A stretch of DNA of 64,000 nt. It comes from Mobula birostris. Its lineage: Eukaryota. A program made the translations under genes and the position numbers. The notes under the pieces were generated by a model that worked only from the letters and a program-made list of their open reading frames with translations, did no database searches and had not been told where the DNA came from. This document shows, in pieces, positions 1 through 64,000 of this stretch; the first letter of the stretch is position 1, and the number at the start of each line of letters is the position of its first letter. The DNA lies in contig NC_092383.1 in NCBI RefSeq assembly GCF_030028105.1, positions 97,983,604-98,047,603 on the forward strand. The letters are read 5' to 3'.

Positions 1-91
1 CTGTGCAGTTGATTCCAGTTCTCTCTGTATTTTCATGAAAAGATCGTGGGCAACAGAGTTTGAAAAGAAGTTGTAAAGCAGCTGCACAGTT

Positions 92-1364
92 TCAAAAAAC
101 TCGCCCGCCCGCTTGTGGTACATTGCTCACAACATCCACTAAAACAAGGTTAAGGCTGTGAGCATGGCAGTGTGTATATAATGCTTGCGGGACCTCTTTC
201 CTGAACCTCTCTTGTACCCCTTTACTGCACCCGGACATCACTGCCACCCCGTCATAAAACTGACCTATACACATGTTCTAATCAATAACACACTGGGCGA
301 GTGTCTGTTCAATGCTTTTAAGAAGCGACTCTGCGTCCAACCCTTCTGCTGGAGTGAAATGCAAGAATTCTTCAAGCACTGTTTTGTTATTCAAATACCG
401 CACCACCACTGATACTTGCTCCTGTTTACTCAAGTCTTTACTTTCATCCATCATGTTGGCAAAATGTCCAGCCTCCTTGATTTCTGCACTTACTTGACAG
501 CTGACCATATCTGCCACAATACTCATAATTTCATTTTGGATATCGTGATAGGTGTTTTTTCCATTTCCAGGATTGTCCTCTATATTTTTTTTTTGCTACG
601 GTCTTATCAAACTTCCCAATTACACTGAGCAACTCAACACAGTTTCCCCTATTGCCAGATCCATCATTCTCCCAGTGTCCTTGCTGGGCAATGCCTTGGC
701 ACACAGTATAGCGTAGAGACTCAACCACTGCTCTCATGTACTCACGATTTTCTTGGACAATCTTTGCATATCCTTTATCAAGCATATTTCCCAATCTTGA
801 ACCGTCATATTTTCTCAATCTGAATTCGGCCCATGCCTCCATCGCAAACTTATGAGCTGCACTTACATGGTGGGTTTTGAAAGCTGTTGTAGCTTTCCGC
901 CTGTTGCGGTAATCGGTGACAGTGAAGGTAGACTCAGAATGGAACCCATGTCCTCCACTCAGGAAACGCCTGCATGCAAAGTAGAATGTAACATGTTTTG
1001 TGATTGAATATTCCAGTCAGGAGTACAGGTCAAACCAGCCACGAATAAAACTTCTTTGCTGATTGCCGGACTGTTGCAAAGGGTACTTTTTCAATGCTGG
1101 CCAATGGGGCCCTTCCTCAGGCTGCTGGCTGACATCGCTAACAGTATTCCCACTCGCACCAAGAGCAGCTTCATCCACGTTCTCTTCTGAATCCCGCTCC
1201 ATTTCTTGTTCCTCTACTTTGCCCTCACACTCCTTCGATGAACTGCTGTCGTCCTCATCCCCACTTACTTCTTTCTGCATGTCACTTTCAATTAAGACAT
1301 GCTCAGGCTGAGACATCACTGATTCCTCTGGATGAGGTCGTTTTCTCACTAAAACTGGATCCAT
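92..1364 (-). pseudogene. Frameshifted hAT transposase
   Basis: Four consecutive minus-strand ORFs in different frames cover the N-terminal, DUF4371-like, DDE and CxxH regions. Confidence 0.88.
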
Positions 1365-1778
1365 TTTTCACGTCGGCCAAAATAATGCACGTGCTAGGCC
1401 CAAGCTCGCTTGTAAAAGCACAATGTATGCGCGTGTCATCCGTTAGTCTTGCGAGACCACGGATCTGCGCCTGGATGTATACTATCAATCTCTCACATGA
1501 GTGAGAGTGAGTGATATCACCACCTTAAGTGATCTTAGATCAGCTTAACTGATCTGAGGACAGCAACAGCAAGACATTGACAACGAACGAATAAGCAGAA
1601 GTGTGGAGTGGACCTGACAGAGTTTATAACTTTATTGTTGCATGGGTGCTCTGGTAATTGGGGACGCTGTTTCACTAGATCAACTGGAGAAACAAGTTGT
1701 ATTCAAAACTATACAGAGAAAGCAAAGCAGCTGCAGTTAATTTCTTGGTGGTGCTATGGTGGGGCTATTGCAATTTCT

Positions 1779-1823
1779 GCTGGGGCTATAGCCCCAGCTA
1801 GCACCACCTTAGCACTGCCCCTG
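1779..1823 (-). repeat. hAT 5' terminus with perfect 20-bp subterminal palindrome GCTGGGGCTATAGCCCCAGC (1779-1798)
   Basis: Read directly. Host CR1 sequence resumes at 1824. Confidence 0.75.
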
Positions 1824-2340
1824 GTTATCTGCCCTGTCTCATTTCCTAATAGCAGACTAAGTATCAACAACTCTCGTTGGGACTTCTACACACTGATGAA
1901 GGAACCTTTCCTGAACACATTTGACAAACTCTATCCCATCTCGTCCTTTTACAGTATGGGATTCCCAACCATTATGTGGAAAGTTAAAATCACCTACTAC
2001 AAGAACCTTACGTTTCTGACAACAGTCTGCAAGCTCTCTATAAATTTGTTCCTCTAAATCCCACGGACTGTTGGCCATTCTGTAATTTAGCCCCATTAAC
2101 ATGGTCATTCCTTTTTGATTTCTCAGTTCGCCCATAAGGCCTCACAAGTCAAGTTCCCCAGTCAATCCTGATGGAGCTCTGCGGTGATATTCTCTCTGAC
2201 TAGTAACGCCAGTCCTCCTCCTTTAATCCCTCCCACTCTGTCACATCTAAAACAATGGAACCCCGTAATATTGAGCTGCCAGTCTTGCCCCTCCTGCAAT
2301 CATGTCTTCCTAATGGCTACAATGTCCTAATTACAGGTGT
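1824..2340 (-). mobile_element. CR1 LINE ORF2 endonuclease fragment
   Basis: VVGDFNFPHNGWESHTVKGRDGIEFVKCVQERFLHQCVEVPTR, a typical CR1 APE domain segment. Confidence 0.85.
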
Positions 2341-2599
2341 TCCACTGAGGGCCAGCAACATAATCCACTCGATTGTCAGGCTGAGCTTGGTCTAACCCTA
2401 CTTTTCCAATGCTGTGACAGTTGCAAAAGAGACAACAACCTCAACCATTCCCTTTAAACAGACTTTGAGGTTCATGTTGGTGTGACCATAGTTTGTCTCC
2501 ACACTCTTCCATAGCAGTTTGAACAGCGACTGTGCAATACGAATGAATGAAGCTGCAATGTCACTGGGTGTCCGATAATCACTCACTGGAGAAAGTGAG

Positions 2600-3090
2600 G
2601 TATCCATTGCATCCACAGTGGTGTAACTGTGGGAACGTCCCACCACCAGAAAGAATGATCTGTCCACCAGGTCCACAGTAGTATAACTGTGAGATCGTCC
2701 CACCATCAGAGAGAATGATCTGTCCCCCAGGCCCACAGTGGTCTAAGAATGGAATGGTACCACCACCGGTAAGAGATGTCCATCAGGTCCACAGTGGTAA
2801 TTGTGGGAGGGTCTCACTACCAGAGAGAATGAGCTGTTTGCCAGGTCCATAGTGATGTAACTATGGAAACATCCCACCATCGGTGAGAATGGGATGACCA
2901 TCAGGTCCACAGTGATGTAACTGTGGGAGTGTCCCACCACTGGTGAGAATGCGATGACCATTAGGTCCACAGTGGTAACTGTGGAAACATCCCACCACCA
3001 GTGAGAATGCGATGACCATTAGGCCCGCGGTGGTAACTGTGGATGGGTCCCACCAGTGGTGAGAATGCGATGACCATCAGGTCCACAGGC
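2600..3090. repeat. Degenerate ~57-60 bp minisatellite (paralog at ~26270-26650)
   Basis: Repeating ccaccac..gagaatg..ccatcaggtccacagtggtaactgtggg units. Confidence 0.85.
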
Positions 3091-4001
3091 CTTAGGAGAG
3101 GCAACCACAGTACAATCCAGTAACACCAGTACAGGGGAGGAGAGATAAATTATGGTGGGGCAGGGAGTGGAAGTGTGGGTTGGGGGATCTGTTCCTGCTC
3201 TCCTGTGCTGGGTCTTTGACGTTGTGCGGCCTCTTCACCCAGGATTGTTGAGGCCTCACAAAAGCCCCTGATATAAAACTCAATTTTCTTCATGCAGAGA
3301 GGCCCGGCTGACTTGGGCTGTGCACTTTACCATCACACTCTTTCAGGGTCACACCCAGGTGATCTTCCAGCCTCTACCAACAGTATTTCATTCCACAGTC
3401 ACCAATTTTAGAGTGTAAGGAACATTGTCATCTCCACCTACTACCCCCTCCCATCTTTCTCACCAGCATCAGTCAAAGGGAGACAGATCACCTCCCTCCA
3501 TCTCCGCAGCAGATGCATATACCAACTGAGCGCAGATTCCTGCAACTAACTCAGGCTCTGCGAGTGGGTGATGGGTCAGTGTGAACGAAGCTTGCCTCTG
3601 TGTCTAATTTCTGTCCTGTGAGTGTGGGAGGACTGTGTCACCGTTTCACACTAGAAGCAGCCAGTCAGTCAGAGTGTGCTGGGGGAGAGGGGTTACTGAG
3701 GGTCTGAGTGAGGGTGCTGGACTAACATCATTGAGGATACAGTCAGAGACATTGGAGGCTACAATTGGAAGGGGCGATATGGAGTAGAGTGATGTGGGGC
3801 TGTTTGGAGCCGATGGAGATATTCAAGGGGAGCGGGGTGGTGGAGCAGAGTGTTGTGGGGTTGTTTAAAGAGGACTGAGGCACAGTGTTGCAGTGACAGG
3901 GAGTTTTCTCTGGCCTGTGGTGGGATGGGCTGGATCCATCGATTCCTTGTCACTGAGAGTGTGAGGATGGGATTAATGACAGAATCTTTTATCCTCCCCA
4001 G

Positions 4002-4172
4002 ATCCAGATCTCAGAATATCATACAATGGTTGGAAGGTCGCCACCGTGATCCTCATCGTGATCGTCGTGATCCTCATTCTGTATCTGGTTTATAATAAAT
4101 ACTGCATAAAGCTGCGTGATTCTCGCTCACGTGGGAACAAAAGTAAGGGAAAGAAATCCGGTACAGCTGATG
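4002..4172 (+). CDS. Transmembrane exon, gene half A (DPDLRISYNGWKVATVILIVIVVILILYLVYNKYCIKLRDSRSRGNKSKGKKSGTAD)
   Basis: Acceptor tcttttatcctccccag, donor G|gtaggt. 171 nt, phase 1-1, open. Hydrophobic span then a basic stop-transfer region. Two paralogs with identical splice sites. Confidence 0.8.
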
Positions 4173-4488
4173 GTAGGTGTCTCCCCCACCCCCAAAAAAT
4201 AACCCGGCACCAGAAACTCTGGCCAGGAACAGCAGCAGGAGGGGTTGGGTCTGCAGGCAAGTGTCTCCCATTCCGACCCTGAGGACATGGGATCCCACCT
4301 CAGAAATAAGGAGTCAGGCTGGGGCAAGAGTGTGAGGTTTGGGAGGAGGAGTTGAACTGGGTAGAGGGCTGTGGAGAGGAGTTGGGGGAAAGGAGTTAGC
4401 CACTGCACTCTGTCCCATCCACTCGGTAGGGACATCAGGGCTGAACAGTGGATCAGTCTGGGTTCTGGTATCCCCCCCCCCCCCCGAG

Positions 4489-4616
4489 GGAGACACCAAG
4501 CACAGACTCCTTTGAAAGAGACACAGATGCCAGCATCGCAGGAGGGTGTCCCCAGCTCACATGTAACCACTGAGGAAGACTGCAACACAAGCCACATCCT
4601 TCACCTGGACAGCTAG
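4489..4616 (+). CDS. Possible proximal terminal cytoplasmic exon of gene half A (GRHQAQTPLKETQMPASQEG...HLDS*)
   Basis: Poly-C tract plus GAG acceptor, in phase with the TM exon. Resembles the distal terminal exon (ctttgaaaga, cccagctcaca, gacagc.agtacctctcca). Acceptor is weak. Confidence 0.3.
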
Positions 4617-4859
4617 TACCTCTCCACAGACCCAGTTATTGGGTAATGGAGCCCACACCCAATGCAGAGTGAGGAGGTTGGGAGTGGGTTTCCATCCCAG
4701 TGGAACTTCTGTTCTTGTTCCACAGTCCCAGTGGGGTTGGACCCTCACTCTATCGAGAGGACAAGGAATCAGGTGCAGCATAGAAGCAAAGCAAAGGAGG
4801 CTTACAATATGGTGAAGTTTAATAGGAAGGTTTTAAGACCTAGTGGAGAACAATTTTAA

Positions 4860-5540
4860 AACCACTAAGGCAAAAAAGATGAAAGACAAGGGTAAATTAT
4901 CCAATAATGTAAAAGAAAATTTCAACATCTCTAGCGAACTGCCTGCAAGGATATTGGTTCCCCTTGGATTCGGGTGCAACCCATCCCTTTGGAACAGGTC
5001 ATAGATTCCCCAGCAGAGATCCCTTTGATCCAGAAATCTGATACCCTGCCCCCTGCACCATTTCTCAGGTGCACAGTTCTCTGCCCAATGATCCTATTTT
5101 GTACCAAGACTTCTGGATGCTGACCCTCTCCCTTTAGAATGCCATGGACTCAATCTGACATGTCTCTCACCATGGCACCTGGAGGCAACATATCATCCGG
5201 GTGTCTATTACGTCCACAGAAAACCTTCTGTACTTCTTTAACTTTGGAATCCCCTATCACTACTGCAGTCTCCTCCATTCCCTTCTGGGCCATAGCTCCA
5301 GAGACTAGAGACCTGGTCATGGTGGTACCTCCCCTGCCACTCCTCCCCCCCCCCCCCACTCCGGTAGGTCATCCCCTTCAACAGCATCCAACAAGGTATC
5401 ATCATTATTGAGGGGAATGGCCACAGGGGTACTTTGTACTGGCTGCGCATTTCCCTGTCTTCTGACAGTCACCCAGTAACCTGCCTCCTGCAACTTGGGG
5501 GTTACCACCTCACTGTAGCTCCTATCATCACCTCTTCTGA
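4860..5540 (-). mobile_element. CR1 LINE ORF1 (SGNH esterase-like) fragment
   Basis: VTPKLQEAGYWVTVRR and AVVIGDSKVK..CGRNR..LPPGAMVRD motifs. Confidence 0.8.
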
Positions 5541-5779
5541 TTTCTGGATCATTGGGATCTCATCTGGGGAAGGATGACCTGTACAATAGGGGTGAATAAC
5601 ACATGAACCTTAGTAGATGGTTCGCTTGACCTAGGCAATTGGGAAGGTTTTAAAATCGATTAGAAAAGATAAAATTTCAGGATACTTGGAAGCAGGCGAT
5701 GGAATAGGGTGAAGTTCGCACAATTTTGTTCTAATTCTTTGAGAAGGTAACAGGCCAGCTGAGAAAGGAGAGTAAGCTC

Positions 5780-7250
5780 CAGCAATTTACAAGTACTTTC
5801 ACAAGGTATTTGACAAAATTACACTCATGAGGCTATTAAACAAGATAATACAAAATTTTGAAAGGGATAGATAAGATAGAAGTAGGAAAGTTGTTTCCAT
5901 TGCTAGGTGAGATGAGAACTAGGGGATATTACCTCAAGATTCAGGGGAGAAGATTTAGGATGGAGATGAGGAGAAACTGTTTTTCCCAGGGAGTGGTGAA
6001 TCTGTGGAATTCTCTGCCCAGGGAAGCAGTTGAGGCTTCCTCACAAGATATATTTAAGAAACAGTTAAATAGGTTTTTACACAGTAAGGGAATTAAGGGT
6101 TATGGGGAAAAGGCAGGTAGATGGAGATGAGTTTATGGACAGATCAGCCATGATCTTATTGAATGGTGGGGCAGGCTCGATGGGCTGGATGGCCGACTCC
6201 TGTTCCTATTTCTTATGTTCTTATGTTTTGAAGAGCCCATGGCATCATTGGTAAGGTACAGCATGGATAGAAGATTGTCTGACTGGCAGAAGTTAGAGAG
6301 AGTGGGGATATAAATGCTCTTTTTTGAACACCTGCCACAGACCAATGGAGCATCAAAGGGTTCTGGGCTGGGACGGCACCTTTTCACATTACACATGAAT
6401 GGTCTCGATGAAGGAGCAGATGGCATTGTGGATATATCAGGATCAAGATAGCCGGAGGTGTCATACAGGCACAGAGTCGAGTCTGCTGCAGGACTTGGAG
6501 AGGTTGGGAGAATGGGCAAAGAAGACAATTTTTAGAAATGAGGGTTTATGCACTCTGAGAGGAAGAATAAAATTGTAGCCTGGAATGAAATGGACATACA
6601 ATTCACGCTGAGTCAGTATTAAAGAAGGGGAATATATTGTCAGTACTTAGTTTGGAAAGGGTGTGGATATAATAGCAAGAACGAACTGCTGAGGCTTTAT
6701 AAGGAGTTGCTTAGTCCCCATATGGAATATTGTGAACAATTTGGGTGCTGTATCTAAGGAAATATGTGCTGCCTCTGGAGAGGGTCCAGATAATGTTCAC
6801 AAGAATAATTACAGGAGTGGAAGTCTTCAGGTATGAGGAGTGTTTGGCTGCTTTGGGCCTGAAAAGGATGGACCTCAGAAGGGTGATGGAAAGGATTCAC
6901 TAAATTATAACAGATACCTAAACGCCTGGATGACATGAAGGTGCAGAGGATGTTTGTCAGTGGGAGAGTCCAGGACACAAGGGCACAGACTCAGAATAAA
7001 GAGATGTGCTTTTGGAACTGAGGTGAGAAGGGGTTTTTTTTCAGCCAGAGGCCAGGAATCTGGAATTTAAGGATGAGATTAAAAGGTTTTCAATTGGTAG
7101 AGTAGTTCAGGGTTACAGAGAAAAGGCAGGAGAGTGGGGCTGCATAAGGAACCAACCACAAATAAATGATGGAACAGGCTCAAAGGGCTAAATGTCTTAA
7201 AGTTCCTCTTATATTTTATGGTCTTACGGATCTGCAGTAAATTGTGCTGA
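5780..7250 (+). mobile_element. CR1 LINE ORF2 RT and 3'-end fragments
   Basis: MKGIDK..TRGYYLKIQGRRFRMEMRRNCFSQGVVNLWNSLP, followed by a ttcttatgttcttatg tail and further RT fragments. Confidence 0.88.
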
Positions 7251-7289
7251 CCACACTCCTCGATCTTTTGACTCTCCATTTCCTGTTCC

Positions 7290-7925
7290 TTATCCTGCAC
7301 ACACCCGGTCACTGGGGTACACTGCCCTCACACCTGGTCACTCGGGTACACTGCCCCCAAACTCCCGGTCACTGGGGTACCCTATCCTCCCACACACCCC
7401 ATCACTGGGTCACACTGTCCCCGCACACCCAGTCACTGGGTCGCACTGTCTCCACACACCCAGTCACTGGGTCGCACTGTCTCCACACACCCAGTCAGTC
7501 ACTGGGTCACACTGTCCCCACACACCCAGTCACTGGGTCACACTGTCTCCACACACCCAGTCATTGTCCAACACAGACAGTCACTGGGTCACACTGTCCC
7601 CACACACCCAGTCATTGTCCCCCACACACAGTCACTGGGTCACACTGTCTCCACACACCCAATCACTAGGTCACACTGTCTCCACACACCCAGTCAGTCA
7701 CTGGGTCACACTGTCCCCACACACCCAGTTACTAGGTCACACTGTCTCCGCACACCCAGTCAGTCACTGGATCACACTGTCCCCACACACCCAGTCACTG
7801 GGTCACACTGTCCCCACACTCCCAGTCATTGTCCAACACAGACAGTCACTGGGTCACACTGTCCCCACACACCCAGTCATTTTCCCACACACACAGTCAC
7901 TGGGTTACACTGTCCCCACACATAT
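7290..7925. repeat. ~31-35 bp minisatellite cagtcactgggtcacactgtccccacacacc (paralog ~21590-22060)
   Basis: About 18 tandem units read directly. Confidence 0.92.
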
Positions 7926-8622
7926 AATTCATCGTCGTTGTCACTATCTCTCAAGGTCGAGGATGATGGTCTTTGTTCCATAAATAGTGAAGACGCCTGT
8001 GCGTGTATTTGTTTAACGTGTACTTGATGCTGCACTCCAAGAAGCACACGATACTTCACAAATCAACCAACTGATTCCAATGGCATGGAAACCACGACGG
8101 TTGGAGCTGATGGGTTTATTGCAGCCTTCATCCGCCTTCACAGCGGCTGAGTTCGAAGTAACTTCATCTGCCTGTTCCACTGTTGAGGTCTTAGTTGGAG
8201 TACTGGAGTACTCAGTAACACAGGGTTACTGGAGGACCCTGTACCCCTCATAACTGGTTACTGGTGTACAATGTTCCCTACACACCCACTCACCGGGATT
8301 TACTGTCCTCCACACACCCAATTGTGAGATGTGGTGGGGAGACTTTGACTTGTGTGGGTGTGATGTTTTGCGGGATATTGACCAGTGTGAGAGATAGAAG
8401 CAGAGTAACTAAAGTGAAGTTTATAGGACATGTCAGTGGAGATGGGAATGAGGAAGGGAGTCGGGGTGTTGTGATTTGTGGCAGTCGAGGTGACATTGCA
8501 GAGGATGTGTAGGGACCAGATGAGCATATCTTAGGTTGAGGGTCACTGGGAGATTCTGTGGAGAGAAGGCCAGGTATCAGTATCACGACTGGAAGCCCTT
8601 AACTCTGCTCTCTATCCCACAG

Positions 8623-8687
8623 GCCAAGGGGAGGGCCAGCCTTTGAAAGATCAAAAGAAGGAGCCTGCAACTAATGCCCCGGAATAG
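8623..8687 (+). CDS. Terminal cytoplasmic exon of gene half A (GQGEGQPLKDQKKEPATNAPE*)
   Basis: Strong acceptor ctctgctctctatcccacag, phase 1, TAG at 8685-8687. The same acceptor is conserved in paralogs at 21243 and 45907. Confidence 0.65.
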
Positions 8688-9189
8688 AACCCAGCTCACA
8701 GATACCCCCTCCATCGGGACAGCGAGTACCTCTCCAAACTCAATCACTGGGAAACGTTGCCCACACCCTCCTGGGTGTGTTAGGGGTTAGTCCTCCCCTC
8801 TACTGGAACCCCTGCCTTTGTTCAACAATTCCAAATTGCTTTATATACTGTGGGTTCTGCAGTGACTGGTGATAACCCCACTCCTGGATCTGGGATCCTC
8901 TCTACTGCACACAGGCCCGTGTCCACTACTCGTCCACCTGACTCTCCCTCCTTTTCCTCCCTGCTGCTCAGATCTAACACTGCCCACCTTTCCTCCTGAC
9001 TCTAGTCCTCAGAATTTACAACTTTCTTGTCCTCTCCTGTGTCCCCACCCAAAGCCCTGTGCCTACATCATTCCCCAACATCCCCACACGTCCCCAGGTA
9101 GTCCCCACACTCTGTTATCACAGAATAACCCGTTCATGTTCTCACGTTTTATTTTCTCTTCCTCTAACCTACCTGGGTAAAATCAATAA

Positions 9190-10620
9190 GACCACAAGAC
9201 GTTGGTGCAGAATCAGGCCATTCAGCCCATCGAGTCAGCTCCAATATTTGATCAAGGCTGGTCCATTTCCCTCTCAATCCCATTCTTCTGCCTTCTCCAC
9301 ATAATCTTCCATGCCCTGACTTATCAAGAATCCATCAACCTCAGCCTTGAATATACTCAATGATCTGGCCTCCAAAGCCACCAGTGGTAACAAATTCCAC
9401 AGAAGGAATACCCTCTGGCTAAACAAATTCCTCCTCATCTCCTTTTCAAATAGACATCTCTGTATTCTGACATTGTGACCTCTAGTCCTGTACTCTCCCA
9501 CAATCAGAAACATCCTCTCCACATCCAGTCTATCTAGTACTTTCAACATTCAATAGGTTAGAATGAGGTCCTCCCTCATTCTTCTAAATTTCAGTGAGTA
9601 CTGTTCCAGAGCTATTGAATGCTGCTCATATGATCAGACTCTCAAGTCCAGAAACATTTTCTGAGCCTCCTCTGAACCCCCTCCAACATCAGCACATCTT
9701 TTCTTAGAAAAGTGCCTCCAACTGTTGACAATACTGCAAATGAGGCAAACCAGCCTCAGCTTTACATCCTTGTTTTTATATTCTAGTTCTCTTAAAATCA
9801 ATGTTAACGTTGCAGATGCCTCCCTCACCACAAACTTAAACTGCAAGTTAAACTTTAGAGAATCCTGCACAAGGAATCACATGTCTCTAGGGTTTTGGCC
9901 TGAAACATCAATTGTACTCGTTTCCATAGATGAGTTCCTTCGATCACCAGCATCTGCAGAGTTACTCTTGTTTGTGGTTGTATTCCCTTTGCACTTTGGA
10001 TTTATGAATTTTCTCTCCATTTAGAAAATAGTCTACCATTTTATTCCTCCTCCCAAAGTGCATGACCATTTAGATCCCGACACGATGTTCCATCTGGCAC
10101 TTCTTTGCCCAGTCTCCTCATCTGTCCATCTTTCTGCAGCCCCTCTGCTTCTGCAACACTATCTGCCCCTCTAACTACCTTCATATCATCCACGAACTTG
10201 CCCACAAAGCCATCAGTCCCATCATCCAAATCATTGATATACAACGTGAAAAGAGTAAGTCCCAACATCGCTACCTGTTGGAACACAACTTGCCAGCAGC
10301 AGCCAATCAAAAATGTTCACTGTATTCCTACATTTTGTCTCCTAATTATCCAATGATCTTCCAATCCTCTGTCACCTCTTTCCAAGGATTTGATTTATTT
10401 TTTATCAACAGGGCCATGTTTCACCCTCTGCCAACCTGCCTATCATTTCAATACAATCTGTATCCATGGATGTTAAGCTCCTAACAATAACTTTCTTTCA
10501 GTTATGACTCAGTGATGCCCACAACATCATACCTGTCAAGCTCTAACGGTGCTACAAGACCATCTATCTTGTTTTGCATGCAGCGTGCATTCAAATATAA
10601 CACCTTCAGTTAGCTGTTTT
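9190..10620 (-). mobile_element. CR1 LINE RT fragment inside the 3' UTR of gene half A
   Basis: LFTLYINDLDDG..VGKFVDDMKV and MLKVLDRLDVERMF..MRRNLFSQRV motifs. The 3'UTR-like flank matches the gene C 3' region. Confidence 0.88.
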
Positions 10621-11201
10621 CCCTTTCATAAACTTGTCAGCCCCAGCTGATCAGTCACCCCGAGCTTCACAATGTACTGCAGCCCCACACTGTAACTTCC
10701 TGTTCCCCACCCACAATCCCTCCCGGGACATCCCTTCCAATTCTTATTGCCTGATTAACCATTGACATCCTGGAGGACAGTCCCAGAGCTTGGAGCCTGA
10801 GCAAAACCCAGGATGTCGGATGTCGTGAAGGGTCCTGTGAAGCCCCCGCCCCAAGATTCTGGGGCTGTGGACCGCCACATACTGCAAGAGGTTTATTGTT
10901 AATATTGTGCACTCCCTGCCAACATGAACCAGTGAAGGTTTCACCAGTGAAATCACGCTCAGTCTTTCAGCCCTAGAGATTGGTGATGAGGTATCGGGCA
11001 GAGGGCACATTTTTTATCTGTGCACTGTCAAATTTAATAGCTTGGCCAGCATCTGTGGAGAGTTAATGTTTCAGGTCACACACGTCTCTCTCCACAGATG
11101 CTGCCTGACTTGCCTCAGGCTTCCAGCAGTTCCTGATTTTCCTAGAGATTTCCAACTTGTACAATTGCTTTATATTTACTGCTTGAGATTGTCTACTTTA
11201 T

Positions 11202-11207
11202 AATAAA
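11202..11207 (+). terminator. Candidate polyadenylation signal AATAAA, gene half A
   Basis: AATAAA conserved in arm B (18806-18811, minus) at the end of the homologous 3' region. Confidence 0.4.
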
Positions 11208-11259
11208 TTCTTATACAATATTTTCCCAGACCATTCTGTTGTTGGAGTTTGTTGGGCTG

Positions 11260-11815
11260 CAGCAGGTTTACTCAGATATGGATGGGTGCAGGGCCAGAGG
11301 GTGTTAGAGAGATGGATGGGTGGAAGGCCTGTAGGGGTTTTTACAGAGAGGTGGATAGGTATAGGAGCCAGAAGGGGTTTCACAGAGACGTGATGGGTGT
11401 TGGGGCCATAGGTTATGACCGAGAGATAAGATGGGTACAGGGCCAGAGGGGATTACAGGGAGATGGATGGGTGGAAAGACTGTTGCTGTCTGGGCCAAAG
11501 TGGGATTACTGAGAAATGAATGAATGAATGTTAGGGTTGGAGGGGTTACAGTGAAATGGATATTTATAGGGGCCGGAAGGGGTTGCAGAGAGATGGGTGG
11601 GTGCAGGGTCTGGAAGAGGTTGTAGAGAGATGAGTGGGTGTAGGGTCTGGAGGGGGTTACAGAGAGACGGATAGGTATAGGGGCCAGAGGGGGTTTCACG
11701 TAGGCGTAGGGGCCACAGCGTATTACCGAGAGATGGATGAGTGCAGCGGCCGGAGGGGATTACAGAGAGATGGATGGGATCCACGGGAAGGACACTGGAA
11801 TTGAACACTGAACTC
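11260..11815. repeat. Degenerate ~30/62 bp minisatellite (gatggatgggt..ggggttacagaga); paralogs ~18230-18740 and ~44890-45050
   Basis: Read directly. Confidence 0.8.
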
Positions 11816-12049
11816 TGACGCTCTGTGAAGCTCCTCACATCCCACCCTTTCACTGACCAACACCCATATGGCACTCCCTGCCTCCCACCCCCACCCCTGA
11901 GATTACTGGGTCACTTCGGGGTTGGGGAGGAGACACTGAGGACAGATATTGACCCACAGCAGCACCCGTTTGCGTGTTGTCTTCCTTCTCGCACCCTGTT
12001 CCATTGCTTCCACTTTCCTTCCACCATTTCAATCCCTGTGGTGCCCTCA

Positions 12050-12375
12050 GCTCCTCGCTCCCCATCTCCACCGTGGATCGGAGACGCGCGGCGGCGGAAG
12101 TTAGCTCATGGCGTTCTGTAATCTGATTGGACAGCCCATGGACCAGCGCTCTAGGATTGGCCGAAGTGGTTGTGGAACAATCCAATTGAGCACCGTTATT
12201 ACTGCACATCTGATTGCCCGTCGCCTGGCTGCCGTGTTTACCGATTGGCTGCTGGAATACCGCACTCCCTGATTGGGTCGGCTGGAGGCAGCGCAACACG
12301 CCGCTGACCGGACGGATCAGGAGCCGCCGGACTGGTTCGCTGATGTGACGGTGACGGTGACCGCAAAGCGACACC
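12050..12375 (+). promoter_or_regulatory. CpG-rich promoter with a phased array of inverted CCAAT boxes
   Basis: ATTGG at 12126, 12156, 12244, 12272. ATTGA overlapping CCAAT at 12182-12189. ATTGC at 12213. High CpG density relative to the flanks. Confidence 0.65.
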
Positions 12376-12415
12376 ATGGAGCTGTCCCGGACTCTTCGGT
12401 TTGCCGTGTTCACGG
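12376..12415 (+). CDS. Candidate first (leader) exon MELSRTLRFAVFT + phase-1 donor
   Basis: Kozak gcgacaccATGG, 40 nt, donor G|gtgaagggg, directly downstream of the CCAAT array. Confidence 0.55.
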
Positions 12416-13358
12416 GTGAAGGGGTCCGGGGAAGAGGGTGTATTCGCAGGACACCCTTCCTCCGGTCTGTGGGCGCACCCGTTCCTCTCAGACCGGGCCT
12501 TCCCCACAATCCCTCCACCCCCACCCCGTCTGTTAGATTCTTCATCTGTCAACAGGGGGAAAATAACTGGGCGAAGGCTGGGGAATAATAAAATAACGGA
12601 GGAATTAAACTAATATTGTTATGCCCATGTTAGTGGGAGACGTAGCCGAGAACCGCACATATTATTGGGAAGGGGGGTGTTGCCTTTTTAGAAACACAAT
12701 GCGTATTACTGTACAGTAATTTTCCTTACTGTAGTGTTGCAGCTCCTGTGTATACTCAGGAAATGTGTGTTGAAGGAAAGACTATTGGCTTGTTTACTGT
12801 GTTACGCAGGACAGAGTTAAGGGAATCTACACAACAAGAGAAACACGAGAAAATTTGCAGATACTGGAGATTCAAAGCAGCACACAAAGTGCTGCCGGAA
12901 CTCAGCACCTATAGAAAAGAGTAAACAGTCGACGTTACGGGCCCAGCCCTTCATCGGTACTGCACAGAAGGGCAAAATTTAGAATAAGAAGGTGGGGTGA
13001 GGTGAAAGGTGAAACTGGAAGGGGAAGGGGAGCGGGTGTAGTGAGGAAGAGCTCGGAAGGTGATTGCTGAAAGAGATAAACGGCTGGAGAAGTTTGCAAT
13101 CTGATGATGATATACAGGTTGGAAGAGAAGGTGTGAGAGGGAAACAAGAATGGGGAGTAGTGAAGGAGAGGAGGAGTTGGCAATTATCGGAAGCTTGAGA
13201 AATCGATTTCATGCATCTGATACCCAGAATATCAAAATGTTGCTCCTCCGACCTGCGAGTGGCTTCATCCTTGGCAGTAGAGGCTACACTACAGAAAACG
13301 GGGGAACTGAAACTCCAGTTCTCATGTCGGAACGGATGACTAAGGTTTGAGTTCATAC

Positions 13359-15156
13359 ATAGAAACATAGAAAACCTACAGCATAATACAGGCCCTTCGA
13401 CCCACAAAGCTGTGCCAAACATGTCCTTACCTTAGAACTATCTAGGGTTACCCATACTCTGTTTTTCTAAGCTCCATGTATCCATCCAGGAGTCTCTTAA
13501 AAGACCCTATCGTTTCCATCTCCACCACCGCCGGCAGCCCATTCCACGCACTCACCACTCTCTGAGTAAAATCTTACCCCTGACATCTCCTCTGTACCTA
13601 CTTCCAAGCACCCTAAAACTATGCCCTCTCGTGCTAACCATCTCAGCCCTGGGAAAAAGCCTCTGACAATCCACACGATCAATGCCTCTCATTATCTTAT
13701 ACACCTCTATCAGGTCACCTCTCATCCTCCGTCACCCCAAGGAGAAAAGGCCAAATTCACTCAACCTATTCTCATAAGGCACGCTCCCCAATCCTGGCAA
13801 TATCCTTTTAAATCTCCCCTGCACCCTTTCTATGGTTTCCACATCTTTCCTGTAGTGAGGCAACCAGAACTGAGCACAGTACTCCAAGTGGAGTCGAACC
13901 AAGTTCCTATATAGCTGCAACATTACCTCTCTGCTCTTAAACTCAATCCCACAGTTGATGAAGGCCAATGCACCGTATGCCTTCTTAACCACAGAGTCAA
14001 CCTGCGCAGCAACTGTGAGTGTCCTATGGACTCGGACCACAAGATCCCTCTGATCCTCCACACTGCCAAGAGTTTTGTCATTTAATGCTATATTCTGCCA
14101 TCATATTTGACCCACCGAAATGAACCACCTCACACTTATCTAGGTTGAACTGCATCTGCCATTTCTCAGGCCAGTTTTGCATCCTATCAATGTCCCGTTG
14201 TAACCTCTGATAGCCTTCCACACTATCCACAACACCCCCAATCTTTGTGTCATCAGCAAATTTACTAACCTATCCCCCCACTTCTTCATCCAGGTAATTT
14301 ATAAAAGTAAGAAAGAGTAAGGGTCCCAGAACAGATCCCTGAGGCACACCACTGATGACCGACCTCCATGCAGAACATGACCCGTCTCCAACCACTCTTT
14401 GCCTTCTGTGGGCAAGCCATTTCTGGATCCACAAAGCAATGTCCCCTTAGATCCCAAGCCTCCTTACTTTCTCAATAAGCCTTGCATAGGGTACCTTATC
14501 AAATGTCTCACTGAAATCCATGTACACTACATCTACTGCTCTACCTTCATCAATATGTTTGTCACATCCTCAAAAAATTATATCAGGCTCGTAAGGCATG
14601 ACCTGCCTTTGACAAAGCCATGCTGACTATTCCTAATCATATTATACCTCTCCAAATGTTCATAAATCCTGCCTCTCAGGATCTTCTCCATCAGCTTACC
14701 AACCACTGAAGTAAGATTCATTGGTCAAAAACCTTGAAACATAGAAACATAGAAAACCTACAGCACAATACAGGCCTTTCGGCCCACAAAGCTGTGTCGA
14801 ACATGTCCCGACCTTAGAGATTGCTAGGCTTATCCATAGCCCTCTAGTTTTCTAAGCTCCTTGTACCTATCCAAAACTCTCTTAAAAGACCCTATCGTTT
14901 CTGCCTCCACCACCGTTGCTGGCGGCCCAATCCACGCACTCACCACTCTTTGAGTAAAAAACTTCCCCGTGATATCTCCTCTGTACCTACTCCCCAGCAC
15001 CTTAAATCCCTGTGTCCTCTTGTGGCAACCATTTCAGCCCTGGGAAAAAGCCTTTGACTATCCATATGGTCAATGTCTCTCATCATCTGATACACCTCTT
15101 ATCAGGTCACCTCTCATCCTCCGTCACTCCAAGGAGAAAAGTCCGAGTTCACTCAA
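13359..15156 (-). mobile_element. Two adjacent CR1 3' fragments
   Basis: EDQRDLVVRVHRTL..KKAYGALAFI..HLEYCAQFW. Tails (catagaaa)n at 13359 and ~14737. Confidence 0.9.
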
Positions 15157-15605
15157 CCTGAACAAAGTATTTAAATTTCACAATAAATATAAAGAAATTT
15201 GGATAAAATATACTATCAACATTGCATCTAATGAAATGTGACAGCTAGATCATATTAAAGTGACAAGAAGTAAAATTCAACGTTTGCCTGACCGAAAGAG
15301 GAAATCTGGATGGACTTTTGCAGGCAGCGGTCTTAGTACGGTTGAAGAAACATATACGTGTTGAGTTGGAAAATTGAATATGTAAGTTAACAGAGGAAAT
15401 GGAAAAGTTCACTGAAGAAGTGTAGAAAGAAAACAATGATAAAATACAAAATCAATATGGGGAGAAAGTAAAATGTCTAAAGACCAAGTCTTTGCATTAA
15501 CTGAAGTGAACCGACTGAAAAAAAAGTAGGTACAGTAATAAAAGCAACACACATCAAAGTTGCTGGTGAACGCAGCAGGCCAGGCAGCATCTCTAGGAAG
15601 AGGTG

Positions 15606-15643
15606 CAGTCGACGTTTCAGGCCGAGACCCTTCGTCAGGACTA
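15606..15643 (-). ncRNA. Minimal type I hammerhead ribozyme (Penelope-type)
   Basis: Reverse complement reads tagtc-CTGACGA-agg gtctcgg cct-GAAA-CGTC-gactg. Confidence 0.75.
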
Positions 15644-16283
15644 ACTGAAGGAAGAGTGAGTAAGAGATTTGAAAGTGGGAGGGGGAGGGAGAGATCCAAA
15701 ATGATAGGAGAAGACAGGAAGGGGAGGGATGGAGCCAAGAGCTGGACAGGTGATAGGCAAAAGGGATATGAGAGGATCATGGGACAGGAGGTCCGGGAAG
15801 AAAGACAAGGGGGGGGGAGGTGAACCCAGAGGATGGGAAAGGGGTATATTCAGAGGGATAGAGGGAGAAAAAGGAGAGTGAGAGAAAGAATGTGTGTATA
15901 AAAATAAGTAACAGATGGGGTACGAGGGGGAGGTGGGGCATTAGCGGAAGTTAGAGAAGTCGATGTTCATGCCAACTTCCGCTAATGCCCCACCTCCCCC
16001 TCGTACCCCATCTGTTACTTATTTTTATACACACATTCTTTCTCTCACTCTCCTTTTTCTCCCTCTGTCCCTCTGACTATACCCCTTGCCCATCCTCTGG
16101 GTTCCCCTCCCCCCGCACCCCGTCTTCTTCCCGGACCTCCTGTCCCATGATCTTCTCGTATCCCTTTTGCCAATCACCTGTCCAACTCTTGGCTCCATCC
16201 CTCCCCCTCCTGTCTTCTCCTATCATTTTGGATCCCCCCCTCCTCCTCCCACTTTCAAATCTCTTATTCACTCTTCCTTCAGT

Positions 16284-16321
16284 TAGTCCTGACGAAGGGT
16301 CTCGGCCTGAAACGTCGACTG
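16284..16321 (+). ncRNA. Minimal type I hammerhead ribozyme (Penelope-type)
   Basis: tagtc/gactg stem I, CTGACGA core, AGG/CCT stem II, GAAA, palindromic ACGT stem III, GUC cleavage triplet. Confidence 0.75.
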
Positions 16322-17038
16322 CACCTCTTCCTAGAGATGCTGCCTGGCTTGCTGCGTTCACCAGCAACTTTGATGTGTGTTGCTTGAATTTACAGCATCT
16401 GCAGAATTCCTGTTGGTTATGTACAGTAATAAGTTTAATTGAATTAAAGTACATTTCATGGAGATTCAAGATATGTGAAGCATTAGCAGAAAACTGAACA
16501 GCGCCCTCTAGTGGTGGTGCTGCCAGTGACGCTCTCCTTGGGAAACACCCCTCTATGGGACAATCCTCCAATACAGCGCCACCATCCAAACTCCGTGCAA
16601 TTACTGATGGACACAACATTGTCTCTCAGCGAGCGCTGGCGACTCAGGTTAGGATGACAACAACGAATCAAAAGGTTTAACTTCCATGTCACGACTTGCC
16701 CCAATAAAGACCAGGGATGTGGAGACTGAAGCTATGAATCTGAATCAGAATCAGGTTTAATAGCAACAGCATATGTCATAAAATTTGTTGTCTTTGCAGC
16801 AGCAGTACAATGCAATAGATAATAATAGAGAAAAAACTGTCAGTTACACTAACTAAATAGTTAAAGTAAATAAGTATTGTAAAATAAATATACATAAACA
16901 GTTGCGAGGTAGTGAAGGTAGTGAGTATGAAAGGATACAGATGTTTTTTTCATCAACTGCCTGAACAGGAAAAGATTGATAAATGATTCAGGGAAGGGGC
17001 ACATCCGAAACAAGAGAGTTGGGCTGAATTTCAGCATA

Positions 17039-18230
17039 TTAAGTCATTATAATACCTAAATATCTAAAAGAGTCTCTGACTTTAAAAGGAGTATTATCAT
17101 ATATAGAGACAGAATCATTTAAAGGAAACAATTCACTTTTACGAAAATTTATTTTATATCCTGAAAAACCTCCAAATTCATTAAATAATTTTGGCAAGGC
17201 AGGAATAGATTCGTCACGGTTAGATATATAAACGAATAAATCAGCAGCGTAAAGAGAGATCTTATGCATGGTCTCATTCACATAAATCCCATGGATAATT
17301 TTAGCCTCACGAAGAGCAATAGCAAGGGGTTCTAATCAAGGGGATCTTTATAAAGCCAATTTTGTTCCTTTAGGAGACTCTATGAAGTATTTATTTAGTA
17401 GATGGAGTCCACTTACATTTTCACTTGTTGGTTGTATTCATATAGTTAAAATGATGATTTTACCAACATTTATATTTATTTGAGAATATTCCTGTGTTTT
17501 TTGACTAGGAAGTTTTTTGATTGGATTGATTCTATTATTTTATCTTTTATTTGGAATAATAAAAGACCAAGAATTAGTAAATATCACTTACAAAAATTGA
17601 AAAAGGATGGAGGTCTTGCTTTGCCTAATGTAAGAATGTATTATTGGGCTGTTAATATGCAATACATGTCTTTTTGGTTATACTGGGTTGATAATTGTGA
17701 TCGGCCAGTTTGGGTAGACCTGGAAATGAAAGTTGTAAAACAGTTTTATTTAACCTCGTTATTGGGAGCTGCTTTACCTGTGCAATTAGTTAAAGTTGTT
17801 AATTTAAACCTATATCCTGTGATTAAGTATTCTTTACAAATTTGGCTCCAGTTCTGCAATTTTTTAAATCTTAAAAAATTTAAACTTTGTGGTTTAATTT
17901 ATCAAAATTACTTTTTAAGCCTTCTTTGAGTGATCCAATTTTTTTACTTTGGAAAAATAAAGGTATTAATTCTTTTTTGGATTTATTTAAAGAAGATAGA
18001 TTGATGTCTTTTGAATAATTAATTGATAAATATTCTCTTTCATACTCACACTTTCTGTAATACCTTCAAGTTAGACATTTTTTACAAAAGTAGTTGTAAT
18101 TTTCCCTACATATTGGAGGCTGACCTGTTAGATACTATTATGTGTATGAATCCTTCGATCAAAGGTTCTATTGGAAGAATTTATAATTTATTATTACAAT
18201 GGGAGAAGCGTCCTTTATCTAATATTTCCA
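17039..18230 (+). mobile_element. L1-clade LINE ORF2 fragment with inverted 5' segment (17039-17340 minus, 17341-18230 plus)
   Basis: Minus: IEPLAIALRE..HKISLYAAD..SGYKINFRKSE..YLGI. Plus continues: DLYKANF..SFIWNNKRPRI..DGGLALPN..YYWA. Confidence 0.85.
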
Positions 18231-18805
18231 TCTCTCTGTAATCCCCTCCGGCCGCTGCACTCACCCATCTCTCGGTAATACGCTGTGGCCCCTACGCCCG
18301 TCCCGTCTCTGTGAAACCCCTTCTGGCCCCTATACCTATCCATCTCTCTGTAACCCCCTTCAACCCTAACATTCATTCATTTCTCAGTAACCCCACTTTG
18401 GCCCAGACAGCACAGTCCTTCCATCAATCGATCTCTCTGTAACACCCTCTGGCTCCTATACCTATCCATATCTCTGTAACCCCTCCAGACCCTACACCCA
18501 CTCATCTCTCTGCAACCCCTTCCGGCCTCTACACCCATCCATCTCCCTGTACTGCCCTCCAGCCCCTACACCCATTATATTTATGTAATCCCCTCCGGCC
18601 CCTATAAATATCCATCTCTCTGTAACTCCTCCAACCCTAACATTCATTCATTCATTTCTCAGTAAAAAAACCCCACAGGCCATCCATCCATCCATCCAAA
18701 TCTGTGTAGCACCCTCTGGCCCTGTACCCATCCATATCTTAGAAAACTTGCTGCAGCCCAACAACAGCCAACAGCAGAATGGTTTGGGGAAATACTGTAT
18801 TGGAG

Positions 18806-18811
18806 TTTATT
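18806..18811 (-). terminator. Candidate polyadenylation signal AATAAA, gene half B
   Basis: tttatt on the plus strand, orthologous to 11202-11207. Confidence 0.4.
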
Positions 18812-19359
18812 ATAAAGCAGACAATCTCACTTAGTAAATATAAAGCAATTGTACAAGCTGGAAATCTCTAGCAAAATCAGGAACTGCTGGAAGCCTGAGG
18901 CAGGTCAGGCAGCATCTGTGGAGAGAGACGTGTGTGACCTGAAACATTAACTCTCCACAGATACTGGCCAATCCACTAAATCCGACAATGCACAGTTAAA
19001 AAATATGCCCTCTGCCCAATACCCCATCAGCAGGCTCTCTGGCTGAAAGCGTGAACTGGTTCATGTTGGCAGGGAGTGCACAATATTAACAATAAACCAC
19101 TTGCAGTGTGTGGCCGTCCACAGCCCCAGAATCATGGGAGGGGCTTCACAGGACCGCTCACAACATCCGACATCCTGGGTTTTGCACAGACTCCACCCTC
19201 GGCTCCAACCTCTGGGACTGTCCTTCAGGATGTCAATGGTTAATCGGGCAATGAGAATTGGAAGGGATGTCCCGGGAGGGATTGTGGGATGGGGAACAGG
19301 AAGTTACAGTGTGGGGGCCGCAGTACATTGTGAAGCTCAGTGTGACTGATCAGCTGGGG

Positions 19360-20660
19360 CTAACAAGTTTATCAAAGGGAAAACAGCTAACTGAAGGTGT
19401 TATATTTGAATGCACGCTGCATGCAAAATAAGATAGACGGTCTTGTAGCACAGTTAGAGATGACAGGTATGATGTTGTTGGCATCACTGAGTCATAACTG
19501 AAAGTTATTGTTGGGAGGTTAATATCCATGAATACACATTGTATTGAAATGACAGGCAGGTAGGCAGAGGGTGAAGCACAGCCTGTTGATAAAAAATAAA
19601 TCATATCCTTGAAAAGAGGTGACATGGGATTGGAAGATCATTGGATAATTAGAAAGAGACAAGAAGTATGAATACAGTGAACATTTTTGATTGGCTGCTG
19701 CTGGCAAATTGTGTTCCAACAGGTAGCGATGTTGGGACTTATTCTTTTAACGTTGCGTATCAATGATTTCGATGATGGAATTGATGGCTTTGTGGGCAAG
19801 TTTGTGGATGATATGAAGGTAGTTAGAGGGGCAAATAGTGTTGCAGAGGCAGAGAGGCTGCAGAAAGATTTGGACAGATGAGGAGACTGGGCAAAGAAGT
19901 GCCAGATGAAACATTGTGTTGGGAACTAAGTGGTCATACACTTTGGGAGGAGGAATAAAACGGTAGACTATTTTCTAAACGGGGAGAAAATTCGTAAATG
20001 CAAAGTGCAAAGGGAATACAACCACAAACAAGAGTAACTCTGCAGATGCTGGTGATCGAAGGAACTCATCTATGGAAACGAGTACAATTGATGTTTCAGG
20101 CCAAAACCCTAGAGACATGTGATTCCTTGTGCAGGATTCTCTAAAGGCACTTCTCTAAGAAAAGATGTGCTGACATTGGAGAGGGTTCAGAGGAGGTTCA
20201 GAAAATGTTTCTGGACTTGAGAGTCTGATCATATGAGCAGCATTTGATAGCTCTGGAACAGTACTCACTGAAATTTAGAAGAATGAGGGAGGACCTCATT
20301 CTAACCTATTGAATGTTGAAAGTACTAGATAGACTGGATGTGGAGAGGATGTTTCTGATTGTGGGAGAGTACAGGACTAGAGGTCACAATGTCAGAATAG
20401 AGAGATGTCTATTTGAAAAGGAGATGAGGAGGAATTTCTTTAGCCAGAGGGTATTCCTTCTGTGGAATTTGTTACCATTGATGGCTTTGGAGGCCAGATC
20501 ATTGAGTGTATTTAAGGCTGAGGTTGATAAGTCTGGGCATGAAAGATTATGTGGTGAAGGCAGAAGAATGGGATTGAGAGGGAAATGGACCAGCCTTGAT
20601 CAAATATTGGAGCTGCTTGATGGGCTGAATAGCCTGATTCTGCACCAATGTCTTGTGGTC
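19360..20660 (+). mobile_element. CR1 RT fragment (arm B copy)
   Basis: ORFs 19687-19881 and 20313-20663 with CR1 RT and 3' motifs. Confidence 0.88.
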
Positions 20661-21178
20661 TGAATGACTTTACCCAGGTAGGTTAGGAGAAGAGTAAAAA
20701 GGTGAGAACATGAACAGAGCATTCTGTGATGACAGAGTGTGGGGACTACCTGGGGATGTGTGGGGATGCTGGGGAATGAAGTAGGCACAGGATTTCGAGT
20801 GGGGACACAGTAGAGGATACTGACAGAGGACAAGAAAGTTGTAGATTCTGAGGATAAGAGTCAGGAGGAAAGGTGGGCAGTGTTAGATCTGAGCAGCAGG
20901 GAGGAAAAGGAGGGAGAGTCAGGTGGACGAGTAGTGGACATGGGCCTGTGTGCAGTAGAAAGGATCCCAGATCCAGGAGTGGGGTTATTAGAACCCACAG
21001 TATATAAGGCAATTTGGAATTGTTGAACAAATGCAGGGGTTGCAGTAAAGGGGAGGACCACCCCCTACACACACCCTCTGTGCTTGCGGGGCCAGGAGGG
21101 TGTGGGCAACTTTTCCCAGTGATTGGGTTTGGAGAGGTACTTGCTGTCCTGATGGAGGGGGTATCTGTGAGCTGGGTT

Positions 21179-21243
21179 CTATTCCGGGGCATTAGTTGCA
21201 GGCTCCTTCTTTTGATCTTCCAAAGGCTGGGTCTCCACTTGGC
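21179..21243 (-). CDS. Terminal cytoplasmic exon of gene half B (GQVETQPLEDQKKEPATNAPE*)
   Basis: Acceptor ctctgctctctatcccacag, phase 1, TAG at 21181-21179. Probably not translated if the upstream TAA is used. Confidence 0.55.
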
Positions 21244-22139
21244 CTGTGGGATAGAGAGCAGAGTTGAGGGCTTCCAGTCGTGATACTGATACCTGGCCTT
21301 CCCTCCACAGAATCTCCCAGTGACCCTCAACCTAAGATATGCTCATCTGGTCCCTACACATCCTCTGCAATGTCACCTCGACTGCCACAAATCACAACAC
21401 CCCGACTCCCTTCCTCATTCCCATCTCCACTGACATGTCCCATAAACCTCACTTTAGTTGCTCTGCTTCTATCTCTCACACTGGTCAATATCCCGCAAAA
21501 CATCACACCCACACAAGTCGAAGTCTCCCCACCACATCTCACAATTGGGTGTGTGAAGGACAGTAAATCCTGGTGAGTGGGTGTGTAGGGAACACTGTAC
21601 ACCAGTAACCAGTTATGAGGGGTACAGGGTACTCCAGTAACCACATGTATGGGAACAGTGTAACCCAGTGACTGGGTATGGGGACACTGTGACCCAGCGA
21701 CGGGGTGTGTGGGGACACTGTGACCCAGCGACGGGGTGTGTGGGGGACAGTGTACCCCAGTGACTGGAAATGTGTGGGGGACAGTGTACTCCAGTGACCA
21801 TGAGTGTGTGAGGTCAGTGTACCCCAGTGACTGGGAGTGTGTGGGGCCTGTGTACTCCAGTGACTGGGTGAGTGTAGGACAGAGTACCCAGTGACTGGGT
21901 GAGTGTAGGACAGAGTACCCAGTGACTGGATGTGTGTAGGACAGAGTACACCAGTGACTGGATGTGTGGGGATAATGAATCCCAGTGACTGTGTATTGGG
22001 GGGTACTCCAGTGACTAGGTGGGTGGGGGACAGTGTAACCCCAGTGACTGGGTGCGTGATGGGTTTAGCACCAGTTATATACCCAAATCGGGGTGAAAAG
22101 GAACAGGAAATGGGGTGTGCAAGATCGAGGAGTGTGGTC

Positions 22140-24540
22140 AGCACAATTTACTGCAGATCCATAAGACCATAAAATATAAGAGGAAATTTAAGACATTTAG
22201 CCCTTTGAGCCTGTTCCATCATTTATTTGTGGTTGGTTCCTTATGCAGCCCCATTCTCCTGCCTTTTCTCTGTAACCCTGAACTACTCTACCAATTGAAA
22301 ACCTTTTAATCTCATCCTTAAATTCCAGATTCCTGGCCTCTGGCTGAAAAAAAATTCCTTCTCACCTCAGTTCCAAAAGCACATCTCTTTATTCTGAGTC
22401 TGTGCCCTTGTGTCCTGGACTCTCCCACTGACAAACATCCTCTGCACCTTCATGTCATCCAGGCATTTCAGTACCTGTTATGATTTAGTGAATCCTTTCC
22501 ATCACCCTTCTGAGGTCCATCCTTTTCAGGCCCAAAGCTGCCAAGCACTCCTCATACATGAAGACTTCCACTCCTGTAATTATTCTTGTGAATATTATCT
22601 GGACCCTCTCCAGAGGCAGCACATATTTCCTTAGATACAGTACCCAAATTGTTCACAATATTCCATATGGGGTCTAAGCAACTCCTTACAAAGCCTCAGC
22701 AGTTCGTTCTTGCTATTATATCCACACCCTTCCAAACTAAATACTAACAATGTAGTTCCCTTCCTTAATACTGACTCAACGCAAATTGTCGGTCCATTTC
22801 GTTCCAGGCTACAATTTTATTCCTCCTCTCAGAGTGCATAAACCCTCATTTCTAAAAATTGTCTTCTTTGACTATTCTCCCAACCTCTCCAAGTCCTGCA
22901 GCAGACTCGACTCTGTGCCTCAGTGACACCAACTGTACCTCCGGGCTATCTTGATCCTGATATATCCACAATGCCATCTGCTCCTTCATCGAGACCATTC
23001 ATGTGTAATGTGAAAAGGTGCCGTCCCAGCCCAGAACCCTTTGATACTCCATTGGTCTGTGGCAGGTGTTCAAAAAAGAGCATTTATATCCCCACTCTCT
23101 CTAACTTCTGCCAGTCAGACAATCTTCTATCCATGCTGTACCTTACCCACGATGCCATGGGCTCTTCAAAACATAAGAACATAAGAAATAGGAGCAGGAG
23201 TAGGCCATCCAGCCCATCGAGCCTGCCCCACCATTCAATAAGATCATGGCTGATCTGTTTGTAAACTCATCTCCATCTACCTGCCTTTTCCCCATAACCC
23301 TTAATTCCCTTACTGTGTAAAAACCTATCTAACTGTTTCTTAAATATATCTTGTGAGGAAGCCTCAACTGCTTCCCTGGGCAGACAATTCCACAGATTCA
23401 CCACTCCCTGGGAAAAACAGTTTCTCCTCATCTCCATCCTAAATTTTCTCCCCTGAATCTTGAGGCAATGTCCCCTAATTCTCGTCTCACCAACCAATGG
23501 AAACAACTTTCCTACTTCTATCTTATCTATTGTTTTCAAAATTTTGTATTATCTTGTTTAATAGCCTCATGAGTGTAACTTTGTCAGATACCTTGTGAAA
23601 GTACTTGTAAATTGCTGGAGCTTACTCTCTTTTCTCTAGCTGGCCTGTTACGTTCTCAAATAATTAGAACAAAATTGTGCGAACTTCACCCTGTTTTATC
23701 GCCTGCTTCCAAGTATCCCGAAATTTCATCTGATATAATCTATTTTAAAACCTTCCCAATTGCCAAGGTCAAGCTAACTGTCTACTAGGGTTCAGGTGTT
23801 ATTCAACCCTATTGTACAGTTCATCCTTCCCCAGAGCAGATCCCAATGATCCAGAAATCTGAAGAGGTGATGATAGGAGCTACAGTGGAGGTAGTAACCC
23901 CCAAGTTGCAGGAGGCAGGTAAGTGGGTGACTGTCAGAAGACAGGGAAATGTGCAGCCAGTACAAAGTACCCCTGTGGCCATTCCCCTCAATAATGATGA
24001 TACCTTGTTGGATGCTGTTGAGGGGGATGACCTACCGGAGTGGGGGGAAGGGGTGACAGGGGAGGTACCACCATGACCAGGTCTCTAGACTCTGGAGCTA
24101 AGGCCCAGAAGGGAATGGAGGAGAAGACTGCAGTAGCAGTAGTGATCGGGGATTCCATAGTTAAAGAAGTGCACAAGTTATTCTGTGGACGTAATAGACA
24201 CCGGGATGATATGTTGATTCCCAGGTGCCATGGTCAGTGACATCTCAGATCGAGTCCATGGCATTCTAAAGGGAGAGGGTCAGCATCCAGAAGTCTTGGT
24301 ACAAAATAGGATCATTGGGCAGAGAACTGTGCACCTGAGAACTGGTGCAGGGGGCAGGGATCAGATTTCTGGATCAAAAAGATCTCTGCTGGGGAATCTA
24401 TGACCTGTTCCAAAGGGATGGGTTGCACCCGAATCCAAGGGGAACCAATATCCTTGCAGGCAGTTCGCTAGAGATGTTGAAATTTTCTTCTACATTACTG
24501 GATAATTTACCCTTGTATTTAATCTTTTTTGCCTTATTGG
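22140..24540. mobile_element. CR1 ORF2 (minus) and ORF1 (plus) fragments, arm B copies
   Basis: ORFs 23267-23539 and 24040-24240 are paralogous to the arm A CR1 pieces. Confidence 0.85.
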
Positions 24541-25230
24541 TTTTAAAATTGTTCTCCACTCAGTCTTAAAAGCTTCCTACTAAACTTCACCATATTGTAA
24601 GCCTCCTTTGCTTTGCTTTTATGCTGCACCTGAATCCTTGTCCTCTCCATAGAGTGAGGGTCCAACCCCACTGGGACTGTGGAACAAGAATGGAAGTTCC
24701 ACTGGGATGGAAACCCACTCCCAACCTCCTCACTCTGCATTGGGTGTGGGCTCCATTACCCAATAACTGGGTCTGTGGAGAGGTACTAGATGTCCAGGTG
24801 AAGGGAGTGGCTTGTGTTGCAGTCTTCCTCAGTGGCTACATGTGAGCCGGGGACACCCTCCTGCGATGCTGGCATCTGTGGTCTCTTTCAAGAGAGTCTG
24901 GGCTTGGTGTCTCACTTGGTGGGGGAGGGGGGATACCAGAACCCAGACTGATCCACTGTTCAGCCCTGATGTCCCCACCGAGTCAATGGGACAGAGTGCA
25001 GTCGCCAACTCCTTTCCCCCAACTCCTCTGCACATCCCTTTACCCAGTTCAAATCCTCCTCCAAAACCTCAGACTCTTGCCCCAGCCTGAACCTTATTCC
25101 TGAGGTGGGATCCCATGTCCTCAGGGTCGGAATGGGAGACACTTGCCTGCAGACCCAACCCCTCCTGCTGCTGTTCCTGGCCAGAGTTTCTGGTGCCGGG
25201 TTATTTTTTGGGGGTGGGGGAGACACCTAC

Positions 25231-25401
25231 CGTCAGATGTACCGGATTTCTTTCCTTTACTTTAGTCCCCATGTGAGCGAGGTTCACGTGGTTTTTTGAA
25301 GAGTTTATAACAAACCAGATACAGAATGAACACAATGACGATCACGCTGAGGATCACGACAGCAATCTTCCAACCATTGTATGATGTTCTGAGATCTGGA
25401 T
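25231..25401 (-). CDS. Transmembrane exon, gene half B (DPDLRTSYNGWKIAVVILSVIVIVFILYLVCYKLFKKPREPRSHGD*) with premature TAA
   Basis: Same acceptor and donor as the 4002 exon, 171 nt. AAA(Lys) in arm A is TAA at 25264-25262. Confidence 0.75.
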
Positions 25402-26899
25402 CTGGGGAGGATAAAAGATTCTGTCATTAATCCCATCCTCACACTCCCAGTGACAAGGAATCGATGGATCCAGTCCATCCCACCACAGGCCAGAGAAAAC
25501 TCCCTGTCACTGCAACACTGTGCCTCAGTCCTCTTTAAACAGCCCCACATCACTCTGCTCCCTCATCACTCCACTCCATATTGTCCCTTCCAATTGTAGT
25601 CTCCAATGTCTCTGACAGTATCCTCAATGATGTTAGTCCAGCACCCTCACTCAGACCCTCAGTAACCCCTCTCCCCCAGCACACTCTGACTGACTGGCTG
25701 CTTCTAGTACGAAACGGTGACACAGTCCTCCCACACTCACAGGACAGGAATTAGACACAGAGGCAAGCTCCGTTCGCACTGACCCATCACCCACTCGCAG
25801 AGCCTGAGTTAGTTGCAGGAATCTGCGCTCAGTCGGTATATGGAAGGCTGTGGAGATGCAGGGAGATGATCTGTCTCCCTTTGACTGATGCTGGTGGGAA
25901 AGAGGGGAGGGGGTAGTAGGTGGAGATGACAATGTTCTTTACACTCTAAAATTGGTGACTGTGGAATGAAATACTGTTGGTAGAGGCAGAAGATCACCTG
26001 GGTATGACCCTGAAAGAGTGTGATGGTAAAGTGCACAGCCCAGGTCAGCAGGGCCTCTCTGCATGAAGAAGATTGATTTTTATATCACAGGTTTTTGTGA
26101 GGCCTCAACAATCCTGGGTGAAGAGGCTGCACAACGTCAAAGACCCAGCACAGGACAGCAGGAACAGATCCCCCAACCCACACTTCCACTCCCTGCCCCA
26201 CCATAATTTATCTCTCCTCCCCTGCTCCCCTGTGTTGTTGTTACTGGATTGTACTGTGGTTGTATCTCCTAAGGCCTGTGAACCTGATGGATATCTCAGT
26301 CTCACCAGTGGTGGGACACTCCCATAGTTACATCAGTGTGGACCTGATGGTCATCTCACTGTCATCAGTGGTGGGACACTCCCATAGTTATATCACTGTG
26401 GACCTGGAGAACAGCTCATTCTCTCTGATGGTGGGACACTCCCACAATTACCACTGTGGACCTGATGGATATCTCTCACCGGCGGTGGTATCATTCCATT
26501 GCTACAACACTGTGTGCCTGCTGGACAACTCATTGTCTCCAGTGGTGGGACGTTCCCAGTTAGACCACTGTGGGTATGGGGGACAGATCAGTCTTTCTGG
26601 TGGTGGGACGTTCCACCAGTTACACCACTGTGGATGCAATGGATACCTCACTTTCTCCAGTGAGTGATTATCGGACACCCAGTGACATTGCAGCTTCATT
26701 CATTCGTATTGCACAGTCGCTGTTCAAACTGCTATGGAAGAGTGTGGAGACAAACTATGGTCACACCAACATGAACCTCAAAGTCTGTTTAAAGGGAATG
26801 GTTGAGGTTGTTGTCTCTTTTGCAACTGTCACAGCTTTGGAAAAGTAGTGTTAGACCGAGCTCAGCCTGACAATCGAGTTGATTATGTTGCTTGCCCTC

Positions 26900-29660
26900 A
26901 GGGGAACACATGTAATTAGGACATTGTAGCCATTAGGAAGACATGATTGCAGGAGGGGCAAGACTGGCAGCTCAATATTACGGGGTTCCGTTGTTTTAGA
27001 TGTGACAGAGTGGGAGGGATTAAAGGAGGAGGGCTGGCGTTACTAGTCAGAGAGAATATCACCGCAGAGCTCCATCAGGGTTGACTGGAGAACTTGACTA
27101 GTGAGGCGTTACGGGTGGAACTGAGAAATACAAAAAAAGAATGACCACGTTAGTGGGGCTAAATTACAAACAACCCAATAGTCCACAGGATTTAGAGGAA
27201 CAAATTTATAGAGAGCTTGCAGACTGTTGCCAGAAACACAAGGTTGTTATAGTAGGTGATCTTAACTTTCCACAGATTGGCTGGGAATCCCATACCGTAA
27301 AAGGACGAGATGGGATAGAGTTTGTCAAATGTGTTCAGGAAAGTTTCCTTCATCAGTGTGTAGAAGTCCCAACGAGAGTTGCTGATATTAATTCTGCTAT
27401 TAGGAAATGAGACAGGGCAGATGACAGAAGTTTGTGCAGAGGAACTCTTTGTATCTAGTGACGACAATGCCATTAGTTTCAAAGTGAATATACAAAGAGG
27501 TAGTCCAACCACAAACAAGAGAAAATCTGCAGATGCTAGAAATCCAAGCAACACCCACAAAATGCTAGAGGAACTTAGCCGGCCAGGCAGCATCTATGGA
27601 AAAGAGTACAGTTGACATTTCAGGCCGAGACCCTCAGGGTCGACGGTACTGTTTTCTTTAGGTGCTGCCTGACCTGTTGACTTCCTCCAGCATTTTGTCT
27701 ATGATGCAGATAGATCTGGTCTGTGAATTGAGATCCTAAATTGGAGAAAGGCCAATTTTGATGGTATCAGAAATTATCTGGCAAGTGTGGTTTGGGACAG
27801 GCTGTTTCTAACAAAGGTGTACTTGGAAAGTAGAAGGCCTTTAAAAATGAAATTTTGAGAATACAGAGATTTTATGTGCCTGTGAGAATAAAAAGTTAAA
27901 GATAACACGTGTAGGGAACTTTGGTTTTCAAGAGATCTGGAGCCCCTGTTTCAGAGATAAAAGGGGGTATATAGCAGGCATAGGCAAGTATGAACAAATG
28001 AGGTGCTTATGAAACACAAGAAATGCAAAGGAAGACTTAAGAAAGAAATTAGAAAGACTAAAAGAAGGTTTGAAGTTGCTCTAGCAGACAAGGTGAAGGG
28101 GAATCCTAAAGGATTCTACAGGTATGTTAAGAGCAAAAGGATTGCTAGGGACAAAATTGGTCTGCTGGAAGACCTGAATGGTAGTCCATGTGTGGAGCCA
28201 GAACGGATGGGGAGATCTTAAATGCCTTCTTTGCATCTGTATTTACTCCGGAGATGGATACACAGTCTACAGTAGTGAGCCATAGTGGCAACTGCATGGA
28301 TCCTCCACAGATTACAGAGCAGGAGGTGTTTGCCACCCTGAAACAAATCAGGGTGGATAAATCCGCATGACCCGATAAGCTGCTCCCTCGGATCCTATGG
28401 AAGCCAAGTGCAGAAATCTCCAGGGGTCTAGCAGAGATATTTAAATCACCCTCAGCGATAGGAGAGATACCAAAGGATTGGAGGATAGCCAATGTTGTTC
28501 CACTGTTTAAAAAAAGGCTGTAAGGGACCCAATATATAAGTAATTGGATAGATAGAAACATAGAAACATAGAGAACCTACAGCACAGTTCAGGCCTTTCG
28601 GCCCACAAAGTTGTGCCGAACCTGTCCTTACCTTAGAAATTACTAGGCTTACTTATAGCCCTCTATTTTTCTAAGCTCCATGTACCAAACCAAAAGTCTC
28701 TTCAATGACCCTATCGTATCCGCCTCCACCAATGTTGCCAGCAGCCCATTCCACGCACTCACCACTCTCTGATTAAAAACTTACCCCTGACATCTCACCT
28801 GTACATACTCCCCAGCACCTTAAACCTGTGTCCTCTTGGGGTAACCGTTTCAGCCCTAGAAAAAAAAACCTCTGACTATCCACACGATCAATGCCTCTCA
28901 TCATCTTATACACTTCAATCACGTTACCTCTCATCCTCTGCCGCTCCGAGGAGAAACGGCTGAGTTCACTCAACCTATTCTCATAAGGCATGCTCCCCAA
29001 TCCAGGCAACATGCTTGTAAATCTCCTCTGCACCCTTTCTATGGCTTCCACATCCTTCCTGTAGTGAGGTCACCAGAACTGAGCACAGTACTCCAAGTGG
29101 AGTCTGACCAGGGTCCTATATAGCTACAACATTACCTCTCGGCTCCTAAATTCAGTTCCATGATTGATGAAGGCCAATACGCTGTATGCCTTCTTAACCG
29201 CAGAGTCAACCTGCGCAGCTGCTTTGAGTGTCCCATGGACTCGGACACAAGATCCCTCTAATCCTCCACACTGCCAAGAGTCTTACCATTAATACTATAT
29301 TCTGCCATCACATTTGACCGACCAAAATGAACCACTTCACACTTTTCTAGGTTGAACTCTATCTGCCACTTCTCAGCCCAGTTTTGCATCCTATCAATAT
29401 CCCGCTCTAACCTCTGACAGCCCTCCACACTATCTACAGCACCTCCAACCTTTGTGTCATCAGCAAACTTACTAACCCATCCCTCCAATTCCTCATCCAA
29501 TTAATTTATAAAAATCACGAAGAGTAAGGGTTCCAGAACAGATCCCTGAGGCAATCCTCTGGTGACAGACCTCCATGCAGAACTTCACCCATCTACAACC
29601 ATACTTTGCCTTCTGTGGGCAAGCCAGTTCTGGATCGACAAAGCAATGTCCCCTTGGATC
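26900..29660. mobile_element. CR1 ORF2 fragments: plus-strand endonuclease/linker 26900-28530, minus-strand 3' end 28550-29660
   Basis: KGNPKGFYRYVKSKR..IGLLED, LNAFFASVFT, ELEGWVSKFADDTKVGG and EAIERVQRRFT motifs. Confidence 0.88.
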
Positions 29661-30850
29661 CCATGCCTAACCTGAGTCGCCAGGGCTCGCTGAGAGACAA
29701 TGTTGTGTCCATCCAGTAATTGCAAGGAGTTTGGATGGTGGCGCTGTCTTGGAGGACTGTCCCGTAGAGGGGTGTTTCCCAAGGAGCAGCGTCACTGGCA
29801 GCATCGCCACTAGAGGTCGCTGCTCAGCTTTCTGCTAATGCTTCACTCTATATCTCCATCAAACGTACTTTAATTCAAATAGGCTTATTACATACTGTAG
29901 TTCATTTTCACTCAGTTCACTTCAGTTAGTGCAATGACTTGGTCTTTAGAAATTTTACTGTCTCCATCATACTGTTTTTGTATTTGATCAGTTTTCTTCT
30001 TCCACTTATTCAGTTAACTTTTCCATTTGCTCTGATAACTTACATGTTCATTTTTCCAACACACCACGTATTTGTTTCTTCAACTGCAATAAAACCGCTG
30101 ACTGCTAATGTCAGTTTAATATGGTCTAGTTGTCACACTTTATTAGACTCAATATTGATAGTACATTTTATCTGGATTTCTTCATTTTTCTAGTGAAGTT
30201 TAAATACTTTGTTCGGGTATGAACTCAAACCTTAGTCATCCGTTTCCACATGACAAATGGAGATTCAGTTTCCCCTTTTTCTGTAGTGTAGCCTCTATTG
30301 CCAAAGATGAAGCCACGCTCACGTCGGAGGAGGAACACTTTGATATTCTGTCAGAGTAGCCTTCAACCAGATGGCATGAATATCGATTTCTCAAGCTTCC
30401 AATAATAGCCTTCTCCTCCTCTCCTTCACCACTCCCTATTCTTGTTTCCCTCTCACAACTTCTCTTCCAACCTGCATATCCTCATCAGTTTCGAACCTTC
30501 TCCGGCCCTTTATCTCTTTCAGCAATCACCTTCCCAGCTCTTCTTCACTACACCCATTCCCCCTCCCCCTTCCAGTTTCACCTTTCGCCTCTCCCCACTT
30601 TCTTATTTTAACTTTACCCCTTCTTTGCAGTCCCGATGGAGGACTGGGCCTGTAACGTCCACTGTTTACTCTTTTCTATAGATGCTGAGTTCCGTCAGCA
30701 TTTTGTGTGCTGCTTTGGATATCCAGTATCTGCAAATTTTCTCGTGTTTCTCTTGTTTTGAAGATCCCCTTAATTTTGTCCTGCATAACGCAGTAAATAA
30801 GCCGATAGTCTTTTCTTCAACACGCATTTCTTGAGTATACACGTGGAACG
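29660..30850 (-). repeat. Segment Y', inverted paralog of 12740-16660 without the CR1 and fold-back insertions
   Basis: Continuous gagttcatacccgaacaaagtatt (minus) at ~30200-30225, where Y has the 1.8-kb CR1. Confidence 0.85.
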
Positions 30851-30859
30851 CTCTGGTTC

Positions 30860-31990
30860 TGTCGGCTGCTTAAGTCTAGGGAAGACAATCTCCAACCCCA
30901 GCCAAACGTGTGACATTGAGGTGCGAGCCCACCCCGAAACACCCTATTTGTGTGGATGCGGCCCTATTACAAATCAGTACCACGAAGTACACAGTACACC
31001 GCACACAATTAAACAATTTAGCTTCATAATTCTTAATTTCACGAAAGGGCTGGTAAAGAAAAAAGCAAAGAAAGGGCCCATTTTAATCAAACAGCCTAAT
31101 GTGCACAAGTTGGAGCTCACGGTTTCCTCTTCGCCGATCTCCCTTCAATCTCCCCGGGCTTCGTTGAATCATGGCCCCGCTGCGGATTGAGTCCTACGAC
31201 CCCTTCTCTCCGGCGTCTTCTCCCTTCATCTCCCACCAAACCAAAGACCCAGCTCACGCCGGTGTCAGGCACACAACACGAAAACTCACTCCCTTCATTG
31301 GACGTCTCTCATTCCAAAACACCCGTTATCTCTAACCATAACCCAAACACTGCTTCTACAGAAAAACCATTACGTTAGCAGTGAACCCTTTCCCAGGGTG
31401 AGACACTCTCCCCCCACCGAAGTAAGTCTTGTTCTCAGGATATTGAGTTAATTTGCCACCCGTTCATACAAAGAACAAAGCTCAACCCAAGTGTAAATGG
31501 CAGTGACGCAGCTCCCCAAGGACATAGATGCCACATTCTGTTCCCCTGCTGCGACATAGGCCAGCTTATTTGGTTGTCTGCTCATTCTTTGAGACCGCTT
31601 TACCCTGTCATCTACTTCTTCAGGTTCAGACACTCCTTGGGATACTTCTGTCTACGTGGCGAGGCCTCCCCCAGTCTATCACTCGTGCCCTCCTGCAACT
31701 CGGACCTCTCTGAAACGTTGCTGAGCCCCGCTCCATCCTTTTCATGGTCCCGCTGAAATCCAGTCTGTCCACGGTAAGCACACCCCCACCCCCACCCGAT
31801 TTCACCTGACTCAGCGTGAGAGACGTTGGGAATCTCTTCTTCAATCAATGGAAAGTTAGCAAAAGGCAGCATATACCACACCCCCATTTCCTCATCCTCC
31901 GAGTCTGTATTCCATTCAGCGGCGGGGCCGTTCTAATCTCTCCAGCTCTCTCCTTACAGGTTCCCATTGTGTGTGTGCTCTCTGACGGTC
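30860..31990 (-). mobile_element. Gypsy-like LTR retrotransposon 3' end: pol C-terminus, PPT and 3' LTR (~30860-31405)
   Basis: Minus ORF ends RVKRSQRMSRQPNKLAY. Purine tract GGGGGGGAGAG abuts TGTCTCAC at 31405. The LTR ends in ACA at 30860 (alternatively 30909). Confidence 0.7.
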
Positions 31991-33479
31991 GTGGTCGACC
32001 ATGGGTTTTGCGCCTCTGGTAGTCACTGTCCGACGCTATGAAGCGAAGCCTCTCCCGGGCGCAAACCAGGGCAGAGTTGATATGGAAATCCGTCTGTTGC
32101 CCATGCAGTGGGGCCCCCTCTCCATGCTGATGACAGGTCCAAAGGAACGACGAGAGTCGATGCAGTTTGGTGCCAGCAGCACAGCAGGAGTTGCCATGTC
32201 GGTGCTGGGTACAGCAGTCAGCCGCCTTCGGGACTCCGACTCCGAATTTTTCCTCGGGGTTTACTCCCAAAGCCTTTCCCATGAGCGGGTATAGCCGCAA
32301 GGCAGCGGAGGTTTGAAATCGGAGTTTTCCCTCTCCTGGGTGAGCTACCATCCGTGGCTAACGAGCCCCGTCTGCCCGGAGCAACTGGTTTGAAGGCGCC
32401 TTTGCCTCTTCTCCTGTCAGTGAGAACAGCTCCGCCGGGCATAAGAACTATGCCACACGTGAAGGCCAGGAGTCTGCACCAGCTCTGTAGCCCCATCACG
32501 ATCCGCCCCACCGCCACGCGGGTTTATCAAAGTAGAACAGGTCCTCATGGTGAGACGATTTTTTGACTCGCGCGCTGTTTGGGGAGTTTGGCAATGGGAG
32601 GGATTCGGAGCCGAGAAGAGGTGCTGGTTGCCTGAAAGAGACATCTTGTATCCGACTTTCATCCGCGACTCCAATCACCGCCTCTCCGAACAGCCAGGGA
32701 GGGGGTTTTGTTATGAGATGTTTCCAACCATGACAGCTTCTGGGATTCAGACGCTAGAAGTCTGGCTACTGTCAGCAGTGATACACAAAATGCTGGAGGA
32801 ACTCAGCAGGCCAGGCTGCATCTATGGAAAAGAGTATGTAGTATTCTGCAGTGTGTTGAAACTCTGACTAAACACCAGGTTAAACCGGAGCCAATGAAGA
32901 CAGAGTCGTAGTAAGGTTAACCATTTACTGTGCACTCTTCCACATTAACGTCGTATGGTGAAAACTGTTGATAGAAAAATACAAATATATTCAGTACAGC
33001 GTCTGTTTCATTCTGGAGACCACCCGCTCTCTCTTCTTTTAGCAAGAGTCTCCGGCCGCCCCGAGTAGGGGGCGACGGGGTCGCGTCAAACCGCCGCCGG
33101 GCCCAAGCTGACACGCGCGCCGCCCCAACCGCGGCTTCCTTAACAGAAACCTCGTTAATATTTTTACTTCAAATACATTCATATGAATTTACGGCGTTGC
33201 TTCTATAATGTTTCTTTGTGGGTAGACACGGAGCTCTTCACGATCACGCTGCACGCGTGGCTCCCGCCTTCACACCTTCTCCGAACCAGAAGTTACACAC
33301 AAGACGCGGCGAAACCGGAGGTGACGTCATCGCATGCCGCGATATACCATAGACAATGAATTTACTTTTGTTAAACTGTAACATAGTCATCAACCTTTAA
33401 CTTTACCTAGAAAATAGTTACAAACAAATCATTTAAAACGTAGACCCAACAAAGTCAAATAAATGCCTTAAAGGCAACA

Positions 33480-35340
33480 CAGAGTACAGTCAACGTTTCG
33501 GAAAGAGTTCCTTCAGCAGGCCTGGAGCAAAAGGCTGCGAAATAGATTTACAAGGTGCAGGGGGCGAGGGAGAGAAAGATAAAGTGATAGGTGAAACTGG
33601 AAGGGGGAGGGATGAAGTAAAGAGCTGGGAAGTTGATCGGTGAAAGAGATATAGGGCTGGAGATGGGCGAGTGTGACAGGGGAGAAAGGAAAGATGGGAG
33701 GAATACCAGAGGGAGGAGATGGATGGGCAGGGAGATAAGGTGAGAGAGGGTTATGAGGATGGGGAATGGTGAAAGTGAGGGGGTTACCGGAAGTTTGAGA
33801 AATTGACGTTCATGCCATCAGGTTGGAGGCTACTCAGACAGAATGTAAGGTGTCATTCCTCCAGCATAAGTGTGGCCTCATCACGACAGTGGAGGAGGCC
33901 ATGAATGGACTTATCGGAATGGGAATGGGAAGTGGAATTAAAATGGATGGCCATTGGGAGATCGCGCTTTTTCTGGCGGAAGAGCGTAGGTGCTCGGTGA
34001 AATGGCCTACCAATCTATGTTGGGTCACACCAATATACAGGAGACCAGACTAGGAGCACTGGACACGGTATCTGACCCCAACACACGCAGAGCTGAAGTG
34101 TCCCCTCACCTGGAGGAACTGTTTAGGGCCCTGAATGGTCATGAGGGAGGAGGTATATGGGCAGGTGTAGCATTTGTTCTGCTTGCAAGGATAAGTGTCA
34201 GGGGGAGAACAGTGAGAAGGGACGAATGGATAGAGGAGTCATGTAGAAAGCAGATAGTGGTTGGGGGGGGGGATGTGCTTGGTGGTGGCATCCCATTGAA
34301 GGTGGCGGAAGTTACGGAGAATAATGTGCTGGATGCAGAGGGTGGTGGGGTGGTAGGTGAGGAGAAGAGGGAACCTATCCATGGTAGGGTGGTGGGAGGA
34401 TGGTGTGAGAGCAGACGTGCGTGAAATAGAAGAGCAACTTTGATGATGGAGGAAGGGAAGCCCCTTTCTTTGAAGAAGGAGGACATCTTCATTCTGGAAA
34501 GAAAAACGTCATCTTGAGAGCAAATGCGGTGGAGACGGAGGTATTCAGAGAAGGGGATGGCGTATTTACAAGTAACAGGGTGGGAAGAGGAATAGTCCAG
34601 ATAGCTGTGAGAGTCTGGGGGTTTGTAATAGATAACAGCAGATGAGCTGTCTCCAGAGATAGAAACAGAGAGATCCAGAAAGGGGAGGGAGGTGTCGGAA
34701 ATGGAGCAGGTGAATTTGAGGGTAGGGTGGATGTTGGAGGCAAAGTGGATGAAGTTGACTAGTTCAGCATGGGTGCAGGAAGCTGCACCAATGCAGTCGT
34801 CAAAGTAGCGCAGGCAAAGAGCAGGACGGTCACCAGTGTAGGCTTGCAACATTGACTGTTCCTCGTAGCCGACAAACAAACGGGATTCGCTGGGACCCAT
34901 GCGAGTGCCCATGGTTACACCTCTTGTTTGAAGGAAGTGAGAGGAGCCAAAGGAGAAATAACATGGAGTGAGGACAAGTTCTGCTAGGTGGAGAGGAGTG
35001 GTGGTGGAGCGGAACTGGGCTCCAGAAAAAAAACGAGAGCTTTGAGGCTTTCCTGGTGGGGGACGGAGGTGTATAGGGACTGGACATCCATTGTAAAAAT
35101 AAGATGATGGTGGCCAGGGAACCTGAGATCATGGAAAAGATTCAGAGTGTGGCAAGTGTTACGGATGTAGGTAGGAAGGTATTGAAGTAGGGGCGATAAG
35201 ACAGAGTTGGGGTATGCGGACATGAGTTCAGTGGAGCAGGATCAAGCTGAAACAATGGGTCTATCTGGACCAGCGGGTTTGTGGATCTTGGGAAGGAGGT
35301 AGAAGCGGGAGGTGCAGGGTGTGGGAACTATGAGGTTGGT
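33480..35340 (-). mobile_element. Penelope-like element RT + GIY-YIG region, degraded
   Basis: FTMDVQSLYT, MGTRMGPS, LRYFDDCIG, LPFLDL, YLDYSSSHP and GHFTEHLRS motifs, with a 3' terminal repeat. Confidence 0.88.
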
Positions 35341-35829
35341 TGGCAGTGATGTGTTTTTGAGGATGGAATATTGGGCTCACTCATTCGTTATGTGCCATGT
35401 TAAATGATCTGACTGATCATGGTCTTTCCATAACCATAATTGTTCTTGGCGACTTTTTCTACAGAAGTGGTTTGCCATTGCCTTCAGGGCAGTGTCTTTA
35501 CAAGACAGGTGACCCCAGTCAATATTCTTCAGAGATTGTCTACCTGGGATCAGATGTCAACTGAGGTGAAGTGGTATGCATGTAGGGAGTTTTTTTAGCC
35601 TGGGTGTTGATTGGAGTGGAATGTTCATTAGTGTTGGGCTGTTGTTTGCCGTGAGGATTGTTTCGGATGGGTTGTTGTTTTGTGTAACCATTAGGGTTTA
35701 GTGTTGATTAGGGTGTGTTTTTTGATGTCTGTTGGGTGTTAGTGATGTGTTCTTTCGAGGTGAGTTATTGTCTGAGAGGTGTTTCTCAATGTGGCTGGTC
35801 TGTTGGGGGGGGGTGCGATAATGTTTAAA

Positions 35830-36225
35830 GGCAGGGTATTGGACGTGGTCTGTTGGGGGTGGGGTGACATTTGGGGCAGGGTGTTGGATGTGGTCGGTTG
35901 GGGATGGGGTGACATTTGGGGCAGGGTGTTGGATGTGGTCGGTTGGGGATGGGGTGACATTTGGGGCAGGGTGTTGGATGTGGTCGGTTGGGGATGGGGT
36001 GGTGTTTGAAGACGGGTGACATTTGGGGCAGGGTGTTGGATGTGGTCGGTTGGGGATGGGGTGGTGTTTGAAGACGGGTGACATTTGGGGCAGGGTGTTG
36101 GATGTGGTCGGTTGGGGATGGGGTGGTGTTTGAAGACGGGTGACATTTGGGGCAGGGTGTTGGATGTGGTCGGTTGGGGATGGGGTGGTGTTTGAAGACG
36201 GGTGACATTTGGGGCAGGGTGTTGG
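35830..36225. repeat. G/T-rich VNTR: 45-bp units then 62-bp units
   Basis: Unit starts at 35861, 35906, 35951, 36014, 36076, 36138, 36200; the units are nearly identical. Confidence 0.92.
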
Positions 36226-36679
36226 GTTCTGCCATTGCAGTGTCGTAGAGAATACAGCTCAAAAATAGGCCCTTCGACCCATCTAATAGATGCCAGTCTG
36301 TTTTTCTGCCTGGTCCCTTCTACCGACATGTTCGCCTTAGCCCTCCATACCTCTTTCATCTATCCAAAGTTCTTAAGCCCCTCTCCATCATCTCTGTTGT
36401 CAGCTTGGTCCACACCCACACCCTTCTGAGTGAAGAACCTCCCATCAAATATTTAACTTTGCACCTATAACCTGTGACCTCTCCTTCTACTCACCCAACC
36501 TCAGGGTAGAAACCTGCATGTATTTACCCTATCTATACCTCTCTATAAGATATCCCCTCATTCTCCTGCACTTGAGGGTGTAAAGTCCTACCCGATCCAA
36601 CCTTTCTTTATAACTCAGATCCCCAAGTCCCAGTGAGATTGGTGAAAAATTTCCCTGCATTCCTTCAAGCTTGCGGAAG

Positions 36680-36940
36680 TTGGGGGTTAGCACAACACTT
36701 CACAGTGCTAGCGACCCGGGTTCGGTTCCTGACACTGTACGTTCTACCCATGACCACGTGGGTTTCCGACGGTTGTTCCGGTTTCCTCCCACAGTCCAAA
36801 GACGTATTAGTTAGTAGATTAATTGTTCATTGTAAATTGTCCCGTGACTAGGCTTGGGTTAAATCGGGGGTTGCTGGGCAGCATGGCTCGAAAGGCTGGT
36901 AGGGCTCATTCCGTGCTCTATTTCAATTAATAAATAAATA
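36680..36940 (+). mobile_element. tRNA-derived SINE, V-SINE/HE1-like
   Basis: ggttagcacaac..gggttc head, ccggtttcctcccacagtccaaagacgt core, aataaataaata tail. Confidence 0.75.
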
Positions 36941-37199
36941 GAAAAATTATTCATGTGGGTAAGTGATCAGAAGTGCACACAATACTACAAATTTGTCTTC
37001 ATCAATGTCTTTTATCACTTCAACATAACTCGCCAACTCCTGTACTCAGTACTCTGATTTATGAAGGCTAATGTCGCAAAAGCTCTCTTTATGACCCATT
37101 TTATCCGGTTTTATTCGCTTTTTCTCCAAACCGCTGCTCCGGGATCATCTCGCAGTCCCATATTGCAGAAAGGCGATTATCCAGAATTTCTCGGCGTCT

Positions 37200-38830
37200 A
37201 TCGTGGATCTCCAGTGCCGCCAGATCAGACAGTGGTGAGGTGGTGATGCCATGTGTCGCATGTGGGGCACAGTGCAGGCAAGATCACAGCCGCCTTTTCA
37301 GGACGTCTGGTCTCTCCACATCCCATCATACTCGAGAACACAGCCGGTAACCAGGGTAAGCCCCAGTAACCACATACCCCTTTCAGCGGATGGGGAGGAC
37401 CGAGATTAGTCAGTTTCATACATTAAATTTACTGCTCCCTTAGACCTTACAGTTGCAGAGATGTTTTCGGAGTTCTGTAATTCACCTGAGTTCGGATGGT
37501 GGAGACTATATGGTGTGAGCTGCAACTACCTTGCACGGGGCTTTCCAGACCGGACCGCCAGCAGACGCGTCACTACCATCATCCCCCCGAAGCATCACTG
37601 GACGGCAGCGCTTTCACGTTTTGTTTTTCGCTTTGAAACTTCAGACAATGCATTATCAATTGAACCAGAGTACTCTTTCGCTCGTTCGGTTAATGCAGAG
37701 ATTTGCTCTTCAGATTTTTCACTGTCTCTGACATGCGGGTTTTATAGTTTTACACATGTTTGGCGTACCTTTCGATAAAAAAATACTTCACTCACCTCAG
37801 TAACTTTCAATCGCCCAGTTTGTTTTATCCATTCCATTCACCCTTTCTACTAAGCTGCCGACTGAGGATGGGAGCGACAATGGAAATGTTGGTCAATCTC
37901 TGGGGCCTTACATACTTCTCCCATTACCTTCCCATAACGGGGGTACCGTTGTCGCGAGACGGTTTTCCGGATATTCCGAACCTCAGGATGATTCACTTCA
38001 ATAAACTTCTATGACTGTATCATTCTTTCGACAGGGAAATGCTTCAATCCACCATGAAAAACCACCAATTATGACCAATACGTATGTATATCCTTCACAC
38101 GAAGGTAATTCTACAGTATCCATCTGTAAATGTACGAACAATCCATCGGAGGGTGGTGTATGAGGTCCTCCCACCTTCACTAGTTTTTCTAGATTTTGTA
38201 AAACACATTTCAAACATTTGCTGCTTGTAATAAACCACGGGCATATCATGTTTGAATTATATAATCCATCAAACCCCTATTCAGTCTCAGGGAAAGATAT
38301 CCAGCCGAGTCATAGTAAGCTCTTCAGTGAAGGGAATAGTTGCGCTTACCGAACAGTGGATCTAAACAGAATCTGGATAAGTCTGCAAAGGCCTTCAAGG
38401 CACTCTCATAAAAATGTTCCAAGCTCCTTGATAAGTGGGCAGTGAAAAACTGTCACTTGTACAAAAGTGATTGAATACTACTGAAATAGTACAGTCCACA
38501 GTTTGATACACACACATTATGTCCCTCAGGAGGACAGGTAATAGCTCGCATTTTACACAATAACTATCTTCTGCATAAGATAACATCCGTTTCTGAATAG
38601 CTTTTTCCAAACCATCTCCGGGCCAGGCAGTTCTCCTACCTTGCCCCATAATTCTCTTTCCATCCAAGATCGCTATACACCCCTTGGTTCCATATCTGCT
38701 GCCTTTCTGCAGGTTTCCTTATACTCAAGGTCCACTGGCACAATATTGAACCAAACACTATCAGCAAAGCACTCTGGTACAATACAGGTTCCATTTTGTT
38801 ACAGACAATAAAATGCCATTTTCTTACCAC
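37200..38830 (-). mobile_element. Degraded retroviral-type (ERV-like) pol fragment: RNase H to integrase
   Basis: CLKCVLQN (Zn finger), HLQMDTVELP.CEGYTYVLVI..FSWWIEAFPCRKND, IIPRFGI..RDNGTP. Confidence 0.7.
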
Positions 38831-39419
38831 AGTGAAATGCTTCTAAATGTACCTCTTTTGAATTACTCTTACTACAACCTGCAGAATGTAATTTCCCTTT
38901 AACAATGTACTTTTAAATCGATTTAATGAACTATAGATTTCACAACCTTCTGAAGGACTCGGTAGACCTAACTCTCAAGCAGGCAGGTACGGCACCATTA
39001 AGTGGGTGAAGGTTAATTTCAATGGCTGGATGCTGGGCAGGTGGGTGGTACTCCAAGCCAGGCTGAAACACAAAAGAATGAGACCCCCACAAAATGCTGG
39101 AAGAACTCGGCAGGCTAGGCTGCATCTATGGAAAAGAGCACAGTCAACGTTTCAGGCTGAAACCCTTCAGCAGGATTGTGTGAAGGGTCTCAGCCCAAAA
39201 CGTCGACAACTCTTTTCCACAGATGCTGCCTGGCCTGATGAGTTCCTCCAGCATTGTGTGTGTGTGTTACTTGCATTTCTAGTATCTGCAGATTTTCTCT
39301 TCTTTGGGAATGAGATTCCCTTGACCTGGCATCTTGTTAACAAACCTCTAGTTGCTGGAGAACAAAATTGAGTAGCTGAAGGCTGTATTCTGTATTGGAG
39401 TTAAATGTGAGATTGTGGT

Positions 39420-40330
39420 GTTCTATGCTCACAACCCTAACAGGAATCATCCTCTCCACATCCACTCTATCCACACCTTTCAATATTTGATTAATTTCAA
39501 TGAGATTCCCCTGCATTCTTCTAAACTCCAGCAAGTAGACCCCCAGTCCGCTCTCCACGTCCACTCTATGCACAGCTTTCAATATTCAATATGATCCAAT
39601 GAGATCCCACCTCATTCTTCTGAACTGCAGCCAATACAAGCCCACACTCATCATATATTAACCCTTTCATTCCTCAGATCATTCTCACGAATTTCCTATG
39701 GACTGTTTCCAATGCTAGCACATTCTTTCTTAGCAGAGTGGCCCAAAACTGCTCACAGTTCTCCATGTGCCATCTGACCAATGCCTTATAAAACTTCAGC
39801 ATTACATCCTTGTTTTTGTATGCTAGTCCTGGTGAAATGAATGTTAACATCACAGTTACCTTTCCCGCCACTCATTCGACCTGCAAGTGAACCATTAGGG
39901 AATCCTAAAGGAGGACTCCCAAGAAACCTTGCACCTCTGATTTTTCAATTTTCTCCCCATTTACAAAATAGTCCACATCTTTATTCTTTCTGCCAAAATG
40001 CATGTCCATGCACCTCCCTACACTATATTCCATCTTCCACTTCTTTACCCATTCCCCAATCTGTCCAAATCCTTCTCCAAACATCCTACTTCCTCAACAC
40101 TACCTGCACATCCACCTATCTTGCAACATCTACAAACTTGACCACAAAGCCATCCATACTTCCATCCAAGTCATTTACATATAACATAAGAAAGAAATGA
40201 TCCCACACCGACCCCAGTGGTACACCACTAGACACCGACAGTCAACCAGAAAAGGCCCTATTTATTCCTGTTCATTTCTTCCTGTTAGTCAGCCAATCTT
40301 CTATCCCTCCTAGTATCTCTTCTGTAATAT
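39420..40330 (-). mobile_element. CR1 fragments
   Basis: KNKDVMLKFYKALVRWHMENCEQFW and related motifs. Confidence 0.75.
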
Positions 40331-40429
40331 CAAGTCGCTTCTCTTATTTCCTCAAAGAATTCCAGCAGATTTGTCAGACAAGTTTTCCCTTGAAGGAAGG
40401 CATGCTGACTTTGACCTATATAGTCAAAT

Positions 40430-41587
40430 GACCTGCATTTGACAAGGTTCCACACGGTAGGCTTATTCAGAAAGTTAGAAGGCATGGGATCCAGGGAAGT
40501 TTGGCCAGGTGGATTCAGAATTGGCTTGCCTGCAGAAGGCAGAGGGTGGTGCTGGAGGGAGTACATTCAGATTGGAGGATTGTGACTAGTGGTGTCCCAC
40601 AAGGATCTGTTCTGGGACCTCTACTTTTCGTGATTTTTATTAACGACCTGGATGTGGGGGTAGAAGGGTGGGTTGGCAAGTTTGCAGAAGACACAAAGAT
40701 TGGTGGTGTTGTAGATAGTGTAGAGGATTGTCAAAGATTGCAGAGAGACATTGATAGGATGCAGAAGTGGGCTGAGAAGTGGCAGTTGGAGTTCAACCCG
40801 GGAAAGTGTGAGGTGGTACACTTTGGAAGGACAAACTCCAAGGCAGAGTACAAAGTAAATGGCAGGATACTTAATAGTGTGAAGGAGCAGAGGGATCTCG
40901 GGGTACATGTCCACAGATCCCTGAAAGTTGCCTCACAGGTGGATAGGGTAGTTAAGAAAGCTTATGGGGTGTTAGTTTTCATAAGTCAAGGGATAGAGTT
41001 TAAGAGTCGCGATGTAATGATGCAGCTCTATAAAACTCTGGTTAGGCCACACTTGGAGTACTGTGTCCAGTTCTGGTCACCTCACTATAGGAAGGATGTG
41101 GAAGCATTGGAAAGGGTATAGAGGAGATTTACCAGGATGCTGCCTGGTTTAGAAGGTATGCATTATGATCAGAGATTAAGGGAGCTAGGGCTTTACTCTT
41201 TGGAGAGAAGGAGGATGAGAGGAGACACGATAGAGGTGTACAAGATAATAAGAGGAATAGATAGAGTGGATAGCCAGCGCCTCTTCCCCAGGGCACCACT
41301 GCTCAATACAAGAGGACATGGTTTTAAGGTAAGGGGTGGGAAGTTCAAGGGGGATATTAGAGGAAGGTTTTTTACTCAGAGAGTGGTTGGTGTGTGGAAT
41401 GCACTGCCTGAGTCAGTGGTGGAGGCAGATACACTAGTGAAGTTTAAGAGACTACTAGACAGGTACATGGAGGAATCTAAGCCGGGGGCTTATATAGGAG
41501 GCAGGGTTTGAGGGTCGGCACAACATTGTGGGCCGAAGGGCCTGTACTGTGCTGTACTATTCTGTGTTCTATGTTCTATGTTCTATG
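40430..41587 (+). mobile_element. Relatively intact CR1 3' segment (RT domains 3-7 to 3' end)
   Basis: ORFs 40501-41121 and 41137-41511 ([29 protein letters not shown]) with a (ttctatg)n tail. Confidence 0.92.
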
Positions 41588-41589
41588 GT

Positions 41590-42610
41590 TATATGCCTCC
41601 AAATAACCCAAAACCTCATCCTTAATAATAGATCCCAATGTCTTTCCAACCTCTGAAGTCAGGGTAACTGGCATATTATTCCATTTCTTCTGCCTCCTTC
41701 CCTTCTTAAATAGAGGAGAGACATTTACAATTTTCCAGTCCTTAAGAATCATTCCAGAATCTAGTGACTCTTTAAAGATAAATACTAATGCCTCCACAAT
41801 CTCTTCGGCAACCTCTTTCAGAACCCTGCATTGTAGTTCCGATGACCTATCTACCTTCAGACTTCTCAGCTTCCCAAACAGCTTCTCCTGAGTAATAGCA
41901 ACTACACTCACTTCCGCCCCTGACGCCCCCACCTTTCTAGCATTCACCACACTGAACACTGGCACAGAATACTTATTAAGTTCCTCCAACATTTCTTACC
42001 TATTAGTACTTCTCCAGCATCATGTTCCAGCAGTTTGATATCCTCTCTCGTCTCTCTTTTACTCCTTATATGTCTGAAAAAAGCTTTTGGTATCTTCATT
42101 TATATGATTGGTTAGTTTATCTTTGTATTTCATCTTTACTCTTTTTCGAGCTTTTTGTTCAGCTGCCTCTGTTGGTTTATAAAAGCTTCCAAATCCACTA
42201 ACTTCTCATTAATTTTTCCTCAAGTATTTGCCCTCTCTTTTGCTTTTATGCTGTCTTTGACTTATTTTGTTAACCACTGTTGCCTCATTCTCTCAGAATG
42301 ATTTCTTCACCTTTGGGATGTATCTATACTGTACAGTCAGAAACTCAAGCCATTGCTGTTCTGCTATCATCCCCGCGAGTGTCCCCTTCCAATCAACATT
42401 GGACAGCTCCTCTTTCATGTTTATAATTCCTTTTATTCCACTGTAATACTGATAAATACAATTGTAGCTTCTCCTTCTCAAACTGTAGGGTGAATTCTAT
42501 CATAGTTCCTTTTCCTCTCCTGACATTCACCCATGGAACTTCCTGCTGCAGCTTAAGGGTGACTACTTCCCTGTAGCTCCTGTCTATCACCTCCTCCTTC
42601 TCCCATATGA
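41590..42610 (-). mobile_element. CR1 ORF2/ORF1 fragments
   Basis: LKEVAEEIVEAL..DWKIVNVSPLFKKG motif. Confidence 0.8.
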
Positions 42611-42699
42611 GCTAAAGGTCATAAGGCTACAGTTCAATCTCTTTAACACAGTCTCTAAAGAACTGCAGCTCGATACACTTATACAGGAAGGAGATTGAA

Positions 42700-43250
42700 A
42701 ATCTGGATGAGTGGTGACACAAGAACCTCTCAGTCAGTGTCAGCAAGTCCCAAGATTATTGACTTCAGCCCTCCCCATCACTGGACACATCTACACAGTG
42801 TTGTTGCAATAAAGCAGCATCCATCATCAAGGACCCCCACCATCCAAGTCATGCTCTATTCTTAGTGAGGCCATCAGAAGGTGGTACAGGAACCTCAGGA
42901 CCCACACCACCAGGTTCAGAAACAGTTATTATCCCTCAACCAGAATGCTGCTGAACCAGAGGGGGGAAACTGCACTCAACTTCGTTTACCTGTCACTGAG
43001 CCATTCCGACAATCTGTGGACTCACTTTTAAGACTCTTCATCTCATGTTCTCGATATTTATTATTTATTTATTCATTTTTCATTTTATATTTGTATAATT
43101 TGATGTCCTTTGCACATTGGTATTTGACCTTCCTGTTGCGTGCAGCCTTTCATTGATTCGATCATGTTTCTTGGATTTACTGTGAGTGCCCGCAAGAAAA
43201 TGAATCTCAGGTTTGTATATGGTGACAGCTATGTACTTTGATAACAAATT
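42700..43250 (+). mobile_element. Rex/L2-like LINE 3' fragment
   Basis: Encodes a KDPHHPSHA..RRWYRNLRTHTTRFRNSYYP-like C-terminus. Confidence 0.65.
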
Positions 43251-43289
43251 TACTTTAAACTTTGGAAGAGAATCCAATGATCCAAAGGG

Positions 43290-43975
43290 AGGAGAAGATG
43301 GTGGCGTGATGCAGCTCGCAGCGGCCACTCCGGTGGTGATGTCTGTGATTTGTCAAGTAGGGTGCTGTGCATAATCCTGATTTGATGGAGACGGACTTGA
43401 GAGTATGGAGGAACATCTAGTGAAACTTCTGAAATGCCTGCTTCGCTGCTGCTGCTACTGTATGGTCCAGAATCTCCGGAGGGGAAGGACCCAAGTCCTC
43501 GGGTTTGCTTGTTGCTCGGTGGCCAGGGCGGGGTCGAAGCGTTTGGCAGAGGATGGTGCCCAGAGAGGCTGTGTTGGAGGGGCTGGTCGGAGGCTCGAAG
43601 TTTTCGGACGGACTCAGAGTCCGCTGCGGTCAGGTGCTTCCAATGGTGCAGCATTGGGAAGTTTGTGGCATTTGGAGTTTCATGGCATGGAGAATTTCTC
43701 CCTTCTGCTGCCTGCGTGAGATGATGAGGCTACAGGGACTTTGAGACCTTTTTTTTACCATGCCCATGGTCTGCTCTTTATCAAATTATGGTATTGCTTT
43801 GCACTGTTGTAACTATATGTTATAATTATGTGGTTTTATAAGTTTTAGTCTTGGTTTGTCCTGTGCTTTCTTGTGATATCATTCTGGAGGAACGTATCAT
43901 TTTTTGATGCATGCATTTCTAAATGACAATAAACGAGGACTGAGTGTCCTCATAATCTAATCTAATCTAATCTGA
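43290..43975 (+). mobile_element. Non-autonomous retroposon ending in an (AATCT)n tail
   Basis: caagatggtggcg start; aataaacgaggactgagtgtcctcataatctaatctaatct end. No coding capacity. Confidence 0.55.
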
Positions 43976-45854
43976 ATCCCTCCTCCTGCATCATCTCCTT
44001 AGCCATATGTTTCAGGACATTGTCTTCCTAGTTCTGGCCTCACAAGCACGTGGCAAGTGCCCTTTAACATAACACTTCACTCCCTGAATGCACTTTACAG
44101 GAGTTCATCACCCTTTCTGCCTCTGTGACTGGTGCTGATGTGGACCCTGACCTCTGGCTCCTCACCTTTCCCATTAAGAATGCAACGGACTCAGAGATGT
44201 CTCTGACTCCGGCACCTGGAAGGCAACGTCACATCCATTAGTCATGTTTTCATCCACAGAATCTCTTCTGTCCCCTTAACCAGTGAATCCTCTATCACTA
44301 CTGCTCACCTTTTTCCCTTCTGAGCCACAGGACCAGGCACTGCCAGACACCAGACTGCTGTGGCTTTCCTCTGCAACATCGTCTAATAGTATCCAGAACA
44401 GTACGCTTTTTATTGAAGGGAACAGGCACAACGATTATTCATACAGGAATAGAAAAGTGCAGCACAGAAACAGGCCCTTTGGCCCAAGTTGTCCATGCCA
44501 AAAACATTTATACTGCCTACTCCCATTGATCTACCCCGTGACCCAACTTAGACCCCAGTCCGAGGACTGTGTCACCTCACTACAGCAAAAATGTGGATAC
44601 TGTACAGAGAGTGCAGAGGATACTTACAAGGATGTTGACTGGATTGGAGAGTGTGCCTTATGAGGATAGGTTGAGTGAACTTGGCCTTTTCTCCTCCAAG
44701 CAACTGAGGATGAGCTCCAGTGTCCCCAGTGATTATATCTGCAAGATGTGCATTTGGGTGCAGCTTTTTACGGACTACGTTAGGGTAATGGATCATGTGG
44801 GGAGTGATTCACCTCTTCACACTCCAACACCTCTCCCCCATCCACAAGTCTGCAGTGTGATGCAACACTCCCCACTTGCCTGGGTGAAGGCAGCTCCAAC
44901 ACTTATCTGGGTTGATCATCCTCTTGATCGTTGTAACACATTCTGGCCTCTGGACCCCTCCATATCTTTGTAACCCACTCTGGCCCCTGGGCCCCTCCCT
45001 ATCTTTGTGACACTCTTCCCCTCCCACACTCTGTAACCCCTTACAGCTTCATGAACATCCAACAGCAGAATTTTTTTTAGAACGGTTCTTTAATGTTATT
45101 GTACATTTACATATTTCGAGCAGAGACTGAAAATCTGAAGCAACAGTTGGAAACGATGGAAGCCCTGGGAAGGTGAGGCAGCGTGTGTGGAGAGAGATTC
45201 AGTCGAAGGGTGTGGAACCTGAAACATTAACTCTTTGTCTCAATCCACAGTCGCTGCCTGAGACATGCGATGTGTGACACTGCACAGCTGAGTAATGTGC
45301 CTACTGCCTGAAACACCCATCAACAGGCTCTCAGACTGTGGTTTCTCTGGTGAAACCTGAACTGGTTCATTTTGGCCGAGAGAATAAAATATCATCAAAA
45401 ACCTACTTGCAATATGAGACCCTTCCTCAGCCCTGGGGTGTGGGGTGAGGGGCCCCAGGACTCTTCACCAAGTCTGAACTGCTGGGTGGGGGTCTCACTG
45501 GATTTCCCAGGGGCTCTTCGGTTGACTTCAATTTCAGGAACTTTCCTCCAGGGTGTTAACGGTTAAATGGGGCACGAGAACTGGGAGGATATCCCAGGAA
45601 AGGCTGCAGGAAGATCAGTGGAGTAACACAGTAACACAGGGCACAGCACGGGTTCAGTTATAAAGCTCAGTCTGGAAGACTGACCAGATCCAGGTCACTG
45701 CAGAACCCCCAGGTGTTTAAAGAGACTCCCCCCTCACCGGGATTGTGGAACAGGGACAGTGATTCCAGTGGGATGCTCCGACGCTCTCCATCTGTGCCGT
45801 GGGTGGGCACTGTTCCCCAGTATCTAGCACACACTGTTCCGATGGAGAGGGTGT

Positions 45855-45907
45855 CTATGAGCTGTGTTCTCCACCAGGTCGACTGTTCAAAAACATCACT
45901 GCCGGCT
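45855..45907 (-). CDS. Terminal cytoplasmic exon of gene C (EPAVMFLNSRPGGEHSS*)
   Basis: Acceptor ctctgctctctgtcccacag, paralogous to those at 8623 and 21243. Phase 1, TAG. Downstream 3' region (45050-45660) matches 10700-11260. Confidence 0.65.
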
Positions 45908-45999
45908 CTGTGGGACAGAGAGCAGAGGTGAGGAGGCCCCATCAGTGCCTTTCCTGATCAACACAAACACCCCTCTAATCCACTGCCTCAGCCCCGCCA

Positions 46000-46290
46000 C
46001 TTCTCCTCTTCCCTGCTCCCACAGACCCTCACCTCCTCCTCCCTACTCTCCCAGACCCTCCCCTCCTCCTCCCTGCTCCCTAGACCCTCCCCTCCTTCTC
46101 CCTACTGCCCAGACACTCCCCTCTTCCTCCCTACTCCCCAGACCCTCCCCTCCTCCTCCCTACTCTCCCAGACCCTCCCCTCCTCCTCCCTGCTCACCCA
46201 GACCCCCCTCCTCCTCCCTACTCCCCCAGATCCTCCCCTCCTCCTCTCTACTCTCCCAGAACCTCCCCTCCTCCTCCCTGTTCCCACTGC
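46000..46290. repeat. ~30-bp pyrimidine-rich minisatellite ccagaccctcccctcctcctccctactctc
   Basis: Read directly. Confidence 0.88.
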
Positions 46291-46522
46291 CCATCCCCAT
46301 TGCCATATGTATCCTTCTTGATGCCTTTTCCATCGGGGTGGACTTGCATGAGTGACAATGATGCCAGAGTTTACAGAGCAAAGATGACCCCAGATTATAT
46401 GCAGTACAACACACGCAATGATCAGACTGTGTATCACAATGGGAATTATACAACCAGTGTGTGACGATCTATAATCTGGCACTGGTGGGGGTGGTGGTGG
46501 GGGGGGGGGGGGAGACACCTAC

Positions 46523-46675
46523 CGTCAGATGTACCGGATTTCTTTCCCATACGTTTGTCCCAGTGTGAGTGAAGATACTCCCTCTTTCTATATATACAGC
46601 AACACACAAGGAGCAGAATGAGTATCACAAGGACAAGAATTATCAAAGCAGAGAGTGACAATTTGTCAGCAGGAT
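46523..46675 (-). CDS. Transmembrane exon of gene C (DPADKLSLSALIILVLVILILLLVCCCIYRKREYLHSHWDKRMGKKSGTSD)
   Basis: Acceptor tcttttctcctccccag, donor G|gtaggt. 153 nt, phase 1-1, open. Confidence 0.8.
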
Positions 46676-47757
46676 CTGGGGAGGAGAAAAGATTCTGTAA
46701 TTAATCCCATCCTCATACTCCCAGTGACAAGGAATCGATGGATCCACTCCCTCTCACCACAGGCCAGATAAAACTCCCCATCATGAAGGGGGAGGGGGAT
46801 GGAGAGAAAGGATTACAGAATTAATCCCATTCCCACACTTGCAGTTCCAATCATCCTCACATCACTCCCCTTAAATCACAGCCAACAATGTCACCAGCTG
46901 TATCTCCACTGATGTTAAACAAGTTCCTTCACACTGTCACTTGGTAACCACACTCCCACAGTGCCCTGTATCGCTGACTGTATCTCAATTGATGTTAATC
47001 CAACTCCCTCACACCTTCCGACAGAAACCCCTCTCCCCATCACCCTGTATCCCTGACTCTATCCCCAATTAAAGTTCAAAGTACAAAGTACAGTTTATCA
47101 AAATGTGCATACATTATAGAACCTCCAGATTCATCTCCTGACAGGCAGCCACGAGACAAAGAAACACAAAAACAAACACACAGATATGAAAAAAGACCGT
47201 TGAATACTCAATGTGCAATAGAAACAATCCATCATGTAAACAGTAACTGCAAGCCAGTCGTGTTTTTGAACTGAGGTCTGCAAGAGAGTCCCATACTTTA
47301 GTGTAGAGCCATGTAAACATTGTGGAGCAGCGATCTTAATCAGCCCGAACCTCACCTCGGTCCCCGTCACCCAGACCTTTCTGACACCCTGACGTTTCCA
47401 ATCTGGGTCAGTGCGTAACTCTCCATCCCAACATCGGGTTCTGCCGCTTTGAGCAGCGATCTGAGGCAGCCCAAGCCTTGCCTCGGGCCTCAACAACCTG
47501 ACCTTTTCTATCTGGCCCTGTGGTTAAATCTCCATCCGAACAACAGGCTCGTCTCTTGGATACGCTGGACTTCACCACTTCAATTCTCTATCCAAAGATC
47601 ATGCTTAGTTGTGTCTGGTGCCTGACCCCACGGCATTGATTCAGTCTGTAAATCTCCGTCCGCAGATCGTGCTCGGTCACGTCTGGTGCTTGGACCACGC
47701 AGTTTCGATTCCGCCTGTGCCTGATCTTTCTTGATTTCCCACGCTCTCGGCAACGGG

Positions 47758-47838
47758 TCTGCCGCCTCGCCTTGCCTCGGTTCCGCCGCCTCGCCTTGCC
47801 TCGGTTCCGCCGCCTCGCCTTGCCTCGGTTCCGCCACA
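47758..47838. repeat. 27-bp tandem repeat, about 3 copies (gccgcctcgccttgcctcggttccgcc)
   Basis: Read directly. Confidence 0.85.
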
Positions 47839-48195
47839 TCGAAATGCCTCCAATCCCAAAGGGAAGTTACAGACTACTGCGATGATCGTTTGCTAAAAGT
47901 GTGGTTAACAAAGTATTTAGTCGCTGTCATTGTTTCGTTAGCTGCCAACCAGAGATCGCAGAGGTTCACCAGCACCATCTTAACCTGAAGAAGTTACAAG
48001 TAAAACACAGATCCTTGTTCATTCTGCACTGTCCCACACACTCCTGAGATCGGACACAGAGAGGAGCTGTCTTGTTGAGCTGGGATTATGGGAGGAGAAA
48101 TCGAAAAGAACAGCTGAAGGCAACACTGGAAAATGGGGGAGAGTTTGGATTTCAGTGGACTGTAGTGATTTTCTTTGTGAAAGGATTATGATATG

Positions 48196-48655
48196 GATAG
48201 ATGGATAGATAGATAGATAGATAGATAGATAGACAGACATACTTTATTGATCCCGAGGGAAATTGGGTTTCGTTACAGTTGCACCAACCAAGAATAGAGT
48301 ATAAATATAGCAATATAAAACCATAAATAATTAAATAATAATATGTAAATTATGCCAGATGGAAATAAGTCCAGGACCAGCCTATTGGCTCAAGGTGTCT
48401 GACCTTACAAGGGAGGAGTTGTAAAGTTTGATGGCCACAGGCAGGAATGACCTCCTATGACGCTCTGTGTTGCATCTCGGTGGAATGAGTCTCTGGCTGA
48501 ATGTACTCCTGTGCCCAACCAGTACATTATGTAGTGGATGGGAGACATTGTCCAAGATGGCATGCAACTTGGACAGCATCCTCTCTGCAGGCACCACCGT
48601 CAGAGAGTCCAGTTCCTGGACAAGCTTTGCAGTGTGGTTCAAATCCCAGAAGGGT
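48196..48655 (-). mobile_element. Rex-Babar-like LINE 3' end with (TAGA)n tail (48196-48236)
   Basis: ERMLSKLHAILDNVSHPLH..SQRLIPPRCNTERHRRSFLPVAIKLYN. Confidence 0.82.
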
Positions 48656-51390
48656 CTATTCTGATGTTCTTTTGGCAGGTATTGGCTGCTCCCCAGCTCT
48701 GACAAAGGCAATGGTTTGTTTGGAGGGTCGGGACCGCTTCGCCCACTCAATTCCTGCACTAATGGCTTCAGCGATGGTCTTCAGGACCTGATCATGCCTC
48801 CATCGGTACTGTCCCTCACCAAGTGCCCTTGCGCAGCCGCTGAGGATGTGCTCCAGAGTTCCTCGCTTGGAGCACAGTGGGCATGCAGATGACTCTGCCT
48901 TCCCCATGTGGGCAGGTTTGATGGGCTTGGAAGCACATCGTACACTGTCTGTATGAGAAATTGGATGCAGTGTGGTTCGGCTTCCCAAAGCTCAGCCCAA
49001 TTCACTTTCCGCTCAACCGCATTCTCCCATCTTGTCCAAGCTCCCTGTTGCTTTATTCCCACCGCCTTGCAAGCTCTCATCTCCACCACTACTGCTCTCA
49101 CCTCCTCCTGAACTAGACAACGCCTTTCCTTCCCTCTGGTGTCCATTTGGGGAGTTGGAAAGGATCCTAGCCCAGCTCGGCCTCATGTGACCATTCCCAC
49201 CAGCCTCCTGTGACACAGCCTCGCCTCTGCCTCCTGAACAGATTCCTCTGCCCTCCACTTCCTGCCAGTCCTCACTTGGATCCCTGCTCTGGCCACCTTC
49301 GGGTCACTTGAGTCCCTATACTGTAGCACTTCTCTGGCTCTTGTTACCTTGAATTCTTCCTCCAAGGATTTGAAGGGCAATTGCGGTTTGTTGTGGTGTC
49401 CATAGAGTGCGATGCTGCTCAGGCTCTTTGGCAGCCCCAGCCATCTCCTGAGGTGGTTGCTAACCCTCCTCTCTAAGGTTTCGACTGTCGAGATTGAAAC
49501 TGTATAGAAGAGGAGGGGCCACAAGATTCTGGGAAGAATGCCATGCTGATACACTCAGGCTTTAAACTTCCCAGGTAGACCAGACTTGTCCACAGATTTC
49601 AGCCAGCCATCCAACTCAGTGCAAGTCGCCTGGATGGATGTCGTGTCCCTTAAAGAGCTGTCAAACACTTTGCCTAAGCTGTTGACTGGCTCTTCTGTGA
49701 TGGTTGGGATGGCTGTGCCTGCGATGCTGAACCGGAACTTGTTCTTCACCTTCCCTTTCCTCAGCACCATCGATCTTGATTTGGCAGGTTTGAAATGCAT
49801 CCGGGCCCACTCCACCAGCTTTTCGAGCCCTTGCAGAATCCTCCGGCAGCCTGGGACTGATTCTGTGGTGACTGTGAGGTCATCCATGAATGCCCTGAGA
49901 GGTGGTTGTCGTTGAGCGGAATTCATTCTGAGCCCTCTGCACTCTGGTTCAGCAGACTTAGTGAGCATATTCACGGCTAGGGAGAGCAGTGTCACTGAGA
50001 TAGTGCACCCTGTGATGATGCCGATCTCCACCTTGTGCCAGGTTGATGTAATTGCTCCTGAAGAGACCCTCAGCCTGAAGTTGCAGTAATAATCAGCGAT
50101 AAGGTCTCTGATTCTGCTGGGGACGTGATATTTGGTCAGTGTGAGCTGCACCAGCTTGTGCGGAATAGAGCCATATGCATTTGCCAGGTCGAGCCACAAC
50201 ACTGTCAGGTTGCCCTTGTTCTCTCTGGCCTCCCTGATGAGCTGTGTCACCACACCGATGTGCTCCAGACAGCCCGGCATCCCTGAAATGCCACCCTTCT
50301 GGACTGATGTATCAATATAGGTGTTCTTTGCTAGGTAGGTGCACAGCTGGTTAGAAATGGCACTGAAGAAGATCTTCGCCTCGACACACAGCAGGGAGAT
50401 GAAACGAAACTGGTCTATCTGGGTGGCATTTTCCTCCTTCGGGATCTACACCCCTTCAGCTACTCTCCACTGTCTTGGGATATTTCCCCTTCTCCAGAAG
50501 ATTCTCAGGATCTTCCGCAGATGCAGCAGGAGTTTGGGGCAGTTCTTGTACACTTTTTACGAGGTGTTGCTTGGTCCTGGAGCCGAGCTTGCCCTTGCTT
50601 TGCGGACGACCTCTCTGACTTCCTTTAGTTGCAGCTCTGACATGTCGAACTGCACCTCCAGTTCAGGTGGGTCTATTAGGATGTTGCACTCTCCCAACTC
50701 CTGCTCTCTTTCAGGATCATTATATATCTTCTTCAGATGTTGGTCTATGTCTTCCTGCGAACAGGCCAGTTTCCCACTGCGCTTCTCCCCCAGCAACTCC
50801 TTAGTGAACTCGAAGGGGTTGGCGATAAAGGCAGCACGTTTTTGGGCCCTTTCACGACGCCGCCTCTGATGCCACTCTGCCCGGCGGAGGACCCCGATCT
50901 TCTTTCGTAGTATGCACATCAGCTGGGCCAAGCCAATGCGCTCCTCTTCTCCTGCCTCCTTGTATTGGGACTTCAGCGCTTTCATCTCCTGCCTGATGTT
51001 GTGGATCCTCAACGCTCTTTGGTTCTTCGAGTAAGGTGTATTGGAGCCTTCCTTCTCCTCTTCTCCGAACCGTTCCGCTGCAATGCTGACAATGACTGTT
51101 GTCATGGCTTGCAGCTTCCTATCGACCCCTCCCTTCACCATTGCCTCCGGAATTTGGTTGACATCTTCATCACCTGTCCCTACACCTCCTCTCTTGCCAC
51201 AATTCAGGGCCCCAAACAGTCCTTCCAGGTGAGGCAACACTTCACTTGTGAGTCTTGCTGGGGTCATCTATTGCATCTGGTGCTCCCGGTGCGGCCTCCT
51301 CTACATCAGTGAAACCTGACGCAGATTGGGGGACTGCTTCATCGAACACCTCTGCTCCGTCCCCACAACAGACAGGATCTCCCGGTAGCC
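48656..51390 (-). mobile_element. RLE-type non-LTR retrotransposon (R2 superfamily, HERO-like), truncated and frameshifted
   Basis: RT motifs WLDLANAYGSIPH, GIITGCTIS, AFMDDLT. C-terminal CPLC..TLEHILSGC zinc knuckle and WRHD motif. The PD-(D/E)xK core is missing, cut by the Rex insertion. Confidence 0.85.
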
Positions 51391-52874
51391 ACCCAGTTCA
51401 ACTCTGCTTCACATTCCCATTCAGATATGTCCATACATGGCCTCCTCTACTGCCATGATGAGGCTAAACTCAGGTTGGAGGAGCAACACCTCATATACCG
51501 TCTAGGTAGTCTCCAGCCCCTTGATATGAATATAGAATTCTCCAACTTCCAGTAATTCCCGCCCCCTCACTTCCCCTATCCAAATTTCACTCTGCCCCCA
51601 CCTTCAGCTGCCTATCACCTCCCTCATGGTTCCGCCTCCCTCTACTACCCATTGTGTTTCCCCTATTCCTTCTTCACCTTTCCTGCCTATCCCCTCCCTG
51701 CTTCCCCTCCCCTGCCCCTTTATCTTTCCCCTTACTGGTTTTTCACCTGGAATCTACCAGCCTTCTCCTTCCCACCCTCCCCCCACCTTCTTTATAGGGC
51801 CTCTGCCCCTTCCCTCTTCAATCTTGATGAAGGGTTCCGGCCTGAAACATTGACTCATCGTTTCCACGGATGCTGCCCGACCTGCTGAGTTCCTTCAGCG
51901 TGTTGTGAGTGTTGCTTTGACCCCAGCATCTGCAAAATATTTTGTGTTTACTCATAGTCATTCGTTCGTTGCCTGGTTCTGATCCCATTGTGTCTGTCCG
52001 ACGGGGGTGCTCATCCTCCACCCCCCCCACCTCTCGGGCACCCCTGGGGGTATCATTCCCTTCGATTCATCGAGCTTTTGTGGGGGTCCTCCTCTCAGAG
52101 GACACAGATTGGGTTGCCAGCCCGTTCTGCCCCAATTATTGTGAAAGTGATATTACTGTCAGAGTGAGTCAGGAACCATATTGGTGTGTGTGAGTGTGCA
52201 GTTGTGTCCGTGTACTGTGTCACTCACTGGGACACTATATTCAGTGTAATGAATACACAGGGTCTCACTCACCACAGACCAGCATGAAGACTGAGGAATC
52301 AACACCTTGCTGAGCTCAGACCTCAGTCTGGGGAATAAACAAGCAGTGCCTTCTGAAAATGGGATCCCTGAACATGACAGACCAGCACTTTGACCTGGGG
52401 ATAGGGAGGGATCTGTTTAACTGACCCACAGATATAGACTGTTCAGCCCATCGACCAGTCCCTCCCACCAGATCAGCCTATCTCCCGTTCCCTGTTCCCC
52501 ATCTGCTCAGCTCCTCCAGCATCGGAGTCACGGGGTTCCCCATTGGCAGTTCGATGCTTCACAGCCTCTGGTCCAGTCTCCGGGGATGTGGTGAGTGTGT
52601 CCTCCAGACTCACACTGACTCAGCCTCCCTACACTGGGACCGTGAGCCCAGCTCTGGACATGGGCAGTCAGTGGGTTCAGTAAACATGGGAACACACAGG
52701 ATCTGCCCTCACCCATTAATTGGGGTGTTTCAGGGACCGGTAAAACCCCCTCCCCTGCCGTCCCCCACCGCGGTGTCTCACTCACCGTACACCTCTAGGA
52801 TCTGCCCTCACCCATTAACTGGGGGTGTTTCAGGAACTGATGAAGCCCGAGCCCCTCTGCAGTGTCTCACTCAC

Positions 52875-53195
52875 CGTACACCTCCAGTCGCATTCTGTTC
52901 TGAGTCTGTGCTCGTGAACTTGCTGTAACAGTCACCTCATAATCACCAGTGTCCTCTCTCTGTAGATCACGGATTTCCAGACTGAAGCTCCCGGGATGAA
53001 GAGTTATCCGTCGCTTGTACTCCTCAGATCCATAATAGTCACTGATCTTGTTTGCATAGGTCACTATCTTCACCCTGGGTGACATCCGTCTCCACACAAG
53101 CTGAGCAATGTCCGGTCCAACTGGGATCCCAGGATGTAAGGAGACCGACAGTCCCCGAGTTCCGTTCACAGTGGTCGGGGAATCCCCAGTCCCAG
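52875..53195 (-). CDS. IgV-type exon (CD2/SLAM/CEACAM-N-like, no cysteine), V3
   Basis: Acceptor ctcctcttgtctcctcag, donor G|gtgagt. 321 nt, phase 1-1, open. Motifs VNGTRG.SVSL, LVWRR, KRRITL..FSLEIRDLQREDTGDYEVTV. Confidence 0.88.
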
Positions 53196-53552
53196 CTGAG
53201 GAGACAAGAGGAGACAGTCAGCAGGTGAATTCAGTAACGGTAGAATCAGAGCCGGGAGAATCACAGTTACAGGAGCAGGCCATGCGGCCCATCATCTGAT
53301 TCCCGACCCTGAGAGAAACCCGGCACACAGTTCCTACATCACACAGTGAGCCCACCGGGGGAACAGAGTGAAGACACTCCACACCCAGCCCTGAGGAAGG
53401 GAGTTGCAGCCTGCAGCCAGATATCGATTGTCATGACAGGGAGGCAGAGACATGGCAAATGGGCTCCAGTCTGGAGAAAAGGTTTGTAGTGTTTGGAGAG
53501 AGTGAAGACAATGAGGGAATACGGGAAATCACCGACTACACTGTCCGTTCAC

Positions 53553-53574
53553 CCACTCCCAGTGCACAGGTCAT
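53553..53574 (-). CDS. Candidate leader exon end (..SFILY MTCALGV, phase 1) for V3
   Basis: Donor G|gtgaac. Hydrophobic frame continues into AGTGDSP. True start uncertain. Confidence 0.35.
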
Positions 53575-54189
53575 GTACAGAATGAAGCTCGTCCACACTG
53601 TGCTTCTGCAGAGGTCGACCGGCGGGCACTGGTCCTCTCGGCTGATCCTGACAACTGGTTCTTCACAGTGACGTTGTTGGATTAAGGTCTACAATTTTTA
53701 TTTTTTAATTGTCCTTTTTCTTGTGGTTTTAGCTTTGTTTGTTTGAGTTTATATTTGAATTATCACCTGTTTGTCAACTTTTAGTAAATGTGGTATCTTT
53801 GGTTCTAGCTTCCTGTGGGGGGAGAGGAAAGAGAACTGGCTGGAAGATGGTGGGTGGTCAGGTGGCTGGGGAAAGATAAAGATGAGAAAATCTGAAGATG
53901 CTGGAAATCCGAACAACACTCACAAAATGCTGGAGGAACTCAGAATCCCAGGCAGTATCTATAGAAAAGAGTGAACAGTCGATGTTTCGGGCCGAGACCC
54001 TTCATCAGAGAAAGGAAAGGGGCTGGAGAAGAAGGTATCTGATAGGAGAGAACAGAGGGTAATGGGAGAAGGGGAAGAGGACGGGCATTTCTGTTTCAAA
54101 GGGACATCATTGTGTTTTGAGGCTGTGCCCTGTGGTCAAAGGCACACCCCCCATTTGAAACATCCTCTCCAAGTCCATCTGTTTCGGTC

Positions 54190-54830
54190 TTTCAATATTC
54201 AGAATCAGAATCAGGTTTATTATCACCGGCATGGGTCGTAAAATTAGTTAACTTAGCAGCAGCAGTTCAATGCAGTACGTAATATAGAAGGAGAAGAAAA
54301 ACAAGTAAAATAATAATAATAAATAAGTGAATTAATTTACGTATATCTATATAGAATAGATTTAAATAGTGCAAAAACAGAAATAAATATATTTTAAAAA
54401 GTAAGGTAGTGCTCACTGGTTCAATGTCCATTTAGGAATCGGATGGCAGAGGGGAAGAAGCTGTTCTTGAATCGCTGAGTGTGTGCCTTCAGGCGTCTAT
54501 ACCTCCTGCCTGATGGTAACAGCGAGAAAAGGGCATGCCCTAGGTGTTGGAGGGCCTTAATACTGGACGCTGCCTTTCTGAGACCCCGCTCCTTGAAAAT
54601 GTCCTGGGTACTTTGTAGGCTAGTGCCCAAGATGGAGCTGACTAAATTTACAATTTACAATCCTTTGCAGCTTCTTTCAATAGGTTTCAATGATATTCCA
54701 CCACACAACCCCTTGTCATTCTCCAAATCTACAGGCCCAGAGCAATCAATTATTAACTCTTTCATCTTCTTGGGCCCTTACCTCGCAAAGAAGCGTAGGC
54801 TATCAATGAACTCCCATCTCCATCACCCTC
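54190..54830 (-). mobile_element. Rex/L2-like LINE 3' fragment (paralog 60040-60085 + 61450-62030)
   Basis: HALFSLLPSGRRYRRLKAHTQRFKNSFFPSAIRFLN. Confidence 0.8.
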
Positions 54831-54949
54831 TATGCTGAGCCAGATCTCAAGGTTGGACCAGGCGTGTCCGCATCATCTAACTTCAGCCTCAACATCTCTC
54901 CCCTATGTGTTTACCAAATAAAGCTTCCAAAGAAAGGTGAGTTTTGAAC

Positions 54950-55450
54950 CTTTGAGAACAATGGAATATTTCTCTCTATGTCAACTTCATCACTACAACA
55001 AAACCTTCGATACTTAGACACAAACACCGTATGGAAACTGATGGAACATTATGGAATATCACAGAAATTTGTCAATATCTTTAGGAACTCTACAACATGT
55101 CATGCAAAGTCATACATGTGGGAAAACTGGCAGAAAGCTTCAATATCAACACTGGGGTGGAGCTGGAATGTTTGGGTCCTTTCCTGTTCCTGTTGGCAAC
55201 AAACTAGATAATGAAACAGACAACAAGTGAAAAATGAAATGGATCCAGTGGATTCTGTGGCAGCAACTTGATCACTAAGAGTTTGCAGACAACATCACTC
55301 TACTGTTTAGTTCGAACCAACAGATGCAAGAGAAATCAGCACTCTTGACTGCTAACTCCACCACGTTGGCTCTGAGACCAAACGGAGATGAAACAGAAGA
55401 GATAAAGATAAACTGCACCAGCAACAGACCCATAGGGATGAGAGATACAA
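54950..55450 (+). mobile_element. RTE-clade LINE RT fragment
   Basis: TVWKLMEHYGISQKFVNIFRNS motif. Confidence 0.6.
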
Positions 55451-56601
55451 CCCTGGAAGAACCCTTTCATTGCCGAGATAATTCTCATGGCTAGGGTTAA
55501 ATTCAGGGATTTCTGGGTTGCATGGCTCAAAGTCCCGGAAGGGACTATTCCCTGCTGTATCTCAAATAAAAAGTCTCTAATACCAGAGATGGTTCCTTTA
55601 AAGTGACAGGGGTAAATTCAAAGGAGAAGTGTGGGGCAAGTTTTTCTTCACACAGAGAGTGGGGGTGGGAGCCTGAAATGGGCTGTCTGGAGTGGTGGTA
55701 GAGGCAAAGGCCAGAGAGACTTTTGAGAGGCTGTCACATACACACATGAATGTCTAGAGAATAAAGGCATATGGAACATGAACAGTCAGAAGGGATTAGC
55801 TTAACTGGGTTCCATTAGCAATGAGTTTGGCAGCACATCATGAGCTGAGGAGCTGTTCCTGTGATGTTTCATTCCCCACGTTCTGACGTTCTCCTCACTC
55901 CAATGGGACCCGTTAAACCTGGGGTGGAGGAGATTTCTCAGACAGACGTTGCTGAGTGAGATTATTGTGAATGTGATATTACTGTTAGAGTGAGTCAGGA
56001 ACCATATTGCTGTGTGTGAGTGTGCTGTTGTGTCCGTGTACTGTGTCACTCACTGGGACACTAATTTCAGTGTAATGAATACACAGGGTCTCACTCAACA
56101 CAGCACAGCATGAAGGCTGAGGAATAAACACCTTGCTGAGCTCAGACCTCAGTTTGGAGAATTAACAAGCAGTGCCTTCTGAAAATGGGATCCCTAAACA
56201 TGACAGACCAGGCCTTTGACCTGGGGATACAGAGGGATCTGTTGAACTGACCCACAGATAAAGACTGTTTGGCCCATCCACCAGCCCCTCCCACACTTTC
56301 GGCCCATCTCCCAATCCCGCACACCATCTGCTTATCTCCTCCAGCCTCAGAGTCATGAGGTTCCCCATTAACAGTTTGATGCTTCACAGCCTCTGGTCCA
56401 GTCTCCGGGGATGTGGTGAGTGTGTCCTCCAGACTCACACTGACTCAGCCTCACTACACTGGGACCATGAGCCCAGCTCTGGACACGGGCAGTCAGTGGG
56501 GCTCAGTAAACAGGGGAACACACAGGATCTGCCCTCAGCCAGTAATTAGGGGTGTTTCAGGAACCGGTGAAGCCCGAGCCCCTCCACAGCACCTCACTCA
56601 C

Positions 56602-56904
56602 CATACATCTCCAGTCGCATTTTGTTCTGAGTCTGTGTTCCTGAACTTGATGTAACAGTCACCTTATAATCACCAAAGTCCTCTCTCTGTAGATCACGGA
56701 TTTCCAGACTGAAGTTCCCGGGATGAAGAGTTATCCGTTGCTTGTACTCCTCAGGACCGAAGTAGGAAATGACTCCATTTGCATATTCTGCTATTGTGGT
56801 TCTGTCTCTTCTCCACACCACCTGAGAAACGTCCAGCCCGCCTGTGATCCCAGCAGGTAGGAAGACCAACTGTCCCCAAGCTCTTGTCACGGTCCCCATT
56901 CACT
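56602..56904 (-). pseudogene. IgV-type exon V2 with in-frame TGA as second codon
   Basis: Canonical cag acceptor (56907-56905) and G|gtgagt donor, 303 nt. Reads (x)AG TGA ATG GGG ACC.. then an open V domain (VVWRR..KQRITL..DLQREDFGDYKVTV). Confidence 0.75.
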
Positions 56905-57611
56905 CTGAGGAGACAAGAAGAGGCAGTCAGCCGGTGAGTTCAGTGACTGGAGCGGATCGGAGTGGGGGGGGAGGGGTTTGGGAGGATGTTTCCCCCTCCT
57001 GTATGATCTAAAACGAGGGCACAGTTTCAGAATAAGGGACCATAATTTCAGACAGATATGAGGAAGGATTTCTCCTCTCTAAGGTTCAGGAATCGATGGA
57101 ATTTTCTTCCCCAGAGAGTTGTGGAGGCTGAGTCACTGTATTCAAGGTTCAGACAGAGTTTTGATCTGGAGAGGATTTGGGGAGAGGGTGGAAATAGGCA
57201 GGAAAGTAGAGCTGAGATCAGGGTCAGACCAACCCTGATTTCAGTGAGTGGGGAATAGGTTCTAGGTTGGCCAAAGGCCTCCAACAGACTGTCGGTGTTG
57301 TGGATGGTGCAGGGGAGCGCCAATGGATGCAATTGGACATGGATCAAATGCAGACATGGGTGGGGAAACGTGGCTGCATGTTGATCGGGGGGGGGGTAAA
57401 GAAGGGATTTTACATGCTTGTCCTCATCAGTCGAGGCACTGAGTTCAACAGTCAGGAAGTTATGCTACATCTTTAAAAATTCTGATCAAGCTACATCTGG
57501 AGTATTCCACTGGACTAATTTGGGCTGTTTCCTCTGAGTGTCGGAGCTGATACAAGCTTATGACATTTATAAGGACACAGATGAAGTAGACAGATAGTAT
57601 TTTTTTCCCAG

Positions 57612-57900
57612 GGGTGGCACGAATGGGTAGTGGTTAGCACAACACTTTACAGTACCAGTGAACCAGACTGAATTCCCGCTGCCCATAAGGAGTTCGTACA
57701 TTCTCCCCGTGTCCACGTGGGATTCCCCTGTGTGCTCTGGTTTCCTCCCACAGTCCAAGGACATATCAATAGCATGGTTAATTGGTCATTATAAATTGTC
57801 CTGTGATTAGGCTGGGTTACGATCGTGGGATTGCTGGGCAGTGTGGTTCAAATCCCGGAAGGGACTATTCCCTGCTGTATCTTGATAAAATTTTTAAAAA
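57612..57900 (+). mobile_element. tRNA-derived SINE, V-SINE/HE1-like
   Basis: ggtagtggttagcacaac head; ctccccgtg..gtttcctcccacagtccaagga core. Confidence 0.75.
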
Positions 57901-58733
57901 ATCAAATAAGAGGAGTCCAATACCAGAGATTGTGCATTTACAGTGACAGGGGTAAATTCAAAGGAGATGTGCAGGGCAAGTTTTTCTTCACACACAGAGT
58001 GGTGGGAGCCTGAAATGGGCTTTCAGGAGTGGTGGTAGAGGCAAAGGCAAACCTGTTAAACCTGGGGTGGAGGAGATTTCTCAGACAGACGTTGCTGTGT
58101 GAGATTATTGTGAATGTGATATTACTGTTAGAGTGAATCAGGAACCATACTGCTGTGTGTGAGTGTGCTGTTGTGTCCGTGTACTGTGTCACTCACTGGG
58201 ACACTACATTCAGTGTAATGAACAGACAGGGTCTCACTCAGCACAGCACAGCATGAAGGCTGAGGAATAAACACCTTGCTGAGCTCAGACCTCAGTCTGG
58301 GGAATTAACAAGCAGTGCCTTCTGAAAATGGGATCCCTGAACATGACAGACCAGGCCTTTGACCTGGGGATACAGAGGGATTTGTTTAACTGACCCACAG
58401 ATATAGACTGTTTAGCCCGTCCACCAGTCCCTTCCACCATGTTAGCCTATCTCCCGTTCCCTGTTCCCCATCTGCTCATCTCCTCCAGCCTCGGAGTCAC
58501 GAGGTTCCCCATTGGCAGTTTGATGCTTCACAGTCTCTGGTCCAGTCTCCGGGGATGTGGTGAGTGTGTCCTCCAGACTCACACTGACTCAGCCTCACTA
58601 CACTGGGACCGTGAGCCCAGCTCTGGACACAGGCAGTCAGTGGGGTTCAGTAAGCAGGGGAACACACCGGATCATTAATTGGGGTGTTTCAGGAACTAAT
58701 GAAACCCGGGCCCCTCCGCAGCATCTCACTCAC

Positions 58734-59054
58734 CGTACACCTCCAGTCGCATTTTGTTCTGAGTCTGTGCTCCTGAACTTGCTGTAACAGTCACCTCATA
58801 ATCATCAGAGTCCTCTCTCTGTAGATCATGGATTTCCAGACTGAAGCTCCCGGGATGAAGAGTTATCCGTCGCTTGTATTCCTCAGATCCGTAATAGTCA
58901 CTGATCTTGTTTGAATATGTCACTATCTTCAACCTGGGTGACAACCGTCTCCACACAAGCTCAGCAACGTCCGGTCCGATTGGGATCCCAGGATGTAAGG
59001 AGACCGACTGTCCCCGAGTTCCGTTCACAGTGGTCGGGGAATCCCCAGTCCCAG
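58734..59054 (-). CDS. IgV-type exon (CD2/SLAM/CEACAM-N-like, no cysteine), V1
   Basis: Same splice sites as V3. 321 nt, phase 1-1, open. Confidence 0.88.
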
Positions 59055-59411
59055 CTGAGGAGACAAGAGGAGACAGTCAGCAGGTGAATTCAGTAACTGT
59101 AGAATCAGAGCCGGGAGGATCACAGTTACAGGAGCAGGCCATGCGGCCCATCATCTGGCTCCTGACCCTGAGAGAGACCCGGCACACAGTTCCTACATCA
59201 CACAGTGAGCCCACCGGGGGAACAGAGTGAAGACACTCCACACCCGGCCCTGAGGAAGGGAGTTGCAGCCTGCAGCCAGATATCGATTGTCATGACAGGG
59301 AGGCAGAGACATGGCAAATGGGCTCCAGTCTGGAGAAAAGGTTTGTAGTGTTTGGAGAGAGTGAAGACAATGAGGGAATACGGGAAATCACCGACTACAC
59401 TGTCCCTTCAC

Positions 59412-59433
59412 CCACTCCCAGTGCACAGGTCAT
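59412..59433 (-). CDS. Candidate leader exon end (MTCALGV, phase 1) for V1
   Basis: Donor G|gtgaaggg, conserved with unit 1. True start uncertain. Confidence 0.35.
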
Positions 59434-60084
59434 GTACAGAATGAAGCTCGTCCACACTGTGCTTCTGCAGAGGTCGACCGTGGTACTGGTCCTCTCGGCT
59501 GACCCTGACCACTGGTTCTTCACGGTGACGTTGTCGGATTAAGGTCTACAATTTTTATTTTTTAATTGTCCTTTTTCTTGTGGTTTTAGTTTTGTTTGTT
59601 TGAGTTTATGTTTGAATTATCACCTGCTTGTTAACTTTTAGTAAATATCGTGTGTTTGCTTCTAGTTTTCTCTGGGGGGAGGAGAAGGAGAACTGGCTGG
59701 AAGATGGTGGATGAAGTCAAGTAGGTGGGGAATGGTAAAGATGAGAAAATATGCAAGTGCTGGAAATCCAAGCAACACACACAAAATGCTGGAGGAATTC
59801 AGCAGGCCAGGCAGCCTCTATGGAAAAGAGTAAACAGTTGTTGTTTTGGAAAGAGTCCCCTCACCGGAGAATGGAAAAGGGCTAGAGAGAAGGTATCTGA
59901 TTGGAGAGAACAAAGGGCAATGGGAGAAAGGGAACAAGGAGGGGCAATTATGTTTCAGTTATGTTTTGAGGCTGTGCCCTGTGGTCAAGGACACCTCCAC
60001 TACAGGGAACTTCCTCTACACGTCCATCTGTCTGAGTCTTTTAATATTCAAAATCAGAATCAGAATCAGGTTTATTATCATTAC

Positions 60085-61447
60085 CATAGAAACATAGAAA
60101 CATAGAAAACCTACAGCACAATACAGGCCCTTCGTCCCACAAAGCTGTGCCAAACATGCCCTTACCTTAGAAGTTACCTTGGGTTACCCATAGCCCTCTA
60201 TTTTTCTAAGCTCCATGTACCTGTCCAGGAGTGTCTTAAAAGACCCCATCCTATCTGCCTCCACAATCACCGCTGGCAGCCCATTCCACGCAGTCACCAC
60301 GCTCTGCTTTAAAAACTTAACCCCTGACATCTCCTCTGTACCTACTTCCAAGCACCATAAAACTGCCCTCTCATGCTAGCTATTTCAGCCCTGGGAAAAA
60401 GCCTCTCACTATCAGCATGACTCAAGCCTCTCATCATCCTATATGCCTCAATCAGGTCACCTCTCATCCTCCGTTGCTCCAAGGAGAAAAAGCCAAGTTC
60501 ACTCAACCTATTTTCATAAGGCATGCTCCCCAATCCAGGCAATATCCTTCTAAATCTCCTCTGCACCCTTTCTATGGTTCCCACATCCTTCCTGTAGTAA
60601 GGCAACCAGAACTGAGCACAGTACTCCAAGTGGGGTCTGACCAGGGTCCTATATAGCTGCAACGTTACCTCTCGGCTCCTAAATTCAATTCCACGATTGA
60701 TGAAGGCCAATACGCCGTACGCCTTCTTAACCACAGAGTCAACCTGCGCAGCTGCTTTGAGTATCCCATGGACTCAGATCCCAAGATCCCTCTGATCCTC
60801 CACATTGCCAAGAGTCTTACCATTAATACTATTTTCTGCCATCATAATTGACCTACCAAAATAAACCACCTCACACTTATCTGGGTTGAACTCCATCTGC
60901 CATTTCTCAGCTTAGTTTTGCATCCTATCGATGTCCTGCTGTAACCTCTGACAGCCCTCCACACTATCCACAACACCCCCAATCTTTGTGTCATCAGCAA
61001 ACTTACTAACCCATCCCTCCACTTCTTCATCCAGGTCACTTATGAAAATCACAAAGAGTAAAAATCACAGAACAAATTCCTGAAGCACACCACTGGTCAC
61101 CGACCTCCATGCAGAAGGTGACCCATCTACAACCACACTTTGCTTTCTGTGGGCAAACCTGTTCTGGATCCACAAAACAATGTCCCCTTGGATCCCAAGC
61201 CTCCTTACTTTCTCAATAAGCCTTGCATGGGGTACCTTATCAAATGTCTTGCTGAAATCAATATACACTACATCTACTGCTTTGCCTTCATGAATGTGTT
61301 TAGTCACATCCTCGAAATGTTCAGTCAGGCTCGTAAGCCACGACCTGCCTTTGACAAAGCTATGCTGACTATTCCTAATCATATTATGCCTTTCCAAATG
61401 TTCGCAAATTCTGCCTCTCAGGATCTTCTCCATCAACTTACCAAGCA
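60085..61447 (-). mobile_element. CR1 3' fragment inserted into the Rex-like repeat of unit 3
   Basis: ORFs 60342-60734, 60842-61039 and 61065-61448, with a (catagaaa)n tail. The unit 1 copy at ~54225 is uninterrupted. Confidence 0.88.
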
Positions 61448-62049
61448 TGTGTCGTGAAATTTGTTAACCTAGCAGCAACAGTTCAATGCAATACATAATA
61501 CAGAAGAAGAAAAACAAATAAAATAATGACAATAAATAAGAAAATTTACAATATCCATATAATGAATAGATTAAAATCATGCAAAAACCGAAATAATGCA
61601 TATTAAACAAGTCAGGTAGTGTTCACGTGTTCAATGTTCTCTTAGGAATTGGATAGCAGAGGAGAAGAAGCTGTTCCTAAATCACTGAGTGTGTGCCTTC
61701 AGGGTTCTGTATCTCTTACCCGATGGTAAGAGTGAGAAAAGGGCATGCCCTGGGTGATGGGGGTCCTTAATAATGGACGCTGCCTTCCTGAGACACTGCT
61801 CCTTGAAGACGTCCTAGTACTTTGTAGGCTAGTACCCAAGATGGAGCCAACTAAATTTACAGCTTTCTGCAGCTTCTTTCAATACATTTCAATGAGATTC
61901 CACCACACAAAGCCCCCATAATTCTCTAAATGTACAGGCCCGGAGCCATCAAATATTAATTCTTCCATCTTCTCGGTCCCTTCGATCTCAGGGAAGCACA
62001 GGCTATCGATGAATTCCCATCTCTATCACCCATCTCACTAGAAAGCGGC

Positions 62050-64000
62050 CAGTGAGTGAGTGGGCCAGTGAAGGAGTGGAGCTTTGAGGTTTTGACTCGA
62101 GAGAGTCTGGCAGTTTTGGCAGTTGGACTGCACAATCAAGTCAATCAAGATTTGAATAGATCAGCAGAAAGCAGTTGATTAGACAATCAAGATTTGAATA
62201 GCTCAGACTCAGCAGAAAGCAGCTGATTGGGCAGTCAAGGTCAGGTGACGAAGCAGTTTGAAAACCTCAAACAAATAAATAGAGGGGTAGCTCAAGCGGA
62301 GCAGCCAGTGAGTGAGCGGGCCAATGAAGGAGTGGAGCTTTGAGGCTTTGACTTGAGAGGCTTCGACGAGAAGAGGCGGAGGACGAGCTTGCTCCCAGTT
62401 AGGCTTTACAATGCTTCCTGAGACGGTGATGTGCCTCTCATGTGAGATGTGGCAGTCTTGGGGAACGCCCCTCTCCCGCAGAGTCACACCTGCCAGAAGT
62501 GCATACGGCTGGGCGAACTGGAAGACCGTGTAAGGAATCTGGAGCAGCAGCTGGATGACCTTCAACTCATAAGGGAGAATGAGGCAGTCATAGATGAGAG
62601 CTACAGGGAGGTAGTCACACCTAGGCTGTCGGAAACAGGTTGTTGGGTGACAGTCAGAGGGGGAAAAGTGAAGGTGAGTAGACAGGTAGTGCAGAGCACC
62701 CATTACCCTGAAAAATAAGTTTACCATCCTGGATACTGTTGGCGGGGATGATCGACCGGGGTGAGCCACGGTGGCAGGGCCTCCGGCACTGAGTCTGACC
62801 TGGTGGTGCAGAAGGGTGGGACAGAGAAGAGGAGAGCTGTCGTCATTGGAGACTCTATAGTCAGGGGAGCAGACAGGAGACTTTGTGGACGTGAGAAGGA
62901 CACCCGCACGGTTTGTTGCCTCCCGGATGCCAGGGTCTGGGATGTCTCTGACCGGGTGCACGACATTCTGGTACGAGAGGGAAAGCAACCAGAAGTCGTG
63001 ATACATGTTGGTACCAATGACATAGGCAGGAAGAGGGATGAGGTCCTGAAGTGTGAGTTTCGGGAACTAGGCAGAAGGCTGAAGAACAGGACCTCAAGGG
63101 TGGCGTTCTCAGGACTGCTGCCAGTGCTACGTGACAGTGATGTTAAGAATAAGAGAAGATTTCAGTTGAATGCGTGGCTGAGGAGTTGGTGCAGGGAGCA
63201 GGGTTTTAGATTTTTGGATCATTAGGATCTCTTCTGGGGAAGGTGGGACCTGTACAGATTGGATCGGTTGCACCTGAACTCGAGGGGGAGCAATATCCTT
63301 GCAGGTAGGTTTGCTAGCATGGTTCGGGAAGGTTTAAACTAATTTGCAAGGGGAATGGGACCCAGAGCGATAGAGCAGTGAAAGAAGTGCATGGAGTTAA
63401 GCCAGATCTAACATATAGAGAGGCTTTGAGGAAAGAGAAGCAGAATAAACGGTGTAAAGCCAGTAAGGTAGAAGGGCTGAAATGTGTGTACCTCAATGCA
63501 AGAAGCATCAGGAACAAAGGTGAGGATACATACACAGAATTATGATGTAGTGGCCATTACAGAGACTTGGCTGGCACCAGGGCAGGAATGGATTCTCAAT
63601 ATTCCTGGATTTCAGTGCTTTAAAAGAATAGAGGTGGGGGAAGGGGAGGAGGGATGGCGTTACTGGTCAGGGATACTATTACAGCTACAGAAAGGGTGGA
63701 TAATGTAGCAGGATCCTCTTTTGAGTCAATACGGGTGGAAGTCAGGAACAGGAAGGGAGTAGTTACTCTATTGGGAGTATTCTGTAGACCCCTGGTAGCA
63801 GCAGAGATACCGAGGAGCAGATTGGGAGGCAGATTTTGGAAAGGTGCAAAAATAACAGGGTTGTTATCATGGGTGACTTTAACTTCCCTAATATTGATTG
63901 GCACCAAGGGTTTAGACAGGGCGAAGTCTGTTAAGTGTGTCCAGGATGGATTCCTGTCACAGTATGTTGACAGGCCAACTAGGGGGAATGCCATACTAGA
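62050..64000 (+). mobile_element. CR1 LINE 5' region: 5'UTR, ORF1 (Zn finger, coiled coil, SGNH esterase) and start of ORF2 endonuclease
   Basis: CLSCEMW..HTCQKC, VIGDSIVRG..VIHVGTND, VYLNARSI, YDVVAITETWL. Contains stops and frameshifts. Confidence 0.9.

Follow-up and report, generated by a model that had tools for sequence, protein, structure and literature searches.

The window analyzed here is a stretch of 64,000 nt of Mobula birostris DNA, and the gene under study lies on its minus strand at 45.8-59.3 kb (Table 1). Three V exons are followed by a transmembrane exon (TM-C) and a terminal coding exon (tail-C). Canonical AG/GT splice sites bound all three V exons, with strong, pyrimidine-rich acceptors and GTGAGT donors, and the exon lengths of V1-V3, TM-C and TM-B are all multiples of 3 in phase 1. 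The positions 58734, 53195, 52875, 46675 and 25401 that a first-pass annotation had proposed as splice junctions are exact exon ends, and its V and TM exons are real, lie on the minus strand and are splice-compatible. The V2 TGA, the TM-B TAA, the acceptor and TAG of the leader-like elements, the inverted duplication, TM-A with tail-A and the exon at 44215-44064 were missed in that annotation.

Table 1. Features identified in the window, with tandem and inverted copies
Feature	Position	Strand	Description
L1	59193-59329	minus	leader-like element; from acceptor (ttttctccag/AC) to TAG 59195-59193 in the frame homologous to relatives
V1	59054-58734	minus	321 nt; a-type V-set, phase 1-1, open, no cysteine
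V2	56904-56602	minus	303 nt; b-type V-set, phase 1-1, in-frame TGA 56902-56900
L3	53334-53470	minus	copy of L1; same acceptor, same TAG (53336-53334)
V3	53195-52875	minus	321 nt; a-type V-set, phase 1; in RefSeq isoforms X1 and X2
V3 tandem-duplication unit	52135-54831	minus	partner 58104-62035; 91-93% identity, then 82%
TM-C	46675-46523	minus	153 nt; stalk, transmembrane segment, tail start; phase 1
tail-C	45907-45855	minus	terminal coding exon, ends ...LNSRPGGEHSS-stop
Alternative terminal exon	44215-44064	minus	open, good acceptor; homologous to the C-terminus of M. birostris XP_072135126 (P0163)
B arm of inverted segmental duplication	18227-27422	minus	copy of 1827-11774, the 3' half of gene A
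TM-B	25401-25231	minus	171 nt; TM exon of another subfamily (P0168/P0161 type), in-frame TAA 25264-25262
tail-B	21179-21243	minus	open short tail exon (GQVETQPLEDQKKEPATNAPE-stop), downstream of the TM-B stop
TM-A	4002-4172	plus	intact counterpart of TM-B; proximal donor after 4142, as in P0168/P0206
tail-A	8623-8687	plus	counterpart of tail-B

The V1-V3 translations match the Pfam V-set family with E values of 1e-8 to 9e-7. Cysteine is absent from all three, and the B-F disulfide of canonical V-set domains is thus missing. The closest PDB sequence matches are SLAMF6, CD48 and CD84. An AF2 model of V3 (pLDDT 92) gave 2B4, CD48, CD84, NTB-A and CD2 as top Foldseek matches with TM scores of ca. 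0.8. The Pfam and PDB matches and the V3 fold mark the exons as CD2/SLAM/CEACAM-like members of the immunoglobulin superfamily in a cartilaginous fish, in line with the earlier CD2/CEACAM-like assignment. Two features of CD2/SLAM membership are present: V-set domains without the B-F disulfide and with a CD2-like fold (from sequence for V1-V3, and from AF2 and Foldseek for V3), encoded by one exon per domain with phase-1 junctions.

RefSeq already annotates the locus as one gene with the order V2>V3>TM-C>tail-C. Its proteins XP_072135129/130 (P0205) and XP_072135131 (P0165) were reproduced exactly by joining 56899-56602, 53195-52875, 46675 (or 46587)-46523 and 45907-45855, and the outer ends, 56899..45855, give the 11,045 nt recorded as the CDS span; the RefSeq models of the locus may rest partly on protein homology. 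Use of the internal acceptor at 46587 in TM-C, as in isoform X2, causes a frame shift and loss of the TM segment. The ending of tail-C also occurs in stingray P0001 and M. hypostoma P0160. The ITSM motif (TxYxxV/I) was not found in the cytoplasmic tail IYRKREYLHSHWDKRMGKKSGTSDEPAVMFLNSRPGGEHSS.

The TGA in V2 is the second codon of the exon, and the RefSeq CDS begins at the ATG that follows it (56899). The stop replaces a tryptophan: the intact paralogues P0161 and P0162 read E-W-M-GTVTRAWGQ with a TGG codon, and the window reads E-stop-M. It is possible that the TGA is allelic or stems from an assembly error. Selenocysteine insertion or programmed read-through at this codon was set aside, as it lacked support and the paralogue codon is TGG.

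V1 and V3 differ at 16 of 321 nt and belong to tandem copies that are ca. 91% identical over 2-3 kb; the upstream copy is broken up by a repeat at 60086-61444. The dN/dS between the two exons is 0.97, with a divergence of 5% in the exons and 4-10% in the flanks, a comparison of low power since it is based on 16 differences. Values of dN/dS near 1 are equally seen in diversifying immune receptors.

Leader-like elements occur ca. 160-275 bp upstream of V1 and V3, and the two are 98.7% identical. The units had been described as leader plus V; the V exons stood, and the leaders are doubtful. The leader open reading frames proposed earlier, 59293-59215 in L1 and 53434-53356 in L3, use a frame other than the homologous one, and the donor of the L1 frame (CCG/GTGGGC) is non-consensus. 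Protein comparison shows a degenerate leader, in which the ATG is missing at the place of the relatives' start codon, a TAG is present and the hydrophobic core is poor. The best 9-residue hydropathy is 1.4-1.5, compared to 1.9-2.8 in signal peptides of the family. Over 59 aa, L1 shares 90% identity with the C-terminal end of isoform X3 (P0207) of M. hypostoma LOC134355364. This gene, with 84-88% protein identity in TM and tail, is by protein comparison the probable orthologue of the locus, and alignment places the leader-like elements with an internal segment of it, not with a signal peptide. Its isoform X1 has an a-type V domain after b-type V domains. The leader frames (ATG at 59293/53434, donor at 59215/53356) are nevertheless open, phase-compatible and identical in both copies, which leaves room for an internal promoter driving L3-V3-TM-C. 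The plus-strand open reading frames 59318-59542 and 53459-53671, which overlap the regions upstream of the leaders, gave no Pfam match.

The second TM/tail unit has a different origin. The segments 1827-11774 and 27422-18227 form the arms of an inverted duplication of 9.9 kb with 85-92% identity. TM-B and tail-B are a dead part of the duplicated 3' half of the neighbor gene, not a second constant region; TM-B lies ca. 21 kb beyond tail-C and the poly(A)-type signals of tail-C. Of the several TM/tail units claimed at first, TM-C with tail-C is intact and downstream of the V exons, and TM-B is a TAA-broken copy of another subfamily's 3' end. By tblastn no Ig exon was found upstream of TM-B, in agreement with the earlier remark that it has no visible ectodomain exon, and no TM exon was found between V1 and the second leader-like element, where a TM exon belonging to V1 was looked for.

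Smith-Waterman searches of all six frames of the window with two leader types and six queries for an intact signal peptide of the family returned only noise. With tblastn and family queries, neither a C2 exon nor a fourth V exon was found in the window, and the absence of a membrane-proximal C2-set exon included searches with the C2-bearing queries P0002, P0007, P0168, P0206 and P0013. No V exon was found within 59.3-64 kb; the first exons proper may be located beyond 64 kb.

In rays the related genes of the CD2/SLAM family have a leader-V-V-V-TM layout. Proteins in which 3-5 serial V domains precede the same TM and tail occur in Hemitrygon (P0001), Hypanus (P0155) and M. hypostoma (P0158-P0162, P0210), and the close relatives P0001 and P0160 have the V-V-V-TM order. 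M. birostris also has single-V members of the family (P0011, P0012). RefSeq names these relatives Ly-9-like, SLAMF5/8-like or CD48-like; the family is annotated only automatically and some names are misleading, such as 'unc-89-like' and 'NCAM2-like'. A literature search on SLAM/CD2 in cartilaginous fish found nothing relevant, and none on a batoid all-V SLAM-like family.

Taken together, we consider the stretch to hold one immune-type surface-receptor gene built of repeated Ig-type exons, a decaying multi-V gene with duplicated exon modules, alongside a dead partial copy of a neighbor gene. We give this reading a probability of about 0.65. The minus strand at 45.8-59.3 kb would be a single transcription unit of a ray-specific CD2/SLAM branch, in which V1, V2 and V3 are probably serial exons and V2 is of the second-position (b) type. 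The V1 and V3 units can be regarded as two copies of a 'leader-prime plus a-type V' module. The module is also present inside the M. hypostoma counterpart, downstream of b-type V exons, which suggests that it was left by an earlier fusion of tandem genes, or by an internal duplication, predating the split of M. birostris and M. hypostoma. Since the module leader is degenerate and the V2 codon has changed from TGG to TGA, no exon set in the window yields a full-length receptor with a signal peptide. For that reason we read the gene copy as probably transcribed but decaying, an interpretation made from sequence. The B arm without ectodomain exons, the TAA in TM-B and the TGA in V2 have the character of partial duplicates and unprocessed pseudogenes, with the V1/V3 dN/dS of 0.97 as a low-power sign of relaxed constraint, and the simpler alternative offered in the first-pass annotation, partial gene duplication, was essentially right. 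The ectodomain of this branch is a string of cysteine-less V-set domains without C2, combined with a short conserved tail that has no tyrosine switch motif. Such a protein would be expected to engage in CD2/CD48-like trans-binding via its V domains, serving in adhesion or as a ligand-type molecule rather than as a SAP-coupled receptor.

The proposal that V1 and V3 are alternative cassettes with their own promoters, spliced combinatorially to TM-C or TM-B in the manner of protocadherin or UGT1A clusters, draws on the phase 1 of every junction, which keeps all combinations in frame up to the stops, and on the variation in V-exon number among RefSeq isoforms of relatives. It is nonetheless very improbable. 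The strong acceptors and GTGAGT donors indicate that V1-V3 behave as internal exons and not as exclusive first exons, and an acceptor on each V exon implies serial addition without mutual exclusion; indeed the RefSeq CDS joins V2 to V3. One frame of each leader-like element is open, yet both elements carry an acceptor, their homologous frame ends in TAG, their hydrophobic core is weak, and the matching M. hypostoma sequence is an internal one. Furthermore, the 'variable' units number only two and are near-identical, TM-B contains its TAA far past tail-C in a segment copied from the 3' end of another gene, and the relatives have their 3-5 V exons arranged serially within a single gene.

Two units with separate promoters are also unlikely. 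L3-V3-TM-C-tail-C would then encode a working single-V type I receptor of ca. 201 aa and L1-V1 would be a 5' partial duplicate that, with the dead V2, yields a small secreted V domain or no product at all. The open phase-1 leader frames with in-frame products, the duplication of at least ca. 1.3 kb of upstream sequence with each leader and the single-V proteins P0011 and P0012 are consistent with this, but the hydrophobic core of the leader-like peptide is poor and its donor departs from the consensus, the element carries an acceptor of its own and its M. hypostoma homologue is an internal segment that is not a leader, and the RefSeq models join V2 to V3 without a start at L3. A functional, longer multi-V receptor, with its signal-peptide exon and first V exon beyond 64 kb, V1-V3 as internal exons and the TGA as a null allele or assembly error, is similarly not a likely explanation. 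In its favor, the M. hypostoma counterpart has a CDS extending over 29 kb, whereas V1 and the stop are 13 kb apart here; isoforms of that counterpart have up to 4-5 V domains, and the cytoplasmic tail of the M. birostris gene is nearly identical to that of P0160. However, a search of the family found V1 in no M. birostris protein of 216-686 aa, the RefSeq CDS starts within V2, and 59.3-64 kb has no V exon. Quite doubtful, finally, is that the module, kept in two Mobula species, is put to use by regulated exon-module choice. It could provide an internal promoter or first exon for a one-V membrane form, an included V exon for multi-V forms, or an alternative terminal exon for soluble forms that lack the TM segment, as isoform X3 of M. 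hypostoma does. The decaying multi-V gene amounts to duplication and decay of an ordinary kind, and mix-and-match cassettes are not supported.

The best sequence and fold matches of the V domains are to SLAM/CD2 proteins (2B4/CD244, CD48, CD84, NTB-A and CD2), which share the V-set fold without the canonical disulfide; the phase-1 exon per domain is also found in the ray gene. The ray gene differs by the absence of a membrane-proximal C2 domain, by 2-5 serial V domains and by the lack of the TxYxxV/I switch motif. ITSMs are likewise absent from CD48, CD58 and CD2. Ly-9 (SLAMF3) resembles the ray gene in that its ectodomain was enlarged through Ig-exon duplication inside one gene. In Ly-9 pairs of V and C2 domains are repeated and signaling proceeds through ITSMs, whereas the ray gene repeats V exons only and has no ITSM. 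The variable exons of protocadherin and UGT1A clusters are promoter-bearing first exons without an acceptor, one of which is used per transcript. The likeness of the ray locus to these clusters is limited to a series of similar units upstream of TM/tail exons on one strand and to their in-frame compatibility; the ray V exons are internal and serially joined, and the supposed second constant region is a dead duplicate. CEACAM/PSG and amphibian CD2/SLAM genes resemble the ray family in their evolution, as multigene families of rapid birth and death in which partial copies, pseudogenes and variable exon numbers occur, and the ray family differs from them in its batoid lineage and all-V architecture. 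In Xenopus a lineage-specific expansion of CD2/SLAM genes is described (Guselnikov et al. 2011, as cited in PMC4536121).

A cartilaginous-fish receptor locus that recombines or splices cassettes would, if true, be a striking parallel to the protocadherins; the evidence says otherwise. If the module were used, one locus could give receptors differing in ectodomain length. The particular locus is an ordinary member of the ray all-V family, and it offers a worked example of birth-and-death evolution in which an exon module was duplicated, genes were probably fused, nonsense changes brought decay and a partial copy arose in inverted orientation. The missing C2 domain and the conserved tail without a motif merit study at the level of the family.

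The window, which is free of N runs, holds V-set exons together with transmembrane (TM) and tail exons (see table). V1, V2 and V3 each have a pyrimidine-rich acceptor on their 5' side, a GTGAGT donor on their 3' side and phase 1 at both ends, and the five junction coordinates of the first-pass annotation each proved to be an exact exon end. Pfam assigned all three exons to V-set (E 1e-8 to 9e-7), and none of the three contains a cysteine. The closest solved structures by sequence are SLAMF6, CD48, CD84 and CD2, and an AlphaFold model of V3 (pLDDT 92) has a predicted fold nearest to 2B4, CD48, CD84, NTB-A and CD2 (TM ~0.75-0.84). Because sequence and predicted fold point to these same relatives, the label 'CD2/CEACAM-like' given earlier to the locus was right. 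V2 had likewise been recognized as a splice-compatible exon, but its second codon, an in-frame TGA (56902-56900), was overlooked. The junction reads E-stop-M-GTVTRAWGQ versus E-W-M-GTVTRAWGQ in the intact paralogues P0161 (M. birostris) and P0162 (M. hypostoma), a comparison by which the TGA amounts to a TGG>TGA nonsense change.

Exons of the receptor-like locus, in window positions
Feature	Type	Position	Strand	Remarks
V1	V-set exon	59054-58734	minus	321 nt, canonical splice sites
V2	V-set exon	56904-56602	minus	303 nt, canonical splice sites
V3	V-set exon	53195-52875	minus	321 nt, canonical splice sites
TM-C	TM exon	46675-46523	minus	
tail-C	short terminal exon	45907-45855	minus	comes after TM-C; ends ...LNSRPGGEHSS
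Alternative	terminal exon	44064-44215	minus	open, good acceptor
TM-B	TM exon	25401-25231	minus	
tail-B	tail exon	21243-21179	minus	
TM-A	TM exon, third unit	4002-4172	plus	
tail-A	tail exon, third unit	8623-8687	plus	

The V3 exon was used as a HMMER query, followed by a second protein search and a cluster look-up for annotated M. birostris products. The HMMER search returned ray proteins with 2-3 V stretches, named 'Ly-9-like', 'SLAM family member 5/8-like' and 'CD48-like' in RefSeq; the M. birostris products are XP_072135129/130 (P0205, isoform X1, 274 aa) and XP_072135131 (P0165, X2). Joining 56899-56602, 53195-52875, 46675-46523 and 45907-45855 gave P0205 exactly, P0165 was obtained when the TM acceptor was swapped for an internal one at 46587 (minus), and the recorded CDS span of 11,045 nt equals 56899..45855. 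RefSeq therefore has the locus as a single gene whose product is V2>V3>TM-C>tail-C, with its start ATG directly after the V2 TGA. The V2>V3 junction used here was absent from the earlier junction list, whose coordinates were otherwise exact. No signal peptide was found at the annotated N-terminus (MGTVTRAWGQ...), and the start inside V2 looks like a longest-ORF choice, the upstream frame of the transcript being closed by the TGA. In X2 the internal acceptor (tatatag|AAAGAGG) lies inside the TM exon, so that the TM segment is lost and the frame shifted; the TM exon is also out of frame in M. hypostoma LOC134355364 X1.

Judged by domain order, serial use of V exons is the norm in this ray family. 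The stingray protein P0001 (392 aa) is organized as leader-V-V-V-TM-tail and ends in ...GGEHSS, as does tail-C. In M. hypostoma (LOC134355361, -363, -364 and -365) and in M. birostris P0161, 3-5 V domains follow one another and there is no C2 domain. A conserved WDKxMGKKSGTS...LNSRxGGEHSS sequence lies in the tail. When 60 V domains were placed in a tree, V1 and V3 fell in the a-type clade of first-position domains (support 100/99) and V2 among the second-position domains (b-type) of P0161 and P0162; a-type domains also occur internally, in LOC134355363 (domain 2) and LOC134355364 X1 (domain 4). The RefSeq isoforms of LOC134355363 and LOC134355364 (P0210, P0158, P0209, P0208, P0160, P0207) have 3, 4 or 5 V domains each, so the family shows variation in V-exon number both inside one gene and from gene to gene. 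Several of these isoforms end in frame-shifted or leader-like sequence. A literature search on a ray all-V CD2/SLAM-like family found nothing; a lineage-specific CD2/SLAM expansion is known in Xenopus (Guselnikov et al. 2011, cited in PMC4536121).

The elements upstream of V1 and V3, L1 and L3 (98.7% identical), had been taken for leaders, a reading made doubtful by the following comparisons. In the family, signal peptides take the form MWMVSSLLCVAAWVARVA|G or MVSPLLCVAVWVTCVA|G. L1 and L3 contain only fragments of these, divided between frames ('VSSLC' in one, 'RVWSVFTLFPRWAHCVM-stop' in another), with GTG at the position of the relatives' start ATG and a TAG at 59195-59193 and 53336-53334, respectively. 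The proposed leader ORF (ATG 59293/53434, donor CCG|GTGGGC) is open, and its best 9-residue hydropathy is 1.4 versus 1.9-2.8 in the family. Both elements start at a good acceptor (ttttctccag|AC, first base 59329/53470). We consider the comparison with M. hypostoma decisive: translation of the elements in frame 0 gives 90% and 86% identity with the C-terminal 59 residues of LOC134355364 X3 (P0207), in which the leader-like segment is spliced after b-type V exons. In X1 (P0208) an a-type V comes after b-type Vs, and X2 (P0160) omits the module and is a clean L-Va-Vb-Vb-TM-tail protein. P0160 is also the nearest relative of TM-C and tail-C (84% and 88% identity), the cytoplasmic part being near-identical. 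From the comparison of these isoforms, both Mobula species have an internal module of leader-prime plus a-type V between the b-type V and TM exons. This module would be left over from an earlier fusion of tandem genes or from an internal duplication, with V1 and V3 as its two M. birostris copies, neither of which is demonstrably the true first exon of the gene.

V1 and V3 belong to units duplicated in tandem (58104-60063 versus 52135-54214, 91-93%), and the match resumes to 62035 and 54831 past a repeat insertion (60086-61444). Between the two exons 16 of 321 nt differ; dN/dS, estimated on these 16 differences, is 0.97, and the exons are no more conserved than their flanks (96% in the intron, 90-93% farther out). 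An opposite-strand ORF of 70-74 aa is kept in both upstream regions (59318-59542 and 53459-53671, plus) and gave no Pfam match. Reverse-transcriptase ORFs (Pfam RVT_1; 49558-50280, minus; 40501-41118, plus) and a repeated retroelement fragment (13357-14702, 28552-29668, 60086-61444) fill introns and intergenic stretches, one copy breaking the upstream region of the V1 unit relative to the V3 unit. Tandem arrays lie in the TM-C/tail-C intron (30-bp unit, 46003-46280), at 36 kb (45-62-bp unit, 35821-36225) and in both arms of an inverted duplication (31-bp unit, 21546-22058 and 7293-7923).

This inverted duplication (1827-11774, plus, versus 27422-18227, minus; 9.9 kb, 85-92% identity) carries TM-B and tail-B in its B arm, hence the third unit on the plus strand. 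Both arms hold the 3' end of a different subfamily (TM 'DPDLRTSYNGWK...', tail '...QKKEPATxAPE'), as in the related proteins P0161, P0168, P0206 and P0153. In TM-B an in-frame TAA (25264-25262) stands at the position of an AAA in its sister TM-A, and no ectodomain exon was found in the B arm, which by its sequence is a partial, disabled copy and no second constant region. The A-type TM exon offers two donors. The proximal one, AAA A|GTAAGG (after 4142, plus, in TM-A; 25261 region in TM-B), is at the point where P0168/P0206 splice TM to tail, and the distal one is G|GTAGGT; both lie downstream of the TAA in TM-B. The 107 bp of intron directly upstream of the TM exons are 92-93% identical between the two subfamilies (46672-46778 versus 25398-25504 and 3899-4005), whereas the TM-coding core is only ~50% alike with an 18-nt indel, and conservation returns over the last 25 nt and the donor. 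Such a pattern points to gene conversion in the flanking sequence or to rapid change in the core. A single tail exon is read in two frames in the annotated M. hypostoma proteins P0007 and P0153, and one of these two proteins has no TM exon. The double reading is apparently an annotation artefact or an isoform that skips TM; the window counterparts are 21112-21243 and 8623-8754. Since the alternative terminal exon is open, has a good acceptor and shares 90% identity with the C-terminal end of XP_072135126, the X4 isoform of an M. birostris paralogue, the V2-V3-TM-C gene may have two alternative tails.

In protocadherin and UGT1A clusters each variable exon is a first exon that has a promoter and no acceptor, and one is picked per transcript. 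Here, in contrast, every V exon has an acceptor, and V2 and V3 occur in a single annotated CDS. The cassette interpretation on that model is not supported: V1 and V3, its 'variable' units, are two near-identical recent copies, and TM-B, which would serve as its second 'constant' unit, is a dead piece of a different gene. The first-pass annotation was confirmed in part and its cassette reading gained no support; its simpler alternative of partial gene duplicates was essentially correct, with the addition that the annotated transcript joins V2 and V3. What survives of the cassette idea is modest. All V exons are symmetric phase-1 exons, so that leaving one out preserves the frame, and among relatives the RefSeq isoforms differ in V-exon number, several being frame-shifted or truncated.

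The locus would form one transcription unit with V exons spliced in series, TM-B and tail-B being presumably inert. A search of the whole window gave no intact signal-peptide exon, which may have been lost or may be situated past 64 kb. From the window exons of this assembly a signal-peptide-bearing full-length receptor would not be possible, and the locus is therefore probably a transcribed, decaying family member. A true first exon past 64 kb is possible, as are an internal promoter at L3 and a polymorphic TGA in V2. Intact family members would bind in trans through their V domains in a CD2/CD48-like manner. Since no ITSM or ITIM was found in the tail, an adhesion or ligand-type role would be expected for them rather than SAP-coupled signalling. 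Within its little-studied variant of a known family, the locus is nothing out of the ordinary.
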